Below, one piece after another: positions 1 to 64,000 of a stretch of 64,000 nt of DNA. The stretch spans positions 128,001-192,000 of IMG/VR virus record IMGVR_UViG_3300028591_005215; one strand, 5' to 3'. The stretch is from a virus (taxonomy: Duplodnaviria; Caudoviricetes). The position numbers were made by a program, and so were the translations under genes. How positions within the stretch are numbered: the first letter of the stretch is position 1; the number at the start of each line of letters is the position of its first letter. The notes below the pieces were generated by a model, which was not told where the DNA came from, searched no databases, and saw only the letters and a list, made by a program, of their open reading frames with translations.

Positions 1-325
1 GAATTTTAATATTGTTTGATTTTTGATGCTTATTGATGAATAAAGATTCAAATTCATTTAAACCAAATGCAGACCATTTTCCATTTAAAGAGTATTCAAC
101 TCTTGTATTAACATTTACTGTTCTTGGTAGTATTGCGTTAATTTTATTACGTTCAAATAATTCAAAATTGTTTTCGTCAACAACACTACTCATAGGTGCA
201 GTAAATAATGGCAACATTCCATTGTAAAATGGACAACATTCATTTCTATGTTTTATGTCACTAACAATTGATGGCACAATTGCTATGTCATTATAGCAAT
301 ATTTAATTTCTTTATTTATCGCCAT
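1..325 (-). CDS. IMPDH/GMP reductase family protein, N-terminal part (runs off window start)
   Basis: Not in ORF track. Manual translation from ATG 325 gives MAINKEIKYCYNDIAIVPSIVSDIKHRNEC...LPLFTAPMSSVVD, resembling the IMPDH/GMPR N-terminal 'D(V/I)L(L/I)VP...SR...P(L/I)xxAPMDTV' pattern. Frame is open to position 1. Confidence 0.7.
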   Translation of the reverse strand, partial: MAINKEIKYCYNDIAIVPSIVSDIKHRNECCPFYNGMLPLFTAPMSSVVDENNFELFERNKINAILPRTVNVNTRVEYSLNGKWSAFGLNEFESLFINKHQKSNNIKI

Positions 326-827
326 ATATTTTTCTATTTCGTTTTACAACCCAATTAATATTAGCAGGTTTACCGTTTACTGTTTTAATATTAAAAACAT
401 TACAATCAATTCGCATACCACCTTCTGTTAAGCCAGATACAATTACACAACTAATAATTCTATCAATTTTAATATTGATATTACTACCAGTAAAAGTACT
501 TAGCGAAATATTATCCCCAATTTTTAATGTTCGCTCATTAAGTAAAATATTGTTGTCTATAAAATATCGCCACTTTCTCATTATTTGTTTACATCGTGGG
601 TATTGTACATAAAAATATGTACCACCATAAGGAAACCCTAATAAACCAGGTATTACATTTCTAAGGCCACAATATTTTACTTTGGCAATAAAAAATTCAT
701 CAAATGAAGTAGGGAGTTTTATTAATGATTTTGAATTTTTATTTAAAGTATCATTTACTGATACTACTATTGAATTGTAGATTTTTTCTTTCTTGCAAAA
801 TCTTAAGAATATTTGTTTTAATGTCAT
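312..827 (-). CDS. hypothetical protein
   Basis: 171 aa ORF co-directional with its neighbours; no recognisable motif. Confidence 0.6.
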   Translation of the reverse strand: MTLKQIFLRFCKKEKIYNSIVVSVNDTLNKNSKSLIKLPTSFDEFFIAKVKYCGLRNVIPGLLGFPYGGTYFYVQYPRCKQIMRKWRYFIDNNILLNERTLKIGDNISLSTFTGSNINIKIDRIISCVIVSGLTEGGMRIDCNVFNIKTVNGKPANINWVVKRNRKIYGDK

Positions 828-836
828 AATATTTAA

Positions 837-1466
837 TTATTCTCCCGTAGAACCATGTCCACCTTCTCCACGGGAAGTTTCACTTAATTCTTTAACAATC
901 TCAAAATTAACATCAGGATAAGGCAAAACAACCATTTGGCCTATTCTTTTACCAACCTCATATGGTGCAAATTCAAGATTACGTGTCATTTCAATGATAC
1001 GTTCTTTAGCCTTTTCAGCTTCATTATTTGCCTTTTTAAGTACTTTATTAAATCTTAGAACATTGAAAGGGTTAGTTAACTGTTTGGCGATTGATTTCAT
1101 AAAAGCCTTATTAGCAACTGTTTCAGCTCTTTGGTATGTTGATGTTCTTGATTTAAAGCACCACAAGATTTCACCACGATATAATGTAGAATCTACAATT
1201 CCAACTGAATTAGTTAAATAACAATCTGTTTTTCTGTTTGAAGACCTTGGAAACATAAAAACGCCAAAACCTTTGTCAGTTTCAAATGTAATACCTGTAT
1301 GATAGATATAGCAATCCATTTTTTCATCCCATTCTACTGAAATTGCTGTTATATCCATACCAACATCACCTTCATTAACACCATCATCAGTTACATGCGC
1401 ATATGTTGGAATTACTGCCTTTTCATCAAGTTTTTTAATCTTAACGTTAATCGTTTTTCTACTCAT
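837..1466 (-). CDS. dut: trimeric dUTPase with ~60 aa insertion
   Basis: Motifs I GMDI, II PRSS, III GIVDSTLYRGEI, IV RIGQMV and V RGEGGHGSTG. Confidence 0.95.
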   Translation of the reverse strand: MSRKTINVKIKKLDEKAVIPTYAHVTDDGVNEGDVGMDITAISVEWDEKMDCYIYHTGITFETDKGFGVFMFPRSSNRKTDCYLTNSVGIVDSTLYRGEILWCFKSRTSTYQRAETVANKAFMKSIAKQLTNPFNVLRFNKVLKKANNEAEKAKERIIEMTRNLEFAPYEVGKRIGQMVVLPYPDVNFEIVKELSETSRGEGGHGSTGE

Positions 1467-1475
1467 ATAATGTTT

Positions 1476-2048
1476 TTATCGTTTTTTATTAATTGCCTGT
1501 AAATATGTCATTTCGTTTGCTTGCCTTACAATTGATGCAAGTTGACTTGCATGCCAACGTGCTTGGTCATCACTTAAATCCCTATCATTAATTGTCATAG
1601 CTTCAGCTTCTTCAGGTGTGAATTTAATTCCAAATGATTGAGCTAACACTAAAGAATGCAAACCTGTTCTGATTGAAGGTTGTGTTGAATCATATTTATA
1701 AATCAAACCACGTTTCTCAATCTCATAAGGATTATCATTAGGGATAAGTCTTACCGCCTTTGCAATTTGGTGTAGTAAACAAACTTTAACTAATGTTTCC
1801 TGATTAACTCTTGCGTCTTCAGCAAATAAACCGTTAAGTTTGACTGCAAAAATTGTAAGTACTTTAAGAATAACTTCTATTAATGTACCATCGCCACAAA
1901 GTCCGTCACCTTTTTCGTTTGAAATTGAAAAACTTGCGTTTTTAAGTTTTTCACCAATTGTTTCAACTAATTGGTCAGTTTCAATACCTAATTGATTTAG
2001 TTTCTTGATAAATAAATCAAAATTGTGTTGTTTAAGTTCTTCTGTCAT
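1476..2048 (-). CDS. HD-domain-like protein with degenerate metal site
   Basis: LVKVCLLHQIAK resembles hhLLHDhGK, and there is a downstream EAEAM helix. Start moved to ATG 2048 (MTEEL) because a promoter overlaps the longer ORF. Confidence 0.6.
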   Translation of the reverse strand: MTEELKQHNFDLFIKKLNQLGIETDQLVETIGEKLKNASFSISNEKGDGLCGDGTLIEVILKVLTIFAVKLNGLFAEDARVNQETLVKVCLLHQIAKAVRLIPNDNPYEIEKRGLIYKYDSTQPSIRTGLHSLVLAQSFGIKFTPEEAEAMTINDRDLSDDQARWHASQLASIVRQANEMTYLQAINKKR

Positions 2049-2092
2049 ATCTTTTAACTTAAAATTGAATAATATTTTTTCCAAATACAATG

Positions 2093-2124
2093 CAAATATA
2101 CATAAAATTATTGGTAAAAGCAAA
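2093..2124 (-). promoter_or_regulatory. Bacteroidota sigmaA-type promoter (-33 TTTG / -7 TAnnTTTG)
   Basis: Minus strand TTTG (2124-2121), 20 nt spacer, TATATTTG (2100-2093), upstream of the HD/dUTPase operon. Confidence 0.7.
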
Positions 2125-2146
2125 TAAATGTTAAATAGATTTTTCT

Positions 2147-2305
2147 TTCTTTATATATTTCTTTCTTTATATAATATTATTTATATAATAATAAAAAAAT
2201 AAAATAATATTATATTATATATTACATGATATTTAATAAAATATTTACATGATATATTACATGATATTTAATAAAATATTTAAAAAAGAAGAAATATATA
2301 AAGAA
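2147..2305. repeat. AT-rich inverted plus direct repeat array (candidate replication origin)
   Basis: Perfect 17 bp inverted repeat (2147-2163 / 2289-2305) flanks a 31 bp direct repeat (2217-2247, 2252-2282) in a divergent intergenic region. Confidence 0.75.
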
Positions 2306-2676
2306 GAAATGAATTGCTGTGCAGGTATGCAAACAGCAAAACAGTTGAAATTTAAATGTAATTAAAGAAAAAATAATAAAAAATAATGTTACTTCCAATT
2401 TAATGAAATTATACTATAGATTCTGTTAACGTTCAAGAATACAAATTATTCAAAAAATAATTAAATTCATGTAAAGAGATTTGCGCCACATAGCTTAATG
2501 AACTATTAATAGAATACTTTCTAGTCTTAATTAAAAGATAAGTTCAAGTTATAAAAAAGAAATGTGAAATTACAAAGATAATTTAAAAGGAAATCTTTCA
2601 TGATTTCCTTTTTTTGTTACTTCATCTATTGATTTATTCAATTTATTTCTTATTTTTTAAATAAATGTTACATTAG

Positions 2677-3909
2677 ATGGATAAAAAGATAAAAATGTTG
2701 GTTATTCCCAGTGACACTACGGGCGTTGGCAGGTTCCGTTCGGTAAGCCCTCATACTTATATTGCAGAACACTATAAAGACGAGTTTGATATAGATATTA
2801 TGTACATTAACGATATACCTGTAGGTGATTTGGAAAATTTTTTCAAACAATACGACTTGATTCATATTCATAAGCAACTTGACAAGGGGTTGGAACTTAT
2901 GAATTTAATTAAATTTTTAGGCATCCCTGTAATTGTTGATGTTGATGACCATTATTATCTTGGTAATGACCACCCTATGAGTCTTTCAGCAAAAAAAGAA
3001 AAGTGGCATGAACCAATTATTAAACATTTGGAAGCTGCTGATTATGTATCTACAACAACACCAATTTTCGCAAAAGAACTGAAAAAACATAATAAAAATG
3101 TTTTAGTATTTCCTAATGCAATTGACCCTACTGAAAAACAGTATAGCCCTGAAAAGAATAAATCTGACTTATTGAGAGTTGGTCTTATCTGTGGTTCATC
3201 ACATTTACACGATGTTGAACTTTTGAAAGGCGTTTCAGAAACTGCAAAACCTGGTTCTGGTGTTCAATTAGTTCTATGCGGTTTTGACACAAATGGTACA
3301 AGAACAATTTATCATAATGATACAGGGCAAGTTGAAAGAAGGCCTATTTTGCCACAAGAATCTGTGTGGTTTGAATATGAAAAGATTATCACAAATAATT
3401 ACAAATACATTTCACCTGAACATCGTGATTTCTTGTTGAAATTTATGAAGGGTGTTGATGACCCATTTGTAAATGAACCATATAGAAGAATGTGGACAAG
3501 AGACATTAACTCATACGCAACACACTACCAAAATGTAGACGTACTGTTAGCACCTTTGAAGGAAAATGAATTTAATAAAATGAAGTCACAGCTTAAAGAA
3601 ATTGAAGCTGGATTTACTAATACTGCATTAATTGCACAAAACTTTGGTGCTTACACATTGGACTTGACACCATTTAAGAAATTTGGTGGGGAAATTGATG
3701 AAAATGGAACTGCATTACTTGTAGATAGTAGAAAAAACCACAAAGATTGGAAAAAGAATATTGAATTTTTAGCGGCTAATCCTGAATATGTAAATAAATT
3801 GAAAAATAATTTGCATAATTTGGTTAAAGATAAGTATTCACTTGAAACTGTATGCAAGCAAAGAGTTGAAGCATATAGGAAGATAGTTCAAGAACACGAA
3901 GAGCTCTAA
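2677..3909 (+). CDS. GT-B fold glycosyltransferase (GT4-like)
   Basis: GVGRFR, VDVDD, VSTTTPIFA, VFPNAID, G-S-SHLHD, DVLLAPL...FN.MKSQLK.IEAG. Confidence 0.85.
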   Translation: MDKKIKMLVIPSDTTGVGRFRSVSPHTYIAEHYKDEFDIDIMYINDIPVGDLENFFKQYDLIHIHKQLDKGLELMNLIKFLGIPVIVDVDDHYYLGNDHPMSLSAKKEKWHEPIIKHLEAADYVSTTTPIFAKELKKHNKNVLVFPNAIDPTEKQYSPEKNKSDLLRVGLICGSSHLHDVELLKGVSETAKPGSGVQLVLCGFDTNGTRTIYHNDTGQVERRPILPQESVWFEYEKIITNNYKYISPEHRDFLLKFMKGVDDPFVNEPYRRMWTRDINSYATHYQNVDVLLAPLKENEFNKMKSQLKEIEAGFTNTALIAQNFGAYTLDLTPFKKFGGEIDENGTALLVDSRKNHKDWKKNIEFLAANPEYVNKLKNNLHNLVKDKYSLETVCKQRVEAYRKIVQEHEEL

Positions 3910-4022
3910 TAGCTAAATAATTTTTTAAAACAAGAAGTTAATAATGAACAAAGCTAAACTTTGTTCATGTTTTAGCATACTGCATGATTTAAATATTTTA
4001 TTTAACTTTTTTAACAAAAATT

Positions 4023-4055
4023 AAGGGTGCAGTTTTTTACTACACCCTTTTATTT
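4023..4055. terminator. bidirectional intrinsic terminator
   Basis: aagggtgcag...ctacaccctttt hairpin between convergent genes. Confidence 0.65.
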
Positions 4056-6029
4056 TCAATATTTATTATTTTTCTTTTCAAATTTATAGTTTCTAACTAT
4101 ATTACCATATTCAATAGGACAATTATAAAATTTAAACGACCTTAAATACCCTATAAATGTGCCTGCAAAATTCTTCTCTAATGGGTAAACTTTAGTTGGG
4201 TTAATCATATAATTAGGTAAAATTGTTTCAGCCAACCCCTGTGTTCCACCTCCTAAAGAAATGTTATAAGGAACGCCTTCTTGTTTTTCGTAAGGCTCAT
4301 TTAATTCCCTAAGATTTATTTTTGGCAATGATTTTGTGATATACACTAATTTACCATCAACATAGAAATACATTTTCATTGTGTTTGACGAAGGGATTAC
4401 CTTAACGTGTATTGTCTGCCATTCACAATCTTTTATAACATTAGGGAAAGAATAACCTTCCTCTATGGATGTTTTATCATCACCACTTATTGTACAATCT
4501 ACAGTTAATAATCTATAGCCTATTTTGCCATCATCAGTTATTCTAAATGCAAGTGCATTGTTATATATATCATCATACAATTCTGACATATTGTACTCTG
4601 AATTAGCTGATTCACGTATATTTTCAATGCTATCTACTGTGTACCCTGTACAAGTTCTATTCATCAAGATAAAAAGATTTCCTTTAAATCTATTTTTTCT
4701 GCCATACATTTCAAATTGTGTACCTTCTACCCAATTATCTACTGTGTACCCTGTACAAGTTCTATTGAATGTTATAAATTTATTATCAGTTGTGAACAAT
4801 ATTTCTTGGTGAAGCATTCTTATGCTTAATTCATTATCAGTTTTATAGTCAAAATAAGTGATGTCCATTTCTGGCTCTATATAATCTCTACCATCATCTA
4901 ATCCGTCAAAATCTGATATTAAGCCATCTTCTCCGAAGAATTCTTCATTATTAACATTATCGCAATTATTTACATTGTTGGTGTTAAAAGTTTCTTTAAT
5001 GCACCCACAGCTTGAACATTGGCATCCTCTATAATATGCCCTTGATTTGGTAATATTTTTTGATTTTGAAGAATCACAACAATTGCAGCCTATAATATCG
5101 TGAGGTAGTTCTTCATTTATAACTTTAGGCTGTACAGAAAAATCAATAAAATCCTCAAGTCCAAAATATTCATCTTCACAATCTTTTTCATATAATTTTT
5201 CATCATAATAATTATAATTTAAAAAATTATCAAGATTAAATTCATCTATATATTCAGGATTTGGGTCATAGAAATTACCAATAATATAATCGTCTTTATC
5301 AATGTGTGCGTCTTCAACATAGTCATCTGGTGATAAAGCTTCGCATTCATCTTCTTTTTTATAAAGATAAGACCATTTATTTTCAGCCCTTGTCCCTATA
5401 TAGAAAAATATACCTTTATTTTCAGGATATTTATCATTTAAAGTTTTGTTGGATTCCTTTTCTAAGTCACATTTTTTTAATTGAAATTCAAATTCCCAAG
5501 GTGAATCTTCTGATAAATTAGATGGTAAGACTTGATATTTATCACATTGCGTTTTGAAAAAACCTTGGTAAAATCCACCATTTAGTTTAACTTGACATTT
5601 TTCCAAATGTAACGGATATTCATATTGTAATGTATTTCCACTTACAGCGTGTAATTTAAGCCTATTGTCATCCTCATCAATTCTCCATGGGTTATTTTGA
5701 TAAAGTTCCCAAAATTCTTTATTAGAAACTCTATCTTTTCTAAATTGGAATAACCCGTTATCTAAACCAGTGTAAGATATGTTGTACATTGTGTTGCCTA
5801 TAGACACACTATTTTCCCATGTGTAGTTATTTGTACTTAGAATCCAAGTATCACCGCTAACGCAATCATCATTACATATGTCAATATAAGCGCATAAGCA
5901 ATCATCATATAGCCCATTACTGAAATTATAATGAGAATATCTATCTTTATCAACAAAGAAATCCCAATATTCATCTTTGTCAATCATCAGTTTTAAATTG
6001 TGAAGGTTATTTTGCTTTAGATTAGACAT
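4056..6029 (-). CDS. putative virion protein with LamG/ConA-like beta-sandwich
   Basis: 657 aa. C-terminal MYFYVDGKLV...ISLGGGTQGL...FIGYLRSFKFY is a LamG-like pattern; acidic/Cys-rich middle. Confidence 0.55.
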   Translation of the reverse strand: MSNLKQNNLHNLKLMIDKDEYWDFFVDKDRYSHYNFSNGLYDDCLCAYIDICNDDCVSGDTWILSTNNYTWENSVSIGNTMYNISYTGLDNGLFQFRKDRVSNKEFWELYQNNPWRIDEDDNRLKLHAVSGNTLQYEYPLHLEKCQVKLNGGFYQGFFKTQCDKYQVLPSNLSEDSPWEFEFQLKKCDLEKESNKTLNDKYPENKGIFFYIGTRAENKWSYLYKKEDECEALSPDDYVEDAHIDKDDYIIGNFYDPNPEYIDEFNLDNFLNYNYYDEKLYEKDCEDEYFGLEDFIDFSVQPKVINEELPHDIIGCNCCDSSKSKNITKSRAYYRGCQCSSCGCIKETFNTNNVNNCDNVNNEEFFGEDGLISDFDGLDDGRDYIEPEMDITYFDYKTDNELSIRMLHQEILFTTDNKFITFNRTCTGYTVDNWVEGTQFEMYGRKNRFKGNLFILMNRTCTGYTVDSIENIRESANSEYNMSELYDDIYNNALAFRITDDGKIGYRLLTVDCTISGDDKTSIEEGYSFPNVIKDCEWQTIHVKVIPSSNTMKMYFYVDGKLVYITKSLPKINLRELNEPYEKQEGVPYNISLGGGTQGLAETILPNYMINPTKVYPLEKNFAGTFIGYLRSFKFYNCPIEYGNIVRNYKFEKKNNKY

Positions 6030-6142
6030 TATACTATCATTTTTAATATTTTAGTTTTTTTAACTTATTCAATTTAATTCGTGAAATTAGTCTTCAATAA
6101 TTTTATTAATTCCACTAATTATCACAGTCTATTTACTATTTA

Positions 6143-6154
6143 ATAAATATTTAT
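6143..6154. promoter_or_regulatory. palindromic putative late promoter ATAAATATTTAT between divergent genes
   Basis: Carries ATATTTAT on both strands, between starts at 6029(-) and 6175(+). Confidence 0.45.
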
Positions 6155-6174
6155 TTTATAATAAAAGGCATGGT

Positions 6175-6432
6175 ATGAAAGTAATTAAATTAACTGAATC
6201 ACAGTTCCGTAGACTATTGGAATCTGACGATAGTGCACCTTCTTTTGATGGTGGCGATGTAACTGAATACAATTCTGGGGAAAAGGTTACAAATTCAGCT
6301 TCAGTGCATGATACTGATGGAAATATTAAATTTGGTAAAGAGCCTGACACTGACGATGTCGCAAATCAATTATCTGCGCAACAATGGTACGCTAATGGAA
6401 CAACAAATAATAATCACGCATTAAATTATTAA
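6175..6432 (+). CDS. small leader-tagged protein
   Basis: N-terminus MKVIKLTESQFRRLLESDD, a member of the shared leader family. Confidence 0.7.
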   Translation: MKVIKLTESQFRRLLESDDSAPSFDGGDVTEYNSGEKVTNSASVHDTDGNIKFGKEPDTDDVANQLSAQQWYANGTTNNNHALNY

Positions 6433-6433
6433 T

Positions 6434-7807
6434 ATGGCTCTTTTTATAGATGAAGCAGTAGATGACAAACTTAGTAAAAAAACTACTGTTATACCAAAAA
6501 ATATACATAATCTTGTTTTAAAGGTTAAAGGTGAATACGGTAATAATACAACACAAGACGGTTACAAAACAGTTAACCGCCTTTTAGACGCTTCTTACAA
6601 TAAAGGGAAGAAAAGAAAAGATGGCATTTCAGCAAAAGATGATAATGAACCTAAGTTAGATAAAAAAGATGGGCTTGTAAAATTTCCAACGTCAGCAGCA
6701 CGTAAAATGGTAATTGATTTGAAAAAAGAAAAGAATTTCATTGACCCACAAGCAAAACAACAGATTATAAATTATTTGGCAACTGATGTCAAATCTAAAG
6801 AAAGTGCTGTAAAAAATAATAATAATGTTCCACAAGTCCCAAAGCTTGCAAAGCCACCAAAGGCTAAACAAGAAAAAACAGCAAGTTCTATTAAAGTTGG
6901 CAACGCTAATGTAAACTTACATGAAACAAAAAGGAAAAAAATTATTATACCTGAATCAAAACTTATCATATTAAAAGAACATAAAGACCAATTAAATATT
7001 CCATTTAATCATGATACGGAAAATTATGATTATAAAGAAAATTGGGAACATTATATAGATTTTCTTGAAGAGTATGGGAAATATGGGCAATTACCACATT
7101 CGCAATGTGACGTAAGTGATGTTCGGGATAAGATTGCAGACATTTTACCAAATGTTTTAGATGAATTAGTTGGAGGTGAGGAAGGAATGTATAATGAATT
7201 AAGGCAAGAAGACTTTATATACGAAATGCTTAACGATGGGTATAGCGAAGAATACGTATCAATGGAAGACTTTGATGATTTTAATCCTGAAGAAATGAGT
7301 GCAGATGAATATCTTAGAGACTTTGATACGAATGACGTGTTTAGTAGCCTAAATAGAACAGGTGAAGAAGCATATGAAGATTATGTATATGAATTTTTTA
7401 AACACAGATTAGGTGAATATGGCTTCCCTTATTCTTTAACATACAACAATAGAGGGTTAATCTATGTTGAAAGAGCTATCAGTGTTAACGGGCTAATGAA
7501 AAGGCAGAAAACTAACCCATTTATTGGTAAATATGATTCAGTAGGCGAATATTGGACTTGGGATAATGGAAATAGTGAACCTTATTGTGGCGGTCAAGGA
7601 ACAACTGTAACACTTAAAGGTTGGGTTGACCCGTCAGAAGTTGATTGGTATCATACATTATACGTAAATATGTATGACTTAAATGAAGAAAAAGAACTTT
7701 ACATACCAAATGCTAACGTAGAAATTGTTTCAGTAACAATTTACGATGGGGCAACTGGTAAAGATAAATCATTTGGCTTGCAAAAACCTATAATTATTAA
7801 AGCATAA
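6434..7807 (+). CDS. multi-domain protein with internal leader and C-terminal ADP-ribosyltransferase-like domain
   Basis: Internal NLHETKRKKIIIPESKLIILKE. C-terminal IYVERAI...GEYWTWD...EPY...VDW..T...EEKELYI is an R-S/T-E ART-like pattern. Confidence 0.5.
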   Translation: MALFIDEAVDDKLSKKTTVIPKNIHNLVLKVKGEYGNNTTQDGYKTVNRLLDASYNKGKKRKDGISAKDDNEPKLDKKDGLVKFPTSAARKMVIDLKKEKNFIDPQAKQQIINYLATDVKSKESAVKNNNNVPQVPKLAKPPKAKQEKTASSIKVGNANVNLHETKRKKIIIPESKLIILKEHKDQLNIPFNHDTENYDYKENWEHYIDFLEEYGKYGQLPHSQCDVSDVRDKIADILPNVLDELVGGEEGMYNELRQEDFIYEMLNDGYSEEYVSMEDFDDFNPEEMSADEYLRDFDTNDVFSSLNRTGEEAYEDYVYEFFKHRLGEYGFPYSLTYNNRGLIYVERAISVNGLMKRQKTNPFIGKYDSVGEYWTWDNGNSEPYCGGQGTTVTLKGWVDPSEVDWYHTLYVNMYDLNEEKELYIPNANVEIVSVTIYDGATGKDKSFGLQKPIIIKA

Positions 7808-7850
7808 ACTATTTATTATTAAAATAAAATATTTAAAATTTATATAAATT

Positions 7851-8264
7851 ATGTCAACAATTAATGAAAACGGACAGACTTGTCTTGAAACAAGGGGTAT
7901 TACCGAAAGACAAAATGAAATTGTACGTTCAGATTACAATATTGAAGACCAATATAGTGCAACACATAAAGATGCTTTAAGTGATGGTGACGCACTTGGT
8001 AAAGGTACAGGACATGGTGGCCATACGGCTTGGTTACCTGACTGTTCTAAACCAACAAATATGATTGATTATTCTAATTTTGATACAAGTAATGGCGGTG
8101 GCCTTTATGATATTGAGGGCAGAAATGATATTGGTGGCCGTAAAAAAGCTATGGCTTCACAATTGTACAATGAAGAAAATCAATATAGCGCTGGTTTAAT
8201 AAGCACTGCTGAAAATGTGGCAGACGGACAATATTTCATTGGCCAAACAACAAAACATCTATAA
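7851..8264 (+). CDS. hypothetical Gly-rich (probable virion) protein
   Basis: 137 aa, GKGTGHGGH; preceded by ACTATTTAT motif at 7808. Confidence 0.65.
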   Translation: MSTINENGQTCLETRGITERQNEIVRSDYNIEDQYSATHKDALSDGDALGKGTGHGGHTAWLPDCSKPTNMIDYSNFDTSNGGGLYDIEGRNDIGGRKKAMASQLYNEENQYSAGLISTAENVADGQYFIGQTTKHL

Positions 8265-8279
8265 TTTAAAGTATAAAGC

Positions 8280-9056
8280 ATGAGTTTGAACCTATACGAC
8301 ATACTTAACAATGTATTAAACGAATCAGTCAATCAAAATAGTGTAATAAATGCGATTGATTCAAAAAATCGTGTCTTTATAGATTATAGTGATGAAGATA
8401 ATAATGCCCCAGGTAGAAGGTTAATAGAACCTTATGCCTTGGGTGTTACTAAAGCAGGAAATTTAGCATTAAGAGCTTTCCAATATCAAGGAGCTACTTT
8501 ACGTGGTGTGCCTAAATGGAAACTATTTAGACTTGATAGAATTAATAAATGGACTCCTCTTAAATCACATTTTAACTTGCCACCTAATGAACAAGGATTT
8601 GATTCGCCTGCTTATAATGAACGTGGGGATAATACGTTAGTAAGTGTGATTAAGCAAGTAAGCTTTGGTAAGAATGATTATTTATACCAACCTTCACTTG
8701 ACAAAGAAAGAAAAAGAACTGACATGGTTAAAAACCATGCAAATGCAATGGACTTAAGTAATTTGGAAGCAATGCCTAAAGGTCCAATTGTGCAAAAGAA
8801 AAACAATATTTTTACTTCAAGGCCTAATAGTAAAAAATATGCCGAATATAGAAAAAATGTTATGAACACACAAAGGGATGCAACAGAAACTGAAAAGTAT
8901 TGGGGTGACTATGATAAGGCAGAACAAGAAAGAATAAATCAGCAGATTCAAAATAAAGAGGATGATGAAATGAATAATTATCGTGGTCCTGTGAAAGATT
9001 TTGATGATGATGAAAATGATTACGAAAATTTTATAAAAAATGGCAGCGGCAGATAA
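8280..9056 (+). CDS. stand-alone WYL domain protein
   Basis: IDY...RRLIEPYALG...LRAFQ...WKLFRLDRI is the WYL signature; no HTH seen. Confidence 0.8.
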   Translation: MSLNLYDILNNVLNESVNQNSVINAIDSKNRVFIDYSDEDNNAPGRRLIEPYALGVTKAGNLALRAFQYQGATLRGVPKWKLFRLDRINKWTPLKSHFNLPPNEQGFDSPAYNERGDNTLVSVIKQVSFGKNDYLYQPSLDKERKRTDMVKNHANAMDLSNLEAMPKGPIVQKKNNIFTSRPNSKKYAEYRKNVMNTQRDATETEKYWGDYDKAEQERINQQIQNKEDDEMNNYRGPVKDFDDDENDYENFIKNGSGR

Positions 9057-9822
9057 TATTACAACATTAGATAATTCGGCATTTGCAAGAATAAAACAAA
9101 ATGCAAGAAATAGTAAAGCAAGAAAACTAATACACGAAGATGCTAAAAATGATGCTCATATAATTGCTGAAAGACAAAAAGAAAGAAGCAATTTTCTTAA
9201 ATCTTCAAATTCGCTTGCTAACGATGCTTTTGATTCTATGGAAGACAGTTATGCCACTTCAACTAATAAAATGCAGCAGGGGCAAATTAACGAAGAAATA
9301 GGGGCAGCTGGATTACAGTATGACCAAATGCTTCAACAAAGAATGGCCAAATTACAGCAAAGTATGAATAATCAAGTTCAGAATACAATGAACAGTGGCC
9401 TTGGGCTTATACAGCAAAATAGAATTGTTGAAGATGCACCTAAAGCAAGTAATTTTCTTCCGAAAGAAATTCTTGAACAGTTTAAAAGTAATCCTATTGA
9501 CACTGAAGTATTAAGTCCAAATAAACCTGTTCTTGATACAATTGGTGCTACAAATGGCTATGTGAATGAACGCCAAATGACTCAAGAGACAACTACCAAT
9601 AATGGAATTGACTATAATATGATACAAAATATAGTTGAAACGGCAGTAAAAAAATATGCAAAGGCTTTGAATAAATCTTTACTAAATGAAAATAAAACTT
9701 CAAATGGTAGCAATAATTTAAAAGCAATGAAAATTGGCAATAAATTTAGTTTTATTTCGGAAAATGGTGACGTTTATGAAGCTGTTTTAAAATTTAAGGG
9801 TAATATTAATAGTAAAAAATAG
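9040..9822 (+). CDS. hypothetical protein (possible head core/scaffold-like)
   Basis: 260 aa, Q/N-rich helical, many [ILV]xE sites (IHE, INE, IVE, VNE, LNE). Confidence 0.6.
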   Translation: MAAADNITTLDNSAFARIKQNARNSKARKLIHEDAKNDAHIIAERQKERSNFLKSSNSLANDAFDSMEDSYATSTNKMQQGQINEEIGAAGLQYDQMLQQRMAKLQQSMNNQVQNTMNSGLGLIQQNRIVEDAPKASNFLPKEILEQFKSNPIDTEVLSPNKPVLDTIGATNGYVNERQMTQETTTNNGIDYNMIQNIVETAVKKYAKALNKSLLNENKTSNGSNNLKAMKIGNKFSFISENGDVYEAVLKFKGNINSKK

Positions 9823-9887
9823 AAATTGCGTTGCATGTTATAAATTAAGATAAATTTAATTATAAATAAGGAAATTAAATGACTAAT

Positions 9888-9923
9888 AAAGGGTGAATTT
9901 CTGTGATGAAGTTCGCCCTTTTA
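9888..9923 (+). terminator. intrinsic terminator
   Basis: aaagggtgaattt...gaagttcgccctttt hairpin followed by a T tract. Confidence 0.65.
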
Positions 9924-9972
9924 TCGTTTTATTTACTATTTATTAACAAATAAGCTAAATAAAATAATTAAA

Positions 9973-12015
9973 ATGAAAGGACTTTACTTTTACAAGTTAA
10001 TGTCTCCATATCCAGAAGATGTAACGAAGAATTGTAGATTGACAGTTAATGAAATCGACAGTAACTTCTTAAATCTAAAAGATGAGGATATCCAAAGCGC
10101 TGAATTCGATTGTGAAGCAAATGTCATTACCCTCACAAGAAACAACGGCGAGAAGCTGCAAGCCGATTTGTCTTGTGCTATGTCAGGGGTGACAAAGAAT
10201 TTTGATGTAACTTTCGAAGAAGAAGGCGATTGCACTGGAACAGGTGTACTGAAATTCAGCTGGGATGAAGACGGAAATACCTATGAATCTAAAATTGAAG
10301 GTATTGTAACAAAAGATAACGTTGGCAACTATGTTATGACCGAAGCTATAACTGATGGAACTATCATAGGTAACGGCAGAGATGGTAGTCCATTAGGTTT
10401 AAATCCTGTTGAACAAACTGGACATTATAAACCAGTGATAGATTTATTCGATGTAACTGAAGGTGGTGAATTACCTGAAAAAGATAAAGTTAATATTGGT
10501 GATAGATATTTAACATTAGAAAAAGTTGATGATTACGGCTATCTTTATAATAGAAAAGGTGTTGATGAAATAATTGAAAAATTAAATAATGGATGGCGAG
10601 TTCCTACTAAAGAAGATTGGGATAATCTTTTAAATGCTATTGAACCTTGCGCTTATAGAAATCACAATTCAAGTGATTGCCATATAGAATTGGGTAAATT
10701 GGCTGGTAAAGAATTAAAAACAAAGGAAGAATGGCCTTTTGATAATGCTACAAGTGCTATTACTGATGACACAGCATATTTGTTTGATGAAATAGTTCCT
10801 GCTAATAAGCCTATTAATTCTAAAGGCACTAATAAATATAATTTCTCAGTTTTACCAAGCGGTTATGCTTACGAAAAAAATGATGAAATTAAAAAGTTTG
10901 GTGAAGTAGCAAAATATTGGACTAATTCACAGACAATGCCAACTGCACAAAGTGATTATTATACAAAGGCATTTATGTATAATTTATCTGGTGTATGGCA
11001 AGAAGCTGATTGCCCTTATAATTTTTATTCGGTAAGACTTATTAAGGATTATACAGGTAGTAATGCAAGAGAAACTGCTTACATAGGAGGTAGGCATTAT
11101 GAAGAAATATTAATGCCTGCATTGAATTCTGAACACGGTTTTGCATTGTGGACAAAAACAAATGTTGACATAGAAGTATCAGAAGACAATATGATTAAGT
11201 ATTCTGATGCATATCAAACAAAGTCGCATAAAGTTTATGTTATAAATGAATGGACTGGTAAAGAATGGGAAAGAAAAATTTTACCAGAAGGCGGAGTTGT
11301 AGTAATTAATAAACAGCAAGATTGTGACCATGAAATTGATACTGAATATCGCTTAGTTGATGGAAAATTAGTTGCCACTGATGATATTGTATATATGCGA
11401 GCTCTTTTAAAGCTTACCCCATTGATTAACGAGTTAATTGGCAATGTTGATGGTGAAAAAGAAGAACGTGAAGAATCTGATAGGGTATTAAGTGGCGCTA
11501 TTACAACCGAAATCGAACGTGCTAAAGCGGAAGAAGCAAGGATTGAAGAAGAGTTACAGGACGCTATTTTAGATGAATCAATTAAACGTGAAGAAGAGGA
11601 TGAAAAGATTGAAAGCAAAATAACTGCTGAAAGCAATACAAGGAAAGAAGCAGATGACGCTTTGGGTGAATCTTTAAATGTTGAAATTGAACGTGCTAAA
11701 GCAGAAGAAGTAAGGCTTAACGAACTTATTGAAGTGCTAAGTGGTTCAATTGAAACTGAGTCAGAAAGTGCTTCTACTATTGAAGCAGCGTTAAGTGGAG
11801 CTATTACAACCGAAATCGAACGTGCTAAAGCGGAAGAAGCAAGGATTGAGGGGTTAGTACCTGTAGGCGCTGAATATGAAATTAAGGCTAATTTGGATGG
11901 ATTTGAAGACATCAAAGAAAACAGAACAGCCAGTAAAATAGAAATACCTTCATTTAGTGGTACTAACAATACTGTTATTGTTATTGACTATGATTTTGGT
12001 GAAATTACAAAATAA
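9973..12015 (+). CDS. fibre-like protein with Fib_succ_major (C-type lectin-like) domain and coiled-coil repeats
   Basis: GWRVPTKEDWDNL, GTNKYNFSVLPSGY, YWTNS, YSVRLIKD; repeated EIERAKAEEARI; N-terminal LTVNEIDSNF. Confidence 0.75.
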   Translation: MKGLYFYKLMSPYPEDVTKNCRLTVNEIDSNFLNLKDEDIQSAEFDCEANVITLTRNNGEKLQADLSCAMSGVTKNFDVTFEEEGDCTGTGVLKFSWDEDGNTYESKIEGIVTKDNVGNYVMTEAITDGTIIGNGRDGSPLGLNPVEQTGHYKPVIDLFDVTEGGELPEKDKVNIGDRYLTLEKVDDYGYLYNRKGVDEIIEKLNNGWRVPTKEDWDNLLNAIEPCAYRNHNSSDCHIELGKLAGKELKTKEEWPFDNATSAITDDTAYLFDEIVPANKPINSKGTNKYNFSVLPSGYAYEKNDEIKKFGEVAKYWTNSQTMPTAQSDYYTKAFMYNLSGVWQEADCPYNFYSVRLIKDYTGSNARETAYIGGRHYEEILMPALNSEHGFALWTKTNVDIEVSEDNMIKYSDAYQTKSHKVYVINEWTGKEWERKILPEGGVVVINKQQDCDHEIDTEYRLVDGKLVATDDIVYMRALLKLTPLINELIGNVDGEKEEREESDRVLSGAITTEIERAKAEEARIEEELQDAILDESIKREEEDEKIESKITAESNTRKEADDALGESLNVEIERAKAEEVRLNELIEVLSGSIETESESASTIEAALSGAITTEIERAKAEEARIEGLVPVGAEYEIKANLDGFEDIKENRTASKIEIPSFSGTNNTVIVIDYDFGEITK

Positions 12016-12036
12016 TAAAAATATCATATTATAAAG

Positions 12037-15000
12037 ATGAGTAATAGATTAAGGTTTGTACATAGGACTGATATATTTCCTACAAGAAAGGAAGCAGTAG
12101 ATTTCTTGACAAATAACTATTATAAGCAAGTGACACGTCCTTCACTTTTCGCAGAGCCTGTAGTTCTGCGTTATGGTGATGAAGAAAGTCCTAGTATAAT
12201 TCTTGCCATTGGCTCTAAAGGAACTGGTGGCACAAACCCTACTAAGGAATCAGAATATTTCTTGATTGACGTACAGGGTTTAAAAGATGATGCAGAAGCA
12301 AAATATGCTGAAATAGAAAATTCTTTGGCTAAGTTAGCATTTGCTGTCGAAAATACAAACACATTGTCTTTAAATTATGAAGATGGTGTTGTTAAAGGGG
12401 ATGTGAATATTCCTGAAGAAGTTGTTGTTTTGAAAGAAAACATTTCAAATATCATTAAGACAAATAAAGATGGACTTTATTCTTATGTTAATCTTGAATT
12501 TGAAAGTAAAACAAACACATTTAAATTTCAGGTAAATGATGTTGTAAAAACATTTGACATTCCGACAGTTGTTGATGGTAAATACGACCCAAACAAAGAA
12601 TCAATTACACTTATTTATTCAGACGGTCGCTCAAAAGATATTGATGTGGATGGTCTTATTGATGAGTGGGATGTAGAAGGAGAAATGTCAGAGACACCTG
12701 TTGTTTTGACTAAGGTTAAACATACTGATAAAGAAGATGGCGTAATTGACAGGGCAAGCGAAACAAAGGACATTTTAAAAGCTGATGTTAGAATTGCTGA
12801 TACTGTTGATATGCCACATAACATTCTACAGAAAACTGCTGATGGCAAGAAATTATTTGTAAAGGGTACTGCTGATAACATTTACTATAAAGATGGTAAA
12901 AATGTTAAGGAAGTAATTGAAAATATTAAAACTGATGTTTCTGATTACAAAGAAAACGTTATTTATCGTGATTATGCAAGTAATGGTGATTATAAAGGTA
13001 TTGCTTCAGTGGTTAAACTTGACTATGATAAAGAAACTAATATACTTAAATTTTCAAGTTCAGATACAAACGGTATAATCAATAGTAAAGAGTATAAACT
13101 AAATAGTGCTTCATTTATTGATGATATTACATATGACACTGCTAACCAAACAATTACTATTCGTTATAAGGATAGTGAAGGAAAAACTCAAAAAGCAACA
13201 ATTGACATGTCAACATTGTTGGATGATTGGGTAACAAACAGTGATGCACATAATGTTGAACTTGTTAAGCAAACAAGTCAGGGTAAAAAAGATGTTTTAT
13301 CCGCTGACGTTAAATTAGCTGAAAAGACAACTGTAAACCATCAAATTTTAGAAGAAGTTGACCATACTTTGGTTGTTAAAGGTTCTTCTGACAACATTTA
13401 TCATGAAAAAGATGGAAATGTTAAGGCAGCACTTGATAGAATAGATTCCGCTATTGAAAAAGCTAATGCTGACAGAATTGATTCTGATGAAGTAATCAAT
13501 AATGAGATTGGCAAAATCAATAGAACAATTGGTGATGCTTTTGAAGATAATAATCATGCAAATATCACGGCTAAGTTCAATGAATTGAATGAAAAGGCTG
13601 ATACCGAAATTGCGGAAAGAAGAGAATCTGATGAAGTGTTTAGCGGTGCTATCGCAAGTGAAATTACAAGGGCTACAAGTGCTGAAACAGCTTTACAAAC
13701 TGCAATTAGCAATGAAATTACAAGGGCTACTACTGAAGAAGAGAGAATTGAAGGAAAATTTGATGGGGCAACTAATGTTTTAGCTGATACAATAGGTAGT
13801 GGTTTTACAAGTGACCCTCATGAAAATATTAGCAATTGGAAAGGTGAAGTTGAAAAAACATTTGAAAATCTTATCAATAAGGATGATACTTTAACAAACA
13901 CGATAAATTCTGAAGTTGAACGTGCTCAATCTGCTGAACAGTTGAATGCTGATGCGATTACCGAAGAAGTTGGACGTGCTACAAGTGCTGAAACAGCTTT
14001 GCAAACTGCAATTGAATCTGAAGTTGCAAGGGCTACAGAAACTGAAGCTAAAAACTTAACAGATACAACTAACTATATTAATTCAAATGTCAAAACACTT
14101 TCTGATACAATCGGTACAGGCTTTACAGCTTACCCTAATGAAAATATCACTGCAAAATTTGAATTATTAGATAGTAATATCAGTAATGAAGTAACACGTG
14201 CTACAAGTGCTGAAACATCTTTACAGAATGCAATTACTGCTGAAAGCACACGTTCCACAAGTGCTGAAACAGCTTTACAAGCTGCAATTGATAAACTTAA
14301 TGAAGATACATACATTAGGGTAGGTGAAACTGCTACTATTGCCTTAAATAAAGAAGATAAGGACAGTTTCCACACAATTACAGGTAGAGTTAAGAGAAGC
14401 GTTGCTGAAGGCAATAATATTATCGAAAAAGAAGATGGTATTTATTCAAATGTTAAATTAACATATACTGAAGCTGACAATACTTTGCACTTTTCAGTAA
14501 ACGGTGGCGAGGCAACAAACATCCCACTTGTATCGCATTCTTTGATTGATAGTATTTACTATAATCCATCAAAAGAAGCTATCATTATTGAATATACTGT
14601 AAATGGTGTTAAACAGGAGAATATTGAAGTTCCTGTTAAAGACTTAATTGATGAAATTACAGTCTCAGACGATAAGAGCGGAGCTATTGAGTTAGCAAAA
14701 ACACATAATCATTCTGGTGCTACTATTGGGCCTGATGTCATTTCAGCAAAGGTAATTATTAGTGCACTTGGCGACAACATTGTTGTGAATAGCAATGGCG
14801 GACTTTATGTAAGCGGTGATAGTGTGAGAACAAGTGCATCAACGATTTCAACTAAAATAGCAAACGATAAACGTGATGAAGCTATCAGTTCTGCAAAAAC
14901 ATATACTGATAGGGAAATTGGTGCATTAAGCGCTGATACAGCATCAAAAATAAACGTTGAAAAAGAACGTGCATTAGGTGCTGAACAGTTAAATACCAAT

Positions 15001-17364
15001 GCAATAACTAATGAAGTTGGACGTGCTAAAGATTCTGAAGCATCTTTGCAAACTGCAATTGATTCTGAAAAGGAACGTGCATTAGTTGCTGAACAGTTAA
15101 ATGCTAATGCAATAGCTAATGAAGAAACACGTGCCAAAGGTGCTGAAACAGCATTAAGTGGTGCTATTGCAACTGAAGTTACAAGGGCTACAAGTGCTGA
15201 AACGAAATTGCAAACTGCAATTGAGTCTGAAGCAAATAATAGGGGTGCTGCTATCAGTAATGAAGTAACACGTGCTACAAATGCTGAAGCAACTTTACAG
15301 ACAGCAATTAACAATGAAATTGAACGTGCAAGTGAAGCGGAAGAAGCTTTAAGCAGCAGTATTACTAAAGAAGAAACTGATAGAAAAGCAGAAGATGGTG
15401 AATTAGCTGCTGCCATCACTAAAGAAGAAACTGATAGAAAAGAAGCAATTACTGCTGAAGTTGAACGTGCTCAATCTGCTGAACAGTTGAATACTAATGC
15501 AATTACCGCAGAAGTTGGACGTGCTACAAGTGCTGAAACAGCTTTACGAACCGCAATTAGCAATGAAAGTGCACGTGCTGCAAATGCTGAAACAGCATTA
15601 AGTGGTGTTATTACAACTGAAGTTACAAGAGCTAAAGGTGCTGAAATGGCTAATACTAATGCAATTACCGCAGAAGTTGGGCGTGCTAAAGATTCTGAAG
15701 CATCTTTGCAAACTGCAATTAGCAATGAAAGTGCACGTGCTACAAGTGCTGAAACAGCTTTACGAACTGCGATTGATAATGAAGTTACAAGGGCTAAAGG
15801 TGCTGAAATGACTAATACTAATGCAATTACCGCAGAAGTTGGACGTGCTACAAGTGCTGAAACAGCTTTACGAACCGCAATTGATACCGAAACAAATTAT
15901 CGCACAACTGCTTATAATACTCTTATTGATAAAATTAGTACTGAAACACAGACTCGTAAAAACGAAGATGATAAACTTTTAAGTGGTATTACTGATGTTA
16001 GAAATTCTTTGAATTCAGAAGTAACAAATCGTCAAAATGCAGATGCAGCACTTGATAGCAAGATTTCTGCTGAAACAGCAAATAGAACTGCTGCTATACA
16101 ATCTATTAATGATAGAATTGAAAGTAAGGTTACTGAAGTTAAAAATTATGCTGATGAGGTTGGTGCTAATACTTTAGAAGATGCAAAAGCAGATTCTACA
16201 ATCAAGGATAAAGATAATTTAACTACAGCTAAAGCATATACTGACAGAAAAGTATTGGAATCTAAAACAGAAACATTAGCAAGTGCTAGTGCTACAGCAG
16301 ACAATAAAGATGCGGCTATTTTAGCTACAGCTAAAGATTATACTAACGTACAGATTGCTAATGCTTCATTATCAGGTGGTTCAACTACAACTACTGATGC
16401 AACGGTTAATGGAAAAATCATTAGTGTCAATGTTAAAACAGGTGGTATTATTAAAGCTGATGCTAATAATGGCGGTGTTTATGCAAGCAATTCAAAATTG
16501 GAATATGATAACACTACTAATAAGATAGCATTTACTGATAACTTAGGAGTACAAAGCACATTTACGCTTAATGGTGTTTCATTTATTGAAAGTGCAAATT
16601 ATGATGAAAGTACGCATATATTGACTATTACATATGAAGACCAATCAGGTACTGCTCATAATATTACTGTTGATTTGGCTAAGCTGATAGTAGATACTCA
16701 AGCAAGTAATGTTGGTAATACAGTTGCAGTTACTGTAAGTGACATTACAGATGATAAAGGCATTTCAATAAGAAATATTTCTGCTAATTTGAATATTGCT
16801 ACAAATGTACCTAATAATATTTTGAAAGTAGATAATACAACGGAAAATCATTCAGTTTATGTTGATGGTAGTGGTATTGTAACGAATGCTAATAATATCC
16901 AAACATTATCTGGAAAGGTAGGAACTAATGAAGCCAAGTTGAATACCCTTGCAAGAATAACCGTAAGCAATGAAGACCCAAGTTTGTCTTACGCCAATAC
17001 AAACTACATTTCAGGACAAACAACAATGAAAGATGCTGATGTGGCATTGGACATGCAAATTAAAACTAATACTGATTCAATAGCTACATTGGATAATTCT
17101 TTGAATCATGCTAAGTTTAGCACAAATGGTACAGTAGGAAAACTTGATACATATGGTGAAATTAAAGATAGTAATATGTCGCTACGGGAAGCAATTATAG
17201 AATTAGCCAAACAGTTAGCCAACCTTGCTAGTGAGACTTTATTTAACGATGCTGATGGTGCTTCTGGTGTTGAGCTTGGCGTTCCAACGAGAAAGGGTAG
17301 AACTATCAAAGTTACTAATATGGACTATGGTTCAGATGATGAAGATAATTTGGAAACTAATTAA
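12037..17364 (+). CDS. long tail fibre / coiled-coil fibre protein
   Basis: 1775 aa. Dozens of ~18 aa EVxRATSAETALxxAI repeats alternate with beta-rich YD...I...Y modules. Confidence 0.75.
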   Translation: MSNRLRFVHRTDIFPTRKEAVDFLTNNYYKQVTRPSLFAEPVVLRYGDEESPSIILAIGSKGTGGTNPTKESEYFLIDVQGLKDDAEAKYAEIENSLAKLAFAVENTNTLSLNYEDGVVKGDVNIPEEVVVLKENISNIIKTNKDGLYSYVNLEFESKTNTFKFQVNDVVKTFDIPTVVDGKYDPNKESITLIYSDGRSKDIDVDGLIDEWDVEGEMSETPVVLTKVKHTDKEDGVIDRASETKDILKADVRIADTVDMPHNILQKTADGKKLFVKGTADNIYYKDGKNVKEVIENIKTDVSDYKENVIYRDYASNGDYKGIASVVKLDYDKETNILKFSSSDTNGIINSKEYKLNSASFIDDITYDTANQTITIRYKDSEGKTQKATIDMSTLLDDWVTNSDAHNVELVKQTSQGKKDVLSADVKLAEKTTVNHQILEEVDHTLVVKGSSDNIYHEKDGNVKAALDRIDSAIEKANADRIDSDEVINNEIGKINRTIGDAFEDNNHANITAKFNELNEKADTEIAERRESDEVFSGAIASEITRATSAETALQTAISNEITRATTEEERIEGKFDGATNVLADTIGSGFTSDPHENISNWKGEVEKTFENLINKDDTLTNTINSEVERAQSAEQLNADAITEEVGRATSAETALQTAIESEVARATETEAKNLTDTTNYINSNVKTLSDTIGTGFTAYPNENITAKFELLDSNISNEVTRATSAETSLQNAITAESTRSTSAETALQAAIDKLNEDTYIRVGETATIALNKEDKDSFHTITGRVKRSVAEGNNIIEKEDGIYSNVKLTYTEADNTLHFSVNGGEATNIPLVSHSLIDSIYYNPSKEAIIIEYTVNGVKQENIEVPVKDLIDEITVSDDKSGAIELAKTHNHSGATIGPDVISAKVIISALGDNIVVNSNGGLYVSGDSVRTSASTISTKIANDKRDEAISSAKTYTDREIGALSADTASKINVEKERALGAEQLNTNAITNEVGRAKDSEASLQTAIDSEKERALVAEQLNANAIANEETRAKGAETALSGAIATEVTRATSAETKLQTAIESEANNRGAAISNEVTRATNAEATLQTAINNEIERASEAEEALSSSITKEETDRKAEDGELAAAITKEETDRKEAITAEVERAQSAEQLNTNAITAEVGRATSAETALRTAISNESARAANAETALSGVITTEVTRAKGAEMANTNAITAEVGRAKDSEASLQTAISNESARATSAETALRTAIDNEVTRAKGAEMTNTNAITAEVGRATSAETALRTAIDTETNYRTTAYNTLIDKISTETQTRKNEDDKLLSGITDVRNSLNSEVTNRQNADAALDSKISAETANRTAAIQSINDRIESKVTEVKNYADEVGANTLEDAKADSTIKDKDNLTTAKAYTDRKVLESKTETLASASATADNKDAAILATAKDYTNVQIANASLSGGSTTTTDATVNGKIISVNVKTGGIIKADANNGGVYASNSKLEYDNTTNKIAFTDNLGVQSTFTLNGVSFIESANYDESTHILTITYEDQSGTAHNITVDLAKLIVDTQASNVGNTVAVTVSDITDDKGISIRNISANLNIATNVPNNILKVDNTTENHSVYVDGSGIVTNANNIQTLSGKVGTNEAKLNTLARITVSNEDPSLSYANTNYISGQTTMKDADVALDMQIKTNTDSIATLDNSLNHAKFSTNGTVGKLDTYGEIKDSNMSLREAIIELAKQLANLASETLFNDADGASGVELGVPTRKGRTIKVTNMDYGSDDEDNLETN
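14960..15900 (+). repeat. coding tandem ~54 bp repeats (E-x-x-R-A-x-x-A-E coiled coil)
   Basis: Recurrent gaagttggacgtgctacaagtgctgaaacagcttta-like units. Confidence 0.85.
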
Positions 17365-17384
17365 TTTTGTAAAGAACTTTTAAG

Positions 17385-19169
17385 ATGCCAGATAATAAAA
17401 AAATAGCACAAAGTATAAAAAGGCATTTACAGATTAGAACTAAAAGTAGATGGGAATATGGTAACTCCAAAGATGATGCTAAGAACTCGATTCTTAGCAC
17501 CACTGGGGTTACCCCTGTTGATGTTTTTGAGAATGATGCGACAACACAGTCAGAACCTATTATTCAATTTTATGCAACAAAAAAAGACAATTATGCTGGT
17601 GGTACTAATGAATCCACAATAAGGTTAATTCTTGGTTTTGGTACAGGTGTACCTGACCACCCAATAGCAATATATGATGAAGGGTTGCAAGAAGAAATTA
17701 ATAATATAGAACGTGCAACTTTAGGGGAATCTGACTATGGGCATTATTCGGCATCAACTACTACAGGTGATTATTCAATAGTTAGTGGTGCTACAAGTTT
17801 GATTGATGCTGTTAAAAAAATTGACCAATATGTTGATGATTCTAATTATGATGAAACAGGTAGTAATTATAAATACATTTATCATATTAATCAAAAAAAT
17901 GGTAGAATTAGTGCTGACACAAGAAGTATTAAAGATGGTGTTTTAACAGGTTATGTGCAACCAACTGACCATCCTATTAGTATTAATGGTACTGATACAA
18001 TTGAAAGTGCTTTTAAAAAGATTGACAGCTATATTGGCGATTTAGACTTTGAAGTCAGTGGTGGTTCAGATAAATATGTTTATTATGTTAAGCAAACTAA
18101 TGGCAAAGTTTCTGCAACCACAAGGTCTGTAAAAGATGGGCTTTTAACAGGATATTCTAAACCTACTGACCACCCCATAAATATTTCAGAAACAGATACA
18201 ATTGAAGGGGCATTAAAAAAGATTGATGATTATGTAGGCAAATCGGACTTTAAAGTTGATGGCTCTGATTACCAATATGTTTATTATGTTGAGCAAACTG
18301 ATGGTAGAGTTTCCGCCAAGGTTAAAAGTATTAAAGACGGTAAGATATATAATTATGGCGGAAGTAAAACACCTGTTAATATAGAATCAACAGATACCAT
18401 TGAGGAAGTTATTGATAAGTTTAATAAGTATCTAAATAGTTTAGATATATCAAGTGGTGAATCAGGAAGTTTTATCTCTGGGGTAACGCAAACTGATGGA
18501 CTTGTAAGCGTTAAACTTGGTAAAATAATAGATGCTAAATTGTTGAACTATGCCAATAATTTGTCTTCAGGTGGTGACATTGAAAGTAATGATTCTATTG
18601 CAACAGCTTTCTCAAAAATTGAAAACAATATAGATTCTATAGAAGCATCTTTTTCAAGACTTCAAAATGAGACTGACACTATCGAATCAGCTGTTGGTCT
18701 TAATAGCGATGGAAGTTATAGTAAAACTAGTACTAAACATAGTTCTGGTGCAACTACTACCAAGGGTGCTATTGAAGCAATAGATAACTATATTGCATCG
18801 TTAAATGATTCTGAAAATAAATCAGGAACAGTAGTCACTACAGTAAGCCAAGCAGATGGGCATGTTTCACATGATAGAGCTTATTTACCTAATATTATTT
18901 TAACAGGGTATGATAAAAGTGCTGATAGCGGTGCTGTAACTGCTTCTGATAGTCTTGAAAAAGCTATATCAAAGCTTGAAAATAACACTACGTCAATATC
19001 TAACAGAGCAGTGTTAGATGTTAAGCTAAATAACAAAAGTATAATTTCAAATCAAATTGCAAATTTTTATACTACAAGTAGTGGTGATACACATAACGTA
19101 ACTTTCACTGAAGCTAATGGGTTTATTAGTGGTGACGTTAGTAATTATATTTGCGGAGATTACGCATAA
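17385..19169 (+). CDS. tail fibre-like protein with ~62 aa repeats
   Basis: Repeated YVYYVxQTxGxVSA...KDG.LTGY...TDTIE.A.KKID; ends ICGDY. Confidence 0.7.
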   Translation: MPDNKKIAQSIKRHLQIRTKSRWEYGNSKDDAKNSILSTTGVTPVDVFENDATTQSEPIIQFYATKKDNYAGGTNESTIRLILGFGTGVPDHPIAIYDEGLQEEINNIERATLGESDYGHYSASTTTGDYSIVSGATSLIDAVKKIDQYVDDSNYDETGSNYKYIYHINQKNGRISADTRSIKDGVLTGYVQPTDHPISINGTDTIESAFKKIDSYIGDLDFEVSGGSDKYVYYVKQTNGKVSATTRSVKDGLLTGYSKPTDHPINISETDTIEGALKKIDDYVGKSDFKVDGSDYQYVYYVEQTDGRVSAKVKSIKDGKIYNYGGSKTPVNIESTDTIEEVIDKFNKYLNSLDISSGESGSFISGVTQTDGLVSVKLGKIIDAKLLNYANNLSSGGDIESNDSIATAFSKIENNIDSIEASFSRLQNETDTIESAVGLNSDGSYSKTSTKHSSGATTTKGAIEAIDNYIASLNDSENKSGTVVTTVSQADGHVSHDRAYLPNIILTGYDKSADSGAVTASDSLEKAISKLENNTTSISNRAVLDVKLNNKSIISNQIANFYTTSSGDTHNVTFTEANGFISGDVSNYICGDYA

Positions 19170-19302
19170 TAAAAAAAGGCGATGGTATAGAAGTTAACTC
19201 TAATACTCAAAGAAATGGGCAGTCTAATCAATGGCTGTTCATTTCCTTTTATAAGTTTATATATTGAATAAAATTCTTGAATTGTTAATTTTTACATTAG
19301 AA

Positions 19303-20232
19303 ATGTTTAAGAAAATGATTGATTTTAACCAAGCAATAAGCATCATAAGAAGAAATGGTGGCTTCAAGTCAAATAGAAAAGATACATCATATTACAGAAC
19401 GTATACTATAGAAGGTAATAGACCATTACAAGCACGTGTTTCAAATCACGGAACATGGTTATGGACTTGGTATGACAAAGATTATGACCCATCATATGCT
19501 ATTAATTTCTGTGTTGTGTTTTCTGAAAATGGTGAATATGATTCTGACGTATCTGTTGATATGGACATAAAGGATGAAGAAGGAAATGTAATTGGACGGA
19601 AGAAATCATTTGAAGTTATTCAGTATGTCTATAACTGCCAAATACTTGATGATAATGATGCAGCGCTAATAAATCAAGCAGTTCAGAATATATGGCAAAA
19701 CAAAGGGTTTAAAGACCCATTGGCAAACACCCCAAAGCACGCAAAAGTAATAATATTAAGACCAAACGAAACACCAGAGATAATAACAGAAGCAAAACAT
19801 ACAAATATGAATAAGAAATTAATTAGATTAACAGGCCTTGATTGGAGAACATATGCAAATGCAGCAAAGAAGAGGGACGCACAGATACAGCAATTAGGCC
19901 GTGATGCAACTGATAAAGGTGGTAATCGTTTAACACATTTAAGAAATAACTTGGATTATGCTGCATCTGATGCTTTAACGTCTAAATATGCACAAAGGCA
20001 TAACAATGGCTATCCAACCAATAATGCTGATGTCTACACTAAAAACGGTTATCAGACTGTTACAACCAACAATTTTGATGGTAATGGAAGGTGGTCAAGA
20101 GGCGAATTCAATTATGATAACAAAGGTAATATAGATAAACAAGGTTACAATATGAATTCGCAAATGGACAACGAGGTAGAAGACTATATGAAAGGTAAAT
20201 CAAAATACATTAAAGGTAAAGGTTGGCAATAA
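19303..20232 (+). CDS. fusion of RNase-like (RxSNH) domain and leader-tagged domain
   Basis: SYY...ARVSNHG resembles BECR/polyvalent-protein RNase domains; internal MNKKLIRLT at 19807. Start uncertain (19264, 19303 or 19315). Confidence 0.5.
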   Translation: MFKKMIDFNQAISIIRRNGGFKSNRKDTSYYRTYTIEGNRPLQARVSNHGTWLWTWYDKDYDPSYAINFCVVFSENGEYDSDVSVDMDIKDEEGNVIGRKKSFEVIQYVYNCQILDDNDAALINQAVQNIWQNKGFKDPLANTPKHAKVIILRPNETPEIITEAKHTNMNKKLIRLTGLDWRTYANAAKKRDAQIQQLGRDATDKGGNRLTHLRNNLDYAASDALTSKYAQRHNNGYPTNNADVYTKNGYQTVTTNNFDGNGRWSRGEFNYDNKGNIDKQGYNMNSQMDNEVEDYMKGKSKYIKGKGWQ

Positions 20233-20264
20233 TTAAGCAGCCTTGCACAGTTTTAACAAACTTT

Positions 20265-20302
20265 AAAAGGTGAGTGAAAAAAAAAATCACTCACCTTTTT
20301 TA
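20265..20302. terminator. bidirectional intrinsic terminator
   Basis: aaaaggtgagtga...tcactcacctttttt between convergent genes. Confidence 0.75.
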
Positions 20303-20304
20303 TT

Positions 20305-29660: not shown

Positions 29661-30380
29661 ATGAAAGTAATAATCACTGAATCACAATATAAAAAGTTGT
29701 TTGAAGCGCAAATGGAAGGATTTCGTTTGGATGCCTTAAATACAATGCCTTATGCTAAGAAAGTCAGATATTGCAAAGAAATGCTTGGGAATCCAATAGG
29801 GAATGGCTCAAGCAGAATTGTGTTCCAAATTGATGATGAAAAATGCCTTAAATTGGCTAAGAATCAAAAAGGGGTTGCACAAAATGAAGAAGAATGCTCA
29901 ATAACACGTGACAGTTATAAGGAACAGACAGGATTATTTCCTAAAGTATACCAATTTGATGGCGACCATACCCAACTGTTCGGATATGATGGTAATGAAG
30001 AACCAAGATATCAATGGATAGTATGTGAATATGTTCTACCAGCAAAGGCTCAAGACTTTAAAAAAGTCACAGGTTTTGATTGGAAACTTGTTTGTAATTT
30101 TATAATGTACCAAGGTAGTAGATATGAACGAGGGATTGCACGATATGATAGGTCTGTTATTAATGATAATAATATTGATGAAATATTGGAAGCTGACGAA
30201 AATGGTTCATATTTCTTAAATGAATTAGAAAATTATCTCGGAAGTTATCAACCACCAACAGGTGATTATACAAGATTAGCAAATTGGGGGATGGTTCAAC
30301 GTGATGGGGAAACACATATGGTTATCCTTGATTCAGGATTAAGTGAAGAAATATATAATAATTTTTACAGAAGAAGATAA
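29661..30380 (+). CDS. leader-tagged protein-kinase-like protein
   Basis: Leader MKVIITESQYKKLFE; kinase fold IGNGSSRIVF, CLKLA, QNEEE, PKVY, WIVCEYV, GD...ANWG, VILDSG. Confidence 0.7.
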   Translation: MKVIITESQYKKLFEAQMEGFRLDALNTMPYAKKVRYCKEMLGNPIGNGSSRIVFQIDDEKCLKLAKNQKGVAQNEEECSITRDSYKEQTGLFPKVYQFDGDHTQLFGYDGNEEPRYQWIVCEYVLPAKAQDFKKVTGFDWKLVCNFIMYQGSRYERGIARYDRSVINDNNIDEILEADENGSYFLNELENYLGSYQPPTGDYTRLANWGMVQRDGETHMVILDSGLSEEIYNNFYRRR

Positions 30381-30381
30381 A

Positions 30382-30654
30382 ATGAAAAAACTAATTAGAC
30401 TTACAGAAGGCGATTTGCACCGTATTATTGAAAATAGCGTTAAACGTGTTTTGAAAGAATATAACCATAATAGTTGACTTGGTAAGAAATTGGATATGGC
30501 AGACATGGAAGCTAAACATGGTAATGGTAATATAGATGACAAGCATGGTAGGGCTGCAATGGCTGCTATGAGCGATGATGATGAAACATCAGATATAGCA
30601 AAAAGAGATAAAGGCTTAGGTAGAAGACCTAAATATAAAGGTGATAAAGAATAA
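30382..30654 (+). pseudogene. leader-tagged ORF interrupted by an in-frame TGA
   Basis: Not in ORF track. MKKLIRLTEGDLHRIIENSVKRVLKEYNHNS, TGA at 30475-30477, then LGKKLDMAD...KGDKE and a TAA overlapping the next ATG. Confidence 0.7.
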
Positions 30655-31187
30655 TGGATTTCAATAAAAACACACAAAGAAGAGTACCAATCAATAGAAA
30701 CAATCTCTTTTATTCTGAAGAAGATTTTGATTTTGAAATGGAAATAGGTAAAAATTATATAGAACAGGACATGAACCAAACTGTAGTTCTATATCAGGTT
30801 GACTTAACTAAATCAAATGCAGACGCTTTATATGGTGAAACTGATGCTAAACAGGTTGCCTATAAAGCGCCTGTTGAAATTCATTGCGTTTATGAAATTG
30901 AACAACCAGAACTAAAATCGTATGACAAATCAAAAAATTTAGGTACATATATGAAAACTGGTAAATTAACACTTGGTGTTTATCAAGAAACATTGGATGA
31001 ACTTGGTGTTGATATTAAGAAGGGTGACTATATTGGTGTTCAGATAAGTCAAACACATATGGAATACTTTACTGTTTCAAATGATGGCAGAAATAACTAT
31101 GATAATGCGCACACATTGTTTGGAATCGAACCTTTATTTCGTACAATTTATGCTTATCCAGTCGACCAATCGGAATTCAGTGCGTAA
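30654..31187 (+). CDS. neck / head-closure protein (T4 gp14-like)
   Basis: VVLYQVD...DALYGE...ELGVDIKKGDYI; lies upstream of tail terminator and sheath. Confidence 0.6.
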   Translation: MDFNKNTQRRVPINRNNLFYSEEDFDFEMEIGKNYIEQDMNQTVVLYQVDLTKSNADALYGETDAKQVAYKAPVEIHCVYEIEQPELKSYDKSKNLGTYMKTGKLTLGVYQETLDELGVDIKKGDYIGVQISQTHMEYFTVSNDGRNNYDNAHTLFGIEPLFRTIYAYPVDQSEFSA

Positions 31188-31191
31188 CTAC

Positions 31192-31269
31192 ATGGCATTT
31201 TTTATGGTGCTAAATTTAACCGAATCACAGTTTGCAAAGATATTTGAAAATCTTTCCAATGAAGAATAG
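31192..31269 (+). pseudogene. leader-only mini-ORF
   Basis: MAFFMVLNLTESQFAKIFENLSNEE*, matching the LTESQF leader but with no cargo. Confidence 0.5.
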
Positions 31270-31287
31270 GAAAGATATTAAGAGAAG

Positions 31288-31324
31288 AAATAATGGGAAC
31301 TATTTAATTTAGTTCCCATTATTT
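31288..31324. terminator. hairpin with GGGAACTA/TAGTTCCC stem
   Basis: aaataatgggaacta-tttaatt-tagttcccattattt. Confidence 0.7.
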
Positions 31325-31356
31325 TTGCATATTTATTAATATAAAAAATTGTTAAA

Positions 31357-32643
31357 ATGGCATTAATACAACCAAAACCATATTTAGATAGGTTTAAAGT
31401 AAGGAATAAAGCAACAGGCAAAGAACGTAGAAGGAATATGTCAAAAATAATTTTAGAAAATTCTGCTTTTTTCCCTAAACCTATTACGTATGAAGATATA
31501 GATAAAGAATTTTTTAATTGGGTAGACAAAAAGCTTGATTTGGTATATGATGGAAAACGTTTACCTACATATAGATTGTTTTCCAATCAGAAGATTTCTG
31601 AATATTCTCAAACTTGGCAAAATCTTGATGATACAGGTAATATTATAATGAATTTTAAAACAATTACACGTGATAATAATCCACAACATGGCGAAGGGCA
31701 AGGCGCTCCGTTTAATGTACCTGGGCATAGGGATTATACAATGTTTGCTGTCCCTGTTTTACAAGAAAATGGGGAAGAAGCATATGATTTATATTCAATG
31801 AAGCAACCATTTGCTATTAATTTTGTATATACTGTAAATTTAATATGTAATAAGTATGAATTACTTAATAGATTTAACGAAATGGTTCATTATGAATTTC
31901 AATCGCTTGAATGCTATATAGCGCCTAATGGTCATGCAATGCCTATGATATTAGAATCCATTAATGATGAATCAGAATATACAATTGACGATAGGAAGTT
32001 TTATTCGCAAACTTTTTCGATTAAAGTGATGGGGTATATTATAAGGAAAGAGGATTACAAAGTAACAAGAGTGCCATCAAGATTTATTGTTAAGTTTCTT
32101 GATTCTGAAGAAACTAAGAAAAATAAAAGAATTACTGATTTCGATTTAAAAACAAATAAGATTGTTAGTGAACTTGAATGCGGTGTTCCTTATGACACAG
32201 TAGATATACGCAAAAAACGTGGCTCTGTAATTCTTAAAGAAGAAGAATTGCCTGATAATTGTTGCATTAAAGATGAAGAAGACAAATACCATAATAAATC
32301 ACTTGAATATGAAATTACAATACCAAATTGTGAAAGCGGAATAACATTCGCTGTAGAATCAGATATGGTTTTAACGGAAGTTACAACCGAAAACGTATAC
32401 GATTTTACAATTTATACAAATAATGAGTTTACTGACTTAGATTTTGATGTATCTTTTTTAAAGGAAGATGAAATTAAAATTAATATAACAAGGGATGATT
32501 TATATTCTGATTCTAAAATAATAATTAAAGGGTATGACCCTAATATTATAGTGGATATTACTGAAAATAAAGAATCAGAACTTGACACAACACCTGTTAA
32601 CGAAAAAATCATTGTAGATGGTAACGATAAAGATATTGATTGA
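31357..32643 (+). CDS. tail terminator / sheath stabiliser (T4 gp15-like) with C-terminal extension
   Basis: Position before sheath; QPFAINFVYTVNLI...LNRFNE...TFSIKVMGYI. Confidence 0.6.
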   Translation: MALIQPKPYLDRFKVRNKATGKERRRNMSKIILENSAFFPKPITYEDIDKEFFNWVDKKLDLVYDGKRLPTYRLFSNQKISEYSQTWQNLDDTGNIIMNFKTITRDNNPQHGEGQGAPFNVPGHRDYTMFAVPVLQENGEEAYDLYSMKQPFAINFVYTVNLICNKYELLNRFNEMVHYEFQSLECYIAPNGHAMPMILESINDESEYTIDDRKFYSQTFSIKVMGYIIRKEDYKVTRVPSRFIVKFLDSEETKKNKRITDFDLKTNKIVSELECGVPYDTVDIRKKRGSVILKEEELPDNCCIKDEEDKYHNKSLEYEITIPNCESGITFAVESDMVLTEVTTENVYDFTIYTNNEFTDLDFDVSFLKEDEIKINITRDDLYSDSKIIIKGYDPNIIVDITENKESELDTTPVNEKIIVDGNDKDID

Positions 32644-32914
32644 TTTAGAAAAAAAATTACTAGATATTGATAATTCAGATTTAAAATACAATCTTGAATT
32701 AAATGATTTATTATTACTTAAAAAATACTTAAAAAGCATAGGTGAAATCACTGATTTATTTTTTAATTTGCAAGTAGATTATGCTAATACAATTAAAGAT
32801 GAAGAAAATTATGTTGATTTGCTAATTTCTTATCGTGAAAAATTATTAAAAAACAACATAAATTTTGATGTAACTGATGTTAAAGAATTTATTAATAGGA
32901 TAAATAGTATCTAA
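32618..32914 (+). CDS. hypothetical protein
   Basis: 98 aa ORF overlapping the upstream stop. Confidence 0.55.
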   Translation: MVTIKILIDLEKKLLDIDNSDLKYNLELNDLLLLKKYLKSIGEITDLFFNLQVDYANTIKDEENYVDLLISYREKLLKNNINFDVTDVKEFINRINSI

Positions 32915-33005
32915 TCTATTTTTTTTATAATATAATTAAATTTATTGGTTATATCAAATATTTATTATTAAATAATAAAATAATTAAGACAAAATATTTC
33001 AAATT

Positions 33006-36000
33006 ATGGCAGATAATGCAAGGGGTGTACATGTATCGCCTGGCGTTTACTCACGTGAAATTGATATGACTTATGCAGTTAAGAGTCTTGGTATTACGAC
33101 TTTAGGCCTTGCAGGTGAAACCTTAAAAGGTCCTGCTTTTCAGCCAATGTCAATCTCTAACTGGCGTGAATTTGTAAACACATTTGGTGGTACTAGCACT
33201 GAAAAATTTAAAGGTAGCCAATATCCTAAATACGAATTACCATATGTAGCAAAATCTTACCTCACACAGTCTAATCAGCTTGAAGTTGTACGTGTGTTAG
33301 GGCTTAGCGGATATAATGCAGGTCCTGCATGGGTTATTACAGCTAAAATGGAAGGAACACAAGATAGTATGGTAGTTGCTGTGTTACGTTCAAGAGCAGA
33401 TTATCAAAAGTACTATAAATTCAACAGTGCAAATGGTACCTGTACTTGCCCAACTGATTCATATGATAAATTAGTATATCGTGTAGGTGAACTTACTAAA
33501 GATACAGACGCTTGTAAAAAACCTACATTGTACAATAAGAATGCACTTAACTTAGCGCCTTATGTTTCTTTATATTCAACAGGTAACGATTGCTCAGAAT
33601 ATAATTTCTCTGGAAGTGAAGAAACATATAGTATATCTTCTACAAATTTAGGCAGATTTAAAATCCAAGGTGTGACAGGTGAAACAAGTGGGACATCATA
33701 TACAAGCGATGCACCTAATGGTTTTGAATACGCAGTTTCTCTGAATCCTAATGATAAAGAATATATTATTAATGTTTTGGGTACTGACCCAGTAAATGGT
33801 GACGCTCCTATTTATGTGGAAGAATTATATGATGTCGCTTTAGAGCAAGCAATTGCAAATACAGGTAGTACTCACGCAACAGCAATTAATAGTGAATTGA
33901 CTTTCTATCAAGTGCTTTATCCAACAGAATTTTCAAGTATTGAACCTGTTAATGGCTTACTTAGAAAACCAGAAGCTTCTTTGACAAGGAAAGATTTAGG
34001 CTTAAGATATTTGGCTGATAAAGAGGTTGTTGGTAAAGCAGGGTTTACTGCGCACATATTTAATAGTGGTGAAACAATTACTAATGAAGCTGAAAATTTA
34101 GCTGTAGGTAAAATTTATACTGTAGCTCAATACACAGATAATAAAGGCAGTAGGCATTACGTTTATAAACGATATGATTACTATGATAATCCTGAAGATG
34201 GTGGTGACTATGTTGATGTTTTAAAATCACCAGGTATACTTATTAATGGTAATAAAGTTACGACACCAGCTAACGCAAAATACACTTTAGTTAAGAACTT
34301 AGCTGATGATTTGTATTATCGTTTAAATAAGGTAGGTGATGACCTTACATTTGTAAATTGTGACTTAAATAACTATAAATCAGCTTACCGATATTCATCA
34401 ACACCTTGGATTGTATCTAACTTGATGGGTGATTACAATCATATTGAATTGAAGAAATTGTTTAGATTCCATACAATTTCTGATGGTAATATGTCTGTTA
34501 ATGAAGTTAAGGTTTCAATTGAAAACATTAAACCTGATGAAGGTGTGTTTGATGTTGTAGTACGTGATATTAATGACACTGATGAAATTCAAGTTCCACT
34601 TGAAAAATTCTCTCATTGTTCATTAATTCCTGGGTCAAAGAATTATATTTCTTATAAGATTGGCTCATTTGACGGAATGTATGAAAGCAAGTCAAAATAT
34701 ATCACAGTTGAATGCAAGGAAAGTGACGCTGCTGAAAATGCAGTACCTGCAGGTTTCTTAGGCTACCCTTCAGTTCAGTATGGTGGAACACCAATTGTAG
34801 ATGATAGACAGTCAGGTATTACAGCACCTTTTATTAAATATAATACAACTTATGATGAAGATTTAAGAAATAGAAAACAATATTTTGGTTTGTCATCAAG
34901 AGTAGGTGTTGATTTAGATTTATTTAAATTTAAAGGTGTTGCAGCATACATTAACAAACCTTCAATGTTAACACACGGCTTCCACTTGGATTCAAGGCTT
35001 GATTTTGATGCTAACTATAATCCATTGGTTACGGTAGATGGTGAAAAAGGATATATATTCGATGCCGTTTCTAAGGGCACAAGAACATCTACATTAGACG
35101 GTGAACCAATCATTGGTGATGAATACTCAATGTATGGCTCAATTTATGAAAATGTATCATTACGTAAGTTCACTGTTTATTTCTATGGTGGATTTGATGG
35201 TTGGGATGTATTTAGGACATCAAGAAGTAACACTGATGACTTTAAACTCTCTAAGTATTTAGGCAAATATAACAAGACTACAGGTGAAGGTTATTCATTT
35301 GATAGAATTGCTGACCCTGAGTCATTAGGCTTAAATCAGAATGGTCTGACATCTGACTGGTATGCTTATCTTGCAGCTATTAGACAATTCTCTAACCCTG
35401 AATCAGTTGATATTAATGTTTTTGCCACACCAGGTATTGATTATGTAAACAATAAAACTCTTGTAGAAGAAACAATTGATATGCTTGAACAGGAAAGAGC
35501 TGACTCTATCTACGTTGTGACAACACCTGATAAACCATTTGGTGTTGGTGATTATGTAGATGAAATGTTTACACCTGAAGAAGCTGTGTACAATTTGGAA
35601 GAATCGGAAATTACGTCTAACTATACATGTACATATTATCCTTGGGTTAAATATCTTGACCAAGATAATAGCCAGTATATTTATTTGCCACCTACAAAGG
35701 ATGTTGTAAGAAACTTTGCACAAACTGATAATTCTGCTTATCCTTGGTTTGCACCTGCAGGCCTTGAACGTGGCGATGTTAATTGTGTAAAAGCACACTA
35801 TGTTACAAAGTTGGCTGATGAAGATGAGCTTTATGATAATAGAATTAATCCAGTTAAGACATTTGCTACTGACGGTGTTAAGATTTGGGGGCAGAAAAAC
35901 TTACAGGAAACTGATACACAATTGAATCGTATAGCTGTACGTAGATTGCTGCTTCGTATGAGAAAGCTTATTGCAATTGCTTGCAGAAGTTTAATTTTTG

Positions 36001-36236
36001 AACCAAACGATTCTGTTACAAAGAATGCATTCTTATCAACTGTCACACCTATTTTGGATAATATTAGGGCAAATAGAGGTATTTCTGATTATAAAATTGA
36101 AGTAGATTCATCTGAAGAAGCAAAGGAAAGAAGAGAATTACCTGCTAAGATTTATTTTAAACCAATCAACTCATTGGAATATATTCCTATTGACTTTGTT
36201 TTAACCCCTGAAGGCGTTTCATTCGATAATATTTAA
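33006..36236 (+). CDS. tail sheath protein
   Basis: HVSPGVYSREID, GET.KGP, DINVFATPG, YYPWV, PWFAPAG..RG, INPV, IWGQK, RIAVRRLL, FEPND. Confidence 0.96.
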   Translation: MADNARGVHVSPGVYSREIDMTYAVKSLGITTLGLAGETLKGPAFQPMSISNWREFVNTFGGTSTEKFKGSQYPKYELPYVAKSYLTQSNQLEVVRVLGLSGYNAGPAWVITAKMEGTQDSMVVAVLRSRADYQKYYKFNSANGTCTCPTDSYDKLVYRVGELTKDTDACKKPTLYNKNALNLAPYVSLYSTGNDCSEYNFSGSEETYSISSTNLGRFKIQGVTGETSGTSYTSDAPNGFEYAVSLNPNDKEYIINVLGTDPVNGDAPIYVEELYDVALEQAIANTGSTHATAINSELTFYQVLYPTEFSSIEPVNGLLRKPEASLTRKDLGLRYLADKEVVGKAGFTAHIFNSGETITNEAENLAVGKIYTVAQYTDNKGSRHYVYKRYDYYDNPEDGGDYVDVLKSPGILINGNKVTTPANAKYTLVKNLADDLYYRLNKVGDDLTFVNCDLNNYKSAYRYSSTPWIVSNLMGDYNHIELKKLFRFHTISDGNMSVNEVKVSIENIKPDEGVFDVVVRDINDTDEIQVPLEKFSHCSLIPGSKNYISYKIGSFDGMYESKSKYITVECKESDAAENAVPAGFLGYPSVQYGGTPIVDDRQSGITAPFIKYNTTYDEDLRNRKQYFGLSSRVGVDLDLFKFKGVAAYINKPSMLTHGFHLDSRLDFDANYNPLVTVDGEKGYIFDAVSKGTRTSTLDGEPIIGDEYSMYGSIYENVSLRKFTVYFYGGFDGWDVFRTSRSNTDDFKLSKYLGKYNKTTGEGYSFDRIADPESLGLNQNGLTSDWYAYLAAIRQFSNPESVDINVFATPGIDYVNNKTLVEETIDMLEQERADSIYVVTTPDKPFGVGDYVDEMFTPEEAVYNLEESEITSNYTCTYYPWVKYLDQDNSQYIYLPPTKDVVRNFAQTDNSAYPWFAPAGLERGDVNCVKAHYVTKLADEDELYDNRINPVKTFATDGVKIWGQKNLQETDTQLNRIAVRRLLLRMRKLIAIACRSLIFEPNDSVTKNAFLSTVTPILDNIRANRGISDYKIEVDSSEEAKERRELPAKIYFKPINSLEYIPIDFVLTPEGVSFDNI

Positions 36237-36244
36237 TTAATATA

Positions 36245-36280
36245 AAAAGAGAATCCTTTGATGGTGGGTTCTCTTTTTTT
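36245..36280 (+). terminator. intrinsic terminator
   Basis: aaaaagagaatcc...gggttctcttttttt after the sheath gene. Confidence 0.7.
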
Positions 36281-36321
36281 ATTTGTATTATATTTATATA
36301 TAAATTAAACGTTTAATAATT

Positions 36322-36696
36322 ATGAAAAGGAAAAATAGTTATATTCACAAAGTATTAGATGACCTGAATGATACAATGCGTTATCTAAACGAAGACTATA
36401 TATTTAATGAAGGTGATGAAGACCAAATGATGGATGATATGGAAATGAGTCAAGGTATTCAACAGCAAGGAAACCATATGCAGCAGCAAGATGATGGTGA
36501 TAATGCTGAACAAAAAGCAATGCATGTCCATGAAATAATTCAGCATGAACCAATCATTCAGAAAATACGTCAAACTGCAATTGATGGGTTGAGAAAATAT
36601 GCAGAAGACCCAACATCATCAATATATGAATTTTTCAAAAAGGTATTTTTGGAAAGCGATAAAGTATTAACTGATGACGGTTCTAGTAACAAATAA
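36322..36696 (+). CDS. hypothetical acidic protein (possible head-internal)
   Basis: 124 aa with YLNE/IFNE sites; ATATTTAT at 36290 upstream. Confidence 0.65.
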   Translation: MKRKNSYIHKVLDDLNDTMRYLNEDYIFNEGDEDQMMDDMEMSQGIQQQGNHMQQQDDGDNAEQKAMHVHEIIQHEPIIQKIRQTAIDGLRKYAEDPTSSIYEFFKKVFLESDKVLTDDGSSNK

Positions 36697-36764
36697 TACA
36701 ATTATATTGACTGATGCACAAATCACCAATAACACATAAAAAATAACATTAAAATTATAATATT

Positions 36765-37169
36765 ATGGTAATAAACGAAAACTATTTACATAAAGTAATT
36801 GAAGAAAATATTCAGCAAGTCATCAATGAAAATGATGAAAATGAAGGCTTTAAAGATATGGTTAAAAGTGGGGCTAATGCAGTAAGTGCATTTTTTGGAA
36901 ATGGTCCTGGTAATTCTGAAAGAAGAAGACCTGCGCCAAATGATACTGAATTTCCATATAACCTTAATAAGCGATTTAAAGCTGCTGCGACTAATTTTAA
37001 AGCATCTAATTCATATTATAAAGCCCAAGAACTTATTAACACTTTAATGCCGTTAGCCAAAAGATACGGTGGAAATGCAACACTTTCCCAAGTTATAAGG
37101 TCAGCTCAAAGTATGAAGGGTAATGCCAATAGTAGACGTAGTAGGTCAATTAATAACATTTACAATTAA
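36765..37169 (+). CDS. leader-tagged basic protein
   Basis: MVINENYLHKVIEENIQQVINENDENEG followed by a basic domain. Confidence 0.7.
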   Translation: MVINENYLHKVIEENIQQVINENDENEGFKDMVKSGANAVSAFFGNGPGNSERRRPAPNDTEFPYNLNKRFKAAATNFKASNSYYKAQELINTLMPLAKRYGGNATLSQVIRSAQSMKGNANSRRSRSINNIYN

Positions 37170-37615
37170 CAAATCTTATTAATTAGCCAATTTAACATTA
37201 TAAGGAAAACGTTATGTTTTCTATTTTTTTCCTTAAGGAGTAATTCTTTACATTTGTGAGTTTTTAAAATATGACTCCCATCTAAAGGAATTACTCTTTT
37301 TCTTTCTTGATAGATTCTTGCACATTCAGCCTTGAAATTATTACCATGATTACTAAAATCATTTTTACCAATCATTGACAATTTCAAATGAATCATTTCG
37401 TGTGTAATTATATCAGATAATTCTTCTTTATCCCATAAGAACATGTCACTAACAAATATTTTATATTTGTTTTTTGTTTGTCTTACAAAACCAGCTACAT
37501 TATGTATTGAATGGTCAATGGCAAATGTTATGTTTTTAGTTGGTAATTCATTGTTGAAATAATTGTTATTATTATCCAAATAATAACTTTTAATAATGCT
37601 TTTCGTTAATTTCAT
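37166..37615 (-). CDS. SprT-like zinc metalloprotease
   Basis: IITHEMIH...NHGNNFK (HExxH plus HG motif). Confidence 0.8.
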   Translation of the reverse strand: MKLTKSIIKSYYLDNNNNYFNNELPTKNITFAIDHSIHNVAGFVRQTKNKYKIFVSDMFLWDKEELSDIITHEMIHLKLSMIGKNDFSNHGNNFKAECARIYQERKRVIPLDGSHILKTHKCKELLLKEKNRKHNVFLIMLNWLINKIC

Positions 37616-37672
37616 ATTTTTTTATTTTGAATATAACGCTTTGTTTTTAATAAAACAATAGAATTAACATTT

Positions 37673-39532
37673 TTAACGTTCTAAAATCTTGTTAAATACC
37701 ATAACGCCATTTGTAGGGGAAATGTACATTTGGTTAGAATTAATTAATTTATTTATTTCATCATTTTTAAATGGTTTTCTCATTGTTGCAGTTCTTTTAA
37801 TAGAGTTGACATTCATAAACCCAGGAACCCATTTCGTAAATTCAAATCCACTATTCTGTAAGCTTTTTCCATTATTATGGTCAGCGTCCACATAGAATAT
37901 TAATTTTTTAACATTTATAATTTTATTAGCTATTTTAATTTGTTTATAATTTTTTTCAAAAAAATTAAGTAACTTCGATGAGCCACCAACTACATGCGAA
38001 TTTAGAATTGTAGATACCCTTATAACTTCCAACGTATCTAACTTATCAGACCTGCCATAGAAATTACTTCCAAAAGTGTATACCATGACTAAATCGCCTT
38101 TTTTAAAGTTACCGCAATCTTTTTTCAAATAAAGTCCAAGATTTACTTTAGCAGGTCTATATCCATAGAAGCAATTCTTATCCAAGAATGCTTTCAATTC
38201 ATTGTTTGGTACTTCGTGTATTTCACAATTTCTTGCAAATATTTTATTTTCGCATAGATTACAAGCATATCTGATATATGATTTAATGACTTCCCATTTA
38301 CGTTTATAGCCATTTTTTTCTTCAATCATTTCATAATCTTTAATCCAAATGACATTATACCCATCGCTATTATATTTTTTAGTTTCTGAAATAAAAAAAG
38401 ATGGTGATACACCAACCCCTTCTTCATTTTTCTTTCTATAATCATAACTGTTAACGTATATTATTTTTAAATTGCTATCGTTAATAGTAAAAATATCTTG
38501 TAAAGACATATAAGAGGAATCATGTACTATCTTATTAACTTCATAAGTGAATTTAACGTTTAATGATTTGAGGAAATTGTGTATTTCTGAAATATTTTTC
38601 TTGTCTATATTTATAGTTTCATCAATTGATTTAATCAATTCATTTGAATTGTTTATGATTTCTTTGTCATATTTTTCATTTGCAAAATAAAGTAATTTGA
38701 CGCCATTTTTGATGCATTTTTCCAACTTAATTTTATCTCTATTTTGAATTGTTTCCAATGATTCAGAAAATCTGTTTGGTTTGTAATGTTGTTCACCTTG
38801 GCATTCTATTGCTACGTTATAATCAGGTAAATAAAAATCCAATGATTGCTTTTCAAGCCACTTTTCCCTATATTGTGGAATGTATTTAATTGAGTTATCT
38901 GCAAGAATAGATTCCACTATTTTTTCAAGATTGTTTTCATTACATTTAGGGCATCCTTTACCTTGTAAATGATTATGTGGTGTTTGTGAAAAATCTCCGT
39001 GCTTACTGCAAGTTATTATAACATTTGTTGTGTTATTTATGTATTTTACTTTATCATAAGTATATTTTCCATTGTGAACTAATTTAGCTTTAGCTATGAA
39101 ATCTTCAGTGTTTGAAGCAAAATATTTTGAGAGCTTTTCACTTTTGCATTTAGGACATCCACATCCTGAAAGATGATTAGTTGCACTAACATTCCACCAT
39201 CCATGTTCTTTACCATCTGCCCCTAAGCATTTACAATAAACAGGAATGTTTTTAGTTTTAGCATCTATATACTTAAAATCACCATAAGAATATTTTGAAT
39301 TATGCACTTCATTGAACTTTTTAATCAGTTCATCGTTAGTATGCTTCTTTTTATCTGAAAGTTCTATTGGCATATGGTGTGCTAAGTGATGCTTTGGTGT
39401 TTGCTCAACCCTAATTCCATTATACCATAGAACTACAGGTATATTATTCTTAACATAAACAACATCTTTATAGTCAAACACATTTTCGCCCCAAACCTTT
39501 TTAGCTTTATCAATAAATTTTTTTGTCTTATC
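37673..39532 (-). CDS. homing-endonuclease-like protein (Zn repeats, one intact and one degenerate Vsr-like domain, Mom/GNAT-like C-terminus)
   Basis: CSKHGDFSQTPHNHLQGKGCPKC; SLDFYLPDYNVAIECQGEQHY; IFARNC...LEVIRV...GGSSKLL...FYVDADH. Start probably MDKTKKF (~39532-39535), translationally coupled to the upstream stop. Confidence 0.8.
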   Translation of the reverse strand, partial: DKTKKFIDKAKKVWGENVFDYKDVVYVKNNIPVVLWYNGIRVEQTPKHHLAHHMPIELSDKKKHTNDELIKKFNEVHNSKYSYGDFKYIDAKTKNIPVYCKCLGADGKEHGWWNVSATNHLSGCGCPKCKSEKLSKYFASNTEDFIAKAKLVHNGKYTYDKVKYINNTTNVIITCSKHGDFSQTPHNHLQGKGCPKCNENNLEKIVESILADNSIKYIPQYREKWLEKQSLDFYLPDYNVAIECQGEQHYKPNRFSESLETIQNRDKIKLEKCIKNGVKLLYFANEKYDKEIINNSNELIKSIDETINIDKKNISEIHNFLKSLNVKFTYEVNKIVHDSSYMSLQDIFTINDSNLKIIYVNSYDYRKKNEEGVGVSPSFFISETKKYNSDGYNVIWIKDYEMIEEKNGYKRKWEVIKSYIRYACNLCENKIFARNCEIHEVPNNELKAFLDKNCFYGYRPAKVNLGLYLKKDCGNFKKGDLVMVYTFGSNFYGRSDKLDTLEVIRVSTILNSHVVGGSSKLLNFFEKNYKQIKIANKIINVKKLIFYVDADHNNGKSLQNSGFEFTKWVPGFMNVNSIKRTATMRKPFKNDEINKLINSNQMYISPTNGVMVFNKILER

Positions 39533-41171
39533 CATTCCATTCCCAGACTTTACACCCACAGTCATATATTCTATATATTTTTCTTTCTAACATTATTTCA
39601 TGCTCCGATTTATTTTTATCAAAGCCTTCTTTAATTAATTTATCTTTTCTGTATTTAAATCTGTTTTCTCTTTGTCTATTTATAACGTAATAATAATTAG
39701 GACTTGAATTACGTAGAAATTTAAACCCTAAATTATGGTACATACCACCTTTAAACCATCTGTTATCAGAATAGCTTATTATCTTAGATGGGTGATTGTT
39801 TTCTATAAAATACTTAAATAATTTGCTTGCACCGCCTATGACGTTAGTACCTAATTTATTGCAAAATCTAATTAATTCATATTCCCCATCTTTCGGTTTT
39901 AGTCCCAAATTTATTCTTAAAGGACTAAAACACATTAATGAAACAATTTCACCTTTAAAATACAGACCTATGTCAATAGAACTACCAACATTACCCTGTA
40001 TGTGATTATTGTTAAGAAAAATTGCTTTTTCTTTTTTATCAACTTTTTTTAGCTCGCATTTTCTTGCATATATTTTATTGTTGCTTTGTAATAAAATATT
40101 TGAAATTATACTTTTAACTATTGTTTGCTTATTTATCCATTCATCTTCAAATATATGTATTAATCTTACCCCTTTGCTTTCACATTCAATTGTTTTGTTT
40201 AAATGATAAGATTTATCTTTAAATTCTTCAGAATGCCAATGCAAACCATCACACTCAATACCTAAATGTGCTTTAGGGATAAAAATATCAAGTTCATTTT
40301 TGTCATCTAATATGTTCCTATTCGATTGTTCTGCTGATGAATCAATTTTGTGGACAAAAGAAAATAATTCATCTTCAAATTTTGAAATTATTCTACCTTT
40401 GCCACATCTTGGGCATCCATGACCAGATAAATGGTCGTTTGGACATTGTAAAAAATCACCGTGCTTTTTACATGTTATTACGCATAAGTCTTTTGCTGAT
40501 ATATAATTTGTTTTTGAATAGTCATATTTATCACCATGAACAGATTTTGCGAGTTTAATAAATTCTTCTGTTGTATGTTTTTTGTGCCTATTTTTAATAG
40601 AACATTTGGGGCATCCTTGTCCTAATAAATGTTTTGAAGGAGTTTGCCAAAATTCGCCATGTTCAGGACATATTATACAAACTTTCTTATGCATTAACTC
40701 GTAATTTACTTTACTGTAATCATATCTATTATTTGAATGTTTTTTATTAAACAAATCTATCAATTCATTAGTTGTTAATTTTTTACCACTGCACTTAGGA
40801 CATCCTTGCCCATTAAGATGGTTTAATGGTTTTTGGTAAAAAGAGCCATGTGTATTACAAATTATTTCAACGTTAGTATTTGAATTAACATATTCAACTT
40901 TTGAATAATCATATTTATCGCCATGAACAGATTTTGCTTTCTTAATAAATTCTTCAGTGGAAGAACGCTTTTTACTTCCACGTCCTTTATTAGAACACAT
41001 AGGGCATCTATTACCACGAATATGATTAGCAGGTGTTTGCCAAAATTCACCATGTTCTGGACAAACTATACAAACCTTAGTTTGACTATTGACGTAGCAA
41101 ACTTTTGAATAGTCATATTTATTTCCGTGAACAGATTTTGCTTTTTTAATAAATTTATCTAATTTATCCAT
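39528..41171 (-). CDS. homing-endonuclease-like protein (4 Zn repeats + Vsr-like + Mom/GNAT-like)
   Basis: Four YDYSKxxY...C..HG.F.Q.P..H..G..CP.C repeats; ELDIFIP...IECDGLHWH; YELIRFC...GGASKLF...SYSDNRW. Confidence 0.85.
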   Translation of the reverse strand: MDKLDKFIKKAKSVHGNKYDYSKVCYVNSQTKVCIVCPEHGEFWQTPANHIRGNRCPMCSNKGRGSKKRSSTEEFIKKAKSVHGDKYDYSKVEYVNSNTNVEIICNTHGSFYQKPLNHLNGQGCPKCSGKKLTTNELIDLFNKKHSNNRYDYSKVNYELMHKKVCIICPEHGEFWQTPSKHLLGQGCPKCSIKNRHKKHTTEEFIKLAKSVHGDKYDYSKTNYISAKDLCVITCKKHGDFLQCPNDHLSGHGCPRCGKGRIISKFEDELFSFVHKIDSSAEQSNRNILDDKNELDIFIPKAHLGIECDGLHWHSEEFKDKSYHLNKTIECESKGVRLIHIFEDEWINKQTIVKSIISNILLQSNNKIYARKCELKKVDKKEKAIFLNNNHIQGNVGSSIDIGLYFKGEIVSLMCFSPLRINLGLKPKDGEYELIRFCNKLGTNVIGGASKLFKYFIENNHPSKIISYSDNRWFKGGMYHNLGFKFLRNSSPNYYYVINRQRENRFKYRKDKLIKEGFDKNKSEHEIMLERKIYRIYDCGCKVWEWNG

Positions 41172-41288
41172 AACTCTTTTTTCTTATGCTAATATATAAT
41201 ATTTTATTTAAATAACAAAATATATTATTAAAATTATAAAATATAATATTTATATTATATAAAAATAAATATATTAAATATATAAAAT

Positions 41289-41777
41289 ATGTCAGATTTA
41301 CTTTTGAAGATGCCGCTCAATTATGAGCCATTAAGGAAAAATAGATGGTTATTCAGGTTCCCTGCAGATTTGGGCATTCAAGAGTGGTGGCTTTCAAGTG
41401 CATCACGTCCATCTATCACACAGGATGAAACTCAAATTCCGTTCTTGAACACATCAACTTATGTTGTTGGTAGATATACATGGGAAACAATTCAAGTAAC
41501 ATTACGTGACCCAATTGGGCCAAGTGCTTCACAGGCTATTATGGAATGGGTTCGTTTGCATTCAGAATCAGTTACAGGTAGACAGGGCTACGCAGCTGGC
41601 TATAAACGTGACGTAGAATTGGAAATGCTTGACCCTACAGGTGTTGTTGTGTCTAAGTGGATTCTTAAAAACACAATGTTAACAAATGTGTCATTTGGTG
41701 ATTTGGATTACAGTGTAAGTGACCTTGTTACAATTCAAGCTACATTAAGGTTTGATTATGCTATATTGTGCTACTAA
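41289..41777 (+). CDS. tail tube protein (T4 gp19-like)
   Basis: YEPLRKNRW, SASRPS, W..I.VTLRDPI, GYKRD..LEMLDPTG, FGDLDY, TLRFDYA. Confidence 0.92.
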   Translation: MSDLLLKMPLNYEPLRKNRWLFRFPADLGIQEWWLSSASRPSITQDETQIPFLNTSTYVVGRYTWETIQVTLRDPIGPSASQAIMEWVRLHSESVTGRQGYAAGYKRDVELEMLDPTGVVVSKWILKNTMLTNVSFGDLDYSVSDLVTIQATLRFDYAILCY

Positions 41778-41861
41778 TTGTCTGAAAATCAAGCAGTTAC
41801 AGCGTTTTGTTAAAGTAGCTATGAAAGAAAATAATAAAAAATAAAGAAATAGTAGCAATTT

Positions 41862-41893
41862 CTTGTAAATTAAGATATTTACTTATATATTTG
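41862..41893 (+). promoter_or_regulatory. Bacteroidota sigmaA-type promoter
   Basis: CTTG, N20, TATATTTG(CA) upstream of the glycosyltransferase. Confidence 0.6.
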
Positions 41894-41924
41894 CAAAATA
41901 ATATATAGGCAAATATCTTTTTTT

Positions 41925-43508
41925 ATGGGTTTAAAAAAGCAAAAAATACATTCTGCTGAAACTAGAAGTGTGCAATATAAAAATGATATGAAAGTAGCGT
42001 TATGCTGTATAGGAAGATTAGAAAACAGATATATTAAAGAATATGTTGATTTCTATCTAGACATCGGAGTAGATAAAATATTTTTATATGATAATAACTA
42101 TGATGGAGAAGAATATTTTGAAGATGTAATTAATGAATACATTTCAAATGGTTCTGTAGAAGTAGTCAATTTTAGGAATCAATCTTATTGCCAGTTGAAG
42201 GCTTATCAAGATTGTTATGATAAACATAGTTCTGAATATGATTGGTTTTGTTTTTTTGATATTGACGAATTTATTGCATTTCAAAATGTCAAAACAATAA
42301 AAGAATGGCTATCGTTGCCAATATACAGTGATTATGATATGATTCATATTAATTTTTTAACTTTTAATGATAGTAATCTAATTAAATATGAAAACAAACC
42401 AGTATTAGAAAGATTCACTAATGTGGTTAAGCCGTTGAATTTTTCTAAAAGAAATGGCATCATAGAAAATAATCATATTAAATCTGTTATAAAGGGAAAC
42501 ATTCATGTTGAGTGGAAAGAAACACCACACACACCTTCTAACGAAATAAACTGCTGTGATGGTAATGGGAAGAAATGTGATTCTAGAAAACCATTTGTTC
42601 CTTTTATTTATTCAAATGTTTTGTTAAGGCATTTTCCAACTAAAACGATTGAAGAATACCGAGATATTAAGGTTAAAAGAGGGTATCCTGATGGCAATAA
42701 AAATTTTTTTAAAGAGAATGATTGGGTTAATGAATTTTTTTTATATAATGAAAGGACAAAAGAAAAGATGGATTTTTTAGGCACTAAAGAAAAAAATGAT
42801 ACTGACATATTTATATGCACTCATAAAGATTTTAACAATATACTTAAAAACAAAGCATATAAAGTGATTAACTCAAACGATATTAATGGCGACATTGCCG
42901 ATAACGGGTTAAAGGGAAGCTTTTATTCAGAGATAATGAGTTATTTTCATATAAAAGACAATATTGAGTTGAAAAAATATGTTGGGGTATGTTCGTATAG
43001 GAAATACTTTGAGTTTATGGATGATATACCTAACATGGACGAGGTATTTAAGCAATGTGATGCTATTGCATGTGACCCAATTACATTCAATGGAACTGTT
43101 AGATGGCAGTATGCTTTATGTCATAATGTAGAAGATTTGGATATTGTTGAAGAGATAATTAGAAAAAAATTTCCAATGTATTTTGATTCATTTGAAAATG
43201 TTATGAATGCATCAATGATGTTTCCTTGTAATATGGTGATAATGAAAAAAGAAGATTTTGAAGAATACGTTGATTTTATAAGAAATGTATTGGATGAATA
43301 TATCAAATATGTTGGCATTGACATAGAGAAAAGAATAGAAAATAATAAAGAAAAATATCTTAAAAATTTTAGCCCTAATAACGAAGTTTGGTATCAATAC
43401 AGAATTGGGGGCTATTTGGCTGAAAGATTGACTAACGTTTTTTTACTTAAACATTTTAAAAAAATAAAAACATATAAGATGGTAATAACAGAACAAAAAT
43501 ATGAATAG
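41925..43508 (+). CDS. two-domain glycosyltransferase (GT-A GT92/GT2-like + DUF4422-like)
   Basis: ENRYIKEYV...FLYDNN...Q..AY.DC...W..FFDIDEF; second domain IFICTHK...YSE...YVG..SYRKYF...FPCNM.IMKK...RIGGYLAERL. Start may be 41988. Confidence 0.8.
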   Translation: MGLKKQKIHSAETRSVQYKNDMKVALCCIGRLENRYIKEYVDFYLDIGVDKIFLYDNNYDGEEYFEDVINEYISNGSVEVVNFRNQSYCQLKAYQDCYDKHSSEYDWFCFFDIDEFIAFQNVKTIKEWLSLPIYSDYDMIHINFLTFNDSNLIKYENKPVLERFTNVVKPLNFSKRNGIIENNHIKSVIKGNIHVEWKETPHTPSNEINCCDGNGKKCDSRKPFVPFIYSNVLLRHFPTKTIEEYRDIKVKRGYPDGNKNFFKENDWVNEFFLYNERTKEKMDFLGTKEKNDTDIFICTHKDFNNILKNKAYKVINSNDINGDIADNGLKGSFYSEIMSYFHIKDNIELKKYVGVCSYRKYFEFMDDIPNMDEVFKQCDAIACDPITFNGTVRWQYALCHNVEDLDIVEEIIRKKFPMYFDSFENVMNASMMFPCNMVIMKKEDFEEYVDFIRNVLDEYIKYVGIDIEKRIENNKEKYLKNFSPNNEVWYQYRIGGYLAERLTNVFLLKHFKKIKTYKMVITEQKYE

Positions 43509-43959
43509 ATTAATTAGGCTTACTGAACAAGATATTCATGATATAATAATTGAATGCGCAAATAGAATATTAAACGAACAAAGCTCTGTAGAAATTTATT
43601 ATCATGGTGGAAATTTAAAGGAAAATGGTTTTATATGGTTAACACCGCAAGACTATTATGCTAAAGAATATGCTAAAGAAATGGCGAACCCTGCAATATA
43701 TGAATTTAAAATTGATGAAAGTAAAATAAAGCCAATATCAATATTTGATATTGAAAGTATTGTAGGTGCTAATTTTGACCCATATGACCCATCTGAAGAA
43801 GAAATACAATTAGTGGTTAGTGAAGGATATAATGCATATTATTTGGACTATGATTCTTTTAATGCAGAAGGTCTTTGCCTTCTATCAAAAGAGCCGATAG
43901 TTTCAGTAAGGCGATTGACAGAAAAAGAATATAATATGATTGAAGATTGGATTGAATAA
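43501..43959 (+). CDS. leader-tagged ADP-ribosyltransferase-like protein
   Basis: Leader MNRLIRLTEQDIHDIIIECANRILNE; then YYHGG...IWLTP...YA..YA...IYEF...GYNAY...E (H-type ART pattern). Confidence 0.6.
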   Translation: MNRLIRLTEQDIHDIIIECANRILNEQSSVEIYYHGGNLKENGFIWLTPQDYYAKEYAKEMANPAIYEFKIDESKIKPISIFDIESIVGANFDPYDPSEEEIQLVVSEGYNAYYLDYDSFNAEGLCLLSKEPIVSVRRLTEKEYNMIEDWIE

Positions 43960-43975
43960 AAAAAACAAATAAAGT

Positions 43976-44007
43976 AAAAGGTAAGAGTTTTTCTCTTACC
44001 TTTTTTT
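43976..44007 (+). terminator. intrinsic terminator
   Basis: aaaaggtaagag-tttt-tctcttacctttttt. Confidence 0.75.
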
Positions 44008-44038
44008 GTTATTTAATATTTATAGTTAAAAAATTAAT

Positions 44039-47000
44039 ATGTCTGACGAAATAAAAAAACAACAGGTAGTTCAATTTCTGAGAAACAATATCCAAAACAA
44101 TAATATACAACCAAATAGGCAAAGTGCAATTGAACTTATTGATAAAATCAGTAATAATCTTGACACTTTAGGGGCAAAAGATGGTGAGCCTGTTATTGTA
44201 AGATATTTAGATGATAACAACGAAATAATTACTTATATGGCAGTAGTTGCAGAACGTAATGGCAAGTTAGTATTATCACATGTAACTAATGATATTGACA
44301 TGAATACAATTATTCAAATAACTGAAAGTTCTATTACAAGTTCTGTTAGTGCTTTATCTGGTGACTTATCATCTATGATTGAACAAACAGCATCATCAAT
44401 TACATCTACAGTAGATGATAAAATTAATGATACAATGTCAGTTGTTAAGCAAACTGCTTCATCAATAACACAATCAGTTATTGATAGCACTAATTTTTCA
44501 ACACAAGAGCAAACGTCTGAGTTAATAAAACAAGAAATTGGCAATGTTTTAAAATCAGTTAAAACTTATTATAAACTAAGTTCAAGTAAGCCTTCAGAAG
44601 TTAATAAAAAAGATGACCCAATAAAATTTGGATGGAGTGAAACTTATATTTTAAAAAGTAGTAAAGAAGATTCACTATATAGTTTCACAAGATATACATA
44701 TGGTGATGGGAGCGTGATACAAACTGAAATATCTGAAACTGCTGCACCTGAAGATGGGGCAACTTACTACACATGGATTCGTTATTCGGAAAGTGGCGCT
44801 ACAAGTACAAGAACTTTTAATGACCCTGTTTACAATGGTAAAGTATTACCATATATAGGTTTTTCGTATAATAATACAGATGAGAACGAAAGTGATGATG
44901 TGTCTGCTTATACGTGGTCACTAATTAAAGGTGAGGATGGCGTACCTGGAGAACCTGGTAAAAATGGTAAAACACTCTACACTTGGATAGCTTATGCAGA
45001 TGAGTTAATTCAAGGAAAAGACTACCCTGAAACAGCTTATCAGCAGCCAAATGAAGATACTAAATACATAGGAATCTGTCCTAACCAAGAGACTGCCACT
45101 GAAGGTTCTGATTGGGAAAAATATACTTGGTCAAGATTCAGGGGTTCTGATGGAATTGCTACTACTTACTACACATGGATTCGTTATTCGGAAAGTGGCG
45201 CTACAAGTACAAGGACTTTTAACGACCCTGTATTTGAAGGAAAAGTGCTGCCTTATATTGGGTTTTCATATAACAATATAGATAAAAATGAAAGTGATGA
45301 AGTATCTGCTTATACGTGGTCACTAATTAAAGGTGAGGATGGTGTACCTGGAGAACCTGGTAAAAATGGTAAAACACTCTACACTTGGATAGCTTATGCT
45401 GACGAGTTAATTGAAGGGAAAGATTACCCATCGTCAGCATATCAACAACCAACAGAAGATACTAAATATATAGGAATATGCCCTAATCAAGAAACACCAA
45501 CTGAGGGAACTGATTGGGAAAAATATACTTGGTCAAGATTCAGGGGTGCTGATGGTGTTGGCTCTACTCTTTATACATGGATTCGTTATTCAGAAAGTGG
45601 CGCTACAAGTACAAGAACTTTTAATGACCCTGTCTATAACGGTAAAGTATTACCATATATAGGTTTTGCATACAACAAAGAAAGTAAGGCTGAAAGTGAA
45701 AATGTTTCGGATTATACTTGGTCTTTAATTAAAGGAGAAAAAGGTGTATCTGGTGATTCATTTTACACGTGGATAGCTTACGCTGATGAATTAATTGATG
45801 GGAAAGATTATCCTGCCATTGCGTATCAGCAGCCAAATAAAGATACTAAGTACATAGGAATATGTCCTAATCAAGAGATTGAAGAAGAAGATTACGATTG
45901 GAAAAAATATACTTGGTCTAAATTTAGAGGTGATGATGGCGTTTCAATAAAAAGCTACACATGGATTCGTTATTCGGAAAGTGGCGCTACAAGTACAAGA
46001 ACTTTTAATGACCCTGTGTTTGAAGGAAAAGTGCTACCTTATATCGGTTTCGCTTATAATAAAGAGAGCGAGATAGAAAGTGAAAATGTTTCAGATTATA
46101 CTTGGTCTTTAATTAAAGGTGAAGATGGTGCACCTGGAGAACCTGGTAAAAATGGCAAAACGCTCTACACGTGGATAGCTTATGCTGATGAACTTAATGA
46201 AACAGATTCTTCTGGCAAAAAATACCCATCATCGGCTTATCAGCAACCAACAGATAAAACAGTGTACATCGGTATACGTCCTAATCAAGAAACGCCAACT
46301 GAGGGAACTGATTGGGAAAAATATACTTGGTCTAGATTCAGAGGTACTGATGGGGTTAGTACAACTTATTATACGTGGGTTCGTTATTCGGAAAGTGGCG
46401 CTACAAGTACGAGGACTTTTAATGACCCTGTTTATAATGGGGAAGTTTTGCCTTATATTGGGTTTGCGTATAATAAAGAAACTGAAAAAGAAAGTGACGA
46501 AGTATCTGCCTACACATGGTCACTAATTAAAGGCAAAGATGGCGTACCTGGAGAACCTGGTAAAAATGGTAAAACACTTTATACTTGGATAGCTTATGCA
46601 GATGTGCTTAACAAAACAGATGCTTCTGGCAAAAAATATCCGTCATCAGCCTATCAACAACCAACAGAAGATACTAAATACATAGGCATATGCCCTAACC
46701 AAGAGACTGCCACTGAAGGGTCTAACTGGGAAAATTACTCATGGTCACGATTCAGAGGTGCTGATGGCGTTGGCACTACCTATTATACGTGGGTTAAATA
46801 TGCTAATGAACTTGATAGTGAAGGGTATGGCGTTAATATAAGTGATGCTAATAAGAATGATGATGGTACATATAAAAAATATATAGGTACTGGTTACAAT
46901 AAAACAAAAGCTGAGAGCGACCCAACATCAACATCTACAGACCCTAAAGAATACACGTGGTCTCCTTATGCGCCAAATGATTCGAATAAGTATGTTATTG

Positions 47001-48937
47001 TACCTAAAGATGCTAATGGACTAAAAGCTATTATTAAAGCTGATGACAATATACATGTAAATATTAATTGCTATGCTGCCAAAGTAGATGCTGAAGGTGT
47101 GCCTGTTACTGTGACTGACGGAAGCATTGTAATGTATTATTGTGATAATATTAACGCAAACTTTAGAGAAATAAAAGTAAATTCTAATAACTTATTTACT
47201 TACACGAATGAAAAATACCAAGAAGGCGTTCATAATTTAGCTGATAATGAAGAGGTTAAAAGTATTATGGTGTCAATTTTTTTGAAAAATAAAGGTACGA
47301 TTTCACAAGATTTCGCACTTGATACAAAGACTATTAATCCTTCTTATACTTCTAATTTTTTAAGAACTGAAACATCATCTGCTGTTACGCAGTCATTAAT
47401 TAATGAATTTGGCGATTTAAGTACATTTAAACAAACAGCTTCAGGATGGACATCTATAGTGCAAAATTTAAGCGGAGACGTATCTACTGTTAAGCAAACA
47501 GCTTCAAGCTTATCTTCCACTGTTCAAAATTTAAGTGGTGATGTATCTACTGTAAAACAGACAAGTTCAGCATTATCTTCTACCGTACAAAATTTAAGTG
47601 GTAATATGTCTTCTATGGAACAGACAGTAAGTGGTATCAATGTAACTGTCGGTAATATTGGACAAAATCAAGAAGTAATGTCGGCTAAGTTTACTGAATT
47701 GGGTGAAAAAATAACAAATGGCGGACTAACTGCTGACACAGTTAATACTAACCCATATAACGATAATGGACCAAGAATTGTGATGGAAGGTGGTGAAATT
47801 GGTATATATCGTGCAGCATCTGCTGCGACACCAAACATACAATTTGGCTATAAAAACACAGACGTTAGTGGCAACCCTTTAAATATGATGGTTCTTTCAT
47901 TTTACGATAATGATGGTAATTTGCTATATGATTTAGGTCCTGGTGGAATTATGTGGGTTCCTGGTGGGGAAAATCAAGAAGAACACTTTACTGATGATGA
48001 GCATAAAATTATGAGGAAATTATTCCAAGGTGGTAGTTTTGATAGTAGGTCTAATTTACTTATGTTAGCTTATGCTGAATATAAACATTTAATAAGTTTG
48101 TCATCATTACCTACTGGTACTAATTTAGGTGAATATGAATATGCTAAAAAATATTATGCTAAAAAAGTGAAAGGTGAATATGTTGATGGTGAATACTCAT
48201 TTGTTGATTCTGACCCATATGCTAATTTAATGGACGGTAAATATGTATGTAAGGTGGACATTGAAAATGATAAAGATTCATCGTTTGCCAATGCAGAAAG
48301 CTATTATGAAACGAGGGAATATATTAATAATACGTCAAATATTTTTGTGATAGCGAATAAAATTAGTGATTTGGAAAACAGTGTTTTTGAAAATTCACTT
48401 GGTGGAGGTACAAAAGGTGATTATTATATACCTTTATTAAAATCAGAAGATAATGTAAAAGGAAAATATACTACAGATAGTCCGTATTATGAATTATGGA
48501 AAATATTTAATAAAGGGGATTATAGTGTTGACAATGGTGATTGGTTCTACCGTAAAGACTTTTTTGTAATGAACACATCGCCTACAACATTCTATCTTGA
48601 TATATCAAAGAAAAATGGGGTAACAAACGTTGGAACTAAATATACGTTTACGTCTGAAAAATGCCCTATTGAATATAAAAATAATACGGAAAATATATTG
48701 AACATTGCTTCTGATAGTATTGGGTATTTATATGACCCTATAATATGCTTTACATATAAAGACATCTTATATGACAATAATACAGAAATAGTTGAAACTT
48801 ATTATGAATTTCATAACTTATCAAGAGTGTATCAAAAATTTGTTGATGGAAACTATAATGAACGTATAGATGATAATAATACACTTTATTCAGACAAGCA
48901 AGCTACTTTTACTGGAGATATAATATACTATGCCTAA
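44039..48937 (+). CDS. large tail fibre / host-specificity protein with YTW and collagen-like repeats
   Basis: About 11 YTW(I/V)xY...YIG...YTWS.(IKG/FRG) units with GxxG triplets; QTASS repeats; unique C-terminus. Confidence 0.8.
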   Translation: MSDEIKKQQVVQFLRNNIQNNNIQPNRQSAIELIDKISNNLDTLGAKDGEPVIVRYLDDNNEIITYMAVVAERNGKLVLSHVTNDIDMNTIIQITESSITSSVSALSGDLSSMIEQTASSITSTVDDKINDTMSVVKQTASSITQSVIDSTNFSTQEQTSELIKQEIGNVLKSVKTYYKLSSSKPSEVNKKDDPIKFGWSETYILKSSKEDSLYSFTRYTYGDGSVIQTEISETAAPEDGATYYTWIRYSESGATSTRTFNDPVYNGKVLPYIGFSYNNTDENESDDVSAYTWSLIKGEDGVPGEPGKNGKTLYTWIAYADELIQGKDYPETAYQQPNEDTKYIGICPNQETATEGSDWEKYTWSRFRGSDGIATTYYTWIRYSESGATSTRTFNDPVFEGKVLPYIGFSYNNIDKNESDEVSAYTWSLIKGEDGVPGEPGKNGKTLYTWIAYADELIEGKDYPSSAYQQPTEDTKYIGICPNQETPTEGTDWEKYTWSRFRGADGVGSTLYTWIRYSESGATSTRTFNDPVYNGKVLPYIGFAYNKESKAESENVSDYTWSLIKGEKGVSGDSFYTWIAYADELIDGKDYPAIAYQQPNKDTKYIGICPNQEIEEEDYDWKKYTWSKFRGDDGVSIKSYTWIRYSESGATSTRTFNDPVFEGKVLPYIGFAYNKESEIESENVSDYTWSLIKGEDGAPGEPGKNGKTLYTWIAYADELNETDSSGKKYPSSAYQQPTDKTVYIGIRPNQETPTEGTDWEKYTWSRFRGTDGVSTTYYTWVRYSESGATSTRTFNDPVYNGEVLPYIGFAYNKETEKESDEVSAYTWSLIKGKDGVPGEPGKNGKTLYTWIAYADVLNKTDASGKKYPSSAYQQPTEDTKYIGICPNQETATEGSNWENYSWSRFRGADGVGTTYYTWVKYANELDSEGYGVNISDANKNDDGTYKKYIGTGYNKTKAESDPTSTSTDPKEYTWSPYAPNDSNKYVIVPKDANGLKAIIKADDNIHVNINCYAAKVDAEGVPVTVTDGSIVMYYCDNINANFREIKVNSNNLFTYTNEKYQEGVHNLADNEEVKSIMVSIFLKNKGTISQDFALDTKTINPSYTSNFLRTETSSAVTQSLINEFGDLSTFKQTASGWTSIVQNLSGDVSTVKQTASSLSSTVQNLSGDVSTVKQTSSALSSTVQNLSGNMSSMEQTVSGINVTVGNIGQNQEVMSAKFTELGEKITNGGLTADTVNTNPYNDNGPRIVMEGGEIGIYRAASAATPNIQFGYKNTDVSGNPLNMMVLSFYDNDGNLLYDLGPGGIMWVPGGENQEEHFTDDEHKIMRKLFQGGSFDSRSNLLMLAYAEYKHLISLSSLPTGTNLGEYEYAKKYYAKKVKGEYVDGEYSFVDSDPYANLMDGKYVCKVDIENDKDSSFANAESYYETREYINNTSNIFVIANKISDLENSVFENSLGGGTKGDYYIPLLKSEDNVKGKYTTDSPYYELWKIFNKGDYSVDNGDWFYRKDFFVMNTSPTTFYLDISKKNGVTNVGTKYTFTSEKCPIEYKNNTENILNIASDSIGYLYDPIICFTYKDILYDNNTEIVETYYEFHNLSRVYQKFVDGNYNERIDDNNTLYSDKQATFTGDIIYYA
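44760..46970 (+). repeat. ~400 bp near-identical coding tandem repeat (about 5.5 copies)
   Basis: tggattcgttattcggaaagtggcgctacaagtac recurs near 44774, 45175, 45578, 45963 and 46376. Confidence 0.9.
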
Positions 48938-48947
48938 TAAATAAAAT

Positions 48948-48982
48948 TAAATCAAGCATTGAAATAATGCTTGATTTTTTTA
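48948..48982 (+). terminator. intrinsic terminator
   Basis: aaatcaagcatt-gaaat-aatgcttgatttttt. Confidence 0.7.
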
Positions 48983-49098
48983 TTTTTTATTAAAATGCTG
49001 GAATTAGCAACTATTGATGAAAGCGATAGTGATTTAACTATGGTCCAGCATAAGACATCAAATGATTATGAAAACATATCTTTTGGATATTTATCTTT

Positions 49099-49644
49099 AT
49101 GAAACAAGCAATTAAAAAAAATAGGAAAATAGCCAATAAAACAATAGTCAAGAAGAAGAAAAAAATGCAAAGGGATGCTAAAGGTAAAGTAATACGTGAG
49201 CATCCTAAGTTTGGGACAAGTAAAGCAGAACAAAAATTTGCAACTGATTTTCTTGATAAATTAGGTGTTAAATATGTTTGGCAATTTGAAGCAAAGGAAA
49301 TAGGAAGATTTTATGACTTTTATTTACCAAATGATAATATTTTATTAGAATTTGACGGTTCTTATTATCATTCAGACCCAAGAATAGTTGATGAAACTAA
49401 AATGAACCCTATGCAGAAAAAAAATAGAAGGGTTGACGAATATAAAAATAAATGGGCATTACTACATGGTATACCTTTATATAGAATATGGGAAAAGGAT
49501 GTTAATGAAAGACCTGAATTAGTTATGCAACAGCTTAAAGAAGTTCTAAAGATTCAAAACGAAGCTAATACTATTAAGGAAAATAAGAATAAACGCCATA
49601 AAAACAAAATAAAAAATGATAGTGAGCGTAAAGGAAAAAAATGA
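49099..49644 (+). CDS. Vsr/DUF559-like PD-(D/E)XK endonuclease
   Basis: SKAE...FYDFYLP...LLEFDGSYYH...D..K...A...GIPLYRIWE. Confidence 0.8.
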   Translation: MKQAIKKNRKIANKTIVKKKKKMQRDAKGKVIREHPKFGTSKAEQKFATDFLDKLGVKYVWQFEAKEIGRFYDFYLPNDNILLEFDGSYYHSDPRIVDETKMNPMQKKNRRVDEYKNKWALLHGIPLYRIWEKDVNERPELVMQQLKEVLKIQNEANTIKENKNKRHKNKIKNDSERKGKK

Positions 49645-50119
49645 TGAATTACAAAAAATCATCATGAGTAACATCATAAAAAATCAGTTTTGTTTGTTTA
49701 TAAAAAATAGACAAGTAGGATATACAACTGCTATTAGTAAAATTATTAATGATTTAATAATGTTAAGAAATTATACAGTAGGCATTGTATTACATTCACG
49801 TCATGCTACTATTGAAATGACAGATATGTTGTCAGATTCATGGAAAAATAATTTTATTATAATAAATTCACCTAAAGATTGTTTAGGCAGGAGATTTGAT
49901 TTTGTGTTTTTTGACGAACTTAATTTTATTAAAAATTATAAAGAAATATTCACTGCTTTAAATGTTTATTCACTAAATGAATGTAAAATAGTTTCAAGCA
50001 TTACTTTTGATGATGGAAATAAAATAACTTCACAAGATATTGATAACATATTAATTTATGGTGATGAAATTGGTAATGAATTAATAGAAAGTAATATAAA
50101 AATTGAGTATGAAAGTTAA
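49616..50119 (+). CDS. short terminase-ATPase-like protein
   Basis: FIKNRQVGYTT (Walker A-like) and GRRFDFVFFDELNFI (Walker B-like); only 167 aa. Confidence 0.5.
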   Translation: MIVSVKEKNDELQKIIMSNIIKNQFCLFIKNRQVGYTTAISKIINDLIMLRNYTVGIVLHSRHATIEMTDMLSDSWKNNFIIINSPKDCLGRRFDFVFFDELNFIKNYKEIFTALNVYSLNECKIVSSITFDDGNKITSQDIDNILIYGDEIGNELIESNIKIEYES

Positions 50120-50735
50120 ATTATACATGCCATTTTATGATTATAATGATGGCGATTTTGATACAGACGAAAATTTCTATAAAAATAATGCCGAATATTT
50201 CAATGCAATGCAAAAAAGTGTAGAGCAAACAAGCAGAGCAGTTGAAGCAGGTATGAATAATTATATGAATGGTGGCTCTGTAGGGGGTTATAAATCTTCT
50301 GACGGTCAGACTTATAGGCTTACCAATAAAGCGTCTGTAAGCGAAGATAAAGTGTCTTATGCTGAATGCGATGCAGTACTATATGGCGAAGATGGAAATG
50401 ATAGGAGTGTTGATGATTTCATCACTGATTATGTATCAAAAGATGTTCAGCTATATATATTAAAGTTAGATTTAGACACATCTGATGAAGATTTCGAACA
50501 AGAAATAAATTTGTGGGACATTGAACATAAAAAAATTCAAAATTATACCAAAATAAAGGGTGAAGATTGGGTTTTTGATAATGAACCAAAAAGAAATATT
50601 AAGTTAAAATTCACTAATAATGCTAATGAAGAAAAATTTGCAATTCTTGTTAATTGTAAAATAATGGAAAAACAAAATATGAATATTTATGTAATATTAG
50701 CAGAAGAAATTAATTTGATTGATAAAATACAATAA
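50103..50735 (+). CDS. hypothetical protein
   Basis: 210 aa acidic ORF in the tail operon. Confidence 0.65.
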   Translation: MSMKVKLYMPFYDYNDGDFDTDENFYKNNAEYFNAMQKSVEQTSRAVEAGMNNYMNGGSVGGYKSSDGQTYRLTNKASVSEDKVSYAECDAVLYGEDGNDRSVDDFITDYVSKDVQLYILKLDLDTSDEDFEQEINLWDIEHKKIQNYTKIKGEDWVFDNEPKRNIKLKFTNNANEEKFAILVNCKIMEKQNMNIYVILAEEINLIDKIQ

Positions 50736-50741
50736 TAAGTT

Positions 50742-52010
50742 ATGCCAAGACGTAAAATGTCTGAAGAAGACGAAAAAAATTTGAAATTGTTACAGGCTCA
50801 AAATGAAATGTATGAGCGTACTAAAGAAGAAATTAAACTACGTGGTACTAAAGAAGCCATGCGAAGAACTGAAGAAGCTCAAAAAGATGGCATGAGTCAA
50901 ATCAAAATGCTACTTGATGACAATAATGTAGATGAAAAATTAGAAACTACTAATAGTAATGATGACAATGATGACATATTCGCAATTCTTGAGGAGCATG
51001 CACAAAAAGAAAAAAGTGTTAAAGTGGAGAGTAATAGGGGCTTTGAAGAACCTACGGCAACAGTTATTGAGGAAGTTGTCAAGGAAGATGCAAAACAAAC
51101 TTTACCTGATATAAATTATGGTGATGGCGCTGAAGCTTATGATATTATACCGCTACCAAGTAATGGTGAGTGCTATAAATCAAAAAATTCAAGGATACCT
51201 GTATCATATCTTACTGCGTATGATGAAAATTTAATTACATCACCTAACTTATATCGTGATGGATTAGTAATCGACCTACTTTTGAAAAATAAAGTAAAAG
51301 ATGAATCAATTGATATTGATTCATTAGTAAGTGGTGATGTTGATGCTATCATTTTATTTTTACGAGCAACAAGTTATGGAGTTGATTTCCCTATTTCTGT
51401 TACTGACCCTAAAACAGGTAAAGAAATTGAAACAAGTGTAGATTTAAGCAAGATTAAAACAAAAGAATTTAAGCTTAAAGGAGACGAAAATGGATATTTT
51501 GACTATACATTACCAATTACTAAAAAAGTAGTTAAATTCAAATATCTTACAAGGAAGGAAGAAAAAGATTTAAAAACTTTGAACGACCTTGAAAATAAGT
51601 CCATTGTTGCCATGAACCTTAAAGCTGCTGAAGAAATGATTGGCAATGCGCTTAAAATAGATGATGTGCTTGATATTAAGCAAAAGCAAGCAATTTTTGA
51701 AAACAATAGGAAAATTGAAGATTGGGCTAAAAAAATTGAAGCAAAACGTAAAGTACAATTTAACAAAACTATAACAAATAGATTGGAAATGCAAGTTGTC
51801 TCTATTGATGGTGAAACCGATAGAAAAAAAGTTAGACAATTAATTAACACAATGCCTGCAAATGATTCTTTGCATTTAAGAAGGTATATTATTGAGAATG
51901 AACCTGGCCTTGATTTTGAAATTGAAATTGAACGTCCTGAGTCAATGGGAGGTGGCTCATTTAAAACCTTTCTTGAGTGGACAGATACTGTTTTCCTCAA
52001 TATCGCCTAA
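50742..52010 (+). CDS. baseplate hub assembly / tail assembly chaperone (T4 gp26-like)
   Basis: IPLPSNG..Y...YLTAYDENL...LVSGDVDAI..FLRATSYG...TDPKTG; FKYLT; PG(L)DF. Confidence 0.75.
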   Translation: MPRRKMSEEDEKNLKLLQAQNEMYERTKEEIKLRGTKEAMRRTEEAQKDGMSQIKMLLDDNNVDEKLETTNSNDDNDDIFAILEEHAQKEKSVKVESNRGFEEPTATVIEEVVKEDAKQTLPDINYGDGAEAYDIIPLPSNGECYKSKNSRIPVSYLTAYDENLITSPNLYRDGLVIDLLLKNKVKDESIDIDSLVSGDVDAIILFLRATSYGVDFPISVTDPKTGKEIETSVDLSKIKTKEFKLKGDENGYFDYTLPITKKVVKFKYLTRKEEKDLKTLNDLENKSIVAMNLKAAEEMIGNALKIDDVLDIKQKQAIFENNRKIEDWAKKIEAKRKVQFNKTITNRLEMQVVSIDGETDRKKVRQLINTMPANDSLHLRRYIIENEPGLDFEIEIERPESMGGGSFKTFLEWTDTVFLNIA

Positions 52011-52251
52011 TTATGCACAAAATCTTCTTGATGAACTTTGGGGATGCTTTAAGCATATGCATATGAGGTTTAATGAATTGAAGACTATGCCTACAAGGGA
52101 TAGAAAATATTATATCCATAAGCATAATCGTGAAGTTGAAGAAGAAAACGAACGCTATAAAAAACGTGAAAGGGGTGGTAAATCTACAGATGTAATAGAT
52201 AAATACACTGATATGGAACAGGAAAATTTAAAAAATGCAAGTAAACGATAA
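51991..52251 (+). CDS. T4 gp51-like chaperone part, probably reached by frameshift
   Basis: YAQNLLDELW...KH...NEL..MP.RDRKYYI in the +1 frame, overlapping the end of the upstream gene with no suitable start codon. Confidence 0.6.
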   Translation, partial: FSSISPNYAQNLLDELWGCFKHMHMRFNELKTMPTRDRKYYIHKHNREVEEENERYKKRERGGKSTDVIDKYTDMEQENLKNASKR

Positions 52252-52284
52252 AAAATGGGAACTATTTAAATAGTTCCCATTTTT
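52251..52284. terminator. perfect 34 bp palindrome
   Basis: aaaaatgggaactattt|aaatagttcccattttt. Confidence 0.75.
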
Positions 52285-52353
52285 GTTTTTAATTTGTATA
52301 AAATGCGCTATTTATAGATAATAATAACACGTAAAAATTATAAAAAAGAATAT

Positions 52354-55300
52354 ATGGCAGCACCAGCTATAATTGGATTGATTGGTAAATTTGCTCAAGG
52401 GCTTAATATGGCAGGTAAAGGGCTTAATATGGCAGGTAAAGGTGTTAAAATGGCATCACAATTAGGTAAAGCTATAGGGGGTGTTACAAGTAACATTGCT
52501 AACCAAACTAACAAATGGATGGATTTGCAAGATGTAGCATTCAAGACTGCTCGTACTATGGGCTTAAGTAGGCAAGAAGCCATGAAAATGGACCGACAAC
52601 TCATGCAGCAAATTAAAGAATTTGGGCGTGAGTATGGTGTTACTGCTGAACAAATTGCAAAATATCAAGAAGATTATTCACAAGCTACAGGACGTAATAT
52701 CCAATTAACTAAGGACCAAATAGAGCAAACAATAGCCCTTGGCAATATTACTGATGAAGCAACTGCATCAAGTATAATAGACCAATTTGATACTTTAGGA
52801 ACAGGTGTTGAAGATGCATTAGCATATACTGGACAATTGCAAGAAAGAGCTAAATATTTAGGTCTTAATGCGATTAAAGCGTCTAAAACATTTGCAGATA
52901 ATATTGAATTAGCGTCATCATATTCATTTAAAAATGGCATTGATGGCATCGAAAAAATGGTGTTAAAATCACAGTCGTTAAAAATGAATATGCAAGCAGT
53001 AATGACTGCTTCTGATAAATTTAGCTCTATAGAGGGTGCAATAAAAACATCTGCAAATATACAAATGTTGGGCGGAAGTTTTGCACAACAATTTAGTAAC
53101 CCTATGGGTGCTTTGTATGAATCAATGGCTGACCCAGCTGCTTTCCAAGAAAGACTAATTAAGACTGTTGAAGGCAAGGGCAGATATGACTCTAAAACTG
53201 GACAGGTTACTTTCGACCCTGTAACAATGATGCAGATGAAAGAAATGGCTAACCAGTTAGGTATAGATGTAAAAGAACTAACAAGGGGCGCATCTGCAAC
53301 TGCACAGAATAATGCTATAAATCAAGAACTTAGGGGTAATTGGTCAAAAGACCAACAAACAGCAATACAAGATTTAGCGAGAACTAATTTTGATGAAAAA
53401 ACAGGTAAGCATTTTGTAAAACTTCTTGATAAATTTGGTAATGAAGAAAAAGTAAATGTAGAAGATTTAACAGAAGAACAATTAAAACAAGCCCAAGATA
53501 GCGCATTAACACAAGATAACATGTGGAAAGATGTGCATGCTATTAAGGAAACTATTGTTGGTTCTTCAATGGGTAGAAGTAGACAAAATCGTTCGGCTAA
53601 AGAAAATCTTAATGGGTTTAGGGAATCATCAAAAGGATTCTTTGCACAATTTGAGAACTTTTTTATGCCTACTATTTCAGGTTTATTAAATGGTGGTAAC
53701 GGTGTTTTTGGTGAAACTGTTGCTAAACCATCAATCCCATTTGGTATGAATCCATTTTATAGTGGTGATATTAATGGACCTGATATGGGTGAAAACCATT
53801 TTGCTGAAGGTGGTGTAGTACAGCCTGTACACGCTGCTGAAGGAATGGTTGTACCAGGTGACAGTTATATTGGTGATAAAGTACCAGCGATGCTTAATTC
53901 TAATGAAATGGTAATAAATGAACAACAGCAAAGTGGGCTGTTTAGTTTGTTATCTATGTTAGGAAAAGTTGGTGTTAGGGCTTTTATTGGTAACAAAATA
54001 GGGCAAAAGTTAGGCGTAGGAAACTTAGGGTATCAAGGAATGGCTATGTCAGCACTTAGTGGTGATGATATGACTTCATCAATGATACAGCTTGCCATGT
54101 TCAAGAAAATAGGTGGCTTAGGTAATTTATATGGGCATATAACAAATCCTATGACATACCAAGAAAGTGCTAAAAATCCCATGGGTAATGATATTCCATC
54201 TTTTTGGGATTATTTTGGAATTGATGCTAAAAAAGACAAAAATGGCAGATGGAGAAATTCTAAAGGTAGATTTACCAAATCACCATTTAAACAATTAATG
54301 CCAAAAACATCTAAAGAACTTGCTGAATTTAATAAAAGCATTAACGCTACCTCATTAAAATTTAAAGGCTTAGTAGAAAAAACGAGTAAACTAGGTAATG
54401 TATTTTCTAAGGTAGGGAAATTTGGCGAAAAAATTAGCACAGCAATATTACATTTTGGCAAAAATAGAGCGCTTGACGCAGCTATGCTTGGAATGAAAGC
54501 AAAAGATAAGCTTAATGCTGCTTTTCAAAGCGAATCATTTGGCAAATTTTCAAAGCCTTTTGCTGCTGTTGGTAATTTTGGCAAAAAAGTCGGAAGCAGT
54601 GTAATTAAATTTGGCAAAAATAGAGCGCTTGACGCAGCTATGCTTGGAATGAAAGCAAAAGATAAGCTTAATGCTGTATTGAGAAGCGAAGTAGTTGGTA
54701 AAATTTCAAAGCCTTTTGTTAGTGTTGCTAATTTCAGTAAGAAAACTGGAAACGGAGTTAGTAAAATTGGGAAAGCGTTATATAATGACACTGGCAGATT
54801 AGTAAATAGGGGTAAAGCACTACAAAGGTTAACAAGAATTAAATCAGCAAACAGTATAGGCAATACTGCTGGAAAAATTGCAAAAGAATCTAAGCTTTTA
54901 AAACCTATAGGTAAACTTTTAGGTAGTAGCGGGGGAAAATTAGTTGGTGGTTTAAGTAAAAAAATACCTATTGTAGGTAGCTTAATAACAGCAGGCATGG
55001 CTGTTAGTGATATCATGGATGCTTCAAGCAGATTTGACGCTAAAAAAGCTGATATCGTAAATTCTAATATGTCTGAAAGAGAAAAGAAAGCAGCTATCAA
55101 TGAAGCTACTGATGAAAAACATGGAGAGCAAGGAAAAGCTGTTGGTAGTGCCGTTGGGTCAACTGCTGGCATGGTAATAGGCGGAGCATTAGGTACAGCA
55201 TTAGGCCCAATAGGCTCAGCATTAGGCGCAGCTGCAGGTGGCTTCATCGGTGATAAAATTGGTGGTGCAATTGGAAGCTTAGCAAAACCTTTAAGCAAGA

Positions 55301-55881
55301 TGGCACGTGGATTCGGTGATTTCTTGTTTGGAAGTGATGATGAAAAAACAGCTTCATTTACTGATGAAGAGTTAGCTGACCCACAATTAGCAGAAAAGGC
55401 ATATTCTTCAACAATAAAGATATATGAATTAATGCTTAAGCAAAATGGCGGAGGTGTTATCGGTAAAGCTGGTGAAGCAATAACAAGCGTAGCTACTGCC
55501 CCTTTGCAAATTGCAAGTAGTGTTTTAGGTGGGATAGGTAAAGAAATTAGTGGTCTATTTGGAGCACCTCAGACACCAAAAGTAGAATCATTACCTGTTG
55601 TTGGTCAAAAGCAAACAATTAATGAGAATAGTGCTACAATTAGCACAACACCAATTAACGTAGGACCTCAAGATATTAATCTTAACGTAAGTGGTACTAT
55701 AAAATTAGATTTAGGTGGAAGGCAAGCTGACTTTGATACAAATAAGTTATTTAACAGTCCTGAATTTAAAGCACAATTAGCCGAAATTATTTCAAGGAAA
55801 CTTAATGATATGGGTAATGGTGGAAAATATAACAAAGAAACAAGTGTAAGAAACACACAGAAAATGTATAATAAGATTTAA
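52354..55881 (+). CDS. tape measure protein
   Basis: 1175 aa helical Ala/Gly-rich protein with FAEGG motif and a Gly-zipper G..IG..LG segment; located between chaperone and baseplate genes. Confidence 0.85.
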   Translation: MAAPAIIGLIGKFAQGLNMAGKGLNMAGKGVKMASQLGKAIGGVTSNIANQTNKWMDLQDVAFKTARTMGLSRQEAMKMDRQLMQQIKEFGREYGVTAEQIAKYQEDYSQATGRNIQLTKDQIEQTIALGNITDEATASSIIDQFDTLGTGVEDALAYTGQLQERAKYLGLNAIKASKTFADNIELASSYSFKNGIDGIEKMVLKSQSLKMNMQAVMTASDKFSSIEGAIKTSANIQMLGGSFAQQFSNPMGALYESMADPAAFQERLIKTVEGKGRYDSKTGQVTFDPVTMMQMKEMANQLGIDVKELTRGASATAQNNAINQELRGNWSKDQQTAIQDLARTNFDEKTGKHFVKLLDKFGNEEKVNVEDLTEEQLKQAQDSALTQDNMWKDVHAIKETIVGSSMGRSRQNRSAKENLNGFRESSKGFFAQFENFFMPTISGLLNGGNGVFGETVAKPSIPFGMNPFYSGDINGPDMGENHFAEGGVVQPVHAAEGMVVPGDSYIGDKVPAMLNSNEMVINEQQQSGLFSLLSMLGKVGVRAFIGNKIGQKLGVGNLGYQGMAMSALSGDDMTSSMIQLAMFKKIGGLGNLYGHITNPMTYQESAKNPMGNDIPSFWDYFGIDAKKDKNGRWRNSKGRFTKSPFKQLMPKTSKELAEFNKSINATSLKFKGLVEKTSKLGNVFSKVGKFGEKISTAILHFGKNRALDAAMLGMKAKDKLNAAFQSESFGKFSKPFAAVGNFGKKVGSSVIKFGKNRALDAAMLGMKAKDKLNAVLRSEVVGKISKPFVSVANFSKKTGNGVSKIGKALYNDTGRLVNRGKALQRLTRIKSANSIGNTAGKIAKESKLLKPIGKLLGSSGGKLVGGLSKKIPIVGSLITAGMAVSDIMDASSRFDAKKADIVNSNMSEREKKAAINEATDEKHGEQGKAVGSAVGSTAGMVIGGALGTALGPIGSALGAAAGGFIGDKIGGAIGSLAKPLSKMARGFGDFLFGSDDEKTASFTDEELADPQLAEKAYSSTIKIYELMLKQNGGGVIGKAGEAITSVATAPLQIASSVLGGIGKEISGLFGAPQTPKVESLPVVGQKQTINENSATISTTPINVGPQDINLNVSGTIKLDLGGRQADFDTNKLFNSPEFKAQLAEIISRKLNDMGNGGKYNKETSVRNTQKMYNKI

Positions 55882-55933
55882 TGTTAGTTTCTCTTTATCT
55901 TAGTAATAAAAAATGATATATTTTATATAAAAT

Positions 55934-58900
55934 ATGGCAATAGTTGATAAAATAATAGACGTTTTAGATAGCTTTGTTGTAAGACCTATTGGTGTCTACA
56001 ACAAAGACTATCGTTTCATGGTTGAACATTTGGATAGGAATATAGGTAATCATGAATTAGAATATAGTGACGGATATTCTACTCCAATAGGTCAACTTTC
56101 AAACCCTTATTACAATGCACAAATAGGTAAAACGCCTTGGTTTTTTGCTGATTCAGATAAAGCACAGGTTGCTAATTATTTAGATTATATAGCATTAACA
56201 TATAATTCTACTGATGGTATAACCAGCATTAATGAAAAAGTTAGTTTTCCTACTGACTTGGATTCAATAAAAGTTGGTAAAATAAGTGGTTCTAAATTAA
56301 ATGATGTTTTATCATCTTCTGATGAATATCCATCTGTAAACCCTAATGATGACGTAAAAGATACAAAATTAGGTAAAGAAAGTGGGTATTTTGTAAAGCA
56401 AGCATTGAAGTTGTCTATAAAAGAAAATGACAAACATAATGCTAAAAAGTTCTCCATTTCAAAATCTATGGGTGAATATTTTGGGCTTAATACAGATGCT
56501 TACAATAATGGCATTTTAACAAAATATGTTGCACCTAATGAGAAAACTGGGAGATATGAAGACTTTTCGCCATTAGATAGTAATATTAGTCCTGTATACA
56601 CAACTTCATCTAAGTGGGGTAATTATAAAGGCCTTGGTGTTTATGAAGAATTTTATAAATCTACGCCATCGGTAACTACAATGTCATATATCAATGACAA
56701 TATAGGGAAAAATAAATATAAACCTAATTTACCTGATGAATCTAATAATTTGAATTACTTAGATTCAATGAAAATAGCAGTAGGAAAAAGCACTGATTAT
56801 AATGGTTCTGAAATTAGGTATATTTTTAACACTTTACATACAAGTGATACTGTTTATAATAATGAGGGCCATACTACAGGTAGCCTTATTGGTGGCTTGA
56901 AAGCATATGGAGAACAAGAAGCAGGTTCTACGCATAGTTATAAATTCAAGACATTTAATAGTGGTGTAAATTTTGGTAAATATAGTACATTTGATACTGA
57001 CCCTATTGGTGTTGATGATTTACTAAATAAAACTAACCAAGGTTTTATGAAAGGTAAATATGACACGTTGGTCGCAAGATTTCATACTTCTACTGATTAC
57101 CCTAATGATGATTTAATGTCATCTTCTGTTAGTAAAGCATATGGCATGTCACATGGTAGAAATCTTCTACGAGGGGACGCTAAAAATGGCAAAACCTTTA
57201 CAAGTACTGATGTTGGTAACGGATATGATAACCCATATTGCCGTGTATGGACTTACCACCACCAATACCATAGAATGAAGGATGCTATTAGGCCATTTGC
57301 CACTGATGAACCAGATGGCTCATCACCAATGACACCTAAAGAAATGCAAGATAGGTATAATTTTGGTGCTTTTAGAACAGGTGATTTATATGGCTTAGGA
57401 AGTGGTGGTGAAAGACTTACTAAATATGGAGTGTTGGGCTATAAAACTAACGCTGGACTTGTTAATATAGCACCTAAAAAGGGTGTTGATATTAAGAGCT
57501 GTATGTTTTCAATAGAAAACTTAGCTTGGAAGGGAATGTTTACACCAGGTAGTAAAACTTACGAAACAAATGGCTTGTCAGCAGAACAAAAAGGACCATT
57601 TGGTGGTAGAATAATGTGGTTTCCTCCTTATGACATTAAGTTTAGCGAAAATGTAACAGCTAATTGGGCTAACACAAGTTTCATAGGAAGGGGTGAAGAT
57701 ATATATACTTATACAAATACATCAAGGGATGGGCAATTAAGCTTTAAATTACTTATAGACCATCCTGCTATACTTGATTATTGGAAGCGTAGAAATGAAA
57801 CCGATGGTTCGTCAAACGTTGACGATGTAGATTCACCAGAACAACAGTTATTAAGGTTTTTTGCTGGGTGTGAAATGTTAACATCAAAAACGCAGCCAAT
57901 TGAAACACCACCATCTGTTGCAGTAGATGAGCCTGAACCTGCACCTACAACAAAGGCATTTACTTTCTTTGTTTTCTTCCCTAATGATTATAGTGGGCAA
58001 GATGATAGAGCTAACAATTTAGCAATACCTTACCTTTTAAATGGCGTAGGCACACAATATTATTATAATGCAAATCAAGGGTCTGTTAGGGCTAATCCTG
58101 ATATGTACCCTTGGACAACCACTAAAGGTACTACGATTGGTGGATATGAGGTTAGAAGTAATGGCATTAGTATTGTGACAAACCCTGTTAGTAATGATGG
58201 TAAAACTGGCAATACAAGGTCTTTTGCCACCACAGTGAAACATAATAACAGTAATTATTACTTAGCTAAGCAAATTGGCGATTATAAAGGAAAACGCATA
58301 GAATGGTATTATAGAGTAGATAATAAACGTAGAAATGAAAAATTGGTACTTAATATTGATTATATTGACACAAAAAGCTTTAAGTTAAATAGTGGTGGTA
58401 ATCAAGATTCTATTAGAAAAACTTTTAATATCAGTGATGATATGCCTTTGTATTCGCTGACTGATGTTTATGCTGCTATAACCAATGATTCAGTTGGCTT
58501 AAATACTTTAAATGGATGTTATAACGAAGCAAATGTAAAAAATATAAAAAATATAATTAAAAATTATGGAATAAAGCAAGTTACAGTAAAAGGATGGGCA
58601 TCAAGTCATGGTATAACGCAAAATGTATCAAGAAATAATGATTTGAATAAAAATAGACGTGATACAGTTTTGTCTTGGCTTAAATCTATGCCATCGTTTA
58701 ACACAAATAATATTGATTATAAACCATTAACAGGCGGTGTTGGTCCTGGGCCAACTGCAAGTAATGTTAGTGATTTAAAACCTAAATTGTATAGATGCGC
58801 TGAAGTAACAGTTTATGTTAACACAGAAAAAGTTTCTAACGCTAAGAATACTGTAACAGAAAAGAAAACAAGTACTAACTCAGATGCTTTTGATGCTGCA

Positions 58901-59779
58901 TCAAATACACAAGCATACAATACTAATAATTATGTTAGTGGCACTACGAATGAAACACCTGTTATGAGTACGCTAACACATTGGCCTAAAACTAATTTAC
59001 AGTTTGAAAAAGGTACAACTTTCTTAAATAGTGTTAATACGATAAAAACTAAAGTAAACTCTTTTAAAAGGACGAATGGTGTTAATGACTCAAATACTAA
59101 TGCTATTAATAATAAGACGACAACACAGGCTTCTACAGCAACTGAAGTAGATGTTAAGGCAGGAAAAACTACAAATAAAGGTGCTGAATCAAAAGCTTAT
59201 AATGAACAAATATCGGATAATACCATTAGAAGGTATGATAATGAAGCTGATTTCTTTAAAGGTCTTGAAATGAACGACCCATTTATGAGACAAAAAATTA
59301 GTGAAAAGATAAAATATTTCGACCCTGCATTTCATTCAATCAGTCCTGAAGGATTTAATGCAAGGCTTAATTTCTTACAACAATGTACAAGGCAAGGACC
59401 TACTATAGGTGGTAGCGATTTATCTGATAATATAGGTATTACAGCTAATAACTTATCATTTGGCAGACCACCTGTTTGTATCTTGAGAATTGGTGATTTT
59501 TACTACACTAAAGTCATCATAACATCATTATCAATAGATTATGACCCATTGTTGTGGGATTTAAATTCTGAAGGAATTGGTGTAATGCCTATGATAGCTA
59601 ACGTAAGTATGTCATTCCATTTCATTGGGGGCAGTAACCTTACAGGACCTGTCGAAAGGCTTCAAAATGCATTGTCATTCAACTATTATGCTAATACCGA
59701 GGTATATGATGATAGGGCTGAACAAATTAACTATAATAACCAAGGTGAAATAGATAAATTTAAAACTTTCCCTTATTAA
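55934..59779 (+). CDS. baseplate/tube-initiator-like protein with inserted OmpA-like domain
   Basis: GRIMWFPPYD..FSE....W....FIGR.E.IYTY.NT.R; VKGWASS...N.DLN..R...V; GRPPVC.LRIGDFY.TK. Confidence 0.65.
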   Translation: MAIVDKIIDVLDSFVVRPIGVYNKDYRFMVEHLDRNIGNHELEYSDGYSTPIGQLSNPYYNAQIGKTPWFFADSDKAQVANYLDYIALTYNSTDGITSINEKVSFPTDLDSIKVGKISGSKLNDVLSSSDEYPSVNPNDDVKDTKLGKESGYFVKQALKLSIKENDKHNAKKFSISKSMGEYFGLNTDAYNNGILTKYVAPNEKTGRYEDFSPLDSNISPVYTTSSKWGNYKGLGVYEEFYKSTPSVTTMSYINDNIGKNKYKPNLPDESNNLNYLDSMKIAVGKSTDYNGSEIRYIFNTLHTSDTVYNNEGHTTGSLIGGLKAYGEQEAGSTHSYKFKTFNSGVNFGKYSTFDTDPIGVDDLLNKTNQGFMKGKYDTLVARFHTSTDYPNDDLMSSSVSKAYGMSHGRNLLRGDAKNGKTFTSTDVGNGYDNPYCRVWTYHHQYHRMKDAIRPFATDEPDGSSPMTPKEMQDRYNFGAFRTGDLYGLGSGGERLTKYGVLGYKTNAGLVNIAPKKGVDIKSCMFSIENLAWKGMFTPGSKTYETNGLSAEQKGPFGGRIMWFPPYDIKFSENVTANWANTSFIGRGEDIYTYTNTSRDGQLSFKLLIDHPAILDYWKRRNETDGSSNVDDVDSPEQQLLRFFAGCEMLTSKTQPIETPPSVAVDEPEPAPTTKAFTFFVFFPNDYSGQDDRANNLAIPYLLNGVGTQYYYNANQGSVRANPDMYPWTTTKGTTIGGYEVRSNGISIVTNPVSNDGKTGNTRSFATTVKHNNSNYYLAKQIGDYKGKRIEWYYRVDNKRRNEKLVLNIDYIDTKSFKLNSGGNQDSIRKTFNISDDMPLYSLTDVYAAITNDSVGLNTLNGCYNEANVKNIKNIIKNYGIKQVTVKGWASSHGITQNVSRNNDLNKNRRDTVLSWLKSMPSFNTNNIDYKPLTGGVGPGPTASNVSDLKPKLYRCAEVTVYVNTEKVSNAKNTVTEKKTSTNSDAFDAASNTQAYNTNNYVSGTTNETPVMSTLTHWPKTNLQFEKGTTFLNSVNTIKTKVNSFKRTNGVNDSNTNAINNKTTTQASTATEVDVKAGKTTNKGAESKAYNEQISDNTIRRYDNEADFFKGLEMNDPFMRQKISEKIKYFDPAFHSISPEGFNARLNFLQQCTRQGPTIGGSDLSDNIGITANNLSFGRPPVCILRIGDFYYTKVIITSLSIDYDPLLWDLNSEGIGVMPMIANVSMSFHFIGGSNLTGPVERLQNALSFNYYANTEVYDDRAEQINYNNQGEIDKFKTFPY

Positions 59780-59790
59780 ACAATTAAAAA

Positions 59791-60108
59791 ATGAGTTACG
59801 ATAGATATTCAAAATTCAGGTCGAATGGTACAATTAAATTTGTACCATTCATACCTATTAAGGAAAAATCAACTGATTTATATGATTATTATAAAGAGGG
59901 TGAAACACGATTAGATTTACTATCTTATCAATATTATGAAGACCCTAATTATGATTGGCTAATAATGCAAGCCAATCCAGAATATGGTTCTTTAGAATAC
60001 CAAATACCAAATGGTGCAAAACTTAGAATACCTTATCCATTAGATGCTACTTTAATGCAATATAATTCGGATATTGATACTTATAATGTACTTTATGGAG
60101 TAAATTAA
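59791..60108 (+). CDS. baseplate wedge gp53/LysM-like protein
   Basis: TRLDLLSYQYYEDP...WLIMQANP...IP.GA.LRIP. Confidence 0.8.
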   Translation: MSYDRYSKFRSNGTIKFVPFIPIKEKSTDLYDYYKEGETRLDLLSYQYYEDPNYDWLIMQANPEYGSLEYQIPNGAKLRIPYPLDATLMQYNSDIDTYNVLYGVN

Positions 60109-60109
60109 T

Positions 60110-63100
60110 ATGGCAGAAGAATACAAAGATAACGAAGAATTAACAACCATTGGTAAAAGAATTAGATATATAGAGCCAAACTATGCAAATTCTATACCAA
60201 TGCAAGGACCAAGGGGGCTGCATAGCTATGAGTTTGAAAATCCTCTTGAAGACTACTGTATTTTTGTTAACTTAAAGGTTGAAGTTAAAGGTAGGGCGAT
60301 TAGAAGTGACTATGTTACTGATAATAAAACCTATTCTTTAAATTATTATAGTGAGCAAGGAAAAGAATCTGTTAGCTTTTTGGAAGGGTCTAAGTATAGT
60401 GGTAAAAGTAATGCAGTAAATGGTAAAGATGTATACTCATTAACAACGAATTATACTAATAGGCTTTATATAAATGATTTGATAAAACGTGATAATAATG
60501 GGGTTGTAAATGAAACAAATGCATCAACCGAAATGTTTGGTATCAATTCAATAGACATACAGTATAATAATTGGATGGTTCCAGAAGTAACTATAAAATT
60601 TACTGATGTCAGGGGTGCATCCTTATTTGCTGTTGAAGAGGCAAGACACCATTTAACAGGTAACAATGATGTTAATGGCTCTATAGACCCTACAGTTGAA
60701 GGTTCGTTTTTTAAATGCTTTTTTACTTTTCCTTATCCTAAATTTACACTATGTGTTAAAGGGTTTTATGGGCAACCTGTTGCCTATGATTTAACATGTT
60801 CTGATTTTAGGGCAAGTTTTAACTCTGAAACTGGTAATTTTGAAGCGACTGCTAAATTTATTGGGTATGCTTTTTCATTTTTAGGTGACGTAATGATGAA
60901 TGCTTTGATGGCAGCGCCTTTCTCCGACTATTTAGGAAAAGATTATTGGGATTCAAAAATTGCAAGTAATGATTTCACAGTTAAAGATGTTAACGGACAG
61001 GATGTCCCAATGATGACATTAGGGGAAATCATAGCAAATGTAGGTTCTGCAATGGAAGAAGCAAGCGGAATGGTTCAGTCAAGTCCAGAAGTACAAGAAT
61101 CTAAAAATCTTGAAAACCAAAATAATCAAATAACAGGGCTAACACAAGCATACCAAACATTTTTGTCAACTTTAAATAGTACAATTGACAAAGCAGTGGG
61201 CGAACATAAAATAGAAAGCGGTGGGTTTAAATTTACAATTAGAGATAAAAATGGTTTATTAGCTTTTATCCCTAATTGCGAAGGTGATGTATTCACTGAT
61301 AAAATTTCACATTGGTATACTGGATGGAGTGAAAACGATGCTATCAAAGACGCATATGAAAGCTTAGCTAGTGCAGCTTCAGGTACATCTTTTGAAGCTT
61401 CAGTTAAAAAATTAGACCCTACTGAAATAAAGCCTATAGCGATTTATACTGGGGCTAAAGGGAATGACTCTTTAGCATATGGCGACAAATTAAATGGGTG
61501 TGAAGGTTTAAAAAATGGCGTCAAATTAAATCAAGAAGTATCTAAAAAATTAACAGTAAATGGTGTAACATTAATTAATAGAGAAGATTTACATTATGCT
61601 TACCTTTTTGTTGATAATAATTTGGATGGTGTCCTAAAAGACGTAAAAGAAGGCATAGATGCTAGCATACAAGAAAATCAAGAAGCTATAAGTGAAGTTG
61701 CAAATAAAGCCATTTCTGAAGCTTTAGGGTTTGCACCAACCATTGAAGCGATGACAAGAATAATAATGGCACATTTTGAAACATTAATGTATATGCTAAC
61801 AAATTGTGCAAGAGATATTGTATCACAAAAAAGAACATTAGGGAGTCTTGGTATAAGTAGAAATCAGTTGGCAGATATTGGAAGAAATGTTTCTGAAACA
61901 GATTTAATTGTCCCACCTTTTCCTAAAGTAACTAAAAACTATTCTGACAATGGCGTTGATAAACAGGAAGAATCTTGGGTAGGTGAATATAGTGGTCAAT
62001 GGACTGAAAAGGACATTGTAAATGGCTTGCTAAATGGCGTGAACGAAATGGCAAAAATTATTTCTGAAGCTAAAAGCAATGACGGTGAAGGTGGTGGCTC
62101 TACAAGGGCAGTTATGAAATTCCCATTAAACCCTCTTGATTTAATTCTTGATAAAAAGCCTTATGGTAGCATAAACTTTAGTGATAGAAGTAGTTTCGCT
62201 GGACATGTTATAGTAAGAATGGCTGAAATCCTTGGACTTGCTGATAGAAAGTTTATTGATGCAGTTGGTGCTGAAAATTTGGGTTATGTTGAAGCTCAGA
62301 ATTTCATTGAATACTTCAAAAATCCACCAAAAGAATTTATAACATGGATTAACAATGCCAATATAGTAACTACAATTGAAAAAATTGGACAATGTGATGA
62401 ATCAGCAACGCCTGTAAGTCAGTACGGTAAAAACAATAAATATGCTTGGGAAAGTAGAAAAACAGGTCCTGATTATAGGAATCATTTAATTAGCTCTTCT
62501 TGGTATTTGACAGAATTCCATAGTAAAAGTGAAACATTTGTACCAATACAAAACACTTCATTTGATAAGATTTCTAATGACTTGGGAACGCCTGTTAATG
62601 GTATTTATACAAAATTAAATAACGCACAAGATTATATTACTACAAAACCAGTGTCTACTGGAGGTGGAAATTCCACAAGTGGCAAGTTAATATGTATAGA
62701 GCCAAATGTTAATAGGTTTTCAACTATAATTAATAACCAATGTACTGATGAAAAATTGTCTAAGTTAAAAGAAATTATGCTTGAAGAAGCATTATTTAAC
62801 TTAGATGGTTATAAAGATTTTTATAGAGAAGATAAATATGTTATAGCAAGCTCTGATGGGAGCGTAAATGAAGAAGATTCAGAAGAAGGTGGAAATGCAA
62901 CACCGAAAGAATTAGTAGCTGAAACTGACGTTGATGATTATTATGAAAAATTCACAAAAAGTGATGTATTTGATAGTGGTGAGGTAAATGCAGATAATTA
63001 TAGGGTTTTATTATTGCCTGGCATTTCCGATGGAAGACATACTGATAAAGTGTCTGTTTTTGGACAAAAAGCTTATTACGATAGGGATATATATGGTAGA

Positions 63101-64000
63101 GCATTTAGTTTTTTAGCTTCCCTCGGTGAATATGTTAAATATGATGAAGTATTTGATAGAATTCAAGACAAGGATAATAGGTTTATCAACGTACCTTATT
63201 GTTCGTTACTAATTATAGGAGCATTATGTAATAACTTTAAAGACCCTTTGGCTGAAAATGTTAATTTTGACATTAATAAATTAAGAAATGATGTAAGAAA
63301 TGATTTAATTTCATTTTTTAGAAAATGGGCTGAAACTGATTTTCAAAAAATAGATTCATATTTGTCTATTAGTGGCGAATTTTATAATTACTTAAGAATT
63401 AATAATAAAGAATTTAACAAAAAATTTATTAACGACAATTCTAATAATTATGGTGCAGCAGAAAATAATAGCAATGGCGTTAAACTATCGTTAAATCCTA
63501 ATTCACATTGCGCTTTAATGATTTCACGTTTAGTGTTAAAACCATATACATTTGTTAAAACATCCCATTATTATGACACTGTAGGTGAATTAGTGAAAAT
63601 AGGCGAAAATGGTGAAGCTAAAGCTTTCTTAAATGGTTTTATTTCTGCATTAAAAGAAAATTATGGTGCAACTGAAGAAGGTACTAATGCTGCTGTTGTG
63701 TCACAAGCCAAAGATTGTGATACAGACCCTGATATTAAATTAGCATTATATCGTTATTTAAAACTTTTGTATGATAAATGGGTTTCTGGCTCCAATTTCG
63801 AAAATGAATTTACAATGAAGAAATTTTTTGGTGAAAACCCTGAAAGTACAAACCAAGATGATAGATATTTTTATTTCATAGATGCCTATTATAATAGAAT
63901 CGGTAATTTAATATTAGTTAATATTGGTGATGTTGTAAATGAATTAATAAACTGTCAAAATCAAGCTGAAAATGGCTATACATTACTTTCTTTTTTAAGT
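60110..64000 (+). CDS. large baseplate hub-like protein (runs off window end)
   Basis: Not in ORF track because no stop is reached. ATG 60110 gives MAEEYKD...FGINSIDI...PEVTIKFTDVRGASLF...PYPKFTL.VKGFYG...GNFE.TAKFIGY. Confidence 0.65.
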   Translation, partial: MAEEYKDNEELTTIGKRIRYIEPNYANSIPMQGPRGLHSYEFENPLEDYCIFVNLKVEVKGRAIRSDYVTDNKTYSLNYYSEQGKESVSFLEGSKYSGKSNAVNGKDVYSLTTNYTNRLYINDLIKRDNNGVVNETNASTEMFGINSIDIQYNNWMVPEVTIKFTDVRGASLFAVEEARHHLTGNNDVNGSIDPTVEGSFFKCFFTFPYPKFTLCVKGFYGQPVAYDLTCSDFRASFNSETGNFEATAKFIGYAFSFLGDVMMNALMAAPFSDYLGKDYWDSKIASNDFTVKDVNGQDVPMMTLGEIIANVGSAMEEASGMVQSSPEVQESKNLENQNNQITGLTQAYQTFLSTLNSTIDKAVGEHKIESGGFKFTIRDKNGLLAFIPNCEGDVFTDKISHWYTGWSENDAIKDAYESLASAASGTSFEASVKKLDPTEIKPIAIYTGAKGNDSLAYGDKLNGCEGLKNGVKLNQEVSKKLTVNGVTLINREDLHYAYLFVDNNLDGVLKDVKEGIDASIQENQEAISEVANKAISEALGFAPTIEAMTRIIMAHFETLMYMLTNCARDIVSQKRTLGSLGISRNQLADIGRNVSETDLIVPPFPKVTKNYSDNGVDKQEESWVGEYSGQWTEKDIVNGLLNGVNEMAKIISEAKSNDGEGGGSTRAVMKFPLNPLDLILDKKPYGSINFSDRSSFAGHVIVRMAEILGLADRKFIDAVGAENLGYVEAQNFIEYFKNPPKEFITWINNANIVTTIEKIGQCDESATPVSQYGKNNKYAWESRKTGPDYRNHLISSSWYLTEFHSKSETFVPIQNTSFDKISNDLGTPVNGIYTKLNNAQDYITTKPVSTGGGNSTSGKLICIEPNVNRFSTIINNQCTDEKLSKLKEIMLEEALFNLDGYKDFYREDKYVIASSDGSVNEEDSEEGGNATPKELVAETDVDDYYEKFTKSDVFDSGEVNADNYRVLLLPGISDGRHTDKVSVFGQKAYYDRDIYGRAFSFLASLGEYVKYDEVFDRIQDKDNRFINVPYCSLLIIGALCNNFKDPLAENVNFDINKLRNDVRNDLISFFRKWAETDFQKIDSYLSISGEFYNYLRINNKEFNKKFINDNSNNYGAAENNSNGVKLSLNPNSHCALMISRLVLKPYTFVKTSHYYDTVGELVKIGENGEAKAFLNGFISALKENYGATEEGTNAAVVSQAKDCDTDPDIKLALYRYLKLLYDKWVSGSNFENEFTMKKFFGENPESTNQDDRYFYFIDAYYNRIGNLILVNIGDVVNELINCQNQAENGYTLLSFLS

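Follow-up and report, generated by a model that had tools for sequence, protein, structure and literature searches.

A conserved leader peptide on unrelated proteins of T4-type jumbo phages: a putative prohead address carried by an IS1595 transposon clade

Introduction

The internal proteins of phage T4 (IPI, IPII, IPIII and Alt) carry a capsid targeting sequence and are processed by the prohead protease gp21, and the corresponding loci are polymorphic amongst T-even phages. T4 internal proteins are diverse and have in common only a capsid targeting sequence (PMC3012670). We analysed a rumen T4-type jumbo phage with a genome of 279,749 bp, and in particular a window of 64,000 nt (positions 128,001 to 192,000 of IMG/VR record IMGVR_UViG_3300028591_005215; window coordinates are on the plus strand unless stated). 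An initial annotation of this window had claimed that one shared motif opens otherwise unrelated ORFs and had read it as a portable tag for loading fused domains into the phage head.

Results

The shared motif was borne out, and in a far larger set than had been noted. The genome carries eight canonical copies of the leader, one divergent copy and several short forms. Overall the leader takes canonical (27 residues; consensus M-x-K-K-L-I-R-L-T-E-S-D-L-H-R-I-V-K-E-S-V-N-R-I-L-x-E), short (15–16 residues; M-K-V-I-x-(L/I)-T-E-S-Q-(F/Y)-x-x-(L/I)-(L/F)-E) and helix-only forms. A six-frame regex scan of the genome returned 23 matches, 12 of which were true leader genes with the motif opening the ORF. 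The initial annotation had proposed a shuffled-background comparison and a profile scan of the genome and its relatives. With leader profile A1, the eight canonical copies scored 52–64 bits and one further copy 30 bits, whereas the best score in Markov-shuffled genomes (n=3) was only 10–11 bits; in public data, 7,842 protein clusters matched the profile. The leader lies at residues 1–8 in most proteins, helix-only copies also occur internally and at C-termini, and proteins may hold two to four motif copies. Leader genes are scattered through each phage genome in 8–19 copies, and viral carriers were exclusively T4-type jumbo phages. Querying 50,697 GenBank phage records with a leader protein gave no leader match, a near-identity DNA search with the 25–45 kb segment of the window gave no match, and no Pfam or PHROGs family covered the leader. 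A literature search found the leader motif in no paper, the Jug-phage paper contains no leader/transposon link, and the top score of a protein-atlas look-up (0.84) was under the useful range.

Within the window, three of the annotated instances were canonical, at 53.1–64.2 bits. The gene at 26146–26538 (minus strand) encodes 130 aa, of which residues 1–27 form a leader ending ...NRILKE (61.7 bits); its cargo family is kept in metagenomes and in IS passengers L032 and L048. This copy shares both strand and gene cluster with the replication genes. The gene at 43501–43959 encodes 152 aa with the leader at residues 1–26 (53.1 bits). At 30382–30477 a canonical leader (64.2 bits) is followed by five residues and a TGA stop, giving 31 aa; this is a truncated copy, or is possibly read through. 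Short-form leaders open a gene of 85 aa at 6175–6432 (leader end LLE|S), a gene of 239 aa at 29661–30380 (15-residue leader, end LFE|A), and a remnant of 21 aa at 31204–31269. These three stand as leader genes of the short form and not by the canonical profile, on which they scored at noise level; their support is position at the ORF start and, for 29661, about 120 homologues with an N-terminus of equal type. The instances listed at 30382 and 31204 are stubs rather than full genes.

The remaining annotated instances fared less evenly. A divergent helix-type leader (22 aa, ...LHKVIEENIQQVINE|N) sits at the exact N-terminus of a 134-aa protein (36765–37169), which by sequence probably belongs to the leader family, although its score was borderline (10.7 bits). 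The 77-aa ORF at 25845–26078, with a helix-type candidate (MDKIKKIIKEETRKILME|Y) at noise level (9.2 bits), is doubtful as a leader gene on sequence grounds. Two internal sites had also been claimed. The one near 6930 was noise in profile scoring and was dropped; the one at 19807 is real, but comprises only MNKKLIRLT (19807–19833) rather than a complete leader. It lies inside ORF 19303–20232, where a 'RVSNHGTW...VIQYVY' N-domain precedes the truncated leader, which is fused directly to LDWRTYANAAKK...GKGWQ cargo. This build recurs in IS passengers, with 67–79 % identity to L031 and L022.

A promoter-like motif, (G/A)ATATTTAT(T/A), was located 20–55 nt upstream of 46 of 291 genes. Six of these are leader genes, and others encode the portal, protease, scaffold and sheath; in related viral contigs the motif preceded 65 of 119 leader genes. 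In the window it appears as ATATTTATT at 6147–6155, upstream of the 6175 leader gene, and as two to three copies of (C/A)TATTTAT(T/A) at 29605–29645, upstream of the 29661 leader gene.

As a sequence feature the leader is genuine, has sharp limits and is under selection at the protein level. Column information dropped from 4.2 to approximately 1 bit past the leader-terminal Glu, which was present in 105 of 106 leaders with L, I or V at P3; this (L/I/V)-x-E end would fit the (L/I)-x-E motif of gp21-type proteases. Across 700 codon comparisons of the eight canonical copies there were 247 synonymous and 190 non-synonymous differences. With synonymous differences this abundant (247/700), it is the protein that is constrained; conservation through an element at the RNA or DNA level was ruled out, since synonymous sites are free to vary. 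In the family of the 29661 protein the E|A junction is fixed whilst leader length and sequence vary, and amongst 61 homologues E15 was invariant and A16 at least 90 % conserved. Some homologues have no counterpart of the leader (P0277 in the 43501 family; P0352, P0366 and P0391 in the 29661 family), and in two predicted models it forms a detached helix or a disordered extension. The leader is dispensable for the fold, and a detachable extension in both folded models.

Cargo parts showed no significant similarity to one another in pairwise BLASTP, and a Pfam search of 146 top representatives found next to no domain in the cargo. Descent of all carriers from one diverged protein family was ruled out, the cargo being unrelated and differently folded. 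The 29661–30380 cargo is modelled with a protein-kinase-like fold (bilobal, with Gly-rich loop, Lys, Asp...Asn and D-x-G); the model reached a pLDDT of 86.9 with residues 1–22 unstructured, and its Foldseek matches were APH(2'') and ULK kinases (E 2e-4 to 1e-3). G47, G49, K64, D202, D224 and G226 were invariant in this family, and N208 was at least 90 % conserved. For the 43501–43959 cargo, modelled at a pLDDT of only 67.8, an ADP-ribosyltransferase (ART)/RES-type fold is probable on weak matches: almost all hits were of this type, at Foldseek E 0.01–0.5, TM 0.40–0.45 and VIA Z 5.9–5.4. The ART catalytic pattern sought was H/R - Y/S - E, and a YY(H/R)GG motif is conserved in the family (alignment A3). 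One structural match was a domain of a cyanophage pre-ejectosome protein. ART/RES-like and kinase-like folds are typical amongst injected and host-takeover phage enzymes. Cargo families are kept over long distances, with homologues 50–90 % identical and whole enzyme folds included.

The phage genome encodes a Peptidase_S77 of gp21 type (PF03420, 75 bits), which shares approximately 30 % identity with T-even gp21, as well as a Gp23 capsid protein (PF07068, 214 bits). S77 was present in six of seven near-complete leader-bearing viral records. Leader genes keep a fixed place beside the gene for the head protease: the leader gene at 94387–94707 of G000 lies between the portal and protease genes, and in six of seven related genomes with S77 one to four leader genes lay at most 3 kb from the protease gene. 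The order in relatives, namely a 144-aa gene, leader gene(s), protease, acidic scaffold and capsid protein, mirrors T4 genes 20-67-68-21-22-23, with leader genes in the gp67/gp68 position. The capsid proteins retain (I/L)-x-E|A near residue 60 (LIYE|A, LLKE|A), similar to FLTE|A of T4 gp23. Scored against gp67, gp68, gp21 and gp22 of a T4-like phage, the leader profile showed no similarity (at most 3.3 bits), and in profile–profile comparison it matched neither the scaffold N-terminus nor the protease alignment. The leader helix resembles the conserved C-terminal helix of the protease, qualitatively only. Complex prediction of protease and leader scored 0.00, which counts neither for nor against binding.

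The leader gene is also the passenger of one IS1595 clade, found in Prevotellaceae chromosomes and inside jumbo phages, a link that was absent from the initial annotation, as were the internal and C-terminal helix-only copies. Locus L013 encodes a DDE_Tnp_IS1595 transposase (PF12762, 8.6e-43) with an N-terminal zinc ribbon (PF12760, 5.5e-9), and near-full transposase homologues occurred in 22 of 60 bacterial loci, with fragments in seven more. At 13 loci, terminal inverted repeats of 24–32 bp (91–100 % matched) enclosed transposase and passenger, defining elements of 1.9–3.0 kb, mostly 2.3–3.0 kb. AT-rich 8-bp target duplications were read from the flanks: TAAATAAT (L012), AAAATAAT (L037), AAATTTAT (L011), ATTAATTA (L039), TAAAAAAA (L033) and TTTTTTAA (L021). 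A leader gene was present in 8 of the 10 loci whose transposase was at least 57 % identical to the reference, versus 1 of 15 with a more distant IS1595. Promoter and leader form a conserved DNA island within the element whilst the cargo is swapped. Chromosomal copies in Prevotellaceae lie amongst glycoside hydrolase genes, without head genes nearby. In the studied phage two leader genes bear traces of an IS1595 element and there is a 515-bp repeat-flanked cassette without transposase; short inverted-repeat matches elsewhere in its genome (e.g. 130809, 245050, 278822) were too weak to call. Some phage leader genes are flanked by transposase remnants or inverted repeats, but most copies, conserved head-module copies included, have no transposon traces. 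In sum, one IS1595 clade moves leader-cargo genes as its passengers between jumbo phages and the chromosomes of their hosts, and the cargo is swapped where the leader ends. A literature search found no paper tying IS1595, passenger genes and phage together in this way, nor any description of the clade.

Discussion

The most likely reading, to which we give a probability of about one half, is that the leader is an address label into the T4-type jumbo-phage prohead, cut after its Glu, with the cargo kept in the head. The canonical, short and helix-only forms would bring small proteins of unrelated kinds to the prohead core as it assembles in T4-type jumbo phages of Prevotellaceae. The S77 head protease, of gp21 type, would cleave there behind the Glu of (L/I/V)-x-E; the matured cargo would remain in the head and probably pass into the next cell together with the DNA. 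Prohead targeting, cleavage and injection of the tagged proteins are what we infer by analogy with T4. This T4-like reading gains indirect support because of the S77 and gp23 genes, the gp67/gp68-like position, the (L/I/V)-x-E end, the detachability of the leader, the enzyme-fold cargo, the promoter-like motif in common with portal, protease, scaffold and sheath genes, and the published precedent of the T4 internal proteins. The proposal made in the initial annotation may be regarded as partly supported, strengthened but not proven.

Several observations count against a capsid address. The leader spans 27 near-invariant residues versus 10 in the T4 tag and has no detectable similarity to T4 gp67, gp68, gp21 or gp22; helix-only copies are internal and C-terminal, the copy at 26538(-) sits amongst replication genes, and Prevotellaceae chromosomes hold IS1595 copies away from any head gene. 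A pure capsid tag leaves both the IS1595 link and the internal and C-terminal helix-only copies unexplained. Some of these features would suit a module for general docking or self-association, made of a short strand and an amphipathic helix, that brings effectors to one non-capsid partner, such as a Prevotellaceae host factor or a phage replication or transcription hub, and acts in the producing cell. Near-invariance over 7,842 clusters suggests a single highly conserved partner, and a docking module could stand at either end of a protein or within it, in several copies, in host chromosomes or beside replication genes. We nevertheless consider such a module unlikely, as it does not account for the leader genes beside the head protease in six of seven genomes, for the invariant (L/I/V)-x-E end with its E|A junction or for the lack of viral carriers other than T4-type jumbo phages.

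It is also conceivable, but improbable, that the leader protein serves the transposon, as a small regulator or cofactor of the IS1595 clade (e.g. a ribbon-helix-like binder of DNA or transposase), with the variable tail of little weight and phage copies being leftovers of transposition. The skew of leader genes towards close-transposase loci, the promoter–leader island inside the element and the transposase remnants and inverted repeats beside phage leader genes all favour such a role, whereas most phage copies, those of the head module among them, lack transposon traces, the cargo families have been conserved for long with entire enzyme folds, and each phage genome retains 8–19 leader copies. 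That the phage's own ClpC/ClpB-like AAA+ chaperone recognizes the leader and unfolds or degrades tagged proteins in a timed manner is highly improbable: a gene for an 807-aa Clp-type AAA+ protein lies approximately 7.5 kb from a leader gene in related contigs, but no consistent linkage to a chaperone gene was seen, the linkage observed being to the head protease, and no other evidence suggests degradation. The address and the transposon might also be combined, although we regard this as quite unlikely. An IS1595 clade specialised in capsid-addressed, phage-promoter-driven genes would lie silent in Prevotella until jumbo-phage infection, when its genes would be transcribed by the phage and the proteins they encode packed into the heads of the infecting phage, the transposon thereby exploiting the packaging address. 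Such loading from chromosomal copies could be the payment that keeps the transposon welcome in phages, or a means by which the host sabotages progeny virions.

Should the leader prove to be a head-loading tag, jumbo phages of the gut and rumen would deliver a huge and fast-changing set of proteins with their DNA. The more than 7,800 tagged clusters, almost none with a known domain, would then form a major and as yet unexplored source of factors for host takeover and anti-defence, and the sharply bounded 27-residue tag a ready protein-packaging tool for Bacteroidales phages. The IS1595 link provides a concrete mechanism for the spread and exchange of cargo genes between phages and hosts, and raises the question of why a bacterial transposon retains a phage-addressed gene.

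Compared with described systems, the leader genes most resemble those of the T4 internal proteins, in that a short N-terminal peptide ending in (L/I)-x-E is common to unrelated, fast-changing proteins encoded alongside a gp21-type protease and a gp23-type capsid protein, and the probable ADP-ribosyltransferase cargo, as modelled, would parallel T4 Alt. They differ in a leader of 27 rather than 10 residues that is near-invariant over thousands of clusters, in a helix module that is separable and is found at internal and C-terminal sites as well, in scattered copies numbering 8–19 per genome, and in transposon mobilization and presence in host chromosomes; here they are known from sequence. Like T4 gp67 and gp68, small leader proteins are encoded between portal and protease genes, and the 106-aa protein of G000 94387–94707 and its relatives of 110–125 aa begin with a helical N-terminus and end in a very acidic tail; unlike gp67 and gp68, with which there is no detectable homology, they share their leader with dozens of unrelated proteins. 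The bacterial elements resemble IS1595 passenger elements and mobile insertion cassettes in their zinc-ribbon DDE_Tnp_IS1595 transposase, 24–32 bp repeats, 8-bp duplications and internal passengers, and the 515-bp phage cassette resembles transposase-less mobile insertion cassettes. In contrast to other IS1595 elements, the passenger is always leader-tagged, with a phage-type promoter motif and exchangeable cargo, and the element is common to jumbo phages and hosts. Encapsulin cargo-loading peptides, and the tails by which HK97-type prohead proteases bind scaffold or capsid, may offer a likeness of function only, as short conserved peptides directing varied cargo into an HK97-fold shell; in contrast to the leader as read here, such tags sit at the C-terminus and are not cleaved off at a Glu.

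Leader copies and their setting in the phage genome

The window belongs to a single phage contig of 279,749 bp and 30.6 % G+C (G000, of which it forms bases 128,001–192,000; coordinates with this prefix are genome-wide), and carries genes for a tail sheath, a split family-B DNA polymerase, an SNF2 helicase, a baseplate hub, a tape-measure-like protein and a 1,632-aa virion or tail protein. The initial annotation had described a shared N-terminal peptide, the leader, that starts otherwise unrelated ORFs, and this was borne out. A loose regular expression run in all six frames gave 23 matches in the phage genome, 12 of which were true leader genes, in which the motif lies no more than a few residues from the start codon. 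A profile made from 47 leaders (A1) was run on the six-frame translation of the whole genome and recovered eight canonical copies at 52–64 bits as well as a divergent one at 30 bits, against a best score of no more than 11 bits in three Markov-shuffled genomes. The cargo parts that follow the leader were mutually unrelated by BLASTP. Across 700 codon comparisons among leader copies, 247 synonymous and 190 non-synonymous differences were counted; codon usage thus varies freely between copies, indicating selection on the peptide rather than on an RNA or DNA signal.

The instances first listed were of unequal standing. Those at 26538(-), 30382 and 43501 were canonical by profile A1, those at 6175, 29661 and 31204 had a short form, M-K-V-I-x-(L/I)-T-E-S-Q-(F/Y)-x-x-(L/I)-(L/F)-E, 36765 was a divergent helix-type copy, 25845 was doubtful and an internal site at ~6930 was noise. 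A genuine, truncated leader lies at 19807 within ORF 19303–20232. The 29661 protein has about 120 homologues that start with the short form or a helix-type variant. Two leader ORFs are stubs, of 31 aa followed by TGA (30382) and of 21 aa (31204). Past the TGA, the frame at 30382–30650 stays open for ~58 further codons that look cargo-like, and this ORF could be a nonsense-mutated copy or subject to read-through.

Of 291 genes, 46 had a promoter-like motif, (A/C/G)TATTTAT(T/A) (ATATTTAT-type), 20–55 nt upstream, and 18 had its reverse complement there. Among the 46 are the genes for portal, protease, scaffold and sheath as well as six leader genes; within the window, examples of the motif lie at 6147–6155, 29633–29641 and upstream of 33006. 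The same motif, as GATATTTAT(T/A), preceded 22 of 44 transposon-borne leader genes (below), and its reverse complement two of 44. We regard (A/C/G)TATTTAT(T/A) as a candidate phage promoter. It also stands upstream of a 680-aa protein at 9973–12015 with a PF09603 domain (Fibrobacter succinogenes major-paralogous domain), which adjoins a 1,775-aa protein and, given this motif and this neighbour, may be a host-recognition component. Elsewhere in the window, paralogous genes at 21845–23137(-), 37673–39565(-) and 39528–41171(-) encode treble-clef zinc fingers and a REase_MTES_1575-like nuclease domain, one of them with an additional GNAT domain; comparable repeats are present in other parts of the phage genome and at two leader-bearing loci from other genomes or contigs (L026 and L034). 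By appearance they look like homing-endonuclease genes.

The leader family and its boundary

A word-based search with a 130-aa leader protein returned 125 matches, most covering the 27-residue leader alone at 80–93 % identity and continuing into other cargo. Against 1.84 billion representative proteins, the leader profile matched 7,842 clusters at E ≤ 1e-3, of which 1,577 reached E ≤ 1e-10, and most top-scoring clusters had two to four motif copies per chain; internal copies often comprised the helix part alone, (T)ESDLH...ILxE. The family was covered by no Pfam or PHROG entry, no GenBank phage was found to carry it and a literature search found the motif in no published paper. When cargo domains were tabulated, as initially proposed, known domains were almost absent from the cargo of 146 representatives.

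The leader ends sharply. Glu closes 105 of 106 leaders, with L, I or V three residues earlier, and straight after it column information falls from 4.2 bits to ~1 bit. In a kinase-like cargo family the E15|A16 junction is fixed while the leader before it varies in length and sequence, and some homologues begin directly at the cargo. In AlphaFold models, the leader of the 43501 protein forms a helix of its own, attached through a linker of low confidence, and that of the 29661 protein is an unstructured extension. The 29661 cargo has a protein-kinase-like predicted fold with conserved catalytic residues. Structural matches of the 43501 cargo were weak yet almost uniformly of the ART/RES family, including ParT, a RES toxin, AcrIF11 and a domain of a cyanophage pre-ejectosome protein.

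Leader-like sequence was also seen in other positions. Divergent ORFs in transposon passenger regions (L021 5065–5733(-), L042 4728–5153(-) and L041 5300–5539(-)) end in a similar helix (...RI(H/N)xIIxEVLNQYL... or ...NRIVRRVLKE), indicating that the helix module is used at C-termini too. In phage and passenger genes alike (window 19303–20232; L013, L022, L031, L034 and L055), an N-terminal domain of ~170–200 aa, 'RVSNHGTW...VIQYVY', lies in frame before the leader, and since Met invariably directly precedes the leader in these genes, a single frame could give rise to two products.

Carriage of leader genes by an IS1595 transposon

The initial annotation had missed a transposon and its passenger copies in bacterial genomes. 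We identified 60 leader loci in GTDB species genomes. Among these genomes are isolates, Segatella bryantii DSM 11371 and Prevotella sp. MA2016 (L013, with an intact element), besides numerous Prevotellaceae and Bacteroidaceae bins from rumen or gut; ~10 of the 60 loci were phage contigs binned with bacteria. An IS1595-family transposase gene or fragment lay immediately 3' of the leader gene and convergent to it in 29 of the 60; many of the others are truncated where the contig ends. Inverted repeats of 24–32 bp, many of them perfect, mark the termini of the unit, one 0.9–1.3 kb upstream of the leader and the other directly past the transposase. As they enclose both genes, the leader gene is a passenger in an element of mostly 2.3–3.0 kb. 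All six loci with flanks read had 8-bp AT-rich target duplications around the whole element.

Comparison of elements showed islands of conserved DNA at the repeats, over ~100 bp covering promoter and leader, and at the transposase; cargo and upstream ORFs vary. The clearest swap was between L041 and L042, whose flanks are 95–97 % identical and whose cargo differs from the leader end onward. A leader was present within 1.5 kb at eight of 10 loci with a transposase at least 57 % identical to the reference and at one of 15 with more distant IS1595 transposases; the association is thus specific to a single IS1595 clade.

Jumbo-phage contigs contained intact elements and transposase remnants beside leader genes, and phage genes and passengers have cargo families in common. 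Traces of the element were evident at two leader genes of the present phage. ORF G000 197273–198142, which comprises N-domain, leader and cargo, is 92 % identical over 230 residues to a passenger of Prevotella sp. MA2016 and is followed on the opposite strand by a remnant of an IS1595 transposase C-terminus (G000 198157–198320), and this sequence evidence points to recent host–phage exchange. The leader gene at G000 34220–34645(-) sits between imperfect IS1595-type inverted repeats (~34197–34216 and ~34691–34710) in a 515-bp cassette (G000 34197–34710) holding only promoter and leader gene; repeat-flanked and without transposase, it looks like a mobile insertion cassette. Its cargo and the ART-like 43501 protein both contain a YY(H/R)G motif.

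Leader genes in the head module

At least 191 leader loci were confirmed in IMG/VR, and 41 of 44 records examined had a genome of ~200–400 kb as implied by CheckV completeness. Each near-complete genome contained 8–19 copies of the leader. The present phage has genes for a prohead protease of the gp21 type (Peptidase_S77) and for a major capsid protein of the Gp23 type, and S77 was found in six of seven leader-bearing IMG/VR records at least 90 % complete. In six of seven genomes with S77, the present phage among them, one to four leader genes lay less than 3 kb from the protease gene. Because these genomes are related to each other, this proximity represents conserved synteny rather than separate events in each of the seven. 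Locally the genes run in the order 144-aa gene, leader gene(s), protease, acidic scaffold and capsid protein, paralleling T4 genes 20-67-68-21-22-23. Here, the leader gene at G000 94387–94707, between portal and protease genes, encodes 106 aa with a very acidic tail. Capsid proteins of the leader-bearing group keep (I/L)-x-E|A around residue 60, comparable to FLTE|A of T4 gp23.

Two other features of this module were observed. A conserved gene of 142–144 aa (MKRLNKEYKLD... or MERLSKEFKLN...; L191–L195 and G000 93929–94357) is always just upstream of head-module leader genes. The S77 C-termini (G000 95679–96392, L150–L165) share ...LQQYVE, a variable linker of ~10 residues and an amphipathic helix, NEKI(N/S)KIK(N/S)ILNS in the group and ...KIKEILKE in the present phage. 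Judged by sequence, this helix may be the protease's own prohead-targeting tail; its resemblance to the leader helix is loose.

Interpretation and relation to known systems

The best single explanation is that the leader is a prohead-targeting and processing signal, to which we assign a probability of roughly one half, because head-module synteny, the invariant (L/I/V)-x-E end, a detachable leader and restriction of viral carriers to T4-type jumbo phages all favour it. Alone, it does not account for IS-borne copies in chromosomes, for the helix occurring by itself inside proteins and at C-termini, or for such extreme conservation along 27 residues. A docking module independent of the capsid is the less probable alternative; that the leader serves the transposon itself is unlikely, and a chaperone or degradation tag is very improbable. 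Within the prohead-signal reading, the leader may comprise two modules, whereby the N-terminal decapeptide ending L-T-E would act as the T4-like tag and the helix as a core-binding element.

Among known systems, the T4 capsid targeting sequence, with its processing by gp21, comes closest, along with the polymorphic loci for internal proteins in T-even phages. T4 internal proteins are diverse, counter defences and have only the capsid targeting sequence in common (PMC3012670). Compared with T4, the length and invariance of the tag, the size of the leader family and the separable helix module are new. The chief novelty is that the tag is an obligatory passenger of one IS1595 clade that jumbo phages share with their Prevotellaceae hosts, and that cargo is exchanged at the leader boundary.
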